Shown: positions 1-64,000 of the stretch, piece by piece
Numbering within the stretch: position 1 is the first letter of the stretch
How the letters are laid out: the number at the start of each line of letters is the position of its first letter
From: Mizuhopecten yessoensis
Lineage: Eukaryota
Direction: 5' to 3'
NCBI RefSeq assembly: GCF_002113885.1
Contig: NW_018406690.1
Coordinates: 84,520 to 148,519 of the forward strand
Length of the DNA: 64,000 nt
The notes under the pieces: generated by a model
The model's input: the letters and a program-made list of their open reading frames with translations, nothing else
The model's database searches: none
Told to the model about the DNA's origin: nothing
Made by a program: the position numbers and the translations under genes

Positions 1-2092
1 AATCGTGTTGACACGCAGAATCTTAATGTGAACAGTTAGTCGTGGTGAAACATTGAACCCTCATGTGTACAGTGAGACCCGTTGACACACAGAACCATCA
101 CGTGTACAGTGAGTAGTGTTGACACACAGAACTATCACGAGTACAATGAGTCCCGGTGACACACAGAAACATCATGTGTACAGTGAGTCGTGTTGACACA
201 CAGAACCATCAAGTGTACAGTGAGTTGTGTTGACACACATAATCTTCATGTGTACAGTAAGTCGTGTTGCCACACAGAACCTTCATGTGAACAGTTAGTC
301 GTGTTGACACACAAAACCATCAAGTGTACAGTGAGTTGTGTTGACACACAGAACCATCATGTGTACAATGAGTCGTGTTGACACACAGAACCATCAAGTG
401 TATAGTGAGTTTTGTTGACACACAGAACCTTCATGTGAACAGTTAGCCGTGTTGACACACAAAACCATCAAGTGTACAGTGAGTCGTGTTGACACACAGA
501 ACCATCAAGTGTATAGTGAGTTTTGTTGACACACTAATGTGAACAGTTAGTCGTGTTGACACACAACACCATCAAGTGTACAGTGAGTTGTGTTGACACA
601 CATAATCTTCATGTGTACAGTAAGTCGTGTTGCCACACAGAACCTTCATGTGAACAGTAATCCTCATGTGTACAGTAAGTCGTGTTGACACACAGAACCT
701 TCATTGCTACAGTTAGTCGTGTTGATACACAGAACTATCACGTGTACAGTGAGTCGTGGGGACACACAAAACCATCAAGTGTACAGTGAGTTGTGTTGAC
801 ACACAGAATCTTCATGTGTACAGTAAGTCGTGTTGACACACAGAACCTTCATTGCTACAGTTAGTCGTGTTGATACACAGAACTATCACGTGTACAGTGA
901 GTCGTGTTGACGCACAGAACTATCACGTTTACAGTGAGTCGTGGGGACACACAGAACCATCAAGTGTACAGTGAGTCGTGTTGACACACAGAACCATCAC
1001 GTGTACAGTGAGTCGTGTTGACACACAGAACCATCACGTGTACAGTGAGTTGTGTTGACACACAGAATCTTCATGTGTACAGTAAGTCGTGTTGACACAC
1101 AGAATCTTAATGTGAACAGTTAGTCGTGTTGACACACAAAACAATCAAGTGTACAGTGAGTTGTGTTTACACACAGAACCTTCATGTGTACAATTAGTCG
1201 TGGTGAAACATTGAACCATCAAGTGTACAGTGAGTCGTGTTGACACACAGAACCATCACGTGTACAGTGAGTCGTGTTGACACACAGAACCTTCATTGCT
1301 ACAGTTAGTCGTGTTGACACACAGAACTATCACGTGTACAGTGAGTCGTGTTGACGCACAGAACTATCACGTTTACAGTGAGTCGTGGGGACACACAGAA
1401 CCATCAAGTGTACAGTGAGTTGTGTTGACACACAGAACCTTCATGTGTACAGTTAGTCGTGTTGACACACAGAACCATTACGTGTACAGTCAGTCGTGTT
1501 GACACACAGAACCATCAAGTGTACAGTGAGTCGTGTTGACACAAAGAACTATCACGAGTACGGTGAGCCTTGGTTTAACGCAGAAACATCACGTGTACAG
1601 TGAGTCGTGTTGACACACAGAACCATCACGTGTACAGTAAGTCGTGTTGACACACAGAACCTTCATGTGTACAGTTAGTCGTGTTGACACACAAAACCAT
1701 CAAGTGTAAAGTGAGTTGTGTTGACACACATAACCTTCATGTGTACAGTTAGTCGTGTTGACACACAGAACCATCAAGTGTACAGTGAGTCGTATTTACA
1801 CACAGAACTATCACGTGTACAGTAAATCGTGTTGACACACAGAACTATCACGTGTACAGTGAGTCGTTTTGACACACAGAATTATCACGTGTACAGTGAC
1901 ACACAGAACCATCAAGTGTGCAGTGAGTTGTGTTGACACACAGAGCCTTCATGTGTACAGTTAGTCGTGTTGACACACAGAACTATCACGTGTACATTGA
2001 GACGTGTTGTCACACAGAACTACCACGTGTACAGTGAGTCGTGGGGACACACAGAACCATCACATGTAGAGTGATACGACGAGACACAGAAC
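1..2092. repeat. 37-bp minisatellite, ~56 copies, runs off the left edge
   Basis: Unit GTGTACAGTGAGTCGTGTTGACACACAGAACCATCAC; successive starts at 964, 1001 and 1038. Confidence 0.97.
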
Positions 2093-4129
2093 CAGATCAG
2101 ACTGTATGTAGGTAACTACACCTGTTCAGCGAACATTTCCAATGCCTATTTTCTCTAGATAATGGAGGGTTTCATATTGGATGTTCTTTTGCATGATCAT
2201 CAACGGTTCCTGTATGGAGGGGTTCGTATATAATCAGTGATGGTATTGTTATCTTAGCCTCTTGTAAAACGCAATTGTTGCTTCAGATGACCTGATATAA
2301 CTGATCTCGTGCCGACTACTTGTTATCGGAAACCTGTTGGAGAATGATACATTTTGCCATCGTATGTCTTAGTCTGCCATTTATAGTTCAGCGTTGATAT
2401 GTTTTACGACATCGTAGTAAATAACTCTCACAATTACTTTATTTCTGAAAACATAGGTTTCCGGTACAGGCAGATTTTATTTGAACTGCAAAATGTTCAA
2501 TTACGAAATGTTATACCTAATATTGATTACGTTAGTGTGTTATCTGTTGATATAACATATATACTCATTTTGTTTTCTATTTTCCCCGCATTTTTTCCAC
2601 GCCAGTTAATAGATTTTTTTAAAGCCTTTGTCAAAACATTTACTAAAAATTCACATGAATTCACGTGTTAAGATGAGGTTTTTTTTATCATAAGTAGCTT
2701 ATGGTTACAAGCTAACGGAAGGGATTAGCGGTACTATCATCATACATGTATATCATAAGGTTTTTTTTGTTATGTATTTTTGTTGTAGTACTGTTTCAAA
2801 GTGACGTTATCTTTGTTATATGTGGTGATATGTAGGTTCATGTTCCTGTCCTTGTAAATTTAACAAATTCGTTTGGCTGCACCATCATTGTTACAGTACT
2901 TATTTGCTTATGGTACTTATTTTTCTATATACATTCACATATATATTGCAAAATTATATGGTTATATCTTCATAAGATAGTCTTTTAACAGAGACGAGTA
3001 TTACTAATGCGCGAACTCACATCACAAGCATCAGATGACCACAATCAAATATTATGTAATTGTTTATCGATTGACGTAACGTTCCCTACACGTTTACACC
3101 GACTAAACATCATTTTAACCATAACCTACACTTCAAACCCGCCGTTTTGTAATCATTTGAAATGAGGATAAGGCAGGCTACTTTGAACTATTTATGAAGG
3201 GAAACATGAACCTGTGTTATATCCGTATTCATCTGTTCTCTAAAGTAAAATAGAAATGATATGAGAAATGATATTAATTGACAAGAACATGGCGTGTTGG
3301 TTGTTGATATTTATTTGCGTCAGTGCGTCATTCGAGACGAGGGCGAGCTGTTGCCTTTGGTGTCCATGTCAGTCTGCGTGGGTTTGTTAAATAATAGTTC
3401 CTCTTCTGATTGCTGATAGATTGATTTTTTTGATTTTTTTTAACATAATTTGTGCACATAACATTCTACATACAGTGTCAGAAATAACTGGTGTGTGTGT
3501 GTGTTCACATCTCGCCTCCATCTCTTATTTCAACAGACACAAAAGCGCACACCAGGTGGCGCTGTATGAGGTTACACCACCCACATGTCTGATTATCGGA
3601 CGGATGTACTTTAGTGACATGCATTGCAAGTTACAGGGACATAACCTAATCACAACCCTCTCTCTCCATACATGAATGTACTGTATAGGTGACGTTATCT
3701 GTACTAAAGAGGAGGGTACCTGTACTATAGGCGAAGGTACATGTATCCTAGGGGAGGGGACACTCGCCAAAGTAAAAACAAAGAATTGTGTTTCCCTACC
3801 GCAAGGGCAATATCGTTTTTACTAAACTGTGGTTGTTTCACGTTTTCCTAGAGAAGCTCAGAGTAAGAAAAATATGACCAGGGAAACTCGAACGCGTGAG
3901 AAAGACACGATGTTTTATTTCCCCGTCATTTGTTGAGTACAATCCAATCAGACAAACTGTTATTAGTGAGGTATATAATAATGGCAATGGTATCTGCATC
4001 ATAGGTTTAGGTACGTGTGCCATAGGCAGGAGTACCTGTACTATAGGTGAATGTACAGTATTATAGGCAGGGGCATTTATAATATTGGTGAATGTACGGT
4101 AGTATAGGCAAAGGCACATATATACTATA

Positions 4130-4570
4130 TATACTAAAGGTGTAGGTAAATGTTCCATAGTCAAGGCTACCTGTATTGTAGGTGAATGTATACCAAAGGT
4201 GAAGGTAAATGTACCATAGTCAAAGCTACCTGTATTGTAGGTGAATGTATACTAAAGGTGTAGGTAAACGTACCATAGTCAAGGCTACCTGTATTGTAGG
4301 TGAATGTATACCAAAGGTGAACGTAAATGTACCATAGTCAAAGCTACCTGTATTGTAGGTAAATGTATACTAAAGGTGTAGGTAAATGTTCCATAGTAAA
4401 GGCTACCTGTATTGTAGGTGAATGTATATTAAAGGTGTAGGTAAATGTTCCATAGTCAAAGCTACCTGTATTGTAGGTGAATGTATACTAAAGGTGTAGG
4501 GAAATGTTCCATAGTCAAGGCTACCTGTATTGTAGGTGAATGTATACTAAATGTGAAGGTAAATGTTCCG
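4130..4570. repeat. 59-bp minisatellite, ~7.5 copies, with degenerate flanks from ~3680
   Basis: Unit TGTAGGTAAATGTTCCATAGTCAAGGCTACCTGTATTGTAGGTGAATGTATACTAAAGG; the register shifts 1 nt per 60-nt line. Confidence 0.93.
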
Positions 4571-5344
4571 TAGCCGAGTGCACTTGTACTTTTTGGTGAA
4601 GGTTATTTTTACTATAGGACAGGGTGAATGGACCATTGACAAGGACCGGTAACTTATTTAGGGGAGAATACGTGTACAAATCCAGCTCAGTACAGCTTGT
4701 CAATGCCCGCCATCCTGCAGTAGTGTCATTGGGGTAATCTACACAAACTAAGGGAGATTTTGACACTATCTAGACAATCACACCCCATGGCCATTTAAAG
4801 AAGGTCAGACTTCCTTAAATTTCGTTCCTGTCTCTCAGATAAATAAATCAGGGGAAATGTTATTTCAAATGTCTCACTCCGTAATGCCAGCTATTGCCAA
4901 CGGTAGCTTGTAGATATGAAACTGTTTGATAGTTTTATTTCCATGAGTTGCGAGATAATTCTTTTAACGGAAACCTAACCTCTAGCAAAATTCAATCTCA
5001 TTCCTAAAATGTCAAACAACCTACAAACACTGTATGCCTACAACCTGGACTTGAACGGCTTCACCATTACCTATTTCGTTTGTTTTCAGTATCTGTACGA
5101 TCAGACTAAAACAGTATATTTGTCAGATAATTTTAGTATTTATTCAAAAGTATAATGAATAACTTGCAGCATCTTTATGAGAGATGACAATTGACAATTA
5201 AAAAACTGAAACAGCAAACATTATTCTGAAAGAAAAAATACAACAACCAAATCAGTTGAAAACAACTAACTACATATATCAACAAAGGGAAATCAAAATT
5301 ACAAATTTCTTGACAAAATTTTCATCAATACCCAGTCCGGTTTA

Positions 5345-5868
5345 CATAGGATGACACCGGCTTACGACTTTTGGAAAGATTTTTATGTTCCATAACATCG
5401 ATTAATGTATTATGGTAGGTCGTCTTACCATGACATCGGCTAATGACTTTTGAAAGGTTCTTTTGTTCCTTGACATCGGTTAATGTATATAGGTAGGTTT
5501 ATCTTTTACCATAACATCGGCTTATCTATAAAAGTAGGTTTATCTTGTTCCATGACATCGGTTAATGTATAAAAGTAGGTTTTCTCATATCTTGACATCG
5601 GCTAATGTATAAAAGTAGGTTTATCTTGTACCATGACATCGGCTAATGTATAAAAGTAGGTTTATCTTTTACCATGACATCGGCTAATGTATAAAAGTAG
5701 GTTTATCTTGTACCATGACATCGGCTAATCTATAAAAGTAGGTTTATCTTGTACCATGACATCGGCTAATGTATTTAGGTGGGTTTTCTTGTACCATTTC
5801 ATCGGTTCATGTATATAGGTAGGTTTTCTTGTACCATGACACCGGTTCATGTATATTGGTAGGTTTTT
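5345..5868. repeat. 41-bp minisatellite, left part
   Basis: Unit CATGACATCGGCTAATGTATAAAAGTAGGTTTATCTTGTAC; GACATCGG at 5594, 5635 and 5676. Confidence 0.93.
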
Positions 5869-5869
5869 T

Positions 5870-7318
5870 AGGCTAATTAGGGGATAGTACGTTGTTTTGA
5901 GTGGCTATACTGGCGATTAGAACATGAAATTTAAGTTTGAACTCGAGACCGCTAGGTCGAGAGTTTAAACCAAATTTCATGTTCTAATCGCCAGTATAGA
6001 CACGAAAAACAACGTACTATCCCCATTCTAACACACTTGAACAAATATACTACGCTAATATGTTTAGAAACATTGTATTTCCTTGTACAAAAGTACACAG
6101 TAAAATAATTTGTGACCCGAACTGGCGACGTGTCATACTGCAGCGGACCGACCAATCGGAAAGACGCTTTCAAAAGTCGGTCATTTGGCCCCGCCCATAC
6201 TGGCGAGCGCTCGATCTGTATGTTGACGAGGCGGAATATTTGGATTGTTCGTGAACGTCCTGTTACCAAAGTTTATACGACACATTTGGATTAATATTGA
6301 CCAAGTTCTTACATTTCCATGTCAGTATGCATACCAATCTGTGCTTATCGACAAAATCGGTGATTATTTGTATAGATTTGTGAAGAGTTTTGTGTAAATG
6401 CATACGACACATGTGAAATGTTTCATTTGATTTCGGATCTAAGTAGATGTCTTCACACGGATGGAACGAACGTTTCAGTAATAAATGGAGGTAAGAACAA
6501 GGAATGTGTACTTTTTACTTTTTAATTCATTCAACAAATACATTTCATCGGTCGTTTCTGTTCTGTTGCCTACTAGTCTTATCAGCGGGATTTCGCTAAG
6601 AGGCGAGCTTGACGCCATATTGTTTTAGTTTGAAACGGGGCGTGGCTTAAGTGCGATGGGAGGAGCTTAACACGATTGATCATGATTCTATCGCAGATTA
6701 GAACATGGTCCGTATCCAATCAAAACACGCGTTGCAAACGAATCGNATTTCCCCAGATTTGGGACTTCTGAAAACCATGGTTACCACATCAAAAAACACC
6801 AAAATATGCAAAAAATCATGATTTTTAACCCAGAATTTGACCCCCGCAAGTAGAATTGTTTTTCTTAAAACCTGTCTGAAATTAAATATCGCCTACTCGG
6901 TAACAGAAATACTCACGTTTTAGCATAGGTCATTCCGGTGGATTTTTCACAATATTTACACATGTGCTGAGTACAAAAATAGACTACATGAAAAGCTAGC
7001 TTTTGTTGTGTAGACACAGATTCGTAAATGCCCAAAATTGTAGTCTCAAACCAAATTCGACTTTTTTTTTTTTTTTAAATTATGAAGCCCACATAGTCCA
7101 CTTCATCATGTATATGCCAATTTTAGTGCTGATTTTTTTTTTTTTTAATTTTGATACATGTTATATTACAGGGGTTATTCATTGTATAAAAATATCACCC
7201 ATGGCCACCGTACGCTACTGTACTCTGCTACCTTGATCATGATTCTATCGCAGATAAGAACATGGTCCGTATCCAATCAAAACACGCGTTGCAAACGAAT
7301 CGTGTTAGAATGCATGTT
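5870..7318. mobile_element. Hairpin-headed non-autonomous element (Crypton-like) inserted in the 41-bp array
   Basis: Long imperfect palindrome 5880-6024 centred on CGAG-ACC-GCTA-GGT-CGAG. CATTCTAACAC (6024-6034) is inverted at 7302-7312. The satellite resumes at ~7319. Confidence 0.7.
6747..7232. mobile_element. Right end of a probable non-autonomous DNA transposon next to an N
   Basis: Begins after the N at 6746 and ends CTGTACTCTGCTACC|TTGA, followed by a second copy of 6676-6745. The family (Kolobok-like) is a guess. Confidence 0.4.
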
Positions 7319-7715
7319 AGTAGATTTTCTTGTACCATGACATCGGCTAAAGTATATAGGTAGGTTTTCTTGTACCATGACATCTGCTTATGTATATTAG
7401 TATGTTTTCTTGTACCATGATATCGGTTAACATATTTAGAAAGATCGTCTTGTACCATGACATCGGATAATGTTTTAACGTTGGTTTTCTTGTACCTTGA
7501 CATCGGCTAATGTATTTGTGTGATTCTCTTCTGCCATGACATCGGTTAATGTATTTAGGTAAGTCTTTTTGTACTTCGCAAAAGGTAGGTTTTCTTTTAC
7601 CAAGACATCGGCTAATGCATTTGGGTTGGTTTTCTTGATTAGGTAGGTCCTATTGTACATTGACGTCGGCTAATGTATTTGGGAAAGTCTTCTTTTACCA
7701 TGTCATCGATTTCAT
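7319..7715. repeat. 41-bp minisatellite, right part
   Basis: Same CTTGTACCATGACATCGG unit as 5345-5868. Confidence 0.9.
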
Positions 7716-8131
7716 GTTTTGTTACAATGAAGTGAATAGGCTATGTTGCTACTGAGTGAAGGAGATGTTACATGAGTCAGTGTTATACATCAGTGTAAAC
7801 GAGCTTTATTGAAACAACATCCATAGTCGATACTGATGCAAATATGATAATTAAATCAATCAACTTGGTTCGATTTTTAGATGAATTAGTTTAACGGTAT
7901 CTAAAATTCCAATTTGAAAACGACTTTCTATCATAAGATTTTTGAAAATAATATTTGCATTAAGGGCGAAATGTAAACAATAGGTATACATAGCAGTTAA
8001 TATTTGAAGTAGTAGTATGCGCCAAATGGGCCACTTCCAGGGAGATATTTGAGTGTTGTTTGGATTTCAAATACATTTAGCATCAATTAGCTTTACCTAG
8101 CTACAACAACTGAAAGTGTGCTGTGTATTTA

Positions 8132-8461
8132 GGAGGCACGGTAATCTAGTGATAGGACGCTGGGCTCGTGACCGAAGGGTTGCGGGTTCGAGTCACGACA
8201 CGGCACTGTGTTGTACTTTTGAGCAAGATACTTTACTCCGCTTGTTCCCTTCTACTCAGCTGTAAATGAGTACGTGGTTGGGCAGTGCTAGAATTGTAGA
8301 ATAATAGATGTGAGCGCCGAAATGGCAACACCGGCTGTATGCTCCCTAGGGAGTTGGGAAAGGTATTGGCTGGTTGCAAAGGCCAAAGGATAATAATTTG
8401 TGAACCGCTTTGAAACGATCTACGAACGAGGTTGTGTTAAATCGGTATACTTATTATTATT
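8132..8461 (+). mobile_element. tRNA-derived SINE, CORE-type
   Basis: tRNA-like head with B box GGTTCGAGTC, CORE-like body (TTGAGCAAGATACTTTAC...CAGCTGTAAATGAGTAC) and (TTA)n tail. Confidence 0.8.
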
Positions 8462-8782
8462 TTCTTTTTAATTTGCTATAAACGTTGTACAAAGTGTTTT
8501 ATAATGAACATTTTGAAAATCTCATGACCCCTGTTGACTCGCTTTTGTCTCCGATTGACTGGTTAAACATATGAGATAACGCTGTCGTGAATTGAAGACT
8601 AATTCAATATTCCCTGTATGAAGTAAATTAACCCTGCCTGTATACAGTGTGCTGAGTGGCTAAACTCGTTTTTATAAATAATCTTGTTTTTAATTTCTAA
8701 TTTCTTAAGTATCCCAATCCCACTGCACTCTGGTTTCTCTATATATAGTAACAGTAACCCCATTTACCTCCGTTTGTAGAAC

Positions 8783-8907
8783 TGTAAAACAGTTTGGCCG
8801 TACACTTCCGTTGATAGCTCAAGCGGGTATAGTGATAGTTTAGAAGTCTGAAGTTCGGGGTTCGAATCTAGGCCTAGCTCCGCTGTGTCTTTTTAACACC
8901 CAGAACA
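8783..8907 (+). repeat. Short tRNA-like dispersed repeat
   Basis: A-box-like TAGCTCAAGCGG and B box GGTTCGAATC; ends CAGAACA; similar to 19915-20041. Confidence 0.6.
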
Positions 8908-9699
8908 CTGTTGTTAATTATAAATTTGTATAGTTCATCTTTATATTATATATAGTTTCCAATACTTAGTGACAGTTTTGGGCAGTGGTACGTGGATCCT
9001 CCAAGCAAAGTATCAGGACAAGCACGTTTGCGGTCTCGCTCTAGACTGAAATCAAAGTGTTCGTATTAGCGAAGTTCTGCTCTAGACTAAAATCGACGTT
9101 TCAAGATTATCAAGTTGCGTTTTAGGTTTTTTAGGATTTTTTGAGGATTCCATGCAAAAATGCAACATTAATATTTTTTAGAAAAGTTGGTTTGAACAAA
9201 CAAGGACGATGATACACCATGGGATTCATAGCGACTAAGAGACACCTAAATCCTGCCTCCGTGTTAAAATGACATCAATTCACGTGTCGTCTGTCGCAGC
9301 TTCCACGACAGAGACTCGAGTTGATGGCGAACGTAGCTATCGAACGAAATGAAAAGCGTGTAGCATGGGGTATAATTATGTGAACAATTGAAAACGCGCT
9401 GTAATGGACAGGCCACACTTTGTGGTTTTCTTTGCTGTGCCAATCTAGCCGCCGAGGTGACAAACATTCCAAGTCATTTATTTAATTGGATCTGTGTTTC
9501 TGGTTTGATTACATCTGGCTATGTGTTTGAGGTATGCGGTAAGTGTGTGCAGGCCACGCTCCCTGTCTATACAGAAATATAAATCACTTCTCTGCTGTGA
9601 ACCGACCTTGTTTACGTCAGTATATAACGATGTCTAGCTATTTGAACAATATCTGCTAGAGGTGAAAGTTGCTCACATTTTGAGCTTGTCATTTCAGGA

Positions 9700-10755
9700 T
9701 TTTACTCTGTGACAAATATCTATTGTCGTTTACTGCTGATCATTCTCGTCCCTGTTTCCTCTGGCAATTACGTCACCATTCTCTCTTGTTGTTTCGTCAC
9801 AAATTCCTTTTGCTGTTTTGTCACTATTTCCTACTGTGTCATCGCAATTTCCTATTGTTGCTTTGTCACCATTTCCCCTTTATTTGTTTCGCAACATAAT
9901 CCAATTGTTGTTTTCTTACTACATCCTTTTGTTGTTTCGTCACAATTTTCTCTTTTTGATCCGTCAGAAATTCTTGTTGTTATGTCACCATTACCTCTTG
10001 TTTCGTCACATTTTCTATTGTTGTTTTGTCACCATTTCCTCTTGTTTTGTCACTAATTCCTATCGCTGTTTTGTCACCATTTCCTCTTGTTTCGTCACAT
10101 TTTCTATCGCTGTTTTGTCACCATTTCCTCTTGTTTCGTCACATTTTCAATCGCTGTTTTGTCACCATTTCCTCTTGTTTCGTCACATTTTCTATCGCTG
10201 TTTTGTCACCATTTCCTCTTGTTTCGTCACTAACTCCTATCGCTGTTTTGCCATCTTTTCCTCTTGTTTCGTCACTAATTCCTATCGCTGTTTTGTCATC
10301 ATTTCCTCTTGTTTCGTCACTAATTCCTATCGCTGTTTTGTCACCATTTCCTCTTGTTTCGTCACATTTTCTATTGTTGTTTTGTCACCATTTCCTCTTG
10401 CAATGTCGTCACTAATTCCTATCGCTGTTTTGTTACCATTTCCTTGCATAGTTTCGTCAAAAATTCCATTTTGTTTTGTCACCATTTCGACGTGTGTCGT
10501 CATACATTTATTGCTGTTTTGCCATCTTTTCCTCTTGTTTCATCACAGTATTTTCTTCCTGGTTTTACGTCACTGTGTTCTCTTGTTATTTTCGTCAATA
10601 TGTACGTTTCGTCACCATTCCCTCGTGTAACTGCCAATACTTGCTTTGTCGTAATTATTCCTTTTGTTGTTTCGTGATTGTTCATTCTTGCTGTTCCTCG
10701 CCATTTCTTGTCGTTGGTTTCGTTTCGGAATTGTTTCCTCTTTTTGTTTCGCCTG
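9700..10755. repeat. 22/44-bp pyrimidine-rich minisatellite with degenerate edges
   Basis: TTTTGTCACCATTTCCTCTTGTTTCGTCACATTTTCTATCGCTG, period 44 (10081 to 10125). It explains the overlapping ORFs at 9709-10895. Confidence 0.92.
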
Positions 10756-10875
10756 TAGTTCTAGTTCGCCTGAAGCAAAGTCTCAGTTCATCTATTGCAA
10801 ATGGCTTGTGTCCGTCGTTGTCCGTCTTGCATCGGCCGTCGTGCGTCCGTAAGAAAATAACATGCATAAGCACTA

Positions 10876-11547
10876 ACGTAATTGTACCCAAATAGGGACA
10901 CTTTTTAGATAAATATCAATGTTCTTTACCATGATATCATTTTTAAAAGTCTATTTTATCAAAACTTATGCCAGTTTGAAGAATTTTACTATCAGCTCTC
11001 AAAATGTTTGTTCATTTTTCATAATTAGATACTATCCACTTTTCATTTCTATCACAATTTGATATTTCGGGCGCGTTGTTCTATAAAAAGAACGCGAAAT
11101 ACCATCAGAGTTACGTAGGCCCTTGAACCGGCGTTACTGTACCCTGGAAGGGACACTTCCGGTATTTTGGCAAATACTTGGAGATAAATTATTAATATCG
11201 GCAGAAAATATGCATAGTTGAAATATTTTAAAGTCAACGAGGATTCTGATTAAATTTCCTCTTCAAACTAGCATGAGTTTTGATAAAATAGACTTTTCAA
11301 AATGATCTCCAAATAAATAGCGTCGCACGTGCCGGCACATAAAGCAGGAAAGTCTTGTTCTGGTAATTATTCTTACCTTTAAAATTGTCCATTTAATGAT
11401 AATCAGCAGCCAATAAAATTAAATACATTTTAATTGTCATGAAAAGTATTATCAAATTAAAAACATATTCATAAAAGTACGTCTTTGTATTGAATGACAG
11501 TTTCTTGGGCCGTTATGGGTACTGTCCCGATTTGGGTACAGTGACGG
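10876..11547. mobile_element. MITE (Tc1/mariner-pogo type) nested in the HINE
   Basis: TIRs ACGTAATTGTACCCAAATAGGGACA / TGTCCCGATTTGGGTACAGTGACGG, flanked by TA. A second internal inverted pair lies at ~10932-10980 and ~11261-11308. Confidence 0.75.
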
Positions 11548-12139
11548 TAAACATATTTCAAAAACAAATGTAGGAAAGTTCCATGGTCATAGACAAACCA
11601 AAACTGTGAATTATATGGATTTAACTACCCAGGGGTCTGAGTGACGGGCCAAAATGTGCTTGTTAAAAAAGCCTAGTTTACTATAGGTGATAACAGAGAG
11701 TTTACAATTTTGGGTATATTTTGCTTCTTTTCTGTGTGATATAATTCAAACTTGGTTGGAATTGTCAATATGTGATTGCAGTTTGATGGTACGAAAATAA
11801 AGACCCTGACTCACCCTCAGGGGCGGCGGGGTGGGGGCAAAGGGGTTCAAATTGGCTTAAATTTCAACAATGTTCTTCCTTAGACCGAGACATGCTAGAA
11901 TCGAATCCTCTTCTTGGAAAGGTCCTATAGTGCTTAATCAAAGTATGAATTTAACAAGCTCCGGTCCATCCATTCCTTTCCGGGGAGGGGGTAAATTTTA
12001 CTTTTTATTTCATTCCTTCATATCAGAGATCGAGAAAAGAATACACCTGCTGTTACCCACTGCAAGAGTATCGTAAGAGGTGACTAATGCGGAAATCGCT
12101 ACAGAATTTGGGATTTGCTTTTGTGTCCTCTTCTTTGGG

Positions 12140-12236
12140 CACACATACACACACGCAAGCACACATACACACACGCAAGCAAACATACACACACGCAAGC
12201 ACACATACACACACGCAAGCACACATACACACACAT
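12140..12236. repeat. 20-bp CA-rich repeat
   Basis: ACACATACACACACGCAAGC, ~5 copies. Confidence 0.9.
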
Positions 12237-12797
12237 GGAGACGCGTCCTCAAATGACGTTTGTTGCTGACAGGGCGTTAAACAAATTCAAACCAAACCGA
12301 ATGTAATGTTAGTTAATTTTCCCTTTGATAACATCACAACAATACCATCTCAAGTGTCCGTTAATGCCCGTCGACCTCTTGTTCTCGCTGTTTCGTTTCG
12401 TGGACATATGAATACGTGGATGAAGAGTGTCCACGGTATCAACGGAAACAAAAAAAACTCATGAAAATTATGGCTATCACAGTAATTACTGTTCATCAGG
12501 TATCAGCCACCATGAAGAATACTGCAATCATCAATGTACCAATCGTTAGAACTGGCATACATTTAATGACTTAAACCAGACTACATTCATACAAGGTAGA
12601 AAAGTATTTCAACTTTTAAGAACGGTACCATTCCCTCGCCTCACTGATTATATTTTTCTCTTCTGCTGTTTCATTTACAATTTCATGTTCGTAGCAAAAC
12701 CCTTTCTCTCTACCATACCCTATTTAATAATTCATTTGAAAACATGTCAATATCGCATATTTTTGGTTAACACTTTATCTTAATTCATTTCAGAAAT

Positions 12798-13328
12798 ATG
12801 ATGGACTTTACGAGTAACCTGCGCCTGCGCATACGGACAAATAATCACACAATGGAGGCAGTCGTAGAATCCATTCGAAAAAGTGATTCGGATGACATCG
12901 GAGCTCTTTATTATGTTGTGGCCGTTGTTTTTATCTACGGGTTTTCCATTGTTATGATGATTGCGTCACATATTCGTAAAAATAAACAGGACAACCAGCT
13001 TCGTGTCTATCTCAAGGAAATGGCGTTGCTGAGGAAAAACGACAGGAGGGAAAAATTGGTAGGCACACTTTCAAGTTTCACCACAAAGACCAATATTTTC
13101 GCGGAGGAGTTTGAGAAAAAGAAAATACCAAAACTGATTGAGGGAGTGAATGAGGAAAGACAAGATTTACTTTTTTGTGCAAACAGTACTAGTGATGACA
13201 CGAATGATTCCGGATTGCAGCTTAATTACGATGAAGATGTAGAATCTCCTCCTAAAACATGTGAAAGCCAAAATTCAAAGCAGAGTTCTGTCCTAGTTCA
13301 CGTGATAAACGAACAGACGTCATTGTGA
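12798..13328 (+). CDS. Single-pass membrane protein, KCNE/MinK-like (176 aa); probably the terminal or only coding exon
   Basis: Non-repetitive intact ORF. Acceptor TTAATTCATTTCAG at 12793, 4 nt before the ATG. N16-H-T sequon. One TM segment ALYYVVAVVFIYGFSIVMMIA followed by basic SHIRKNK and RVYL, then an acidic/Ser-rich tail. Coding status is well supported; the family is less certain. Confidence 0.85.
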   Translation: MMDFTSNLRLRIRTNNHTMEAVVESIRKSDSDDIGALYYVVAVVFIYGFSIVMMIASHIRKNKQDNQLRVYLKEMALLRKNDRREKLVGTLSSFTTKTNIFAEEFEKKKIPKLIEGVNEERQDLLFCANSTSDDTNDSGLQLNYDEDVESPPKTCESQNSKQSSVLVHVINEQTSL

Positions 13329-14519
13329 TTACGTCATGCATGTTCATGTACGTGCTCGTTAATTCATTCAAACTGAGTCATATTGACCTACGAGAAGCAT
13401 TATATCATAGAATACTATCATCGAATTCCATTACAGTGTTTTAATTTAGGTTGTTTATGAAATTCTTTAATTTTTATATACATTTAAAAAGGTCAACTAG
13501 GTTGAATCCCGTTTAAACCGCTTTATCTAAATTTTGCATTCGTGAACAGCAATAGAACTAAGTTAACCGTTTATATTAAGAATATCAACTATTTCCGTCG
13601 GCTAATCGACAGGATTCGATATCATTACATGAAAATCTTCGTATTATGGTACGCAATTAGGTTTTTATTTCTGTAGACATGCCTAAACATAGTTTTAATG
13701 ATATAAGTTTGGAATTGCAATCAAAGTTGATAAATATTCGACAAGTGTAAACATAGTTCGTGGAATGATATTGAGCGCATTTTAGCTTTATGTCCGTATG
13801 TCTAGTTTTGGCTTCAGAGGAAATGGCGGTATGAAGCTTAAGGTTTACACAAAGTTTGATGGCGGGCTATATGACAGAAAATCAAAGTCCAGAAACACCA
13901 ACATTCAGTGCATTGGTAAAAAAAAACTTGCCTTCATCTGCTCTTGATTATCTGCACAATATTTGTAACAATGAATTACTAAAATGCGATGGTAAGTTTT
14001 GATAACTGTTAAATCAATTTTTTTTCGTGGGGCCCAATGTTTGTGATTTACCAAAAAAAGACACCATTTCGTTGGTACATTAACTTGTGTATATTCAGTA
14101 CCCACGCAAAACATACAAGGTGTAAAGAGATTTCAACTTTTAAAGACACTCTTTCCTTTATTCTTTGAGAACACAGGGCATATGGAGTTAGCTCCAACAC
14201 AACAAACTATATATAATTGTCATCATCACATGTAATGGGAGACAGCTGATGTAAATGTATATATTTGATGTAACAGTTACCTATACTATACTGTTGTATA
14301 TTTACTACGATTGGTATAATAATAATTAAATTGATAAAAACACAGATAAGCGTGGACTGTGACCTTATAAGCTAATGGATGACGTCGCTGTGAGCTTACA
14401 AGCTAATGGTGAGATGGTGCTACATTTAGCTCAGAGAAACGCTTCTCATATAAATATATGTGACAGTGTGGTGAAATATTATGTCAAAATGTATGTGGTA
14501 GTTAGAACCGTTAACGCAC

Positions 14520-15360
14520 TTTAGCTCACCTGGCCCGAAGGGCCATATAAGCGTATGCCGTACTGGGGCGTCCGGCGTCCGGCGTCCGGCGTCCGTCGTC
14601 CGTCCGTCAACTTTTTCTTTTGAACGACTTCTCCTGAAGGACATAGCGTCATTTTACATTTGACCAGTAGGTATATGGGATGGAGTGCTATAAAGTTTCC
14701 TCATTAAAACGACCTTGACCTACTTTCAAGGTCACAGGGGTAAGATATGTTAAAAAATGCAAACAACAATATTTAAAGTACAATTAGAACTAGAGTCATG
14801 ATACTTCGATATGCTATGAAGACCAGCAGTGCGAATCTTTTTCTTTATTGTCGTAATAAGGGCAAAGGTCAACATTGAAGTGCTAGCCGGGGTCAATATA
14901 GGTAAAAACCTTTAACAATATTCTTCTCAAGTTCCATAAGGCACAGGGACATGATATTAGGCCAGTAGGTACCTGGGATGGAGTGCTATACACGTTTCTC
15001 ATTAAAATGACCTTGACCTAATTTCAAGGTCACATGGGTCAAATATGTTCAAAATTGCAAACAATAATATCCTAAGAACCATTTGGGCTAGAGTAATGAT
15101 ACTTGGGTATGCTATGCAGACCAGCAGAGCAAATATTTTTTTCGATTACAGTAATGAGGTCAAAGGTCAACTTCAAGTGCTAGCCGAAGTCGAAGTTCAA
15201 CGTGGGTCAAATTTCAAACGACAATATCTTAAGAACCGTTTAAGTGATGTTAAAATGTTTTGTTTGCTAGTTACCAAATTTGGTCTGAAGTTACCTATAT
15301 GTCAGTTTCATGTAACAAAAGAAACAGATGAGCGATACAGGCCCTCTGCGCCTCTTGTTT
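14520..15360 (+). mobile_element. HINE with two internal ~298-bp repeats
   Basis: TTTAGCTCACCTG-GCCCGAAGGGC head and (GCGTCCG)n; internal repeats at ~14664 and ~14961; 3' CAGATGAGCGATACAGGCCCTCTGCGCCTCTTGTT. Confidence 0.88.
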
Positions 15361-15589
15361 AATAACAAGATTAAAAACTAAATGACACGAACAAATACAT
15401 CCCACTCACAGGTACCCATCGTTTTGAATGCCTAGACAATCCTATAGCAGCAGTGTATATAGTAGCTGATAGGCTTTCAGGAAGACATAAGAATACCAGA
15501 CAAAGATCTTAATTTTGTTGTCATTATCTAATGTCTAATATAAAATAACATAGTGTAATTAAAAATATACTGTATTAGTTGAAATGATA

Positions 15590-16060
15590 TAAGACTCGTT
15601 CATGCCCAAGGTTGTAGGATAGGGAAATTCCACCTGAGGGGTTTTCAAGTCTGGTTAAACCCGTGGCTTTACCGAGGGTTTTGCCAAATTTGAAAATCCC
15701 GAAAATATCAATTTTCCCCCTTAGCTTTTTAGACGAAAACGAGTTAGCCAGACAGATTTAGCATATCCCATATTTGCAAACAATGTTTGCGGAAAAAGAT
15801 TAATCACATCTTTCCTACGTGTCGGTAAATATATCATTACATGTTTTAATTTCATCACGTCGCCTTTTCCGCATTGCGGCATCGGAGAGTTCCAAATTCG
15901 TGACGTCACGTCATTGTTGAGCCATTGTGACGTTACGTCACGTGAAATGGGGTGTAAGATAGAAATTTCCTACACCCCTTTCTTATCCTGGACAGCTCTT
16001 TCTCGCACATCAGACAGAGATATCCCACGTTATACCCCATGCTAGATTGTTCTATCTCGT
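15590..16060. mobile_element. Hairpin-headed non-autonomous element (Crypton-like)
   Basis: Palindrome ~15622-15718 centred on CGTG-GCTTTAC-CGAG. The head motif TGTAGGATAGGGAAATTCC recurs as TGTAAGATAGAAATTTCC at ~15953. Confidence 0.55.
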
Positions 16061-16671
16061 CCGATCTGTCTTGTACCTGTACGTGACATTTCGCGGAATT
16101 TTTATACTGCGATGTATTCATACGCACTAACTGCTTGAAATTGACAATTTGCAGTATAAATGTTCTGTTTTGTCGTTATATGTATTATACAGTTATGATG
16201 TTGTTAGATATTTGATGTTGTAGATAAAATATAATCTACACTGTGAAATACGTTGTAATCTATGTAAGGACGGACTACATTTTCACGCGGAAGCACTCAA
16301 ATGTAGCTTTAGTAGTGAAGAGGTCATTATCATTTGAGGCCCAAGGCGGGATACTTGTAGTTTTTAGCAAAATTGAACAGTTCTTTTCGAACTTAAAGGT
16401 GCGAGAAAAAAAATCAATTACCTGTAACTGAGCGAGATTAAAACTATCAGCTACAGTTTATACGGTTTGTAAGTCTTTGGCACTGCCATACGGAATATTC
16501 TCTCGCGTCAGCGATGTAACGACGCTTTTCATTGGTTAGTAACCATACGTCATGCATTTGCATTTTTTTCTTTTTCTTTCTTTTTCCCTACAAATTAAGG
16601 CATATCATAATCATATTGCAAAGATTTTGTATAAACAAATGAGCCGTGTGTTACTGGTTTGGAACTTATGC

Positions 16672-16820
16672 GAGTGAGGGAACACGAGTGAGGGAACACG
16701 AGGGAACACGAGTGAGGGAACACGAGTGAGGGTGAGGGAACACGAGTGAGGGTGAGGGAACACGAGTGAGGGAACACGAGGGAACACGAGTGAGGGAACA
16801 CGAGTGAGGGAACACGAGTG
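16672..16820. repeat. 14-bp purine-rich minisatellite
   Basis: (GAGTGAGGGAACAC)n with slippage variants. Confidence 0.93.
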
Positions 16821-18029
16821 CAGGTGTATGTGTAATGGTTTCTGTCCACAATGTGAATAATAAGAGTTACCTTTCCATGGCTCGGCGCATAAAGGAGGTG
16901 GTATATGTTCACGGAATTAGTTGTATATACTTTGTGTTATTGTCTAATGTTAAGTGAAAACATTTTAATCTAGCACAATAATTGTCAGTTATTATATAAC
17001 TTAAAAATGTATCAGTTAATGAATTGAGATAATGTTCAATTCCGAATTATGATGTGGTTTAAATGTTTGAGAATCTATTTTGTAATGCTATGTATATTTT
17101 GCAAATTAAACATATTTCAGATAATTGTGTTTATTTTTGTTACAATACAGTATAATGAAAGTACCGTACTAAACCGTTGATACCAGCATAGCACGACACA
17201 GTATGATGAAACGGACAAAATGTTTTTCTTTGAAATCCGAAAGGTTGAATGATTATCTAAAACCTGATGACTCAGTAATGGATACGTTTGATACAATCTG
17301 AATCATAACGATAATGTTTTAAAGTATATGTATGACGTTGAAAAGCTTAGCGTGTTGTTCCTATATTAAGAGCAAGCAAATGTAAATTCAGTTAACCCTC
17401 GATATAATGCCATTTTATTCAGTATACCCCCTCACTAACCGCCAATATATTTCAAGGTAACCTTTAATCATTTTCTTAAGAATTCTGATTTATTTTCCCT
17501 CAATTTATCGCCAAATTTCTTTATAACGCCTGTTTTTCTTCTTTCCGTTTTTTGACAAACGGTGGCAGTAAAAAGAGGGTTTCCTGTACAAATGAACAAA
17601 TTCGGTAATAAATTTCTTGTTTTGTGTAAACAAAATCAAATGTACATCGTCAATGATAGAGTTAGGAAATACAAGTCTGTTGAAACTGTATACAGAGACA
17701 CAAGTGTGATCCGTTTTGTGCACATTTTATACTTTAATTTATTTGAATAGTATTGACAAAATGTCCACGGGTTACATACATGGTTGATTCAAGCACGACT
17801 AGACATTATGATTTTACATGATATGACTTAAACAACCTGTTAAACTCACTGGCATTAAAGGGACATCACGCTGAACAGATAGAATTGCTAAAGTTGCACG
17901 TGATATGTTTTAAGCATCAGCGAAAACATATTTCGGTACTTGTAAAGGAAAATGTGTTAAAATAATTTAAAAACAACAATGAAAACCTTGGTTTACAAAA
18001 GATAGTCATAACGAAAATAGAGGTTCTCC

Positions 18030-18525
18030 AAAGAGTAATTGTTGGTTATCATGTTTATCTCGAATTAGTTAATTTTGAAATTGTATTAAGACGTGATATT
18101 TTACCGAGTGTCTTCTAAAATTTGAATTAATTAACGAAAGTAAGATAAACATGATAATCAACCATCACGAGTTTAGGGGCCTTTTCCTCTCACAACGTCT
18201 AAATGTTATATTTAGATAACCATCTGTTTCTTTTGGAAATACATTACTCGTGTTTTCCAATCGGGGGAAAATGCCATGAGTTATGACGTCACAATGGAGG
18301 ATGACGTCGCAAAGCATTGTTACTTGACGTGATAATTTGAAGATGGCCTATGAAATAAAGTCCATGGAGTTACCCACTAATCTCGTTCGTATGGAGGTAG
18401 TACAAGCCAATAAATCTTCGATGGTAACACGTGTGTAGAAAAAAAGCTGTTTCGCTTGTCATAACATAACACGCTGGTCATACGAGAAATAAACTCATTG
18501 GAGGGTGTCATACTCATTTAATAAT
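18030..18525. mobile_element. Hairpin-headed element, degenerate
   Basis: Palindrome 18041-18162 (GTTGGTTATCATGTTTATCT ... AGATAAACATGATAATCAAC) with a CGTG...CGAG centre. Confidence 0.5.
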
Positions 18526-18774
18526 AACGCCCTGGTTGCTGACGTAATGTAAAATGAAATCCTGTTAAAATAAAAAAAGACAATTCTTAATATTGAAAAC
18601 ACACCAAGAAAACATGTCTATTGGTACTTAGTTATTGACAGTGTTGCTAATGTTTTTTGTTAATTTCCATAGCTTTCAAAGTAAACAAATCAGAAATGAC
18701 TTGAAAAATGGAAGATGTTTGACAAATGATGATAGTGATGATAGATAATAATGATGACAGAGTGTCGTATAAAT

Positions 18775-19080
18775 AATCAATAAACGGCAGACATACTGAT
18801 ATAACTGCAACGGGTGTCGTACACAAACCGAATGGGGCGCTTATGTCAAGCTCATTCAGTCTGTCTTCGACACCTGATGCAGTTATGTCAATAGGTCTGC
18901 AACATATGTTCAGTTTTTGCTTATAACTTCGCTTTTATATATAAAATGCAATAAGGATTGATCCCTTAAAATACAAATTTGCCCGTCGTTATCGGCGAGC
19001 CAGGTGAACAACAACAGAGGAATATCTGACGGCTGGGTGTGTTTCTAACGTTTGTCGGAAGAATAGCACAACAGTGCTAA
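18775..19080. mobile_element. Hairpin-headed element, degenerate
   Basis: Palindrome 18787-18900 (GCAGACATACTGATATAACTGCA ... TGCAGTTATGTCAATAGGTCTGC). Confidence 0.5.
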
Positions 19081-19914
19081 TATCTATTGATTTATATGCG
19101 ACGTTAAATAAAAAGTCTTGCATCTTGTATCTTGTCACGTGCAGTTTCCCCGCACAAAATTGAAATATGAAACAAAATCATTCTATCTGATTCAATTTAT
19201 GAAAATAAATAAATTTGTAACGCGTAGCCACGCAATTATGAATGAAGTTCCTCATAGAACGGACATACAAGGGTTTTTATGATGAGTTAAGCGGGTTTGT
19301 CCATCTATACAACAGGAAGTAACTTGACAGAAAACGTAACACGGCTGTTTCTCTTTCTATCAAGTCAAAATAATCCATGGTGACGTCATTTGTTATATGA
19401 CGTCAAATACAATTACTCAAGACCGCGGGAATGTCAGAATCGGTTTTTACCAACAACCCACGACAGTTTTATCTCAACAAATTTTAATATAAAAGAAAAA
19501 ATGCTTAACATAGAATATTCCGGTAGAATATTGATGTTGTTGAGCAATGCATTTTGGTGGTCTTCAATAACATAAACTGCAGTGTTATCGTCTTTTGAGT
19601 AATATTACCAGCAGTGTTCAAAGTAGTAAAAACAATTGTTTCGCAGCGATCAAGCGCTCGAACCATCCACACCAACTCAATGCCCAACGGACGAGACAAA
19701 CACATTATATTAGGACACTACATGATTGACGTGTTCTCTGTTGTTCTAGTTTTTCAATGGTTTCAGATGTGGAATTTTAATTGACAATTATAGCCACAGA
19801 TTCCTACTATGAGCTGAACACACTATGGATTCCGGCCTGTCCCACCGCGAGCAACTGTGAGCAGTTTCTTTTCGTAAAATTAGTCACCTCCCCTTAATTC
19901 ACTTTGGCTATAAC

Positions 19915-20041
19915 TGTAGTGCCTTTGGACCGGGGCACTTCTGTTGATCAGGTAGCTCAATTGGTTAAAACGACAGTATGAAAGTCTAAGGTCCGGGGTT
20001 CGAATCTTTTAATAGCCGCGCTGAATTTTATACACAGAACA
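19915..20041 (+). repeat. Short tRNA-like dispersed repeat
   Basis: GGTAGCTCAATTGGTTAAA A box and GGTTCGAATC B box; ends CAGAACA; similar to 8783-8907. Confidence 0.6.
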
Positions 20042-21164
20042 CATATTGTGAATATATTTTGTTTATTTAACTTTTTTCTTTCTTTCAAAAAAGTCATGTA
20101 AGGTATTGTTTACTTTTCTTCTCAGAAATGTTTATCAAAGCTTCAGGTGGGAGCAAACCTAACTTGACAGCCTAGTGCACTGGAGTTAACAAAAAAGGTT
20201 AACTCCAGTGCACTAGATTGTGCAATAGAGTTAACAAGCTTGTGCACTGAAACATAGTCAAAATTAGGCCACAGACCCCTCCATTGATAAACCGGCTCAC
20301 CACCGACGACCCTGAAGCGCTGACAGCATATAAGATCTTTTGTTCTTCGAAAAGACGAGCAAAGTACGGGATTTGAAACATTCCAAACACGATTTGTACA
20401 TATGTGTCATCTTTTATACCTCAATGCATTATCATAATTACGTAGCATAACTAGGCTATTTTCATGGTTATATAACTGGAAAAGTGTCAATTTATGATTA
20501 ATTTATCACCGCTGAATACATTACTGAAAACCGCACATGATTTTACCGATCAAATTTTAACCGCTTTATACAATACAGGAAGTTGATGTCTCACGTATCC
20601 AATAAATTATTTCAGCCTATGTATAAATGTTGGTGACAACTGCTAACTTGAAACAAGTATCCGAATGTTATACAACAAGCATGTCTAGTGTGTGACAACT
20701 ACAAATGTGACAAGTGACAAGAAGTGGCCATGATACACTAAGCTAAACAAATGTTGAAGCGATACACGTGTTTTCATTGCAAATATTGGATGGTTGAATT
20801 TCAGTTTATGCAAATATCTAGAGTAGTATTCGAGGAGGAAGAGGTTGGTGGAAGCTTTTAAAAAAAATGATGCCAGGACGAATAATCCCACCGCTTAAAG
20901 TTTTGGTCGCAGCGCGTCTTCATGTTTATTAGTCGTAAGACAAGCGTGTATGGAGGACGATGTAATATCCTCGAGAAGAGAGGAATTTTTGTGCTTGCTG
21001 GAAAAGCTCGAAGACATTCAGTTGATTTTTTGATGGGAAAGGGACAGGTTTAGGTGTTTTTGCTGGCGACGCAACTCAGTACTCAATATATAGAGAGTAC
21101 ATCCCATAATGCATAGGGGCGTCACGCAAATACCCAGCCCAGTGGTCCGCAGGATGACCATTAC

Positions 21165-23314
21165 GTATACTAGTCTATTAAGTTGTCGTGGAAAATTGTT
21201 CACGTCCATTTTAAATTCTAGGTTAATAAATTGGTCCGAATCATACGATGTTATTGCAGATGCACAGTTTGGATTTCGCACTGGACTTAGTACTGTAGAT
21301 GCGATTTTCGCTCTACATTCAATTATAACTTAATAATCTAATTTTTCCTATCTTACCCATAATATATTTTTTTGGTATATATCGTATATACCTAAAAAGA
21401 AAAACAACTGATGACGGAACTACTTTTTACACTTCAGAATCCAAAATTACAACGCAGCTTTTTTTTAGCGCAATTGTTTAGTTTACGTAAAAATTAAATA
21501 TTCTTTAACTGTGCATTTACAACGTGTTTGCCTACTTTCTTTAAATTATATTATAAAGAATGCCCAATATTTTGTTTTGGTATATACGGTATATACCGCT
21601 TCGCGGATTTATGCAAAGTGCACATTTTTTTTCGATATATACCATATATACCAAAACAAAATCTTGGTGATTCCTTAAATCTCGTAGTGAAAATAAGCGT
21701 TTGTATTGCTGCTTTGTTGATTTCCGCAAAGCGTTTGACTATGTAAACAGGGTAAATTTATGGTATAAACTATCAAAGTTAGGAGTCAGAGGCAAGCTTC
21801 TGCACATCATACCATCAATATATAATCATGTAAGATCTTGTGCAAAATTTAAAGGTTGTTTATCTGATTATTTTGTCAATGATATCGGTTTATTGCAAGG
21901 CGAAATTTTGTCGCCGATACTTTTTTTCCATGTACGTTAACGACTTTGAGTCTGCTTTTATCTCAAAATGTAACCAATGATACGATTTTGAAGAATTAAG
22001 CCTATTCCTTATGTTATATGCTGACGATTTAGTCTTGCTTTCGGAAACTGTTGAAGGCTTGCAGGAATTACTGGATAATCTTATTTATTGCGAGCAATGG
22101 AAATTAACTGTTAATAGTGAAAAAAAACGAAAGTTGTGGTAATGCGTCAAGGCGGGAAAATTCGAAATAATGAAACATGGACTTACCATGCAAATAAGCT
22201 TGATTGTGTTGACCAATTTTCTTACCTCGGTGTAAACTTAAGATACAATAACAAGTTCAATATCATACAGAAACATTGTCAGATCAAGGACGTAAAGCCA
22301 TGTTTGCTTTATTTTCTAAGTGTTCAAATATGAGTCTTAATTAAAAAAACCATGCTGTGTTGGTTTGCTACCTACGTTAGTAGAATATTGTACTACTCTT
22401 GTGAAGTGTGGGGTTCGACCAAAGGTTTGGACATTGAAAATGTACATTTAATTTTTTGTAAGAGATTACTTAAAGTTAAACAATCTACAAATAATGTAAT
22501 GGTATACTGGGAACTTGGTCGCTTCCCTTTAGAATATACAAGGAGGTATAGAATAATTAAATATCGGTTTGAACTGCTCGACACGAAAAATTGTAATTTG
22601 AATACTGCATATGATTTTTTATTAAAGAAAAGCACCGGTGTTTATTTCAATTGGGAACACTATGTATAAGAGTTGCTATGTACTCTTGGTTTCGGTGAAG
22701 TATGGCTTAGCCAATCACCATCGAACGCTAAATCCATTTTACCTTGTATACGTCAAAGAATTTTTGATCAAGCTCAACAATACTTGAGAGGTTTATTAGA
22801 GAATTCCTCGAAATGATTTCTATATAAGCATATTGTAAACCATTTTTCCATTCAGTTTTATTTAACTAAGTACATGCCTAAGAAATATAGAATATGTTCA
22901 ACAAAACTTCGTATGGCAATTGAAACCGGTCGTTATAGAAATATCGAACGGAATAGGAGATATTTTGCAATTTGTAAGTCGACTACTGAAGTAGAAGACG
23001 AATATCGTTTTTTATTAATATGTTATATGTACAACGACTTTAGAAGTCAATATATCAAAACAATAATATTGGCAAAAGCCTTAAATGTTTAAATTAATAC
23101 AGTGAGTGTGTGTCAATGTGTCAATAACAACAAGGAATTCAGACGTCTCGGCAAATTTATTTTTGAAGCAAATAAGATAAGAGCTGTATTTCTTTAACTC
23201 GTACTCCACTTTTGTCTTGCTGTTTCACATCCTTATTATATATTGTATGTAATATGTTATATGTACTCATGGGCTGTAAGGCCTACAGTCAATAAATTGA
23301 ATTGAATTGAATTG
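21165..23314 (+). mobile_element. 5'-truncated, frameshifted LINE (RTE-X-like)
   Basis: RT motifs QFGFR, FVDFRKAFD, QGEILSP and YADD (~22016-22027); C-terminal ETGRY...VEDEY; tail AATAAA(TTGAA)n. Confidence 0.93.
21331..21676 (-). mobile_element. 346-bp hairpin-headed element inserted in the LINE RT
   Basis: Palindrome ~21570-21661 containing CCGCTTCGCGG; TTTTGGTATATA recurs at the other end. Removing the element restores the RT frame SIIT|KSRSENKRLYCCF. Confidence 0.85.
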
Positions 23315-25229
23315 GGTAGATATGTTAATGGTGACAAGTCTGATGTGGCTTTGCATCTGTGACAAAACTAAAATTATGAAGGAATTGAGTAAACTATGGT
23401 AACCCGTCGCGCATATTTCAATGTAGCCATTTAAAAAAAGGTAAATGGTCAAAGGGATGTAACTCGTATTTATAATTCCATTTTCAGGGTTGTTATGTTA
23501 TATTCTATAAATTGGTAACGACCCATAGATATGGTATTTCAATTCTAGCTCACAACAGAATTATATCTATGACTGTGTGGGGAGGCTATGATCCCTCTTT
23601 TGCAGACAGGAAGAAGTTTAACCATTCGAAAAACAACTCAACTTTCAGTGTGTACGGACGCAAAGGGCCCGGAATCTCAAGAACGCACCGGCAAAAAACA
23701 GACTGTTCAGTTTGCGTAAAACTTAACAAACACAATCTAGGCCAGTCCTTATCATTTCATTTTAAAGACAAACAAACGCATGTTATATGCAAAAGTCGAT
23801 CGCTCAAGTATATGTATTCAATTTTTGACAAATAATATAGAAAGAAAGAAAACCCAGGAATGTTCCACCAAGCAGACTAAATGAGATTTATTTTTATAAA
23901 ACGGGCCAGTCGGGTTTTTTATTTTATGATTATTTTATTGGATTTTCCATAAGCATTCATGAGCATCGTTAGTCCTTGTTGTATTCCGTTCTTACCTCAT
24001 TGGTAGAGTTGTGTTATCGCATCGCATTATTAGGACATACTTTGCAGAAAACGAATTGCTTGTTGAGTTTCGCGGAAGATCGAAACTGCAACCAATGGGA
24101 GGTAACTCCGATGACTTTAAATGGATTACACTGGTTACATTTTTATAATCCACACGTATGAATTGGCTTTTCTTTATATACAAGATGCTGTTATGAAAAC
24201 AGATTTTGATTTGAACGGTTTTTATTGTCTTTTTATAGCTTCGGGATTTAGCAAAAGTTAAACAGAATGGAAAAAAAATCCCTACTATATTACAAGTGTA
24301 ATGAAACAAAAATTCAAAATGACAATTATTGAAAACATCATATCCTCCTTGGTCTTTCTATTCGTCCTTGTAAAGAAATGGATACTTAATTGATAAAAAA
24401 AAAGATGGTACAGTCAGGTGATATTCTTGGTTCCTTTGAAAATATTAGTTGTAGTGGAAAATATTAGTAATATTTTACGAATTTTGGTATTATTTACGAG
24501 TACAAAGCTTGAAAAAATCAAGCCACGAGTGAAAAAAAACTGTTATTCATTAAGATAGCGTTAATTTTCTGTTTATTTCGTCATTCAATTTAAAGACACG
24601 ATCTTCCTTGAACTGATCGTCCATCTTCCTCCAAAGCTGTAGTGACACGCACTGCTGTACTGCGACGTAACAATCAGGAAACACCAGAACTATTGTGACG
24701 TCACAATTGACATTGTCCATTGTTAATTTTACACACTGAACCATGCTCGCTGATTGGTCGGTTTCGTGTGATAAAGATAAAAAATATGTGTTATTTGTCA
24801 AAGAAGAAAAATGCCAGCTTTTTTTAGCGGGGAATGTTTATATTGCGATGTAACAATAAAAAATCAGGGTATTGTGAAGTTAAATTAACAATGTCCATTG
24901 TTGTTATTTTCCACATTAAAATCTGCTCGCAGACCCTGATAGGTTGATTTTGTATGAATAATCAACACAAAGAGTTCTATTTGTTTTAAATGTAATGATA
25001 TAAAAAGTACATCTTTCCTTTGTTAATGATATTGTATATATTGTGTAGACAACTTGTCAGAAGTGTCCTAGAATAAATGTACTTAGAGAACCTCTATTAT
25101 TACTACTTATCTGTTTGATATTTACAATTTTTCACTTCGTCGACGATCGCTGCAGGTCAGCGTTAGTTTTTAAAGACACGGAAGACGACCACAGTGACGG
25201 CGATGGTAATTATGTATCCTATACTTTGG

Positions 25230-25590
25230 TTTATATACTTACACGTCAGTGATTTCTACACATACGTATACGTTCTTGATTTCAATACTTACGGTCCGTG
25301 ATTTCAACACATATCATCTTCACAACTTTTTTTACATTTTACACATCTGGGATTTCTACAATAACACACCCTAGCTGACTGCAACATCTACATATCGATG
25401 TGACATCTACACTTACTCCAAATTGATGTCATCATCTTCACATCTTTGATTTCTACATCAAGTTATCTGTGATTTCTACACTTACACATTTGTCATTTAT
25501 AACACACTAACATGTTGTTATTACAGTTCTTTGTCTGTGATTCTCATACTGACACGTCCGTAATGTCTACACTTCCACTTCCATGGACAC
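25230..25590. repeat. Degenerate ~21-bp minisatellite, continued at ~28720-28880 beyond the LINE
   Basis: Recurring GATTTCTACACTTACACATC-like units on both sides of the LINE. Confidence 0.6.
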
Positions 25591-25610
25591 TAGGTTTTAG
25601 TCAGTTCCTC

Positions 25611-28600
25611 AAGATTCAAGATTTTTTTATTACGCTCTGACACACAAAGTGTGTAACAAGAGGTCAAACAAAATAACATCAATCAAAATAAAACATGACA
25701 GAGAGAGTAGATTACGCATGGACAGATTAAGCATTATTTCATAGACAGATTCAGCATTATTTCTTAGACAGATTCAGCAATATTTCATAGACAGATTCAG
25801 CAATATTTAATAGATAGATTCAGCAATATTTCATAGATAGATTCAGCAATATTTCATAGATAGATTCAGCATTTTCATAGATTCAGTAATATTTCATAGA
25901 TAGATTCAGTAATATTTCATAGATAGATTCAGCAATATTTCACATTGTTTGATGTACATATGTATCAGATGTATTGTTACAAAGTAACAGTAAGGTTATA
26001 CATGAACAGATTCAACATTATTTTCTTACATGTGAAACAGTAAGTTTACACATAATTATTTCATACATGTGAAACAGTAAGATTACACATCCTCATTTCA
26101 TACATGTGAAACAGTAGTATTATACAAGGACAGATTTAGCATTATTTCACACATGTAGATTACATGTGAACAGATTCAGCATTAGTTCACACGAGTGAGA
26201 GTAGATTACACATGAACAGATTCCGCATTAGTTCATGCATGTGACACAGAAGAATATATATGACCAGATTTATCAGCATTAGTCATATATGTATTGGATA
26301 CTCAATTTTCACAGCAAATTATCTTCACTGCCATAATCATAATGCAAAGTATAGTATTTTTGACATACTGATTTATTTCAATTGTTATTTTTTTATAATT
26401 ATTTGCAGTTTTACAAGAAATGTAATAACCCTTTTGATTAATCGTTTATTACATATTGTGAACATTCCTTTCATTTTATCAACATTTGGATTGGTGTAAT
26501 AATATTTTGGAATAAATGTTTCCCTAATCTGGCGTATGGATTCTTGTTGACATTTAAACAAATAATGAAATTCATCTCCTGTTTCATTTCTATTACACAA
26601 AGTACATTCTCTTTCCTCTCGAGGAATTCCCATCCAACGGCCAGTTTCCAGGGGCAGCGGAAAGTTTGACGAGCGAAATTTGCAAAACACAACACGATCC
26701 CTCTTGTTTAATTGAGTTAAGTAATTTTCAAAACCAAAATTAGATTTAAATAATAGATAATTTTGTCCTCTACTACTTTTTTTCGATATCGGCATACCAC
26801 TTTCGAATAAACTGGTCATTAAGCTTTTGTGTTATAACATGTTTAAGTTTTTGTCGTTCTAGAGTAGTCACTTTTTGAGATGTCCAGATATATGTCAACC
26901 CTAGATCATTTAGTGTAGTTTTGATAAAATTTAGCCACTTCGAGTGAAATGCGCCCGTTTCGTGCATTGCATGTATAATATTATATAACTGACTCGATAC
27001 TTTACCATTTTCTGTTATTAGTTTGTACCAAAATAAAATCATTCTATTTTAATAGTATTTTCTAAAGGAAAACGTCCCGATTCTCCATATACCATATAAT
27101 TAGGCGTAGATTTCCTTGAATTGAGAACTTTTTTATAAATTTCAAATGTATCGTTTCCAAGAGGGTAATATTTTCGAATCCCCATATCTCTGACGCGTAT
27201 AACAGTATAGGCAATATTAATGTATCAAAAAGTTCAAACTGTAGGTCTACTGGTAAATTGATATTTCTGATTTTCCTATATAAAGCAAATAATGCTTTCT
27301 GGGCTTGTTCAGCTAGTTTCTTTTTCGCCTTACCAAAGTTCCCAGTATAGTTAAACAATAACCCAAGGTACGAATAAGAATCTATAATTTCAATTTCCTC
27401 TCCGCAAAGCATAAATGTACTATTGATTTTCGATTTTCGTTTGAAAAGACAACTATTTTAGCATTTGTATTAACATGTAATTTCCATATTTTACAATAAT
27501 CGCCGAAGACATCTAAAGCTTTCTGTAGACCCTCGGGCGATTCTGCCAGTACAACAGTGTCATCCGCATATAACAAAATAAACAATTTTAGGTACATTCC
27601 AATACAATTTTGACTAAGATTATCAATATCTTTGAGACATTTTACCTCATTTTTAGACAGGAACTCCTCTAGATCATTCAAGTAGATCGAAAATAAAAAT
27701 GGCGATAAATTTTCCCCTTGTTTTAAACCGATATTGCTCGTGAAGAACTGAGTCTGCTCGTTTCCATTTTTTACACATGACTTAGTATCAGTATATAAGT
27801 TATAGATTACATTTAGTATTTTGCCATTGATATTGCTTCTCAGCATTTTTTCCCAAAGTCCAACCCTCCACACTGTATCAAAGGCTTTTTTAAAGTCAAT
27901 GAATGAACAATATAACTTTTTATTATAGGAGAAATACATTGATATTAGTGTTTGCATTACAAATATATTTTCTGTAGTAGAATAACCTTTCCTAAAGCCA
28001 GCTTGGCTTCCATGAATAAGATTTATTTGATCAGATAATTGATTCAATCTATCATTTAGTATAGATGTAAAAAGTTTTCCCAAACACGATACTAAAGTTA
28101 TTGCTCTATAGTTGTCAAGGTCATTAATGTCGCCCTTGTTTTTGTATATTGGTTTAATTAGCCCCACAGTCCATGACTTAGGTATTATACCAGTATCTAA
28201 TATTGTATTAAATAATTTGACATATATATTTATAAAAGGCTCTAAAGAATATTTTATATGTTCATTCAGGATCTCATCGTTTCCACATGCTTTATTATTA
28301 CTAAGATGTTTAACAGATTTCCTTATCTCTGTCTCAGTTATTGGACCATTTAAAACATGGTCATACATATTTTCATCTAATGAAGGTAACTGAAATTCTT
28401 CCACATCACTGTTATCAGTATTAAGATTTTTTAAATAATTGAAAATTTTATCTATTTTTTAATCTACTTTGATATTTTTCCTCGTACAATCTATTTTGTT
28501 CAAGATATCCCAAAACTTTTTAGGATCACTTTTTGAGGTTTTTCTTATTTCTCCCTCCATTTTTTCTTGGAAGTTTATATAACATTTTTTCATAGTATTA

Positions 28601-28716
28601 CGATATTCTTTACCTTTCCTTTTTAACCTTTTTCTATTCAAATTATTTTTTATCATTTTATAGTTATGCTTAGCGATATTAAACTCGCGTCTTTTCTTGG
28701 CACATTCATGCTATGC
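25611..28716 (-). mobile_element. 5'-truncated LINE (RTE-X-like) with ORF2 broken by a few frameshifts
   Basis: Collinear ORFs 28459-28656, 27382-28404 (NYRAITL, QAGFR, FIDFKKAFD, QGENLSP, YADD), 27062-27412, 26773-27042 and 26385-26819 (ETGRW...CTLC...DEFHYLFKC); tail AATAAA...(TCTTGAA)n. Confidence 0.96.
25720..25945. repeat. ~23-bp minisatellite in the LINE 3' UTR
   Basis: ATAGATTCAGCAATATTTCATAG units, with degenerate continuation to ~26290. Confidence 0.85.
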
Positions 28717-29334
28717 TTACATTTCTTTGATTGCACACGGACAGCTTTGTGGCTACCATATACTTAATTACATCACCCTGGCTAATACACTTAAACACGT
28801 CCTCGATAACTACACTTACACATCTATGACAATCCCCATTACACATCCATGGTACCCACACTTACATGCCAGTGGTGTCTGCACTGAAAGTGCATGATGA
28901 CAGTTTTGAGTCATTGATTAACATACACTGACATTAAAGCGTCTGTGGTTGAAATATTTAATTTGTATACGACCGTGATTTTATTATAACCCCCGATTAC
29001 TTACTCAGGGATGCACTTACCATTAAAATGACATCCAACGTTTCTATTCCTTTTCAACTCTCGTAGTTTTGAGAAGAGTAACGAGATATTGATTTTTTGC
29101 GTTATTACGACTAAGTCGTTAGTGCAGAAAGCCCAGCGCTTCAATCGATGATACAGGTTTTACGGCAATTTTCTGACCTAGCGACGACACAGTCAGGATC
29201 CCAACCATGATATTACTTAGCGAGCATTTCCCCCGGGAATCTCACCCATATTGGTAAACCGCGTCAATGTAATTTCTGTCACTGAATCAAAGCAGTGCAC
29301 GCGTACATAATTGTACGTAGACACGTTGTATTAT

Positions 29335-30915
29335 CAAGAGGCACACTGGGCCTGCATCACTCACCTGTTACACAATCATGATGTACTGCAATCGAACACA
29401 TTTGACATCAGCGACCTTCAAATTTGAACAATACCAAATTGATTTAAACAAACGTGATAAGATGCAAGCTAAGATTACAAGTTAAATACCAATATTCTTA
29501 CAGAATTTTGTTGGAAGATTTGATCTTGTTTTACTCATGGGAATTTCAAAGGTCAAGGTCATTCATTCGAATAAATCGGGGTTATTTGCAACACTGACAA
29601 TCGGTACAGGCTTACTGCTACTAAGTGTACTAGCCCTTAAGGGCCTTAAGAAAAAAGTTGTTTAGTTATTTATATTTGAACTTTCAACCCCTGGGACGAA
29701 GAAGATAATGGATATTAATGCGGAAACATGTGCTTGCCCGTCACACCACATGCAAGTTACAGGCGAATTATCTTACTATACACCTAATGGATCTTTAGGG
29801 GTAATTGTTAAAAATGTTAGTATATAATGTGAACCTTGCTACCATGAAAATGTATCATGGCTATTTAATGAACATAGTAAAGATGTACATGTGAAGAAAA
29901 CTTTGTATTTCTATGCCTTTTTGATATTTAAGACCCTCATTTTAACTTATCTGACCCGTGTGACCTTGAACGTTTCCCGTACTAAATTGTTATGAAAGTT
30001 GGACTGTGCACAAACATGTAACACACTGTCAGTAGACACTTAATCATATGTCGGCGGTCACTCCGTATTTTTCAGTACTTTAATAATATTTAGTAAAAAT
30101 ATAATAATATTAAATGGCGTAGAGGAAAAGAAGTTCTATGCTAGAAATAGAACGAATGGAAAAAAATCTTTAATGTGAAAGTTTGCTGGAGCCCGAGTTT
30201 TATCATGCTTGTCTCGGTTGCCTTAACAAACACTGTAGACATGAAAATATTATTTTTGTCAACAAATTCATGGTAAAAATGTATATTTGCAAGAAGAATG
30301 ACATGGTTAATTGGTATATACCTGGAAAAGTGTTTTTGAACGAAGCGTTTCAGAATTTGGTTTTGGTTTCGACATATATGGCATTAAAGGCATGCTGAAA
30401 ACAGGATGACATAAAACTCACCGTAGCCAAAACAAAAAGTTATCCAGTTTAATCTATCGTTTTGAGATGTATTGCATTCCAATTCAATTGTTTACGATGA
30501 AGGTTATTTAATTGATGATTGACCGCTGTGCCACAGTTCCTTTGAACAAAACGTACGAGCCGTTTACCACAACAGTTTACTGGTCAAACACCTACAATTG
30601 TGTATATCATTACCAAAACATTTGAAAAAATAAATAAATTTGAGCCTTTTACCTTTAACAGATAGGTCAATGTCATTTTAGCACCCAGTGCAAGGAAACT
30701 TACCTGCCAAAAGTGATTTGAGCATTTTCACAACTTGACCCCTGTGACCTTGTAAAATGGTCAAGATCATTTCTGTCCGCAATGTTTTGTTTGCATTCAA
30801 TGCAAGCAATCTGCAACAAACTTGGCGTTTAAGTATTTTTCATAATTGATTGGGAAAAAACCCCCAAAAAACAACAAACAGAAACTGTCCTTTATCAGCA
30901 AGCTTTTAGTCAAAT
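29335..30915 (-). mobile_element. Degenerate HINE
   Basis: CAAGAGGCACACTGGGCCTGCATCACTCACCTG is the reverse complement of the HINE 3' end; recurring GACCC.TGTGACCTTG units. The 5' boundary is uncertain. Confidence 0.55.
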
Positions 30916-31075
30916 ATTATTGCTCTAGGTTTTTCGGAAAGTGCATTTTCGAAATGTCCAATTAATCATAAACCGAGACACATCTTCACAAATCCATACA
31001 TCAATAGTCAATCAAGTGAACTCCGAAAAACTGTGGACCATATCATTGATGGAGAGTGTTATTTGCTAATTGTAG

Positions 31076-31857
31076 AAGAGACAATGACAGTTGTGTTGGT
31101 TAATTATTTGCTGATGGCGATCAGTTGTGGTGCAATGAATATACAGACAATAAAATCACTAAAAAGGTGATATTAAAAAAACGGGGTCTCCACAAATATA
31201 GTGACAATGCTAATGATTTTCGTTTGCTATTTTGGCTATTATTGGTTATATTTCTTATACTGATATGTGCAAAATGTTTGCCAGATTGTCGTAATATTAT
31301 TGCAGACAGCACAGCTAGATTGCATAAGCACGCTGGCCATATGAGTAATAAATATGCGGCTAAAACTTTGAGCGGCGGGATTCTTGATTTGTTTGTTTAT
31401 GTGTATGGGGTGTAATGTTTTCGTAACATGCCTTATAACAATGGCTGCCGAGGGAGACACAGCTGTCTCCTGAAAAGAACGAACAGCAAAGTAAGAAAAG
31501 AGAAGTCGGACATCCCTCAGTGTTGTCATGGGGACAGCCAATTTGTAATTTGTATAATATAGTATAACCTGTCTAAATCGGTCCCTGTCTTATCCGGATC
31601 CCTGTCTAAACTGGCTGTGATTTGCCGAAGATACAATGACAGTTGTGTTGGTTAATTATTCGCTGATGCGGTCAGTTGTGGATTTTTAATATCTACAGAC
31701 GATAAAATCACTAAAAAGGTGATATAAAAAACGGGATCTCCACAAATATAGTGACAATGTTAATGATCTTCGTACACTATTTTGGCTATTATGTGCAAAA
31801 TGTTTGCAAAGTAAGAAAAGAGAAGTCAGACATCCCTCAGTGTTATCATTAGGACAG
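31076..31857. repeat. Local duplication with an internal deletion
   Basis: 31076-31280 plus ~31486-31537 recur fused at 31627-31857. Confidence 0.85.
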
Positions 31858-32129
31858 AAGGTCAGTTTTGGTCCAGCATTGTCCATAGTTTACACTTTCA
31901 TACGTCTGTGTTGCCTTTACCACTTTGCTGTTCACAGATAACTGTGAATAAATTGAGGATATAATATCATAAACTTAACTATCGTTTATTTCTTTGCAAA
32001 TCTAGGTATTAGTGCAGATTTTCTCTGCATCATCATTAAAATGTCTTGTGTAACCCCTCCCCCTTGAATATTAACATTAATAGGTGTATGTATCATGTTG
32101 TGACTGGGAAAGAGTATGTCACCTTACGC

Positions 32130-32410
32130 CTAAGTTCCAACTCTCCACCCTATTGCCAAGGTTACAGATAAAGTTTCAACTCTCCACCTCTATTGTCAAG
32201 GTCACAGCTAAAGTTCTAACTCTCCGCCTCTATTGTCAAGGTCACAGTTAAAGTTCTAACTCTCCGCCTCTATTGTCAATGTCACAGTTAAAGTACCAAC
32301 TCTCCACCCATATTGTCAAGTTCACAGCTTAAGTTTCAACTCTCCATCCATATTGTCAAGGTCACAGCTAAATTTCCAACACGCCATCGCTATTGTCAAG
32401 GTCACAGCTT
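32130..32410. repeat. 40-bp minisatellite, ~7 copies
   Basis: AAAGTTCTAACTCTCCGCCTCTATTGTCAAGGTCACAGCT. Confidence 0.93.
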
Positions 32411-33197
32411 ACGTTGTGTTATAGCATGTGAAAAATGGGTAATCCTTATCATTATTTAACTCTACATTCATAAGACTTTCGACATTCTTTACTGCCCATT
32501 CCCTTACGATATCATTCAAAAGTGTTGTTACAAAGCAACACCATTGGTATGTTACTCCAATGTTATAACAACATAAAAACATAGCTAGTACAAATGTTCG
32601 CTCTAATCATGGTTATGTTAGTAAAGCTATCCGCCGTACTGTTAACATGCTGGTTGTCGTACACCTGACAATGAATCAACATCTATTCGCTGTACACAGA
32701 CGAAAACACAATTAAGTCAATTACATCGTAATGACTACATTCAGACATATTACCATTCTATGTGTATCCCGGTCTCGTCTACATATATGCCAGTTACGTC
32801 CGTTTCATCATCGTATATTTCATACTTTAATAGTTATCTCTTCTTCTTTCTTTGTAAAGGATTTTGTACCGGTACTGTGTAGTCATTTTTTACCAATATC
32901 GTAAAATCGCATGAAATAGTTCACATAGTAGTTCAATTTATTTTATTATTTGACTCTTTAAGAAGTATCTTCCCCGAATGCTACTACATATTTTGCATAA
33001 CCTGAAGTCAAGCCATCTAGCCTTTGCAATGAAACCCCGTGTATCGCTTTAACATCTGTTTATTTCCACATCTTATCCACAGTTTTTCAGTTCCTTTACC
33101 TGCATGTAGTGTTACATAGCTGTAATACACAAGACATGCTTACTGGGACCTTCGGATATTCGTTTTTTAGCGGTAAAATGTATCGACAACGTGTTAT

Positions 33198-33720
33198 GGG
33201 CGGATTAGTGGAGTGGTTAACAATCCGGCCTTCCACGCAGGCGGCCGGGTTTCGATCCCCGAAGTCGTCGTACGCATGGAATATTCATAGAAAGTGTCTT
33301 TCTCCTGCCCACACAACTCCAACAATCCAGGTTGAGTATAAAATGGTCTGGGTAGGATGTTGCGGTATCTGTGCTGTTGCATTCAAGTGAGGTGGCACTA
33401 TAAATGATACCGTTGGAAGCACGCTCCCACTACAAACAGAACACAATACAACTCCAGCACACACGCAGACATACACACATATGGAGGTATTAGCCAGGTG
33501 GCATAGGCATAACACAATACAACTCCAGCACATACGCAGACATACACACATATGGAAGTATTAGCCAGGTGGCATAGGACTAGTAGTTAGCGTCTGATAA
33601 GGCAGCTCATGTGAATTCCTCAAAATATGCTAAATGTATTGATTGTATATCTATGTACTGTAAAGCGCTTTAGGTTATCTACATAGGGCGCTATATCAAT
33701 GGTGTATATTATTTATTATT
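33198..33720 (+). mobile_element. tRNA(Gly-like)-derived SINE, Nin/Deu-type
   Basis: TAGTGGAGTGGTT A box, GCCTTCCA arm and GTTTCGATCCC B box; GTGAGGTGGCACTATAAA central domain; ~68-bp internal duplication; TGTAAAGCGC...GCGCTATAT...(TTA)n tail. Confidence 0.8.
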
Positions 33721-33974
33721 GCGTCAATTTTCTGTAATGTATATTGCGGTTAGAAAATGTTAATAGCTATATCATGTGTGGTTTTGAGTAATGCATTCAG
33801 CGGTAATAAACTGGTCATAAATTGAACTGTTTCGGTTGTATAACCATGAAAACATCATATGTAGACTAATTTACAATAAAGCGTAATCTAAAGCGTGACA
33901 TATAAAAAGTAATTGACAAGTTTCAAATTCCGTGTGTAGCTGGCCTGTTCGAAGAACTACTGATTTTTTACTGA

Positions 33975-34200
33975 GGCTGATATGTACCGTTTCGTTGTTT
34001 AGTGTTTTTGCCCCGAAAAGTCGTGATTTAGAAACTTTTAGTTCTCGTCGTTTCGTCTTTTCGGGGCGAAAAGAATAAGAAGAAAGGTTCGTTATTTTTT
34101 TTTTTTTTAAAAGACGAAATAATGAGAATTTAGATTTGTTGATTCTCGTCTTTTTAGGGCGAAAAAGGCAAAACAACGAAATGGCACAACTATAACTTTT
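33975..34200. mobile_element. Foldback MITE
   Basis: Inverted ends CGTTTCGTTGTTTAGTGTTTTTGCCCCGAAAAG / CTTTTTAGGGCGAAAAAGGCAAAACAACGAAATG. Confidence 0.6.
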
Positions 34201-34828
34201 CATACAAGTGTAGGTGGCTGCGATCTAATTTTAACTATCTTTATCGCCTTGTGAATTTAGTCATTTTCCTATGTAAAGGTTTTCGTTTCAGTCAGATTCA
34301 GATTCTTTATACCCTTGTGCCTTACTACAGATCGAAGGCAAATTAATAAACCTAGTCACCAAACGTCAGTGACATGTAGGTTTTAAATGGGCATTAATGG
34401 ACATCTCGTGCAAATGTTCCACGCACCGCTAACTGTTTTCCTTTATCGATTCAATCGGGAACCGGTTCGTCACTTTCCGTAAACAAGAATCGTTTACGGA
34501 AAGTGCCGACGGTTCCCTATTGGTAGTTAGCGCTATGCTTGACTGGTGGATGTAGTAATCACAACAGTGACGAAAGTACGCGATGCCCTTGCTCCCTGCA
34601 TTAAAATGATAACAATAATAAAAAAAAATGAAGCAAGATCGTCGGTGCTCCCCCTCCCTCAAGTCCTCAGGAAAAACCTTCTCCCCTTTTTGCGGTTTGA
34701 AGGGAACGTAGAACAACATGCAGTCAAGATTGCGGTAAAAACTGAAACGTCATTGACTGTAACGTGTGAATCGTCTGACACCGTTAAGTTGGGGCACATA
34801 TAGTCTGTTACTTTACTTAGCAACATGC

Positions 34829-36634
34829 GTGTCAGACCATTCGCCCCAAAGCCGTAACACCCTAGAATTTGATTCATATTGCCCCAACCATTTCAACCCC
34901 AAAAAACATAGCCCTGAAAATGAATTTCGCCCCAAAAGCTACATCGCCCCAAACTAATGCATTTCGTGAGTGGTATGTAATTTATTTTTTGATATGTCCA
35001 TTCAATTTTTCCGCGAGTTACTACCGTTTAATATATTTTATAATTTAATGTTCTATAAGTTGATTTGAAGCAAAATTGATGCATGATTTAACTTTCCACT
35101 CTACCAGTACACATGTAAAGTTGAATGAAAAGTCAAGGTCGACGCAGATTTCTCGTTTACCGGTTTATTCCCACAATATGTGGAACATAACAAAAAATAC
35201 TTACAAAGACACAATACAATTGATTACATAATGAAACACAGCGCTCACATATATAATTCCCAACATGTACATTCGGTGCATACATATTTGATCCGTTCAC
35301 ACACAATAGGTTATTCAAAATAGGAATAACTTTACAATGACTGACTTCATCATATCAATAGTTGAAATTACTTATACATAATTATATTGAATACAATTAT
35401 CCTTATCAATTAGTGCTTGTTTACATTATCACATACAATATTAAAATACCTACCCCAACTATGGGTCGGGGGTTTACACGAATGAAGATCTGTATCCGTT
35501 CTCAATCGAAAACTATCATCGCTGTAAAAGAGACATGTAAATCACAATTTCACAATTTACATCATGTTGATAAAAACATATATATACATTACTTTAAAAA
35601 GAGCTATCTATGTATCGATTGAATATACATGTACGTTCTACTTATTTTATAAAAAGTAGGTATACAATTTCACAGTATAATTAATGCTACTTTATCCAAA
35701 ATCTCATTAATATAATAAATTAACATAAACCAATTACAGAAGAAGACTTTGTCACATCTATATATGTACATACCAGATCTGGAGAAAGACTTCAAGACTC
35801 AAACTTCTGGATATAAATTACACCCACCCTTTAGCTCTGTCTATGAATGAATACTAAAAACCGCACCAAAACATGTAACAAAGACAACTGGACTGACCAC
35901 TAACGAAAACGAGGTAACACCTATATTTAGAACAATTACCTTATATGGACGTAACAAGGTAAGACAAGTGACATGTGACAACATACATGTGACATTGTTA
36001 CACACATTTAAACATTATGCATTTGTCGACATAATTAAAAAAAAAAATCTGTGTATGGTTATGTTACCACAAGATGTCAGTTACATCACGGACTTAGATT
36101 AGATCTAAGTCCATGGTTACATAAATAAAAGTGTTTCGTTTGAGATTTTATTTATTTACATTAAGCAACCATATCGATTGGTTTATTACCCCGTGAACGT
36201 ACACTGATGGAATAAACAAATTAAGAACAAAAAGAAGAATTTACTGAACCCTATCTACCAAAGGTGATTAAAAACCGGAACATTTTAGTAAAGTTACGGT
36301 GTGGTATACTTTTAAATTGAAAATTGGTAATAAAAAAATAAACAAATTAAAAAAACAAAGTAACACACTTGGGCCATAAGAATACATTACAAACATAGGC
36401 ATTCGTAACAGAAAAATCCCCAGGAATTAGTAACAGTTTTAAAAAATCATGAGTTACCACAGAGTTTAAATATGTCGTTCGAGGCGATATGTACATGTTA
36501 CGAAAAAGAAATTTTGGATCGATATGATTGTTAAACTTGGGACTAAATGAACTGTGATCTGTGGAAATGTGAACAAATTCGGGGCGAAAAGGTTTTGGGC
36601 GTGATGGTTTTGGGACGAATCGTCTGTAATACAC
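34829..36634. mobile_element. Foldback-type MITE with reiterated GCCCCAAA subterminal motifs
   Basis: CAGACCATTCGCCCCAAA... at the left end and ...TTTGGGACGAATCGTCTG at the right end. Confidence 0.65.
35114..36002 (-). mobile_element. Solo LTR, 889 bp
   Basis: TGTAA...TTACA termini; CACA on both sides (35110-35113 and 36003-36006); minus-strand AATAAA ~50 nt from its 3' end. Confidence 0.65.
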
Positions 36635-36824
36635 GTAACGTTTACCGCGATCTTGACTGCGTGTGGTTCAGATACTGTTTCTTCATAAACAGTTTATCTG
36701 CGTACACGTGAATATACTACTTCACAGTATCAAACCATGATCGTTGAATATACATTTTTGTATTATATGTGTTATTTATGATATAATGTAGAGGGTAATG
36801 ATCCTTAATATACTATTGTCTCTA

Positions 36825-36954
36825 GGCGTGAATTTCCCCCGACACCGCGTACTTCCGTGACCATGATAGGCTAGGAAAGTGTGCTTTGACAGGTACCCTG
36901 ACGGTACCCGTCTATGAGTGTTGATGTGTTCGTCACGAAATCACACAACCTAGG
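36825..36954 (+). promoter_or_regulatory. Probable promoter/5' UTR of the PDE7-like gene
   Basis: Locally GC/CpG-richer unique sequence directly upstream of the ATG, with an ETS-like ACTTCCG. Positional inference only. Confidence 0.4.
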
Positions 36955-37101
36955 ATGCACCTTTGCGACATGAGTGTCCTAAACGTGCATTCCATCCCTG
37001 TATTACCACTGGATGTTCAAGTGCCTGCTCAGTTCCTGGCAAGAAGAGGAGGCATTTCGTTTGCTTCCAGTTGTAGTCACTATTTCAGACCAAGGCTTGG
37101 G
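36955..37101 (+). CDS. PDE7: First coding exon of a cAMP-specific phosphodiesterase 7 (PDE7A1-like N-terminus)
   Basis: IPVLPLDVQVPAQFLARRGGISFASS matches human PDE7A1 as recalled (LPVLPLDRPVPQHVLSRRGAISFSSS). Consensus phase-0 donor GGG|GTAAGT at 37102. The start could be 36955 or 36970. Confidence 0.88.
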
Positions 37102-37287
37102 GTAAGTTCCGATGAATATTTCTTTTTTCGTTATTTAAAAATAATGTTATCGTATGTACAAATTTTAATCCCAAACCATGGATAATGCACGAGAGGGACT
37201 AACGTCTCATGTTTTCCAGTTTCGCAATGAATGAAATACGAAAGTTATCTCCCCTGACGTTGAAAACTGATGGGTTAGTCTGTCAAC

Positions 37288-37402
37288 CACAGGAGCCTGA
37301 AGTTTTACAAAAAAAGTACATATAATATTTTTTAAGCATATTATAGGTATTTTTGGGTATTACCGTTATTATTAATTTTTGACAGAACTTCAGGCTCCTG
37401 TG
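37288..37402. mobile_element. Small MITE
   Basis: Perfect inverted ends CACAGGAGCCTGAAGTT / AACTTCAGGCTCCTGTG. Confidence 0.7.
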
Positions 37403-39015
37403 TTAAAACTGGACGATAAAGTTGGACAAAGAGAAACTTTTCTGTAAATTGGAAGTACCCACATCATGCGGCATACTGGAAAACTAAAACATTAAACAAT
37501 ACAACATTGTTTTGAAGAAAACACAATTATATACCCAGTATACGATTGCTGTTCTTTTTAAAATTTATATTCATAAAGTCACAGATTGGCTATTCCATTC
37601 ATAATACATATATATTCTCAGGCCATCTTGTACTTAGCCTTACAGTTGGGTGTTCCTTACAGTTGGGTGTTGTAGTGGTTAAAGATAGCCCACTTACCAT
37701 ATAATAACATTATCATATCAGGTGGCATATTGGTATCCAGACGTTGATTTAGTCCCTATTTCGATTCTTCCTGCCCGAAATAAAACAAAATGGCTTTAGG
37801 CTCTTTATCCCTTACTTTTATAATTTAAGAATGGCATGGTGCCTTAGCTATATATAGGTACACCATTACAATATATTTCTACTGTAGGAATTTATCGGAA
37901 AAAATAAATACTCTATGTAGAAATCTCAAACATAAAGGGATAATTAAGATTTTGATGATAAGCACTTTGCAAAGCCTTAATATGTTTAACCAGAGATGTA
38001 TAAAGCCAGATATTGACAACTGATGTAGATTTTGTAAGAGCACGCATGACAGTATTGTTATTGAAGATCTGTTGCCAGACTGGTGCTGCGGCCCGGCATA
38101 TAGGCAAAATTGGCTTTCTGGGTATTTAATTGATACAAAGTTACAGATTTTCGGTGTAATGGCCCAAAGTAGTTGTGACAATATTTACGTACCGATCACA
38201 ACAAATTCTATGGACTTCAATCAAATTCTAATATAAATCCATATGAATAATGATATATATGAAAGCCAAAATACATGGGTAAAAACGTACATCGTGTTAA
38301 TTACTTATGGTGAGGATAACTAATTGGTGTGTGAAACTGTTACCTGTGATAGCTCATGTGTGATTTCGACAGCGTGTGACATGTCCAGAATGAGGTGTAA
38401 GATTACAACTACCATTACCCATTCACTTTTTACCCTCTACCTGCACCTGCCTCCTTAGATTGACAGTTTGTTGCCGTAAGTTACCTTCACACCTGTAGTG
38501 ATCCCCAGGGGTTACTTGTGTTAGGTACTAATGTCTCATTATAAGCGTTAAAGTGGTCAACTAGAAAACAGATGTTTTTAAGTGTTTAAAATGCTCACTT
38601 GGTTTTCTTTATCAAAGGCTTTGCTTGCTTCAAGGTAGAAAATCATCCTATTTTCTTCGACAATTTTTCTTTGATTTATCAATCTATTTTCAAAATAATT
38701 TATGAGGTCGATATACAAGAAGAACAATATAAAAAATGTGATAGATCATCAAACTGTTTTTAAATAGAACATCTAGAAAAAATGTAGTTTAAAGGACAGA
38801 AAAAATGGTTGTCATTGCTAGCTTCCCATTCTAAAATCATGGCACATTTTTTAGATGACTAAAGTGATATCGTAATTGTTTCAAGAAGTTGAAAATAAAG
38901 AACAAATGCTTTATACTTTGAAGAAAGGTATTACTGTCACATGTTTGAGTGAAATTACACAAAATATGCCCGTTACTGTAGGTGTTGCCGACATAAAAGA
39001 ATTAAGAAATTGTGT

Positions 39016-39271
39016 GGGCAGGTGTGGCACAGTCAATGACGCACTTGCCTTTCATCAATGTAGCTGGGGTTCGATTCCCCAATCAGACGTGAATATAGAT
39101 ATGGGGCCACATGTGCCCCACCTCGTGGGTTTTCTCCAGGTTCTCTGTTTCTTCCAACTTTGAGGCCCCTGTGCGCTAACATCCGGGCCAACATTAAGGC
39201 GGATTGATATATACGTTTAAATAACTTGTTTTATGACTGCTGTAAAGAAAATAAAACTTATCTTTATATTT
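39016..39271 (+). mobile_element. tRNA-derived V-type SINE
   Basis: TGGCACAGT A box and GGTTCGATTCC B box; V-domain-like GTGGGTTTTCTCCAGGTTCTCTGTTTCTTCCAAC; AATAAA tail. Confidence 0.8.
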
Positions 39272-39661
39272 AAAAAGGTAAAACAGTTTCTTAATATGCA
39301 ACTGTCGTGTCAGGTAACAGATGAAGAAATAAAACAAAATTTATTTTAACAGAAGAGATAAATTTTGTCATTTTAACCAAAATAGGTGAAATGTAAGATT
39401 AAAAATGGTGATAACAGCATTATGTTCTCAACTTCCTGTTTTCCATTTTACAATCACAAACATGCATGAAGTTGAAAAAAATCTACTGTATATTCCCTTA
39501 TAATAACATGCATGTTATTTCTTGTATGACAGGTATGTACAGTAGAATTACATTTTCTGTACATATGATCTCCTGAAGGTATTATTTGCTGTGAAAAGGT
39601 TCCAAGTTTTAAACTAGTAGAACTGTATAGAAAATATATTCTGTAAGTGTGGCCCTTTAAC

Positions 39662-39820
39662 TACAATATTTATCCTGCAATAAGTCCATGGGGCCAACAA
39701 TTAGACTGTAACTTAGAGTAGGAGGTGGGCTTATTGAAGGACAATTAAGTTGCATTTCTACTGAATTTGACATGGGTAGGCTTATTACCAGGCATGGGCT
39801 TATTGCAGGTTAATATGATA
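39662..39820. mobile_element. MITE (Tc1/pogo-type)
   Basis: Inverted ends ATATTTATCCTGCAATAAGTCCAT / ATGGGCTTATTGCAGGTTAATAT. Confidence 0.65.
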
Positions 39821-41083
39821 TATATATAGCAATATGGACACTGATAAATAGAAAGACATCTACCACGTATTCCTGGCCCTAAGGGATACACATTACCTTA
39901 AGGATGTGTTATCTATGACAAACACTAGAAAACGATATCTATTATAACATTGTATCGCCTAGTTGCTCTTATAAACATGTTATTTATGACGGACATAAAG
40001 TAGAATCCTATCTATCATGTAATTGCTTATATGCCTCAATTTGTGTCGAGACACACCATATATCTTAACTTCTCTTTATATTATGTATATAACCAAACAC
40101 CATATGTACTTTTCTTTGCTGAAATTCTAAGTGTATTAAGTTATAATTATGATGTGTTTGTATGTCTGAAATTCTCCGTGTATATATACGTATCAATTAC
40201 GATTGACATGGCAGAAGGTCTACGCACATGTGTCACAAAGGTGTGTTTATCTTTGTGACCAGTGATGTCCGCTGTCATTAACTGACCTCCACTGGTCAGT
40301 TTCCTGTTAGAACAGTCGTGACTTGGTCATTTCCATTTGATGTATTTTTGGTTTCCTGGGTAACTGTTTGTCCCAGAATTCTCTCGATGAACTGCCCAAA
40401 CATTTGGGTTCCTGTGTTATTATGGTATAGGTGAAGTACTGCATAACATTTCAGGACTTCATGTAAATTAGACTGCCATTAAACTTTTACCTTTATCCTT
40501 GCCCCTGGCTATAGGTCAGTATGTATCATCATTAACACAACATTGGCTTTACATATGCATGTTTGTGAGTGTGCCAATGTATGTGACAAATTCATAGGCA
40601 TAGCCTTTCAATGCGGAAATGATCTGAGTCAAACGAAAGTACAAGCATGCCATTGTGAAGGTATGGTGTATATATATGATTAGTCGACACAAAGAGGCTC
40701 TCTGTTTATTTGGCATGAAGGAAAGTTTCAGTCACCCATCAATTCATGGTTCATCATGATCAAGGCCTCGGTTTATTGGTAGGAAATGATGAAGCTTTAA
40801 CATGGATTAGTTCACACTGGGACTGTCTGCTATATACTGCAAGGTAGGCATTTAAATGTGTACACATGTGGAATATTAAAGGTTTTATCAATGGCGTTGT
40901 CTCTCCATCCTCAACTTTCAACTGTCCGTTCAGTACGTGACAGCATCATTAAGATCAATGATGAAGATATTTATTTTGACAGGAAACTTTTTACTACCTA
41001 AGAAAGTGTTGTCTGTATCACTTTCATGACCGAAACCCTGATGTCAATATCAGTAGTAGAGGTCAAAGGTCATTGAGTATTCT

Positions 41084-44000
41084 TGTGGTTCGATTCAACA
41101 TGACACTTCAGATATTGTGTAATTATAATGGGAAATAATTTCAAGAGTATGATATGACGTGTTTCAGTGTCAAGGTCTTGTTCTCGTTTCTGCCGCTTTA
41201 AAATTGGAGTGGAAAATCAATAGAGAGCATGCATTGCTTTATTGCATGTAGTGCTCGAGTACTGACATATTATTGGTAAGGTATAAACCAAGGCGAATTA
41301 ATAGTTCATTCATTGTTTGATACTGTGGTTTTTACACCAATGAACTCTATTTATTATGTCTTGTGACTAATATAAGATTGACAGGAGACGTCTCGTCAAT
41401 GATTTGGTGGCAAAACCACTTTTGTGGTGATTTTATACTTCTGTAATAACAAGTCACTGTTCATGACATCGCAGACTAGTAGCCTGGTAATATTTTACAT
41501 CCACTACTTACTTTCTGCTGCCAAACTTTGCTGTACTGAAGAATTCTCAAAATAAATAACACATATATATATCCAGGTCATATTTGCTGACATTTCATTT
41601 TTATCAAACATGTGTGTGCATTATGGTGGAATATGTAACAAACAAAAAAAATATCGAAAAAATATAATTATATTCTCCTTAGTTCCTCATCCGTACATTA
41701 ATCATTTCATATCTATATTAGCATAATGATAACATAAAGCAAACACATTTTTAACAATTTTATAGCATGCTAGATACGTGCAGTGTTTCAAATATAAGAA
41801 AATATTGGGAAAATTTAATCAACAACAGCTTGATTTAGTGAATATTCCGAAACCCAAGTTATACATGTAAATTACAAGTTATTTAAAGTAAGCTGTTCTA
41901 AGCTTGTTGATGTTATATACACAGTTCTATTTCATTTTCACACCTATTGTGTACCTCATAACTTACATTTTATGTATCAGGTGGACTCCAAAAGGAATTT
42001 TCATTATTATTTATTCTGTGTCTTTTCAACGCTATTGTTGGGACCTATACGTTTTCCCCACTGAAGGCTGTAGGATGTTTTCACGTTTCAGGTTAAAAAT
42101 AATAGAGAAATTTTACAAAGTAGGGACAGGGTATTTAGTTTAGCTTTTCAGTGTTACATGTATTTAAGTTATAATCTCATTAAAGTCACTGACCGGTTAA
42201 AGTTAGTTTGGTTTTGTCTGACACATTTGTTGCTTATGTTAAAGGCATTAATATTTTGATAAATCGAGGGCTGTACAATCAGCATAGAACGCTCATCCAG
42301 AATCGGCCCTGTTTTGATACAATCCACTGACACTCCAGGGGTTATACTTGTATTTTGAATGCAGAATGAAAACATTTCTACATACTGTTGACACAAAAAC
42401 CAATGTAAATAAGTTGGTCAGGTAAACGGTGTGTTTACAAACCTATAAGTAGTGTTAATTACTGGTAAAATACTGAACTAAGAAGTGACATAAGTTTTTG
42501 TTGAAGTTGAACAATCTGACAAGCAGTTCACGACCATACATAACCAACACATGGAATTATAAAATTAAGCCAATATATAGTGTTAGCTTGTTCACTATCA
42601 ATTTCAAAAAACAAATCCTGACCTTTTTAAAGGTCTCCAATTTGAGATACTCTGTATGTTGACAACACCATTCAATAAAATGTGACGGATACACGCCAAT
42701 TTGGCCTCTTGTTTCCTTAGTGATGAGCAAAGAGCTTAAGCCTCCTTAACTCATTCACCCCTGAAATATCATGATGAAATTTTCCAAACTTTGAATTGGA
42801 AGAGTTTAAATGTGGTTCGATTCAACATCACACTACAGATATTGTGTAATTATAACGGGAAACAATTTCAAGAGTATGACATGTGTTTCAATGTCAAGGT
42901 CTTGTTCTCGTTTCTGCTGCTTTAAAATTGGAGTGGAAAATCAATAGAGAGCATGCATTGCTTTATTGCATGTAGTGCTCGAGTACCGACATATCATTGG
43001 TAAGGTATAAACCAAGGCGAATTAATACTTCATTCATTGTTTGGTAACGTGGTTTTTACACCAATGAACTCTATTTATTATGTCTTGTGACTAATATAAG
43101 ATTGACAGGAGACGTCTCGTCAATGATTTGGTGGCACAACCACTTTTGTAGTGATTTTATTCTTCTGTCATAACAGGTCACTGTTCATGACATCGCAGAC
43201 TAGTAGCCTGTTAATATTTTACATCCACTACTTACTTTCTGCTGCCAAACTTTGCTGTACTGAAGAATTCTCAAAATAAATAACATATATATATCCAGGT
43301 CATGTTTTGGTTTGCTGACATTTCATTTTTATCAACATGTGTGTGCATTATGGTGGAATATGTAACAAAAAAACCAGAAAATATCGAAAAAATATAATTA
43401 TATTCTCCTTAGTTCCTCATCCGTACATTAATCATTTCATATCTATATTAGCATAATGATAACATAAAGCAAACACATTGTTATCAATTTAATAGCATGC
43501 TAGATACGTGCAGTGTTTCAAATATAAGAAAATATTGGGAAAATATAATCAACAACAGCTTGATTTAGTGAATATTCCGAAACTCAAGTTATACATGTAA
43601 ATTACAAGTTATTTAAAGTAAGCTGTTCTAAGCTTGTTGATGTTATATACACAGTTCTATTTCATTTTCACACCTATTGTGTACCTCATAACTTACATTT
43701 TATGTATCAGTGGACTCCAAAAGGAATTTTCAGTATTATTTATTCTGTGTCTTTTCAACGCTATTGTTGGGACCTTTACGTTTTCCCCACTGAAGGCTGT
43801 AGGATGTTTTCATGTTTCAGGTTAAAAATAATAGAGAAATTTTACAAAGTAGGGACAGGGTATTTAGTTTAGCTTTTCAGTGTTACATGTATTTAAGTTA
43901 TAATCTTATTAAGGTCACTGACTGGTTAAAGTTAGTTTGGTTTTGTCTGACACATTTGTTGCTTATGTTAAAGGCATTAATATTTTGATAAATCAAGGGC

Positions 44001-44463
44001 TGTACAATCAGCATAGAACGCTCATCCAGAATCGGCCCCGTTTTGATACAATCCACTGACACTCCAGGGGTTATACTTGTATTTTGTATGCAGAATGAAA
44101 ACATTTCTACATATTGTTGACACAAAAACCAATGTAAATAAGTTGGTGAGGTAAACGGTGTGTTTACAAACCAGTAAGTAGTGTAAATGTACTGGTAAAG
44201 TACTGAACTAATAAGTGACATGACTTTTTGTTAGCTTGTTCACTATCAATTTCAAAAAACAAATCCTGACCTTTTTAAATGTCTCCAATTTGAGATACAC
44301 TGTATGTTGACAACACCATTCAATTAAATGTGACCAATACATGCCAATTTGGCCCTCTTGTTTCCTTAGTGAGGAGCAAAGAGCTGAAGCCTCCTTAACT
44401 CATTCACCCCTGAAATTTCATGATGAACTATTCCAAACTTTGAATTGGAAGAGTTCAAATGTG
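41084..44463. repeat. Tandem duplication of ~1.7 kb (41084-42810 and 42811-44463)
   Basis: Both copies start TGTGGTTCGATTCAACAT and are collinear with scattered SNPs. Copy 2 lacks ~80 bp. Confidence 0.95.
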
Positions 44464-44485
44464 TCTTCAGGGTTGAATGACTTAA
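44395..44485. mobile_element. ~90-bp TTAA-flanked MITE family; other copies at 42746-42814 (truncated), 56816-56905 and 59055-59146, relative at 46477-46565
   Basis: TTAA-CTCATTCACCCCTGAA ... TTCAGGGGTGAATGAG-TTAA consensus across copies. Confidence 0.8.
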
Positions 44486-44743
44486 GGCAGACAGAATATA
44501 AAACAGACAAGTATAGGGCTGTTCGATCTTAGTGTCTGCATTCTATATTTGGGTGTTGTTCCCTCTGATCTCAGAACATTATTTATATCTTCTTATTTTG
44601 GTTTATCCTCATTTAGAAAGGTGGGCCTACAGAAATTGCTGACGTGGGTACATGTCGTAGTGGTTTAAAATGTATATATATGTCTGAAGTTGCTTGCTAG
44701 TCACTGCAGGCAGTAGAAAGATTGTTTTAACTCATTTTTTGTA

Positions 44744-44931
44744 ATTCCGTCTTTGCGTATTGCAGAGTTATCTTCACTTGGGAGCAGGTATTGATTGTTA
44801 CGTCATTGGGTTGTGCGAGAAAATTACGTCGTTTTCTCAAAAACTGATGACGTTACTATCACAAACAAGTGACGTAACAATCAATACCTGCTCCCAAGAG
44901 AAGATAACTCTGCAATACGCAAAGACGGAAT
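44744..44931. mobile_element. Young palindromic MITE
   Basis: ~60-bp near-perfect inverted arms ATTCCGTCTTTGCGTATTGCAGAGTTATCTTC...GTTACGTCA. Confidence 0.85.
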
Positions 44932-45150
44932 ACTTCAGACGAGAGTAAAGCACCACCACCTGTTACACATCCTGATGGTTTTTGGTCCCAGTTGGATTTT
45001 GGATTTCAGGTTTCAAAATTCTGCATCTGTGAATTCTCGGATTTTTACGCAAACTACATAGGTCTCAGAAGGAATAAATTAACAACGATATAGTCCAATA
45101 TGGGAACTGGATCTGTACAAACAAATATTCATTGGATGCATATTTATTAA

Positions 45151-45153
<3 letters not shown>

Positions 45154-45186
<33 letters not shown>
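45154..45186. repeat. (TA)n microsatellite
   Basis: Visible directly in the sequence. Confidence 0.95.
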
Positions 45187-45189
<3 letters not shown>

Positions 45190-47834
45190 AAGAAGTAATA
45201 AATACTGCTTTACAAAATACCTAACAGAAAATCTATGTATTTTGTGATGCAGTATATGGTTTTATAGTGACAGTTTGTCTTTGTGTTATATGCTGTGACA
45301 TATTATTACCGGCAAGTCCAACTAACAAACTTTGGGGATTTGTTTTTTTCACCCGTTTGTTATATCTTCCTGTTATTTCTTCCGCTTTTTTTAACGGGTG
45401 GGTTTTCTGTCGTTTTTCCCAAAAAAGTATAAGCTGAAATCGGATAAAACATTACATGAGTGTTCATCATTGGAATGCAGTGTGTGGGACTAGGAGCACT
45501 ATAGCTAGTTGCTTGGTTTTGATCAGTTCATCCAATATGGCTGCCATGGCCTTTGATTGCAGGGTCAAAACTTTAATCTTGATGGATTTTGCTCACATTT
45601 GGTTCGTAAGTGTAGAATTGGACACACAACACTACTGCAACTTCCATTAGTATCATTTGAAACTGTGGGAGTAATTTTGGGGACTTTTGTAATGTCTCCC
45701 ATTAATTTACAATCGGCACTTGTTCTTTTCAAAATTCTAGAAGTTACACTCACTTGCCTTCTCAACAAAGGCGCATGGTGAGCTATTTGATTGGGTTCAG
45801 ATGAGGAAAAAAAATGACCAATCACATTGCTGATTCCTAGCCTTTGAAGATTACAGAGCCAAGGAGCGACCCCTGACTTCAAAGCCAGACATTTTTAATG
45901 TTATAGTGTGTGATTTTTTTTATTTACATCAAAGACTGAAACTAGTCTGTTTGTATCATCCACCAGGTGGTGCGAATAGACCCTTCCATTTCGTCATGAC
46001 ATATTCCTGGCTGCAGAGTGTGTAAGGGAGTGTAACCACTGGAATTTTTGATGAATTGCCCGAAAATTTGACAGGTTGTCTTTGGCTGCACAGCCAGTGT
46101 CACAATAACTTCTTTACTTTTATCTCATCTTGCCTTTCTTAGTTTCTTTAAGTCTTTTCCATATAAAACACATTGCTTACAGTTGTTTGAAATTGGAGTA
46201 GTTGGAAACAAATAGAAATAATCAAATAAGGAAACTAGAAATTCAGGATGTTGAAATCACAACACTTTATTTACTACCATCCTGTTACAAATGTTGCTAC
46301 CAGGAATTGTGATTACACAGTAAACAATAGCCAATGGAAGTAACTGTAAGCCAGGAAAACGCCTCTACGCTACCTTATCTGTTATATGCAAGGGAGAGTA
46401 CTCTAGTTGCTAAACAACAGCTTTGATGTGGAACTCATTGCAATAACTGAGGAACCTACATTGGTACGGTTTACTTTAACCCTTTCACCCCTGTAGACCA
46501 TAATGGACTCATCCAGATCAATGCATGGTAGAGTCTACTAAAGTTAAATAGGGATGAAAGGGTTATAATATCATGTGCATCATCTGCAGGACCATTTCCA
46601 TGGTTTACATGTGTATTTAGTTTGTCATCTCCTATATTAAACGTTCCCTGATTAATGTACTATTTCCCCTCTATAAATACATGATACAGTAGAACGGGTC
46701 AATCTGACTCCGCTGGATATCAATACACATTGAATAATTGAATAAGTGTATATCACTTCGCTCCGTAAATAAATGAGACCCTAGTAGTAGAATGTGTCAA
46801 TTTTCCATCTTAAGAACAAGGTTATAAAACTATATTTTTGTCTGTGCAGGTAGGTGCTATATAAGTAAGAGAAACAATCCACAGGTGGGGTTTTAATTCA
46901 AATCAAAGTTAACTTAAGTTTATCAAAAATGTCAAGGTAACTTTTCCCATCACTTCAGATGTATATATATATATTGTGTTTAGATTTTCTCTGACATGAC
47001 TTATTCTAAAACATACAAACTTTATGTCAATGTGATAACAGTTTTGTAATAGTGATGTTACAATTTTTGATTGATTATGACTGAAAATCTGTTGGAAAGG
47101 TTGAGGTTATAATGCGGTGCCTGAGGATCTAGACATCAATGTTATTGTGACCTGAACTTCAATTAGATGTGTCCCTGTGCCTGACCCTGTACATGTGGAT
47201 ACCAATATTAATTATGTATGTACATGATAAACTGACTACATGTCACTATGTCCTTGAGCTTATATGTTACCATTCAATTATGTTATGTTGGTTATGATGC
47301 ACAAAGGCATTTATTCCTATTGCTTCATAAAGATATATATTTAACCTTGACTAATGAATCTAAAACATATCATTAACAGTATTTAACAAAAATCAAATCA
47401 AAATAGGTAATTATGTTGCAAGATAAAATAAAAATGTCCCCTGTGCTTTGATATGTATGACCTAATGTAGCTGTGTGTAGTGGTATGGTATAACACGTCA
47501 GTACTACGTATGACCTAATATTGGTATTCCGTTGATCATACTTCACGTAACCTGTAATTTGTTTATTCTGACCAAAAGTTAGTCGGATAATACAGACGAT
47601 GTCTTCCCGACCTTATTTTACTTGTAAATGTATAAATGACTGGTCGTCAAATTATGATTTTGATGTTAAAATTTGACACTCGTTTTTCACACCTCGCTGG
47701 ATTCTGATTGCTCGTCTTGTGGAACTTGAACGATCTAAGAATGTGACAATTGTGATCAATTTAACATAACACCTCCGGTGTCATCTATCAGGCACAGGGT
47801 GACGTGAGGTAGTGTGTCATTGTCTTATTATATA

Positions 47835-48534
47835 CCAGGTCCACATGGAATACCAATGAGCTACCAATAACGTACAAAAACTGTACACTTGTCATCATTT
47901 AGGGATATAATGTCATCATTTAGGAATATAATGTCATCATTAAGGGATATAATGTCATCATTAAGGGATATAATATCATCATTAAGGGATATAATGTCAT
48001 CATTAAGAGATATAATGTCATCATTGAAGGATATAATGTCATCATTAAGGGATATAATGTCATTATTTAGGGATATAATGTCATCATTAAGGGATATAAT
48101 GTCATTATTTAGGGATATAATGTCATTATTTAGGCATTTAAAAGTTTGTGAGTTTTAAAATTGCTGTCCCTAAACACTAACAATACAGCAAATTTATGGA
48201 TTTCCAGGTCCACATGGAATAACAATGAGCTACCAATAACGTACAAAAACTGTACACTTGTCATCATTTAGGGATATAATGTCATCATTAAAGGATATAA
48301 TGTCATCATTAAAGGATATAATGTCATCATTAAAGGATATAATGTCATCATTAAAGGATATAATGTCATCATTAAGGGATATAATTTCATCATTAAGGGA
48401 TATAATGTCATCATTAAAGGATATAATGTCATCATAAAGGGATATAATGTCATTATTTAGGCATTTAAAAGTTTGAGTTTTAAAATTGCTGTCCCTAAAC
48501 ACTAACAATACAGCAAATTTATGGATTTCCAGGT
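47835..48534. repeat. Tandem duplication (369 + 325 bp); each copy holds a 21-bp minisatellite
   Basis: CCAGGT at 47835, 48204 and 48529; unit AATGTCATCATTAAGGGATAT. Confidence 0.95.
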
Positions 48535-49607
48535 GTCTGAAATTTGACAAGCAGAAGTATTTAGTACAGGCACTTTCTCATCTTTATTTGAATTCATTAT
48601 TTCATAACTATCTAGCATAAGGTTATATTTAGTGTGTACTGTAATAAACTTTGTATTTGTTGTATTGATTATCAATTTATTTTGCATCACATCCAGGTGA
48701 CCCAAATTGCAATACATAGCATGTGCTTACAGATCCACTAGCCTGGTTTCACTGGGACGAGTTCATTTTATGTTGAGGCTAGTGAAAATTTTCAATATCA
48801 TGAAATGTTAGGGTCTGGTTAGTGTAGTCTGGTTAAAATAGCGTGTCTGCAGGCTAGTACTCGAAATATGATTTTATTTACCTCTGTATAATTTTCAACT
48901 CGGAGGAGGGGGTTGATATATATGATAATTATATAACAATAAAAATAACATTTCTTGGCCTTTCTACTGAACTCCAATATAGTTATATATGTGGATGGGC
49001 TTATTACCTGGCATGGGGTAATATTATAATTATCGTAGGATGAATAAGGCCATTGTCTGCATCAGAAAATGTTCTTAAGTACTTTCTGTCACAGTTTTGT
49101 AATTACGAAAGTTGTGTTTATACCAAGTATCACAGTAAATGTGAATGTGAAAATTGAGTAAATTACATTATTCAGATAATATCCATGACAACAGCAGATG
49201 TTAAATATGTTCCTACAACAAAACATATATGTATATACTGTTAAAGATTCTCGTAACACATTTCACAATAGTTTAAATGACATGACGGCTCATATAGTCC
49301 AAAAAAAGTTTAGTCTGCAGAGATTTGTTTTTGCCTCTTTTTGTAACCTCATAATATTCCGAGGTATAATCACACTACATTTTTGTAGACCTGAAAATAA
49401 GGAAGGCTAGTTATAGAAATATGATTTGTAAACTGCAGATGATGTGTCAAGTATGACTTCAACATCACCACTCAGTTAGGGTCACATCTGAGGAGTTCAA
49501 TTGTCAGCTAGGATTCATTTATATAGTGTCAATCAGCTGTTGGTCGTAAGTAGACAGTATACCATAGACACAGATGTATCATTGTCAGATCTAAAATGTA
49601 CCTATAA

Positions 49608-52600
49608 AGCCAAGGTCACAGTATACGTAACAGCAGATCCCATTGTGTTACCTCTGAGGCCAAGGTCACAGTATACAGCAGATCCCATTGTGAAACCTCT
49701 AAGGCAAAGGTCACAGTATACGTAACGGCAGATCCCACTATGTCAGATCCCATTGTGTTACCTCTGAGGCCAAGGTCACAGTATACAGCAGATCCCATTG
49801 TGACACCTCTGAGGCAAAGGTCACAGTATACGTAACGCCAGATCCCATTGTGAAACCTCTGAGGCCAAGGTTACAGTATACATCAGATCCAATTGTGAAA
49901 CCTCTGACGCCAAGGTCACCGTATACGTAACCGCAGATCCCATTGTGAGACCTCTGAGGCAAAGGTCACAGAATACATCAGATCCCATTGTGAAACCTCT
50001 GAGGCCAAGGTTACAGTATACAGCAGATCCCATTGTGAAACCTCTGAGGCCAAGGTTACAGTATACAGCAGATCCAATTGTGAAACCTCTGACGCCAAGG
50101 TCACAGTATACGTAACCGCAGATCCCATTGTGAAACCTCTGAGGCAAAGGTCACAGTATACGTAACCGCAGATCCCATCCCATTGTGTAACCTCTGAGGC
50201 CAAGGTCACAGTATACGTAACGGCAGATCTCATTGTGAAACCTCTGAGGCCAAGGTCATAGTATACAGTAGATCCCATTGTGTAACCTCTGAGGCCAAGG
50301 TCACCAGATCCCATTGTGTAACCTCTGAGGCCAAGGTCAGAGTATACAGCAGATCCCATTGTGAAACCTATGAGGCCAAGGTCACAGAATACGTAACGGC
50401 AGATCTCATTGTGAAACCTCTGAGGCAAAGGCCAGCAGATCCCATTGTGAAACCTCTGAGGCCAGGGTCACAGTATACAGCAGATCCCATTGTGAATCCT
50501 CTGAGGCAAAGGCCACAGTATACGTAACGGTAGATCCCATTGTGAAACCTCTGAGGCCAAGGTCGCAGTATACGTAACGGCAGATCCCATTGTGAAGCCT
50601 CTGAGGCAAAGGCCACAGTATACGTAACGGTAGATCCCATTGTGAAACCTCTGAGGCCAAGGTCACAGTAAACGTAACGGCAGATCCCATTGTGAAACCT
50701 CTGAGGCTAAGGTGACAGTATACAGCAGATCCCATTGTGAAACCTCGGAGGCCAAGGTCACAGTAAACGTAACGGCAGATCCCATTGTGAAACCTCAGAG
50801 GCCAAGGTCACAGTATACGTAACGGCAGATCTCATTGTGTTAACTCTGAGGCCAAGGTCACAACCTCTGAGGCCAAGGTCACAGTATACAGAAGATCCCA
50901 TTGTGAAACCTCTGAGGCCAAGGTCACAGTATCCAGCAGATCCCATTGTGAAACCTCTGAGGCTAAGGTGACAGTATACAGCAGATCCCATTGTGAAACC
51001 TCGGAGGCCAAGATCACAGTATACGTAACGGCAGATCCCATTGCGAAACCTCTGCGGCAAAGGCCACAGTATACGTAACCGCAGATCCCATTGTGAAACC
51101 TCTGAGGCCAGGGTCACAGTATACAGCAGATCCCATTGTGAATCCTCTGAGGCAAAGGTCACAGTATACAGCAGAACCCATTGTGAAACCTCTGAGGCTA
51201 AGGTCACAGTATACAGCAGATCCCATTGTGAACCCTCTGAGGCCAAGATCACAGTATACGTAACGGCAGATCCCATTATGAAACCTCTGAGGCCAAGGTC
51301 ACAGTATCCAGCAGATCCCATTGTGAAACCTCTGAGGCCAGGGTCATAGTATACAGCAGATCCCATTGTGAAACCTATGAGGCCAAGGTCACAGGATACG
51401 TAACGGCAGATCCCATTGTGTAACCTCTGAGGCAAAGGCCACAGTATACGTAACGGTAGATCCCATTGTGAAACCTCTGAGGCCAAGGGCACAGTATACA
51501 GCAGATCCCATTGTGAAAACTCTGAGGCCAAGGTTACAGTATACAGCAGATCCAATTGTGAAACCTCTGAGGCAAAGGTCACAGTATACGGCAGATCCCA
51601 TTGTGAAACCTCTGAGGCTAAGGTGACAGTATACAGCAGATCCCATTGTGAAACCTATGAGGCCAAGGTCACAGGATACGTAACGGCAGATCCCATTGTG
51701 AAACCTCTGAGGCAAAGGCCACAGTATACGTAACCGCAGATCCCATTGTGAAACCTCTGAGGCCAAGGTCACAGTATACAGCAGATCCCATTGTGAATCC
51801 TCTGAGGCCAAGATCACAGTATACGTAACGGCAGATCTTATTGTGTTAACTCTGAGGCCAAGGTCACAGTATACAGAAGATCCCATTGTGAAACCTCTGA
51901 GGCAAAGGTCACAGTATACGTAACGGCAGATCTCATTGTGTTAACTCTGAGGCCAAGGTCACAGTATACGTAACGGCAGATCCCATTGTGTTAACTCTGA
52001 GGCCAAGGTCACAGATTACGTAACGGCAGATCCCATTATGTAACCTCTGAGGCCAAGGTCACAGTATACGTAACGGCAGATCTCATTGTGTTAACTCTGA
52101 GGCCAAGGTCACAGTATACGTAAAGGCAGATGCCAATGTGTTAACTCTGAGGCCAAGGTCACAGTATACGTAACGGCAGATCCCATTATGTAACCTCTGA
52201 GGCCAAGGTCACAGTATACGTAACCGCAGATCCCATTGTGTAACCTCTGAGGCCAAAATCACAGTATACAGCAGATCCAATTGTGAAACCTCTGAGGCAA
52301 AGGTCACAGTATACAGCAGATCCCATTGTGAAACCTCTGAGGCTAAGGTCACAGTATACAGCAGATCCCATTGTGAAACCTATGAGGCCAAGGTCACAGT
52401 ATACGTAACGGCAGATCTCATTGTGAAACCTCTGAGGCAAAGGCCACAGTATACGTAACGGTAGATCCCATTGTGAAACCTCTGAGGCCAAGGTCACAGT
52501 ATACAGCAGATCCCATTGTGAAACCTCTGAGGCTAAGGTCACAGTATACAGCAGATCCCATTGTAGCAGATCCCATTGTGAAACCTCTGAGGCCAAGGCC

Positions 52601-53638
52601 ACAGTATACGTAACGGCAGATCTCATTGTGCAACCTCTGAGGCAAAGGCCACAGTATACGTAACGGTAGATCCCCTTGTGAAACCTCTGAGGCCAAGGTC
52701 ACAGTATCCGTAACGGCAGATCCCATTGTGAAACCTCTGAGGCCAAGATCACAGTATACAGCAGATCCAATTGTGAAACCTCTGAGGCCAAGGTCACAGT
52801 ATACGTAACGGCAGATCCCATTGTGAAACCTCTGAGGCCAAGATTACAGTATACAGCAGATCCAATTGTGAAACCTCTGAGGCCAAGGTCATAGTATACA
52901 GCAGATCCCATTGTGAAACCTCTGAGGCCAAGGTCATAGTATACAGCAGATCCCATTGTGAAACCTCTGAGGCCAAGATTACAGTATACAGCAGATCCAA
53001 TTGTGAAACCTCTGAGGCCAAGGTCATAGTATACAGCAGATCCCATTGTGTAACCTCTGAGGCCAAGGTCATAGTATACGTAACGGCAGATCCCATTGTG
53101 AAACCTCTGAGGCAAAGGTCACAGTATACGTAACGGCAGATCTCATTGTGAAACCTCTGAGGCCAAGGTCATAGTATACGTAACGGCAGATCTCATTGTG
53201 AAACCTCTGACGCCAAGGTCACAGTATACGTAACGGCAGATCCCAATATGAAACCTCTGAGGCCAAGGTCACAGTATATGTAACGGCAGATCCCATTGTG
53301 AAACCTCTGAGGCAAAGGTCACAGTATACGTAACGGTAGATCTCATTGTGTTAACTCTGAGGCCAAGGTCACAGTATACGTAACGGTAGTATACAGCAGA
53401 TCCCATTGTGTAACCTCTGAGGCCAAGGTCATAGTATACAGCAGATCCCATTGTGAAACCTCTGAGGCCCCGATCACAGTATACAGCAGATCCAATTGTG
53501 AAACCTCTGAGACCAAGGTCACAGTATACGTAACGGCAGATCCCATTATGAAACCTCTGAGGCCAAGATCACAGTATATGTAACGGCAGATCCCATTGTG
53601 AAACCTCTGAGGCCAAGGTCACAGTATACGTAACGGCA
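49608..53638. repeat. ~4-kb minisatellite of mixed 45- and 50-bp units (~85 copies)
   Basis: CAGATCCCATTGTGAAACCTCTGAGGCCAAGGTCACAGTATAC followed by AG or GTAACGG; periods of 45 (49981 to 50026) and 50 (50101 to 50151). Confidence 0.97.
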
Positions 53639-53784
53639 TTATTAGTCAAGTACATATATTGAAAATGTCATAGACAAGTTTGTATAAAGGTCAAGATTGC
53701 TTTTAACATTTACAAAAGAGGTATGTGTCAATGCTCTAAGGTGTCAAGGACAAAGGCATTAACGAGTTTTGCTATGCATAGATA

Positions 53785-54581
53785 TTTAAGGTCACCTGAA
53801 CTTTGCTCAAGTGACCTATTCTGATCGCTTTCAATTCATCATTGTGTGTAAACTTTTTTTTATTTTTGGCTTCTTCTCAAGAACCAATGAATGGGTTTCC
53901 ACCAAACTTGGTAGGGGCGATCCTTGGTAGGAAAGGATATCAAATTGAAAAGGGGAAATTACCCAATATTTGAAAAAAAATCTTCTTCTTCAGACCAGGA
54001 AGTCCTAGAATCAAATTTTCTAGATGGATGGGCATGTCTTAAAGTGCTCTATCAAAATTGTAAATTTCAATATCCCTGGGTCATTCAACCCCCCCTAGCT
54101 ATAGGGACAAAGTAACGTTTACGATAGTTTATATAGGGAAATAACACTTTTGAGTATATTTCATATATTTTCCTGTGAAAATGATTCCAACTTATTCGGA
54201 ACGATTATCATGGGATGGCAGTTTGATGGTATGAAAATTAAAACCCTGATCCCTCTCCATTGAACAGAAGGGCAGGGCTCAAAGGAGGGAAATTTGGTAA
54301 AATTTCACAAATCTTCAAGAGGCCCTAGAATAAAATTCTCTTCATGGATGGATATGTCTTAAGGTGCTCTTTCAAAATTTTAAGTTTCATAACCCCCAGG
54401 TCATTCACTCATCCCCTGGGGAAGGAGTGAAGTTTTCTGTAGTTTATATTGGGAAATAAAAGTTTTGACTATATTTCATGTATTTTTAGCTGGAAATGAT
54501 CCGAAATTGGCACAAATTTCAAAATTCTTTTTCTGCTTAATGATTCACTCAGGTGACTGTTAAGGCCCTTAGGCCTCTTGT
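53785..54581 (+). mobile_element. HINE
   Basis: 5' TTTAAGGTCACCTGA; 3' TCAGGTGACTGTTAAGGCCCTTAGGCCTCTTGT; internal repeat. Confidence 0.85.
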
Positions 54582-55363
54582 ATTTCATTGCTCCAGTATG
54601 AAAAGTTATGGTCATTGTTACCAGGTTTTGATCAAACTTCAAATATTGATTATGTCTTTGAGAAAACCTTGAATGAGCTTGTGTTTCAGGGTGCCAAGGT
54701 CTAAGAGATTATTACTATTGATAGAAGATGTTTGTTGTTTGAAAGAATATTTAGACACAGTTATGTTAATTGTCAGAGGATGAAGTTGCTAGTGTGGGTC
54801 GTAACAAGATACTGTTAATTATATGTGTATCGTTTTTAATGCTTTGTTAATTAAGCCCATTTAGGTGAAAAGAACGGACCCTTCTTTTTCTATAAGCTGG
54901 GTACTAAAGCATTACATCTTTCTGTAGGCTAAGTTTGTGGTTAGGTAGACATTCTGTATAATCATGAAGCTGTCAGATTTGATATTTATCATATAGTGTG
55001 ATAGATGATAAACAGCAAGGTAAATTTCAATAATGAGGTCAGGTGAAATTGCTGCCTGTCGGTTGACGGTGGTCTACTTTAACTGCTGATGATAGTCAGC
55101 AGGGCTACCTAATTCTTTATCAGGGTTATCAAGTTGTTGGCCAACATGTCAACAGTATTAGACTGAGGTATAATTATTCCGTCAAACTGCACAGGTGACA
55201 AGAGGCTGCGTAAGCATTGAACACAGTAATAGAATTAAGTCATGCCCTCGGATCAGAGGTCGAATAGACTTTGTGTGATGATTAACTTGGTGAATTAAAG
55301 TTCATGAACCAAGGTCGGACTGAGAGGTGTGAACCTCACTGGAATCATAAACAAACAATGTAA

Positions 55364-55580
55364 TACAAGGGTCAGAGGTCATGTAAACTTACCAGAATAC
55401 TAAGCCAGTTATATACAAGGGTCAGAGGTCATGTAAACTTACCAGAATACTAAGCCAATTACATACAAGGGTGAAAGGTCATTTAAACTTACTAAAATAG
55501 TAAGTCAATCATACACAAGGGTCAGAGGTCATGTAAACTAAATGGGATACTTGTCAATCATACATATAAAAGGTCATATG
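55364..55580. repeat. 50-bp minisatellite, ~4 copies
   Basis: TACAAGGGTCAGAGGTCATGTAAACTTACCAGAATACTAAGCCAGTTATA. Confidence 0.88.
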
Positions 55581-56139
55581 TTCTACCAGGGGCTGGGCTT
55601 GTTGATAATTATTTGTGGGAGTGATACATAGGGGACATACTTTATGTTAAATGGCTAAAACTTTTAAATTTTGGGTTTCAAGATGGCCTCTGATTAGCTG
55701 AGACAATTGTGCTTATTACTTGAGTTTTCTTGGGTAGTCGCTGATTGGTAGAGACATGTATACTTGTAGTTATAACTAAGTGATCTAAGTTTGTTGATGC
55801 ATTTGGTGGTATAATTTAACAATAACCAACTTCAAAATTTTGCGATTCAAGATGTCTGCTGAATTTGCCTCTGATTGTTTTAGCTGACTTTGTTGATTCT
55901 TTTTGGTAGTGATCTATTATGTTAAATCATGACCGACAGTTCTGGGATTCAAGATGGCTGCCTTAGCCTGTGATTGGATGATATAATTATTTTTTGAGAG
56001 GCTTTATCCATGATACTTCAGAATAGTTTGCAAACATTTATAAATGCCTTAGTTAGAGTTTAGAATGTCTTGCGACTTGATGATTGGATTCTTAATGTAG
56101 TTTTATGAAAATTTCATACCCTAGTCATCACTTCTATAT

Positions 56140-56330
56140 ACTGTAGAATCATTAATTTTGTGGGGTTAAAATTTTGTGGTTTTCATATACTAGCCTGTTT
56201 CAAAGACATTATATTTCACTGATTTTTGATTTTCTCCTATCTATATCATACCAAATTCATGTTTTCGAGGGGATTTAATTTCGTGGATAACGAAATTTAA
56301 TGTTCCACGAAAATATATGATTTTACGGTG
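56140..56330. mobile_element. Degenerate Tc1/mariner-type MITE
   Basis: TACTGTAGAATCAT ... ATGATTTTACGGT ends with internal TTTyGTGG motifs. Confidence 0.55.
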
Positions 56331-58038
56331 ACATTACAATGTATTTTTTCATTCCGATGATTTTCATGGAGGAGGGGAACAGTTAGCTTATGACTTGCAG
56401 AACTTTCTAGAAGTATGTTATAAAACAAAACAAAAAACAAGAATAAAAAAAAGGCATTGTACTTAGCCTACTGGTTCAAAGTAACCATATAGAGATTTTT
56501 AATCTACAAATAACCAGTTCGCCAGCCAGGAGTTTCCGTCTTGAGTGCATAGTTATTAACAAGTGATGATGATGATGATACACATATTTGGTATTGTGAT
56601 TTCATTTAAAGTTTACTTGACTCCATAATCATGAAATCATCACTGACGTCTTTGTGTACATCAAAGCAATACTAAGTGCAGCTAACTTTTATGGAGACTG
56701 CGTCAGGAAATATTATAGCGATCAGAAATTGGATTTTGGATGCTGGGTTATGATTGAAAGAGTTGGAGACCTATAGAATAATGGGATGACTATAAAGACA
56801 TGAAAAGCATTTGCTTAACTCATTCACCACTAGCGACACATTTGAACTCTTCCAATTCAAAGGTTGGAATAGTTCATTAAGAAATTTCAGGTGTGAATGG
56901 GTTAAATAGGGCTTCAAGTAAAGGTTGATAAATTGATGTGTTCCGACTGTGATGTCGCTTTTAAAGAGTGATGAAGCATCATTTTATTATTGCATTATAA
57001 ATATAAACCTTTGCATAGATTATAAAATGTTTATAAGGGAACTTTACTTGATAGACATGTTGATATTTTTTTCAAACTTTGCCCCAGTCATTTTATAATA
57101 TTGTATATTATACACATTGGCCTACATGCAAAAGTGTACTTAGTTTATCATGACATAGAGTATCATGACCGAGCTTACAACATATATATACATTTGAGCT
57201 CACATACTAACCCTTATTCCACTAATGTAACCTGCATAAAGTAGAGTCTCACAAAGGGCGTAAAGGTCTCGGGATTTAAGCCTCTTTAGAATTGTAAGAT
57301 ATCATGTTGATATGGTTTCACCTGCATGAATATAGTGGTATAAGTGGGCATTATGTGCGTGCCAAACAGTCCCACTGGACTATCAGCCACATACCCTGGT
57401 ATATTTGTAATATTTACATTGAATCAAGGTAATCTCGGGTGACCCTGCAAACTGAAGGCAACTTCACCCAGTTACCATTTGTAGTATGAAGATAAAGAGA
57501 GACAAACGTCACTTGTCTTTCTATACCCGACTGGACTTGGTGTTAGGGGGACTGGACACTGTGTGTATTAGGACGTGGACATCACCTGTCCTGTATTACA
57601 AGCTATAGAAGTGTATAATTAACCAGACATTTCTGTGAATGAATTTCGTATGCAGAATATATCAAACTGTTTTTTTAAATTTGAATGTAAGGAGCTTTTG
57701 AATGAAGGAGGGGTTACAAGTGTTTTATTGACAAGGTAAGTTACACAAAGATTGTTTACAAAGGATGTCAATTTGTCATATAGGTCTTCATTTAATATGC
57801 ATAGCCAAGCACCTTTTTAATTGGTTGATATGAAGATCATTAAGCAGCTTTTTAGGGACAGATTAAATTCAAGATGGCAACCTGAGTATTGCACAAATCA
57901 CCAGTATAACACATATCAAAGAAACAAGATAAGGTGTTCTTTTGTTCTTGTTTTCAAATTGCCATTTAAATCGTTACTTTTCATAATAACACATGATTGC
58001 TACATATATTTCATGTTGAAGAAATGTTTCTTTGCATA

Positions 58039-58161
58039 TGAAACAGGGGAGGAAAAATGCACAGCCTGACTGCATGGGGTCTCTGTCAAGATCTAGACAG
58101 ACACTTTACCCATCGAGCTATACCTGGTCGCGGACGATTGACCAAGTCCAGTTCCGCTACA
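58039..58161 (-). repeat. Short tRNA-like repeat with TG...CA ends
   Basis: Minus strand reads TGTAGCGG...GGTATAGCTCGATGGGTAAAGTG...CCTGTTTCA; the B box is eroded. Confidence 0.4.
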
Positions 58162-59528
58162 TATATTTAATCATATTCCATGAATTGCATCTAGTTGCAC
58201 TTCTTTGAGAATATGATTTTAGGATAATTTGTTTTATACCATCCTAAATGTTTATGGTATGCATTTGAGGATTGAAATCATTACAATCCAATCCCTAAGT
58301 AATTTTGAAAATATCAAAGAATTTTCCATTTAACTTTCTTGGTTTGTTTCTCTTGGTTCATGATACATTAGAAACAGCTATTGTTGCAGGAACAAGGTTG
58401 TATTTTCTGTGTTTACAAATGCAGTTCCTAGCTTCAGGTGCCAACTGTTGATTGGAAACATTTCAGAATTTCCGTCGAAGTTTACATTTGATGTCAAAAC
58501 GTTATTGGTCTTAAACACTGTGACAGAAAGACCCGAACAGCTTTTGATTACAAATATGTGTAAGTGTTCTTTGTGTTATATTTTGAAAACAACATTTTAA
58601 GTTGGTAAGATTATTTCCAAGTTGTTATAAGGAAATGCAAATAGATTTAGTTTTATTTCACATATTTATTAGCAAAGAACATATGGCTATACATGTTCAA
58701 TCTAACAAAAAATTCTTTGATATTTCATGTGCTAAGATTGTGCATATCAAGATTCCCCATTTTACCACTGCCAAAAACTGTAGCTTAGTGTTGGAAAGTT
58801 GTTTTTTGGCTATTTTTTTTAAGCTATTTGGTCAGCAGAAGCGTCCTGGCCAAGCTGAGCTACGGTTATAATCTTGAGGAAGTTAAGGGGAGGTAACTGT
58901 ATACAGGAAAAACACAGTGCAGTGTGATATGGGTCCTTAATTTCATGATACTGTATATTATGATATTGTGATGTGTATGTTACTTGCAATAATCCAGTGC
59001 TTAATTTAGTAATAAGCCCACCCTCTCCAGCATCAGTAAACAGGTTGCAATATCTAACCCATTCACCCCTGAAATTTCATAATGAACTATTCCAACAGTC
59101 GGGAATTGGAGGAGTTCAAATGTGTCTTCAGGGGTGAATGAGTAAATTAACAGATGATTGTCCCAAATATAACCTCTTGTAGGACTTGCTTTTCCACCTT
59201 CTTGGGTCACTGTTATTATTATTATAACATTATAAACAACCCTTCAACACAGATATGGTCATTAGGGCCAATTAAATGTCTCTGGGATATCACAAATATA
59301 GTCCCCATTGCTGTAAATAAAAGGTTGGTGTTATATTGCTCTACAGATTTCATATCTTATCCAATTGTTGGGATGTTAATTGTAATGGTATGTAGGGTCT
59401 ATCAAACATGCCATTCACATTTTGTTTTTGTGTAGGGGTGGGGTAGGGGTGAGGGCTGGTGGACACATATGTATGGATAAGCAGGGGCTATAATTAAAGT
59501 TGGCTCTTGGCTTACAGTAATATCTTCA

Positions 59529-60827
59529 TTTTTAGACCACCATCATCTGATGGTGATCTACACCCTGCGTCCGTGGTCCGTCCTTAAACAATTCTTGTTA
59601 TCGGTATTTCTGAAGAAGTGCTAGAGGGATCTTTCTCAAATTTTATACATAGATTCCCTTGGTCCTTAGCTGTGCAAGGCAACTTTTGAGACTGATCGGA
59701 TAAACAACATGGCCGACGGGCAGCCATCTTGGATTTTGATAGTGAAAGTTTGTTATCGCTATTTCTCAGGAAGTATGGTAGGGATCTTTCTCAAATTTTA
59801 TATGTAGGTTTTCCCCTTGTTGTTACAGCAGTGCCTGAAATGGACGGTCTCCCACTTGCCAATGGAGATTAAAGTCTTGCTCGGATGACCAAAAGTTGTC
59901 AAAAGTGAGGTAGTCACTGGCCCAACAAAAATAGTTTGGGTGACTGTTGAAAGATTTATGAATAAAAGAAATTATAGTTCCTTCCACATTTACTGGAGGG
60001 CAGGACATTTTTTCAGTTGTCCTTACTTCGATTTGAAACGAACTGTCTGTGATTTAGAAAATGTGACGATTTTTTTTCAGATTTTCTATATAAAATATAA
60101 ACTTGAGCCAGGATGTCTTCTTTGAGGTGCGAGTTTTGTGTATTTCTTTGGGAAACATGCATGTCAGGTTTTAACTAGGGTTGAAGAATTAAAAATATAA
60201 TGTTTTATTCTGTTTTACATATTACAATGATTGTCATGTTATATGTAATTTAAATGTGCTGAAGCATTGCGTTAAATGCTGTGGAAATATTTCTTCCCAA
60301 AATTATTTGGGCCACCAATATGTCATTTGGGATCCTTTATTGTTCACGTTTACTTTTGAAACTGATCAGTTAAACAAAATGACCTACCGGCAGCCATCTT
60401 CGACTTTTGACATTGAAGGTTCGTTAGTACTATTTCTCAGGAATAACTTGAGGGATTTTTCTCAAATTTGATATGTAGGTTCCCCTTGATCCCTCGTGTT
60501 GTGCATGTAATATTTTGAGACTGATCATGAAAAACAAAATGGCTAAAGGAAGAACTAAACAGATCTTTCTCATATTGCAATGATCGATTCTATTTCTTTC
60601 ACATTAAGTACTGTACTAGTAAATATGTGAAATGACAAACTCACTATGAAGGTTGGCTTTCATACACATCAGTATTAAGTTTAGATCAAAAGTTACCTCA
60701 AGGTGCATTTTCAGTTAACATGACTCGATCAAACAGATAGAGGAAAGAAGAGAAAAGATCGAACTGACAAAGAAGTAATGAAGATGGTACAATGGTGGGC
60801 GCCAAGATCCCTCTGGGATCTCTTGTT
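59529..60827 (+). mobile_element. HINE with internal repeats and an interrupting insert (~59820-60340)
   Basis: 5' TTTTAGACCACCAT plus GTCC microsatellite; 3' ATGGTGGGCGCCAAGATCCCTCTGGGATCTCTTGTT; recurring GGGATCTTTCTCAAATTT. Confidence 0.8.
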
Positions 60828-61754
60828 TTTCTTAAATGCTCAGAATTGAGAAAATGGTTCTGGTTCTTAATTGTCAAAGAACAATTTAAGAATTAAAAGA
60901 AGTAAATTTTTAGTGTAGGTAATTATATAATCCCTGTGATATTCATGATATATGATTCTTCATACAGTTTATGTTTTAAATAATATTGTAAATTATAAAC
61001 CTCTCGTTTGTTAATGCTCGTATTGCCATGTAAATGTAATTACCTGGTTCAAATAAAAGAAAAATTAATATTGAAATCATTATGTGCTTGAACAGTATGG
61101 ATGTATAAATCAGTCATTTATATAATTATAGAGTAAGTTCTCTACACGTTATTGGTAAAAATTACGACTTTGTGAAAATTAACCTTCCGATCACAATGTA
61201 ATTAAATGAAATTCCATAATGTATATATGATGGTCACAAATTATACGAGATAATGGTGTGCAATGATCTATCAGTTATGGGTTTGTCTGTGTATTCCGGG
61301 GCAGTGATCTGACACAGACTGCTAATCATCGTAACCTTGTACATGTGTGGTCAATTCATTGTGAATGGATAAATAGGAATTGAGGGAGATTGCCGAGCAG
61401 CAGGCTGGCTTAGTGGTGGCTGTCCAGCTATTTAGCCTTGTCACCAGCCTACGAGTTATCCAGCATGGCTTGGCATCAATACACTGACTACATTCCTTCC
61501 CCCCAAACTACACTGATGAACAGTCAATAACAGCATTTACATTATTGATTGAGAAAACAAATCTGATGCATTTTCTGGGAAACTTGGTTACTTTATTAAG
61601 CTGAAGAATGTGTGGGTAGAATTTCCTAACATCAAAAAGGTTCATCAGACAATGATGCAACGATGCTTTATTTGAAAATGATAATTTATTCAGTTAGTCA
61701 ATAACCTTATTTTATCCAATGACGCCTTAGTTTTTCTTTGATCTTTTCTTGACG

Positions 61755-63060
61755 ATATATTGCATACCGTGCGTTATTTCAGATATCACATATGTGCTAT
61801 CTGAAATATCACATGGCTTGTCTGATTGGTCCATGCCACAGTCTGGAGGCGGTGCCCATTTTAATGTGGGCGTGACAAATCAACAAAGACACGAAAAACT
61901 TTGCAAAAAAATTTAATTAAATTTAGACACCGTAAGTGTAAAAAACAGTATTTCTCTATCAAGCACCAATAATGTGTTGGTATTATATTTTTCACGCTAC
62001 GTTACACTTTTTTTGTTTTCTTGTGTTTCGGTCTTGACCTTCTTGTTCGCACTTTTCCCACACTCTAAAGCCCCGCTTATTTCCACCTGTTGCGCCTCGG
62101 ACGGTCTCTTGTAGGCACGGACAGCGGTACTGCGGTGTCCAGTCCTTTCCATAATCAACTGTTCATCAAAACCTAATGAAGGTAGAAAATAAATGGACAT
62201 TTTTATCGTGTAACGTTTAGGTTAATGTCAATGCGTATAACATTATGCGTATAACATTAAAGTCAAATTAAAAACAAATCACATAAAAATTAATATTTGT
62301 TTCATCACTACATTGTATTTAAAAAATATATATATATACACATGCATTGCGGAAAAAGTAAATACCTTATCATAAATGGGAGAATATAAACAAAATAAAT
62401 AACGCGTCTGTAATTTAACTTCAAATATCGTGTTTATGGATTATTTAGGATTTATGTTATTTATGGACATCGAAAGTTATTTTCACATACGAAAAAGAAC
62501 ATGTATTCTATTTTACAGATTATGAAAAAACATATACACACGCTAATATTTTCGCGATTCACAATTATGTTTAGACACACTTTAATTTCAGACTTACCGG
62601 CTTGGTAAAGAGATGTGGCGCATGTTCTCTTTCCGTTGTTTTTCACAATTGCATTCAGTTTATTTACTCCAATCGGCTGTGTTCCAAATTTCCAACCGGC
62701 AAGGGGTCTCATGTAAAATGGACCCTCTCCAACAGTCTGTAGATATTCTGTGTAAATATCATATAAACACCGGGGACGTCATGCCATGCCTGATCCGCCA
62801 TCATTAACACCTGAGACAGAAATGAATACTGTGGCAGGATGGGTCAGAAAGTGGCGGGAAAATATCAAAGTGATTACTTGACAGATCCTGATCAGCTGTA
62901 TAGCGCCGCCCCTTGACACGTGGGTGACAAAAACCTTGGCGGTCATTGGAATGAATACTGTGGCAGGATGGGTCAGAAAGTGGCGGGATATATCACACTC
63001 GTCCTGACGGACTCGTGTGATATATCCGATACATCACTCGTGCACATTATGTATCTATTA
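61755..63060 (-). mobile_element. Internally deleted Crypton-type (tyrosine recombinase) DNA transposon
   Basis: YR coding remnant inside; terminal hairpins at 62986-63027 and ~61779-61812. Confidence 0.8.
61997..62778 (-). pseudogene. DUF3504/Crypton tyrosine recombinase C-terminal remnant, two exons (62778-62598 and 62172-61997)
   Basis: Spliced product RPRCLYDIYTEYLQTVGEGPFYMRPL...QPIGVNKLNAIVKNNGKRTCATSLYQAGFDEQLIMERTGHRSTAVRAYKRPS. Phase-1 intron GTAAGT...CATTAG at 62597-62173. The NHS motif and the N-terminus are missing. Confidence 0.85.
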
Positions 63061-63788
63061 CCTGGCTCAATGAAAAAATCTGCTGTAACTACTAGTATAT
63101 TATAATGTAAAAATTGATTTCACCACGGAAAGCATCTTTGCTGGTGTTACATATTGGATGTATCAAATGTCATTAGATTTTTGCTGTTAAATAATATTTA
63201 TTGTTTTCTGTATCATAAGTTTCATCAGAACATAACATCTCTTTATGGCCCATAAAGAGAATCTGAAACGGAGGAGAGAAAAAAAGCTTGTTTTATAATG
63301 TTGGATAGGTGTGGAATGCTGTGTGTATCTGGTAGAGTGATCAGTGAGAGACGCCGCACTGATCACACATACCACACGCACCAGCTACACTTGCGGCTGT
63401 ATTCACTTGCTGCTGTCCTTACCTCAGTAATCCCAATCATATGAATGGAATTTACACCATCCAGGCAAATTGTGCTGCAATTTCACGGCAATGACTGAAG
63501 CAGTGTGTAGGGTCGGAGAGGCTTTTATGTTGATGAAGTAGAGTCAGACATGACAGGGATCAAAGACAATCACCAGTGACCAGGCTTCAGCATGGATGTG
63601 GAGCGACTCAGCTCGCCAGATCTGGGGATTAATATGCTGTAAACAAAGTTGATTGGAATGCTAGAAGGATCAGTGCTGAGTCAAATGTTAAGTAACATTC
63701 ACTAAAGGATGTGTAATATTCTATCTGTGTGTAGTGGTGGGATCTGAGACACAATCACCAATCTGATCCTCGGCACCACAAATTCAAT

Positions 63789-63902
63789 ATGATGCCCTTC
63801 ATGTCTTGTTTCTGTTACCGTCAGTGTAAGGGACATTCTCGCGAGTGGAGGGTGGTGCAAGGCAATGCCCAAATTGTCTATGAATCGACCGAGGATGAAC
63901 TA
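63789..63902 (+). CDS. Probable PDE7 exon: alternative first exon (ATG 63789/63801) or internal exon 63825-63902
   Basis: MMPFMSCFCYRQ-CKGHSREWRVVQGNAQIVYESTEDEL ending at a phase-0 CTA|GTAAGT donor; in-frame acceptor TCTTGTTTCTGTTACCGTCAG at 63824; unique GC-richer sequence. Confidence 0.55.
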
Positions 63903-64000
63903 GTAAGTCTGGCATTACCCTCGATAATAAATTAAATCTAAGTAACATGTGTTGAAGAAATCAGGAGTGATAATGTGTGCTGTTTTGTTGCATAATGGTA

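Follow-up and report, generated by a model that had tools for sequence, protein, structure and literature searches.

Why would repeats of unrelated sequence begin with long hairpins that share a CGAG motif, and why would one of them carry the remains of a recombinase gene? A stretch of 64,000 nucleotides from the scallop Mizuhopecten yessoensis (contig NW_018406690.1, positions 84,520 to 148,519; hereafter the window) raises this question. CryptonA elements encode a tyrosine recombinase (YR) of the DUF3504/phage-integrase type. An earlier note, made from the sequence alone, proposed that a YR element and a non-coding element in the window share a structure-encoded recognition site of a Crypton system. 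We think it probable (roughly 60%) that these hairpins are the cis-acting ends of a mollusc CryptonA-type lineage and of its far commoner non-autonomous derivatives, and that they are recognised as folded DNA.

The shared core was described as CGAG-N3-GNNA-N3'-CGAG, and both exact instances are where the note placed them. The core at 5944-5961 (plus strand) is the tip of a 145-nt hairpin, and the core at 62998-63015 (minus strand) sits within a 42-nt palindrome (62987-63028). This pattern, which was defined after two instances had been seen, has 8 matches in the window (0.03 expected), and 6 of the 8 lie in a satellite (16671-16818) without a hairpin. More broadly, four repeat families in the window are headed by an imperfect hairpin of 100-170 nt with CGAG mirrored on both arms:

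5874-6745, plus strand: family 1, a non-coding hairpin-headed element of 872 bp, with ends defined from 11 loci
15580-16009, plus strand: decayed member of a hairpin-headed family with very many copies, with the hairpin at about 15620-15715
18015-18379, plus strand: member of a 365-bp hairpin-headed family that starts with AATAGAGGTTCT, with the hairpin at about 18020-18190
63061-61712, minus strand: family 2, 1.35 kb long and derived from a 2.3-kb Crypton by internal deletion (about 20 copies, 82-93% identity)

Two parts of the proposed signature had to be changed. The GNNA loop is found in two families only, and was dropped because the loops elsewhere are TTT, GTA, TCA, and similar. Also, CGAG facing CGAG does not leave an open bubble: it forms C:G, tandem G·A/A·G, and G:C pairs, and this block has been solved by NMR as a DNA motif (PMC10085684).

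Family 1 has at least 621 candidate copies with 96-98% identity. A genome-wide scan for the pattern did find an excess (621 matches versus 254 in a reversed control), most of which comes from this family. Its parts in the window are:

5880-6024, plus strand: head hairpin of 145 nt (folding with DNA parameters, MFE -65.8 kcal/mol)
6025-6034, plus strand: inner repeat ATTCTAACAC, which pairs with the family's last 10 nt, GTGTTAGAAT
7233-7311, plus strand: isolated second copy of the family's tail

At the tip, a 4-nt loop on a 3-bp stem is flanked by CGAG at 5944-5947 and at 5958-5961, and the fold shows C:G, a GA/AG 2x2 loop, and G:C. The last 9 or so nucleotides of the window copy cannot be read because an N at 6746 cuts it. 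At 3 of the 11 loci that define the ends, family 1 forms head-to-tail dimers, and at these natural tandem junctions the stem gains 10 bp across the joint. The microhomology with the flank is AAT. Insertion between two T's is another way to read the flanks, although not one that is required.

Family 2 is the one with the recombinase. Its long form (2.3 kb; loci L045 and L046) encodes a DUF3504 YR, and the window copy is made up as follows:

62987-63028, minus strand: inner part of the head hairpin, with CTCG on the plus strand at 62998-63001 and 63012-63015
62822-62860, minus strand: subterminal direct repeat, repeated at 62950-62988
62598-62712, minus strand: upstream exon of the YR remnant (...KRTCATSLYQAG, then gt), which matches the long-form YR gene
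61997-62170, minus strand: last exon of the YR remnant, whose GHR...Y includes the catalytic His and Arg and the nucleophilic Tyr
61767-61816, minus strand: palindrome of 50 nt close to the tail
61712-61723, minus strand: tail terminus GTCATTGGATAA, which in the family consensus complements the sequence right after the head hairpin

The window copy retains just the C-terminal GHR...Y part of the catalytic set. A Pfam search of the window's own ORF pieces gave no match; its assignment to DUF3504 comes only through the longer copy L045. In the family consensus, the hairpin has two CGAG blocks and a length of about 105-115 nt. A third CTCG (63037-63040) belongs to the outer block. Its partner arm is replaced in the window copy, where the second copy of the direct repeat has taken the place of the outer right arm. 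The microhomology with the flank is TAA, and the YR gene is inverted relative to the hairpin.

The note also listed weaker sites. Its degenerate core at 15662 belongs to a decayed member of a genuine CGAG family with at least 3,641 candidate copies. The tip of the window copy (15661-15677) reads CGTG-GC-TTT-AC-CGAG, and the intact 15-nt tip, CGAGGCTTTGCCGAG, occurs 517 times in the genome and not at all in the control; the same tip is also present at locus L059. Among the first 100 matches to this 15-mer, one adjoins a 640-aa YR family (C704), and another has a decayed RepHel fragment (C210) at a distance of 1.7 kb. With thousands of copies in the genome, both overlaps are within chance. The site at 18091 is likewise in a decayed member of a CGAG family (at least 1,843 candidate copies, 76-82%). 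Other copies have CGAG on both arms at a mirrored slot (about 18033 and 18166) that is lower in the stem than the CGTG...CGAG tip that had been indicated; in the window copy, the CGAG of the left arm has decayed.

The palindrome at 18787 is unique and unrepeated, so it was dropped as an element. The hairpin at 21570 does belong to a repeat, without CGAG:

21333-21680, plus strand: repeat of 348 bp with a terminal hairpin at 21554-21677 and no CGAG block

This repeat has paralogous empty sites with an overlap of 4-6 nt (TTAA+) and no terminal inverted repeats, and whether it belongs to the same class as the CGAG hairpins is uncertain. A repeat at 44744-44932 is of another kind, a 189-bp MITE that is palindromic throughout.

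The scallop genome has at least 383 candidate DUF3504 loci, and an intact family, which we call family C, is found outside the window. This second YR family is 2156 bp long and encodes an intact YR of 502 amino acids (Pfam: DUF3504, 1.5e-33; Phage_integrase, 3.7e-10), which is the element's single ORF of 100 or more amino acids. Its terminal hairpin is 132 nt with two CGAG blocks. Among 8 homologues, Arg155, Lys279, Arg381, His404, and Tyr413 do not vary, and 7 of the 8 also have His378. Judging by where they fall in the common YR motifs, we read Arg155, His378, Arg381, His404, and Tyr413 as the putative catalytic residues, and with Lys279 they fit the R-K-H-R-H/W-Y set of tyrosine recombinases. 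A look-up of the exact scallop YR protein returned no record. There are at least 10 copies of family C (98-99.9% identity), and one insertion is polymorphic, with an empty-site allele in other individuals (DNA run X6). In DNA contigs, solo hairpins are about 8 times more common than element bodies.

The pattern extends to other species. YR homologues with 40-60% identity are each accompanied by a CGAG-block hairpin 350-500 bp downstream of the gene in Pinctada, Dreissena, Mercenaria, Mytilus, and Octopus, and on an ocean metagenome (TARA) contig. In 62 kb from the five other mollusc genomes and the metagenome contig, CGAG-block hairpins occur only downstream of YR genes. Together with the two scallop YR families, this gives a positive result for the proposed co-occurrence, with a test that covered the YR loci read, coordinates, and other species. 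The stem sequences differ across species while the blocks and the end motifs persist, and CGAG-block ends are found in both of two YR clades that share only about 35% identity. In seven species, compact units of 2.2-3.1 kb have an intact YR, with conserved catalytic residues, as their sole gene. A relative from a coral also has a hairpin, in which CGAG pairs with CTCG, so that there is no G·A block. The hairpin is 3' of the gene in most families, and the gene's orientation relative to it varies by family.

The ends of these elements share one layout. On the strand that bears CGAG, the element starts with a conserved motif (TAG-R-GGAT or TAGA). The hairpin follows directly, with one to three CGAG-opposite-CGAG blocks, one of which often brackets the tip. 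At the other end, the last 8-15 nt complement the sequence immediately internal to the hairpin. Such far ends are present in families 1 and 2 and in Dreissena, Pinctada, Mercenaria, TARA, and Octopus; in just three of these (Pinctada, Dreissena, and TARA) does the complementarity exceed that of shuffled controls. Because the far end complements the sequence just inside the hairpin, the joint between tandem copies sits inside the stem. In folds of natural tandem junctions between head-to-tail copies, the joint is in the lower stem beside a small bulge, and for each family that gave data it falls within the extended stem, which bears out the attC-like geometry that had been suggested. These tandem joints are identical to the joint expected of a circle. 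The element ends share 3-7 nt with the flank; in a Dreissena dimer, each joint has a single copy of the 7-nt core ATTTATT, and the flank has one as well. The hairpin's position is fixed to the element's terminus, not to the gene, and non-coding derivatives retain both the hairpin and the complementary far end.

As in Cryptons, there is a single DUF3504/phage-integrase YR gene and no reverse transcriptase or DDE transposase, the ends lack both terminal inverted repeats and long direct repeats and have short direct repeats or microhomology, and non-autonomous derivatives outnumber autonomous copies. Mobility is indicated by near-identical copies, by presence/absence polymorphism, and by the paralogous empty sites of the repeat at 21333-21680. 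What differs is that one end is a conserved CGAG-block hairpin whose inner flank is complemented by the other end; neither of the Crypton descriptions that we compared mentions a hairpin. The earlier note had considered that the elements might prove to be Helentron or DDE derivatives with target-site duplications. We found the YR gene only, no terminal inverted repeats, and microhomology of 3-7 nt without a fixed duplication. The findings support a structure-encoded site that is common to autonomous and non-autonomous Cryptons, and we infer that the recombinase reads it as folded DNA.

How might such a site work? The element would exit as a circle, and for family C the joint should read ...CTCTATATAT|TTATTATATAAT... 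The recombinase would recognise the junction as a single-strand hairpin or a cruciform arm, and strand exchange might occur at the short shared core near the base of the stem, by analogy with the integron integrase at attC. On one strand, the CGAG blocks would form stacked sheared G·A pairs, and on the other, T·C mismatches. With G·A pairs on one strand only, the blocks could tell the enzyme which strand it holds. A stronger version is that this lineage of animal Cryptons recombines in a folded form, as single-stranded DNA or cruciforms, and is the eukaryotic counterpart to integration at attC and by CTX phage, with the G·A blocks as strand selector and short-period hairpin arrays as the cassette-like products of site-by-site integration. 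We regard this version as tentative, with the odds somewhat against it. Some observations count against recognition of folded DNA. One copy has a flank duplication of 42-49 bp, which a simple crossover does not predict; the coral hairpin lacks the block; the gene's orientation differs by family; the same layout of the ends is known for Helitron2 (PMC3627910); and a nearest-neighbour energy model favours the CGAG strand by just 0-6 kcal/mol. No end-to-end joint of family C was found in the sequencing runs, which are mostly contigs that drop rare forms.

In both attC and the attP site of CTX phage, an imperfect palindrome is read as a folded strand by a tyrosine recombinase, non-canonical positions mark the strand, and the crossover is near the base of the stem. 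Integration splits an attC site, leaving a few nucleotides at the unit's far end, and the units form head-to-tail arrays. Our comparison of the elements with attC (IntI) and CTX attP (XerCD) covered the geometry, in which they are alike: a split palindrome, a joint in the lower stem, and strand-specific irregularities. Those systems are bacterial, with unrelated recombinase subfamilies, and attC has extrahelical bases where these elements have G·A blocks. No platform of attI plus promoter was seen with these elements.

Alternatively, the recombinase might use a conventional short duplex site, and the hairpin might instead serve as a priming site or origin for replication of the circle, in transcription termination or regulation, or as a trigger or decoy for small-RNA silencing. 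The 3-7-nt cores alone could allow an ordinary YR crossover, and the block-free hairpin of the coral relative, the location 3' of the gene in most families, and the excess of solo hairpins would all fit. Against it, the hairpin is tied to the terminus and not to the gene (which is inverted in family 2), non-coding derivatives retain it together with the far end, the joint lies within the extended stem for each family that gave data, and raw RNA reads gave no cover over the hairpin. We consider this alternative rather unlikely. It is harder still to attribute the repeats to chance, as unrelated foldback repeats that have CGAG in common by accident or from a CpG-related bias. The pattern was set after the fact, and the window does contain hairpin repeats without CGAG (21333-21680 and 44744-44932). 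However, mirrored CGAG hairpins number 43, versus a single match in 5 rounds of block shuffling (0.2 per round) on all of the sequence analysed. In a strict census of 357 kb, the only recurrent non-palindromic mirrored words were CGAG/CTCG (14), GAAT (17), and TGAC (4). A relaxed census was swamped by satellites, which account for most of its GAAT words, so the usable results are the strict census and the shuffles. Given also the 517 tips versus 0 and the recurrence beside YR genes across species, which contradicts chance, we give this idea almost no credence.

The elements could also be Helitron2/Helentron rolling-circle elements that are moved in trans by a Rep/helicase, with the YR as a captured passenger. 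Like Helitron2, Helentron, HINE, and DINE-1 elements, they have an asymmetric terminal inverted repeat beside a terminal hairpin, tandem head-to-tail arrays, and abundant non-autonomous copies. In Helitron2, too, the terminus complements the sequence inside the hairpin of the opposite end, with a small palindrome by the first terminus (PMC3627910). The flanks would allow for insertion between a pair of T's, and the genome has about 50 RepHel loci. Indeed, given its exon-intron structure and Helitron2-like ends, we first favoured the view that the YR piece in the window was a gene fragment captured by a Helentron. We gave this view up once the 2.3-kb form and the intact 2156-bp family had been found and the pattern had been seen across species. 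Helitron2 and Helentron elements have a Rep/helicase, palindromes of 5-20 nt located 8-35 nt from the end, insertion at TT, and T runs (PMC3627910, PMC4067079). In contrast, elements with CGAG-block ends encode only the YR: neither the 2156-bp element nor the other species' units contain a gene for a reverse transcriptase, a DDE transposase, or a Rep/helicase. The hairpins of these elements are 100-170 nt and reach the terminus, and T runs are absent from the ends. The compact units of seven species, the divergent YR clades with the same type of end, and the 7-nt core that is common to element and target in Dreissena also argue against rolling-circle movement, which we judge to be very improbable.

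If CGAG hairpins are the ends of Cryptons, then a searchable signature would flag non-autonomous Cryptons: TAGRGGAT at the head, CGAG blocks within a long hairpin, and complementarity at the far end. In the scallop, it would pick out thousands of copies that without it would be left among unclassified foldback repeats or MITEs. In the literature, we found no earlier account of ends built in this way. To our knowledge, the ends of animal Cryptons have not been described, which makes annotation hard, and we know of nothing beyond a model from 2003 for how Cryptons move. Strand-selective recombination of folded DNA by tyrosine recombinases is known from integrons and CTX phage; if the 502-aa recombinase prefers the folded CGAG strand, then structure-specific, strand-selective recombination would occur in animals as well. 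DUF3504 domains have been domesticated in the vertebrate proteins ZMYM2-4, QRICH1, and KCTD1, and these would gain a candidate ancestral ligand.

The CGAG block itself is also found in the human AUTS2 promoter repeat, where an antiparallel CGAG pair forms C:G, two sheared G:A pairs, and G:C (PMC10085684). There, the blocks are consecutive, while in the transposon hairpins they are isolated, 18-30 bp apart.

The earlier note had described a CGAG-stem-GNNA-stem-CGAG core common to hairpin-headed elements and a Crypton tyrosine recombinase (YR) remnant. Both exact cores are present in this AT-rich, repeat-dense sequence: CGAG-ACC-GCTA-GGT-CGAG at 5944-5961 (+), at the tip of a 145-nt hairpin (5880-6024), and CGAG-TCC-GTCA-GGA-CGAG at 62998-63015 (-), within a palindrome (62987-63028). 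The pattern matches 8 times in the window, versus 0.03 expected, and 6 of the 8 matches lie in a satellite (16671-16818) that is built of CGAGTGAGGGAACACGAG-type units and forms no hairpin. Genome-wide, there are 621 matches, versus 254 for a reversed control, and most of the excess is from one family.

We also took a census of words that face themselves at mirrored positions of hairpin arms. With 6/6 outer and 3/3 inner flanking pairs required, and 357 kb covered, the only recurrent non-palindromic 4-mers were CGAG/CTCG (14), GAAT (17), and TGAC (4). (The GAAT cases were mostly satellite repeats in the relaxed listing.) With relaxed criteria, there were 43 hits for CGAG/CTCG, versus 1 in five rounds of shuffles. 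We will refer to CGAG facing CGAG as a CGAG block. The repeated CGAG had been thought to create a fixed mismatch bubble; instead, in all of the minimum-free-energy folds (DNA parameters), the C pairs with the last G, and GA is opposite AG. NMR of a human promoter repeat (PMC10085684) showed C:G, two sheared G:A, and G:C pairs between two antiparallel CGAG tetranucleotides, an arrangement named the CGAG block. The complementary strand would have T·C/C·T mismatches in place of the G·A pairs, which makes the palindrome's two strands unequal. The energy model that was used captures this difference poorly, with a preference of only 0-6 kcal/mol for the CGAG strand.

Repeats in the window, with copies from a search of 988 Mb of genome:
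5874-6745: family 1 element, an 872-bp non-coding repeat; at least 621 candidate copies, 96-98% identity
15580-16009: decayed copy of an abundant family; at least 3641 candidate copies
18015-18379: member of a hairpin-headed family, starting with AATAGAGGTTCT; at least 1843 candidates
21333-21680: repeat of 348 bp with a hairpin at one end; lacks CGAG and TIRs
44744-44932: foldback MITE of another kind, 189 bp, one long palindrome with 79-nt arms
63061-61712 (minus strand): family 2 element; about 20 copies, 82-93% identity

In an alignment of 11 loci, the family 1 hairpin lies about 6 nt from one end of the element, and 3 of the 11 loci contain head-to-tail dimers. The final 10 nt of the element (GTGTTAGAAT) can base-pair with the 10 nt after the hairpin (6025-6034), so in the natural dimers the predicted stem continues across the joint, where it has a 2-nt bulge. 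Solo copies have the head xTAAT/TAGGGG... and the tail ...GTTAGAAT/x, which gives each end an AAT and each dimer joint a single one. The window copy is interrupted by an N at 6746. A satellite with a period of about 47 bp (5700-5870) directly adjoins its head; this lies outside the element, because the flanks differ among other copies.

Family 2 has the same end layout: its tail ends with ...GTCATTGGATAA, the complement of the sequence directly after the hairpin. The consensus has a head hairpin of about 105-115 nt that begins at base 2-3 of the element and contains two CGAG blocks, an outer one and the one at the tip that the earlier note had described. A short subfamily has the outer block only; in the window copy, a subterminal repeat has taken the place of the outer right arm. 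Most copies, including the window's, are 1.35 kb. At three loci there is a 2.3-kb form with an ORF broken up by frameshifts; its pieces match DUF3504 (3e-10) and have a weak match to the QRICH1 N-domain. Of the gene, the window copy retains two exons with a gt...ag intron between them, including the catalytic domain's GHR...Y end. Unlike in the other families, the gene points the opposite way relative to the hairpin, which we counted as a misfit.

One of the related elements encodes a protein with 100% identity to an entry from Mizuhopecten yessoensis, the Yesso scallop. Among at least 383 candidate DUF3504 loci in the scallop genome, we found an intact family. Family C is 2156 bp, with at least 10 copies at 98-99.9% identity and a single 502-aa ORF (DUF3504, 1.5e-33; Phage_integrase, 3.7e-10). 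Its far end is a 132-nt hairpin that extends to the terminus and has two CTCG/CTCG positions (CGAG/CGAG on the opposite strand), or a third at the tip in one subfamily. Reads and contigs from other individuals include an empty allele at one locus, so family C was active recently; we saw no circle joint for family C in these data. In DNA contigs, depth over the hairpin is about 8 times that over the element body, which fits many hairpin-bearing derivatives. At locus L053 (3580-3850, scallop contig C5265), a copy and a partial copy in inverted orientation meet head-to-head at the hairpin tip. The fourth YR family (344 aa, about 2.1 kb, copies 99% identical) lacks the CGAG block; its hairpin is perfect, with 25-nt arms, and it has several AAACTGTCCAATAT motifs (L057:6183-6259, L054:3940-4040).

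Homologues of the family C protein at 40-60% identity are found in bivalves, octopus, and corals, and we compared nine loci from seven sources. In Pinctada imbricata, Dreissena polymorpha, Mercenaria mercenaria, Mytilus edulis, Octopus sinensis, and a TARA ocean contig (as well as its Logan twin), a hairpin of 100-170 nt lies 350-500 bp downstream of the YR ORF, with one to three CGAG blocks. Some arms read TGAG or CGAA, as CpG decay would give. No CGAG block was found elsewhere in the 62 kb fetched from other species. The stems vary by species, while the head motif ATA-TAGAGGAT (CGAG strand) and the post-hairpin sequence ATTCT-T/A-TTTAT persist. In Pinctada, Mercenaria, TARA, and Octopus, the complementary far end reads TTTTATCACA... 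and lies 140-355 bp upstream of the gene; in Dreissena, it reads TTATGCTT. The complementarity is clearly above shuffles in Pinctada, Dreissena, and TARA. The Dreissena locus is a 3107-bp tandem dimer in which the 7-nt ATTTATT occurs three times: in the left flank, at the joint, and at the right end. Such a placement is the signature of a crossover at a shared core, not of target duplication. The coral Porites is a misfit: the hairpin 160 bp downstream of the YR ORF has CGAG paired with CTCG, so there is no block. In Porites lutea, hairpins flank the YR gene on both sides (L064:2859-2951 and 4512-4650) and share GTACGATTTTT; again, CGAG is Watson-Crick paired with CTCG rather than mirrored.

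These elements have a conserved end architecture, a link to an apparently active YR gene, a joint that falls inside a stem, and short shared cores. We infer that the element is excised as a circle, and that the recombinase recognises the folded junction. Strand exchange would occur close to the stem base, and the CGAG blocks may set the choice of strand. The geometry appears to be the same as that of integron attC sites, by comparison with IntI/attC and XerCD/CTX. It also matches the published ends of Helitron2 (PMC3627910) and of Helentrons and HINEs (PMC4067079), so the elements might be of this type instead of being moved by the YR. The scallop genome has roughly 50 RepHel loci, and we compared Helitron-type ends from published descriptions. 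We consider this origin unlikely because compact units in seven species carry a conserved YR only, two YR clades that are about 35% identical both have such ends, and the hairpins greatly exceed Helentron palindromes in length. One observation does not fit movement by the YR in its simplest form: around a polymorphic family C insertion (L049:4075-4123 and 6273-6320, scallop contig C143), 42-49 bp of host flank is directly duplicated, against a single copy in the empty allele. The duplication is not accounted for by a simple recombinase crossover.

In a 2011 survey, no terminal repeats were seen in animal Cryptons (PMC3212892). A 2026 paper on DUF3504 CryptonA elements called the terminal repeats variable and did not mention hairpins or palindromes (PMC13465315). 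Our text searches of the literature, with Repbase entries outside their scope, found nothing relevant on Cryptons with hairpin or palindromic ends.

As for the other repeats in the window, the genome contains 517 instances of CGAG-GC-TTT-GC-CGAG, the intact tip of the 15580-16009 family (0 of the control), frequently in arrays with a period of 330-620 bp. At C690:1504863-1506111, C1602:41304-42102, and C1538:197631-199092 (scallop contigs), copies of the exact tip 15-mer are evenly spaced at 350-620 bp, which indicates tandem arrays of short hairpin-bearing units. In the 18015-18379 family, other copies have CGAG on both arms, and the window copy is decayed there. Of two further hairpin-headed elements that had been proposed, the one at 18787 is an imperfect palindrome (18787-18900) for which a genome search gave no second copy, and we rejected it as a repeat element. 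The one at 21570 does belong to a repeat with a terminal hairpin (21333-21680), which has paralogous empty sites with overlap TTAA+, but its 348 bp lack CGAG. It counts as a candidate member of the class. The foldback MITE at 44744-44932 is young (at least 2893 candidate copies, 96-99% identity) and of a different kind from the CGAG hairpin families. The region 50000-54000 is richer in G+C (0.45-0.49). Several ORFs of 138-274 aa lie on its minus strand, and Pfam gave no match for the three that we tested (274, 170, and 146 aa). A 340-aa ORF at 27382-28404 (-) has a reverse-transcriptase domain (RVT_1, 6e-34) and is probably a remnant of a non-LTR or other retroelement.

What the first reader, a model, noticed from the sequence alone, without database searches (positions are those of the whole stretch)
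12798..13328. Candidate invertebrate KCNE/MinK-like potassium-channel beta subunit
Seen: a short N-terminus with no signal peptide and an N-H-T sequon, one TM helix, a basic juxtamembrane cluster, and the whole ORF in one exon behind an acceptor. Recalled: KCNE1 [25 protein letters not shown]...FNVYI aligns without gaps through the TM to YVVAVVFIYGFSIVMMIASHIRKNK, then LRVYL after a short gap. KCNE genes are typically single-coding-exon and are characterised mainly in vertebrates, with nematode MPS proteins as analogues. Inference: this may be a little-described lophotrochozoan KCNE-like family that modulates KCNQ/ERG channels.
Basis: partly seen in the sequence, partly recalled or inferred. 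Interest (0 to 1): 0.75.

Follow-up and report, generated by a model that had tools for sequence, protein, structure and literature searches.

The report
Divergent KCNE-like membrane subunit, scallop
This is a real, expressed scallop gene for a tiny one-helix membrane glycoprotein from a strongly conserved mollusc/annelid/nemertean family that profile searches tie, through a sister family, to the vertebrate KCNE potassium-channel helper subunits, which the literature says have no canonical invertebrate counterparts.

Summary
The ORF at 12798-13328 (+) is real: 176 aa, identical over its length to Mizuhopecten yessoensis LOC110452482. Transcriptome contigs from four studies are spliced exactly at the predicted acceptor.

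The protein belongs to a large unnamed family ("type A", 556 representative clusters) with a near-invariant TM helix. On its own, type A does not qualify as KCNE. Pfam ISK_Channel scores 13.4 bits against a 22.1 cut-off, and its profile finds no KCNE chain in the PDB.

It is homologous to a sister family ("type B", including scallop KP79_PYT08188). hhalign gives 97% probability and E 9e-11, with controls scoring 24.6 or less, and each profile finds the other's gene in the scallop genome. Seven of 10 type B proteins tested pass the Pfam KCNE cut-off. All seven PDB hits of the type B profile are KCNE1 or KCNE3.

The scallop has at least eight such loci and at least three KCNQ-domain loci. The best reading is a divergent invertebrate branch of the KCNE superfamily, probably a channel auxiliary subunit. 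Function is untested.

The parts
2181..2221 (+). Coding part of the upstream exon in the NCBI model (in-frame ATG plus 13 codons and 2 bases). It adds 15 residues that the Pecten, Ylistrum and Argopecten models lack, so it is probably 5' leader. The exon's 5' end was not determined.
   Evidence: Six-frame match to the first 14 residues of P0001 at 2181. The sequence ends GG|gt at 2221/2222. Orthologue models of 176-177 aa start at MMDF.
2222..12793 (+). Intron of about 10.6 kb (GT...AG). It contains a 44/89-bp tandem repeat and a TG/CA-rich tract.
   Evidence: Donor GT at 2222 and acceptor AG at 12792-12793. No transcriptome contig covers bins 12359-12660 in four runs. Tandem repeat at 9933-10547.
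12794..14616 (+). Second exon, carrying the whole conserved coding sequence and a 3'UTR of about 1.3 kb. The 3' end is approximate because repeats follow.
   Evidence: Contigs of four runs from four studies start matching at 12792/12793 and carry 22-144 unmatched 5' letters. One 1846-letter contig spans 12792-14616 (table 8).
12798..13328 (+). Coding sequence, 176 aa plus stop. It corresponds to residues 16-191 of LOC110452482 (P0001).
12798..12902 (+). Extracellular N-terminus (aa 1-35). It has no signal peptide, a predicted beta-hairpin (8-14 and 19-25) and an acidic patch D-S-D-D before the membrane.
   Evidence: Hydropathy and charge. AlphaFold2 secondary structure with pLDDT about 55-65 here.
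12843..12851 (+). N-glycosylation sequon N16-H17-T18, at the turn of the predicted hairpin.
   Evidence: N16 is conserved in at least 90% of sequences. N-x-[ST] is present in 83/85, 56/58 and 82/85 aligned relatives.
12903..12971 (+). Transmembrane helix (aa 36-58), near-invariant across the family. S50-I51-V52 stands opposite the KCNE3 T-V-G and KCNE1 F-T-L gating triplet in the chained alignments.
   Evidence: Invariant Y39 V40 V43 Y47 S50 M54 I55 S57. AlphaFold2 helix 31-60 with pLDDT up to 93. Register.
12972..13100 (+). Basic juxtamembrane cluster (I59-R-K-N-K63), invariant D65 and Y71, and a long conserved cytoplasmic helix (aa 64-101).
   Evidence: Conservation. Helix 64-101. hhalign-aligned columns reach residue 75.
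13101..13325 (+). Poorly conserved, predicted disordered cytoplasmic tail (aa 102-176). It ends with a conserved [IV]-x-[VI]-I-N-E block and Q-T-S-L, which has the form of a class I PDZ ligand.
   Evidence: pLDDT below 50. Consensus. C-terminal motif counts.

Best explanation
The ORF is the single coding exon of an expressed scallop gene. It encodes a small membrane glycoprotein with its N-terminus outside the cell, no signal peptide and one TM helix. It belongs to an unnamed family ('type A') found in molluscs, annelids and a nemertean, which is a divergent branch of a KCNE-like superfamily. A sister branch ('type B') meets the curated Pfam KCNE criterion. By analogy with KCNE, the near-invariant TM helix most likely packs into a groove of a voltage-gated potassium channel. 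KCNQ is the obvious candidate, but another Kv or a different partner is possible. The juxtamembrane helix would then tune gating or trafficking. Shown here: the gene, its splicing and expression, its topology signals, its conservation, and homology of type A to type B. Strongly indicated: homology of type B to vertebrate KCNE. Inferred only: the channel partner and any effect on gating.
For: Gene reality: ORF; 100% match to LOC110452482 and 86 relatives; spliced transcriptome contigs from four studies. Anatomy: sequon in about 97% of relatives, charge -2 before and +4 after the TM, no N-terminal hydrophobic segment; TM helix, break, second helix; single coding exon. Family size: 556 representative clusters at E<=1e-3; named members are molluscs, annelids (Dimorphilus, Owenia) and a nemertean (Tubulanus). 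Link from type A to type B: the A2 profile hits the scallop type B gene at E 2.2e-9 genome-wide; the A6 profile hits the window gene at E 6.7e-6; hhalign A2 against A6 gives 97.0% probability, E 8.7e-11, score 62.9, 49 gapless columns; reversed profiles score 20.9 or less, 60 column shuffles 20.6 or less, and 60 shuffles that keep the TM block 24.6 or less. Link from type B to KCNE: 7 of 10 proteins pass the PF02060 cut-off at 22.6-30.5 bits, and it is the top hit in 9 of 10; PF02060 is the only Pfam family at E<=1.3e-4 in any of 26 members, matched by 8; all 7 PDB sequences at E<=10 are KCNE3 or KCNE1; the mixed profile ranks KCNE2 first and also hits KCNE1 and KCNE3. Independent lead: language-model features place the ORF next to chordate KCNE4 (0.94, 210 of 256 shared). 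Context: at least 8 paralogous loci and at least 3 KCNQ_channel loci over cut-off in the same genome.
Against: The window protein fails the Pfam KCNE cut-off (13.4 against 22.1 bits), with six unrelated families at similar E-values. No type A member reaches PF02060 at E<=0.01, while 15 hit LMBR1. The type A profile alone finds CD9 and NDUFB11 in the PDB, not KCNE. A six-frame search of the scallop genome with PF02060 does not find this locus. The PDB hits of type B to KCNE are individually marginal (E 0.09-0.77), and with the mixed profile NDUFB11 scores about as well over the TM. No scallop paralogue passes the cut-off by itself. Short TM proteins can converge: SERTM2 resembles KCNE and was interpreted by its authors as convergent. 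No functional, interaction or co-expression data exist. Foldseek was uninformative.
Confidence: 0.68

Rival explanations
1. This is an independent single-pass membrane protein family that only resembles KCNE by convergence: short glycosylated ectodomain, TM helix, basic stop-transfer cluster. It would serve a different partner, such as another channel, transporter or receptor.
For: Direct tests of the window family against KCNE are all sub-threshold or negative. TM-only similarity to NDUFB11 and CD9 scores as high. The predicted N-terminal beta-hairpin, the near-invariant TM and PDZ-ligand-like C-termini are not, to my knowledge, KCNE traits. A precedent for KCNE look-alikes exists in SERTM2.
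Against: The chain type A to type B to KCNE holds at each step with controls. The aligned stretch extends beyond the TM on both sides. PF02060 is the only recurrent Pfam family. All three KCNE paralogues in the PDB are retrieved.
Confidence: 0.24
2. It is a regulator of a P-type pump in the manner of FXYD proteins (an acidic Y-D-D-like patch, TM glycine and serine, basic cluster), or a relative of the complex I ESSS/NDUFB11 subunit.
For: Many type A members carry Y-D-D before the helix and an invariant serine near its cytoplasmic end, which recalls the FXYD layout (my recollection only). NDUFB11 chains are among the best PDB hits of the type A and mixed profiles. Pfam ESSS is hit by 2 of 85 distant members at E 0.014.
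Against: No FXYD family hit for the window protein even at E<=10. The NDUFB11 similarity covers only the TM (profile positions 27-62 or 45-62). The conserved sequon and the charge distribution argue for a secretory-pathway, N-out protein, not a mitochondrial one. The type B profile retrieves no NDUFB11 at all.
Confidence: 0.04
3. It is not a functional protein-coding gene: a chance ORF or a non-coding transcript.
For: None beyond the short length and the absence of any named domain.
Against: 85-93% identity in other scallops, conservation across three named phyla, 556 representative clusters, invariant residues, and spliced transcripts in four studies.
Confidence: 0.01

Closest known systems
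Vertebrate KCNE1-6 and lamprey KCNE0 (Pfam PF02060 ISK_Channel): single-pass auxiliary subunits of KCNQ1 and other Kv channels
   Same: N-out single-pass topology without a signal peptide. A conserved N-glycosylation sequon about 20 residues before the helix. A TM helix whose register matches KCNE1 and KCNE3 (A-L-Y at the start, a hydroxyl residue at the gating-triplet position, [YH]-I-R plus basic residues at the exit). A helix-break-helix layout. A single coding exon. A multigene family, with at least 8 loci in the scallop.
   Different: The window protein scores 13.4 bits against the 22.1-bit cut-off, and the link is only transitive through type B. The TM helix is far more conserved, near-invariant across three named phyla. 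The model predicts a low-confidence N-terminal beta-hairpin. The post-TM helix (Q-L-R-x-Y-L-K-E-M...R-R-E) is unlike the D-P-[FY]-x-x-Y-I motif that I recall for KCNE1-3. The C-terminus often looks like a PDZ ligand. No functional data exist.
'Type B' lophotrochozoan family (scallop KP79_PYT08188/P0221, Batillaria BaRGS_00013711/P0250, Patella SNE40_004630/P0244, an Owenia protein P0258)
   Same: Homologous by hhalign (97%, E 9e-11), with the same architecture and single-exon genes. The two families coexist in the same genomes.
   Different: Type B has K-Y-I-R-R-E and Y-Y-x-E-F-V after the helix, passes or nearly passes the Pfam KCNE cut-off, and mostly ends in E-T-x-V. Identity to type A over the 49 aligned columns is 31%.
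Caenorhabditis elegans MPS-1 to MPS-4 (described as MiRP/KCNE-like)
   Same: Invertebrate single-pass proteins proposed as KCNE-like Kv auxiliary subunits.
   Different: Described as nematode-specific. No MPS sequence was available by reference, so no comparison was made. The Atlas listed a nematode cluster at 0.92, which I did not follow up.
SERTM2 / SERTM1 micropeptides
   Same: Type I single-pass micropeptides with a sequon that resemble KCNE. SERTM2 is reported to bind a K+ channel, TASK1. The SRTM1 family appears lower in the Atlas list at 0.83.
   Different: No Pfam SRTM1 hit for the window protein. Its authors interpreted the resemblance as convergent.

Membership tests
KCNE (Pfam PF02060 ISK_Channel) | Score at or above the curated gathering cut-off of 22.1 bits | tested here: not met
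   The window protein scores 13.4 bits, E 0.067. 0 of 87 type A members hit at E<=0.01, and 7 of 85 distant members at E<=0.1. The feature is met by the sister type B family: 7 of 10 at 22.6-30.5 bits and 8 of 26 at E<=1.3e-4.
KCNE (Pfam PF02060 ISK_Channel) | Profile-level homology to bona fide KCNE proteins | tested here: inconclusive
   The direct test is negative: the A2 profile finds no KCNE chain in the PDB at E<=10. The transitive test is positive: A2 to A6 by hhalign at 97%, E 8.7e-11, with controls, and the PDB hits of A6 are exclusively KCNE1 and KCNE3. A profile-profile test against a real KCNE alignment could not be run.
KCNE (Pfam PF02060 ISK_Channel) | Single-pass, N-terminus outside, no cleavable signal peptide | tested here: met
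   One hydrophobic peak (2.34, window starting at residue 37) and none at the N-terminus (-0.22). Charge is -2 before and +4 after the helix. AlphaFold2 helix 31-60. This is prediction only.
KCNE (Pfam PF02060 ISK_Channel) | Conserved N-linked glycosylation sequon in the short ectodomain | tested here: met
   N16-H-T; the sequon is present in 83/85, 56/58 and 82/85 aligned relatives. Glycan occupancy was not tested.
KCNE (Pfam PF02060 ISK_Channel) | Basic juxtamembrane cluster directly after the helix ([SG]-Y-[ITM]-[RK]-S-[KR] type) | tested here: met
   S57-H-I-R-K-N-K63, with S57 and I59 invariant and R60 at least 90% conserved. It aligns to KCNE1 S-Y-I-R-S-K-K through.
KCNE (Pfam PF02060 ISK_Channel) | Whole coding sequence in one exon (a general KCNE trait, from my own knowledge) | tested here: met
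   The conserved ORF lies wholly in exon 2 behind the acceptor at 12793. The paralogues are also uninterrupted ORFs.
KCNE (Pfam PF02060 ISK_Channel) | Post-TM acidic/proline...aromatic motif (D-P-[FY]-x-x-Y-I in KCNE1-3, from my own knowledge and the chains printed) | tested here: inconclusive
   Type A has invariant D65 and Y71, but with different spacing and no proline. The profile alignment puts Y71 opposite KCNE1 P77/F78 rather than Y81.
KCNE (Pfam PF02060 ISK_Channel) | Assembles with and modulates a Kv alpha subunit (KCNQ1 and others) | not testable with these tools
   Only the presence of at least 3 KCNQ_channel (PF03520) loci in the same genome was shown.
FXYD (Na,K-ATPase regulators) | Match to the family profile, including the F-X-Y-D signature | tested here: not met
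   No FXYD family among the Pfam hits of the window protein at E<=10 or among the commonest families listed for members.
Complex I ESSS / NDUFB11 | Profile match beyond the TM helix, and mitochondrial targeting | tested here: not met
   The PDB similarity is confined to the TM. Pfam ESSS is hit by only 2 of 85 members at E 0.014. The conserved sequon and N-out charge pattern do not fit.
Nematode MPS-1..4 | Sequence relationship to MPS proteins | not tested

The most novel reading that the evidence does not exclude
Types A and B are the protostome counterparts of KCNE. If so, KCNE-type auxiliary subunits arose before the protostome-deuterostome split rather than in vertebrates. They then diversified independently in lophotrochozoans (at least 8 loci in the scallop). 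The near-invariant type A helix would mark an obligate, ancient pairing with one particular channel.
Probability: 0.55. Interest if true: 0.75.

Novelty: new variant of a known kind. Interest (0 to 1): 0.66.

Why it matters
The current literature holds that canonical KCNE genes have not been identified in invertebrates and that the family expanded in jawed vertebrates, with lamprey KCNE0 as the earliest characterised member (eLife 2026). Ciona, which has KCNQ1, is reported to lack KCNE. A conserved, multi-copy KCNE-like superfamily in molluscs, annelids and a nemertean would move the origin of this mode of channel regulation much deeper in animal evolution. It would also supply natural, highly diverged subunit-channel pairs for asking which interface features make a KCNE compatible with its KCNQ, the open question that paper raises. 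In addition, it would give names to several hundred 'uncharacterized' proteins. The exceptional conservation of the type A helix makes it an attractive target for structure prediction with candidate partners and for oocyte electrophysiology.

Tried and rejected
1. Direct Pfam scan of the window protein: only sub-threshold hits, with ISK_Channel one of seven. LMBR1 recurs in 15 of 87 members, but it matches a TM plus charged-coil stretch of a 9-TM protein, so I judged it compositional.
2. Full-length (A1) and core (A2) type A profiles against the PDB: no KCNE. The hits were TBP, SPC25, CD9 and NDUFB11.
3. PF02060 searched over the scallop genome in six frames: only an unrelated 16-bit stretch containing a stop codon.
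4. Foldseek of the AlphaFold2 model against the PDB: nothing below E 4. This was expected for a helix-only model with mean pLDDT 57.
5. The FXYD and ESSS ideas: rejected, as set out in the membership tests.
6. A profile-profile comparison against a genuine vertebrate KCNE alignment: not possible. No tool returned KCNE sequences as referable ids, and I did not type sequences from memory or from printed alignments.
7. Organism names for most type A and type B representatives: the look-ups gave no names for ENA and Logan entries. The assembly GCA_041192925.1, which carries P0270, could not be assigned to an organism.
8. One paper reading timed out and was repeated through the PMC id.
9. Earlier scan notes: none for this place or these words.
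10. I built and searched no joined exon1+exon2 sequence of my own. All searches used the exon-2 ORF by reference. The 191-aa NCBI product P0001, returned by a tool, was used only as one row of alignment A1, the alignment given to the member-wise Pfam scan, the PDB profile search and the structure prediction.
11. The single N at 6746 was left alone.
Full report
**1. Observation**

The window holds an ATG-started ORF at 12798..13328 on the + strand, 176 aa.
- The N-terminus is hydrophilic. The highest Kyte-Doolittle 19-residue mean among windows starting at residues 1-12 (covering the first 30 residues) is -0.22, so no signal peptide is expected.
- There is one strong hydrophobic peak, 2.34 for the window starting at residue 37.
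- Net charge is -2 in the 15 residues before the helix and +4 in the 15 after it, which predicts the N-terminus outside.
- The sequon N16-H17-T18 is there, and so is the basic cluster I-R-K-N-K directly after the helix.
- The ORF starts 4 bases after a cag| acceptor at 12791-12793.

**2. It is a real, expressed, spliced gene**

The ORF is 100% identical to residues 16-191 of Mizuhopecten yessoensis 'uncharacterized protein LOC110452482' (P0001, 191 aa). The 15 extra residues of that model are encoded at window 2181-2221. That piece ends GG|gt at a canonical donor and joins the acceptor in frame. The Pecten, Ylistrum and Argopecten models (176-177 aa) start at the MMDF methionine. The conserved protein is therefore the exon-2 ORF, and the upstream ATG is probably in the leader.

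I laid contigs of four small public runs from four different studies on 11000-15500. In every run a contig starts matching at 12792/12793 and carries 22-144 further 5' letters that do not match the intron. No contig covers bins 12359-12660. One contig continues to 14616, implying a 3'UTR of about 1.3 kb. The runs are labelled RNA only by guess, but this pattern is what spliced mRNA gives and what genomic DNA does not.

I built and searched no joined exon1+exon2 sequence of my own. Every search of mine used the exon-2 ORF by reference. The 191-aa NCBI product P0001, returned by a tool, entered only as one row of alignment A1, which was given to the member-wise Pfam scan, the PDB profile search and the structure prediction.

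**3. The family ('type A')**

A word-index search found 86 relatives, all unnamed. They come from scallops (85-93% identity), other bivalves, gastropods, cephalopods and the annelid Dimorphilus.

An exhaustive profile search with the conserved core (alignment A2, 59 sequences) found 556 representative clusters at E<=1e-3, 258 of them at E<=1e-10. Named members add Aplysia, the annelid Owenia and the nemertean Tubulanus. Most representatives carry no name, so the full phyletic range is unknown.

Conservation is striking.
- N16 and the acidic patch before the helix are at least 90% conserved.
- Within the helix, Y39, V40, V43, Y47, S50, M54, I55 and S57 are invariant in the mollusc-centred set.
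- After the helix, I59, D65 and Y71 are invariant.
- A long R/K/E-rich segment that follows is well conserved.
- The sequon stands at the N16 column in 83/85, 56/58 and 82/85 sequences of alignments A1, A2 and A3.

AlphaFold2 with the family alignment gives a low-confidence beta-hairpin (8-14 and 19-25) with N16 at its turn. It also gives a confident TM helix (31-60, pLDDT up to 93), a break at 61-63, a second helix (64-101) and a disordered tail. Mean pLDDT is 57.

**4. Direct tests against KCNE are negative or weak**

- Pfam ISK_Channel (PF02060) matches residues 12-65 at 13.4 bits, against a cut-off of 22.1. Six unrelated families score at similar E-values.
- None of 87 members hits it at E<=0.01.
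- Among 85 more distant members it is the joint commonest weak hit: 7 members, best E 0.012.
- The type A profile finds no KCNE chain in the PDB at E<=10. Its best hits are CD9 TM4 and the complex I ESSS subunit.
- PF02060 run over the whole scallop genome does not find this locus.

The one positive direct lead is the ESM Atlas feature search. It places the ORF beside a mollusc cluster in which 25% of members carry PF02060, and beside chordate KCNE4 (0.94, 210 of 256 features shared).

**5. The bridge: a sister family ('type B')**

Searching the scallop genome with the type A profile found four more single-ORF loci. They are L003 on C3918 (E 2.2e-9), L004 on C5409, L005 on the same contig about 74 kb upstream, and L006 on C628.

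L003 is the annotated 'hypothetical protein KP79_PYT08188' (P0221, 150 aa). Its top Pfam hit is ISK_Channel at 19.7 bits, covering profile positions 10-89 of 126. Five of the seven members of its small subfamily hit ISK_Channel, while every other Pfam family appears once or twice.

A search with a superfamily alignment (A5) then retrieved a well-defined family. Its core runs D-A-L-[LF]-Y-I, then F-Y-A-x-S, then K-Y-I-R-R-E, then Y-Y-x-E-F-V. Named members come from Patella, Batillaria and Owenia, and several carry a precomputed PF02060 label.

On rescanning, 7 of 10 pass the curated cut-off:

| Protein | ISK_Channel bits |
|---|---|
| P0263 | 30.5 |
| P0266 | 25.2 |
| P0268 | 25.1 |
| P0270 | 24.9 |
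| P0259 | 24.7 |
| P0250 (Batillaria) | 24.1 |
| P0231 | 22.6 |

ISK_Channel is the top hit in 9 of the 10. Across 26 type B members it is the only Pfam family reaching E<=1.3e-4, and 8 members reach it.

The type B profile (A6) searched against 177,635 distinct PDB sequences returns seven hits at E<=10, and all seven are KCNE3 or KCNE1 chains (E 0.09-0.77). Each hit is marginal, but that all seven are KCNE chains, from two KCNE paralogues, is not what noise gives. The mixed profile A5, with 51 of 61 rows from type A, ranks KCNE2 first (E 0.02) and also hits KCNE1 and KCNE3 over a stretch running from before the helix to after it. NDUFB11 scores similarly over the helix alone. That shows where the noise floor lies, so I treat the PDB hits as supportive and not decisive.

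**6. Type A is homologous to type B**

hhalign of A2 (type A only) against A6 (type B only) gives 97.0% probability, E 8.7e-11 and score 62.9. The alignment is 49 gapless columns, window residues 27-75, at 31% identity.

Composition-preserving controls are far lower:

| Control | Highest score |
|---|---|
| Reversed profiles | 20.9 and 20.6 |
| 60 global column shuffles | 20.6 |
| 60 shuffles within the TM block and within the post-TM block | 24.6 (probability 19%) |

Detection is reciprocal at genome scale. A2 finds the type B gene at E 2.2e-9, and A6 finds the window gene at E 6.7e-6.

Chaining the printed alignments puts window A36-L37 and Y39 opposite KCNE1 A-L-Y. It puts S50-I51-V52 opposite KCNE3 T-V-G and KCNE1 F-T-L, the triplet reported to set modulation specificity (abstract of PMC2234029).

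**7. Repertoire and candidate partners**

The type B profile finds three further scallop loci: L009 on C5443 (E 5e-30), and L010 and L011, both on C2066. Together this makes at least eight KCNE-like loci, all uninterrupted ORFs. None passes the Pfam cut-off on its own. L003 scores 19.7 bits, L009 scores 15.2, and the others show no ISK_Channel hit. That explains their 'uncharacterized' labels.

The genome has at least three loci matching the KCNQ_channel domain above its cut-off, so the canonical partner class is present. This shows opportunity only, not interaction.

**8. Mechanism proposed**

- Shown: a small glycoprotein-type membrane protein with one extremely constrained helix.
- Strongly indicated: common ancestry with KCNE through type B.
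- Inferred: like KCNE, the helix lodges against the voltage-sensor and pore interface of a tetrameric Kv channel, and the juxtamembrane helix contacts cytoplasmic gating or calmodulin-binding regions to alter voltage dependence, kinetics or surface expression.

The near-invariance of the helix fits an obligate helix-helix interface with an equally conserved partner. The PDZ-ligand-like C-termini suggest scaffolded localisation. The window protein ends Q-T-S-L, and 14 of 26 type B proteins end [ST]-x-[VLI], mostly E-T-x-V. To my knowledge that is not a vertebrate KCNE trait.

**9. Comparison with what is known, and novelty**

[quoted passage not shown] It mentions only nematode MPS-1..4 as 'sometimes described as' KCNE-like, and presents lamprey KCNE0 as the early-diverging member. 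Ciona is reported to lack KCNE. Full-text searches found no paper on molluscan or annelid KCNE-like genes.

Automatic annotation already flags a few type B proteins with PF02060, so the existence of Pfam-positive invertebrate proteins is visible in databases. Type A, the window's family, is not flagged.

Because the window protein itself fails the family's curated score, I do not file it as a Pfam KCNE member. I file it as a divergent branch of a KCNE-like superfamily, a new variant of a known kind.

**10. Verdict**

The proposed function is plausible but untested.

My estimates:
- Real gene: above 0.98.
- Type A homologous to type B: about 0.95.
- The superfamily homologous to vertebrate KCNE: about 0.75.
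- Acts as an auxiliary subunit of a K+ channel: about 0.55.

Noticed in passing
G000:C3363:23226-23432 (locus L005 1405-1800, + strand), about 74 kb upstream of the gene on the same contig: A second KCNE-like paralogue lies on the same contig and strand as the window gene. Its 131-aa ORF has N-x-[ST] sequons, one TM and a Q-I-R-K-Q-K cluster. It is hit by both the type A profile (E 1.4e-5) and the type B profile (E 1e-6).
   Followed up: partly
L003 (C3918), L004 (C5409), L006 (C628), L009 (C5443), L010 and L011 (both C2066, about 165 kb apart): The scallop genome holds at least eight single-ORF KCNE-like loci. None passes the Pfam cut-off by itself (best is L003 at 19.7 bits). The two on C2066 may be a linked pair.
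   Followed up: partly
C-termini of type B proteins (alignment A6) and window 13314-13325: 14 of 26 type B proteins end in [ST]-x-[VLI], mostly E-T-x-V. The scallop paralogues end E-T-S-V, E-T-I-V, E-T-D-V and V-T-N-V, and the window protein ends Q-T-S-L. These have the form of class I PDZ ligands, which I do not know as a vertebrate KCNE feature.
   Followed up: partly
window 2181-2221: The NCBI model starts at an upstream in-frame ATG in the 5' exon. This adds 15 residues that the orthologue models of three other scallops lack, so it is likely an annotation choice rather than the true start.
   Followed up: partly
window 27382-28404 (- strand), with a neighbouring ORF at 26385-26819 (-): A 340-aa ORF matches reverse transcriptase RVT_1 at 118 bits (E 6e-34), so it is a retrotransposon fragment. 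The neighbouring 144-aa ORF has no Pfam hit.
   Followed up: partly
window 49609-53638: A 4-kb satellite of a 50-bp unit with 82.5 copies at 79% matches (also read as period 95). It coincides with the GC-rich block (0.45-0.49) and produces the long repetitive ORFs on the minus strand.
   Followed up: partly
window 9933-10547 and 12010-12270 (inside the intron): A 44/89-bp tandem repeat (about 13 or 7 copies), and a TG/CA-rich tract just upstream of the acceptor. The latter gives spurious H-T-H-T and C-V-C-V ORFs on both strands.
   Followed up: no
window 14473-15378: Transcriptome contigs pile up to summed depths in the thousands with many internal joints. This looks like a dispersed, highly represented repeat immediately beyond the gene's 3'UTR, and it blurs the true 3' end.
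   Followed up: no
L007 4001-4531 (record JBFTWQ010002567.1 of GCA_041192925.1): A Pfam-grade type B protein (P0270, 24.9 bits) is encoded as a single exon in a gene-dense contig of an assembly whose organism I could not identify. Its subgroup (N-A-W-M-Y-I-L ... K-R-[DE]-W-Y-[KR]-D-K) gives the highest KCNE scores. Its post-TM part recalls the D-A-W-Q-E-K-D-K of KCNE1 printed.
   Followed up: partly
window 6746: There is a single N in the assembly. I left it as it is.
   Followed up: no
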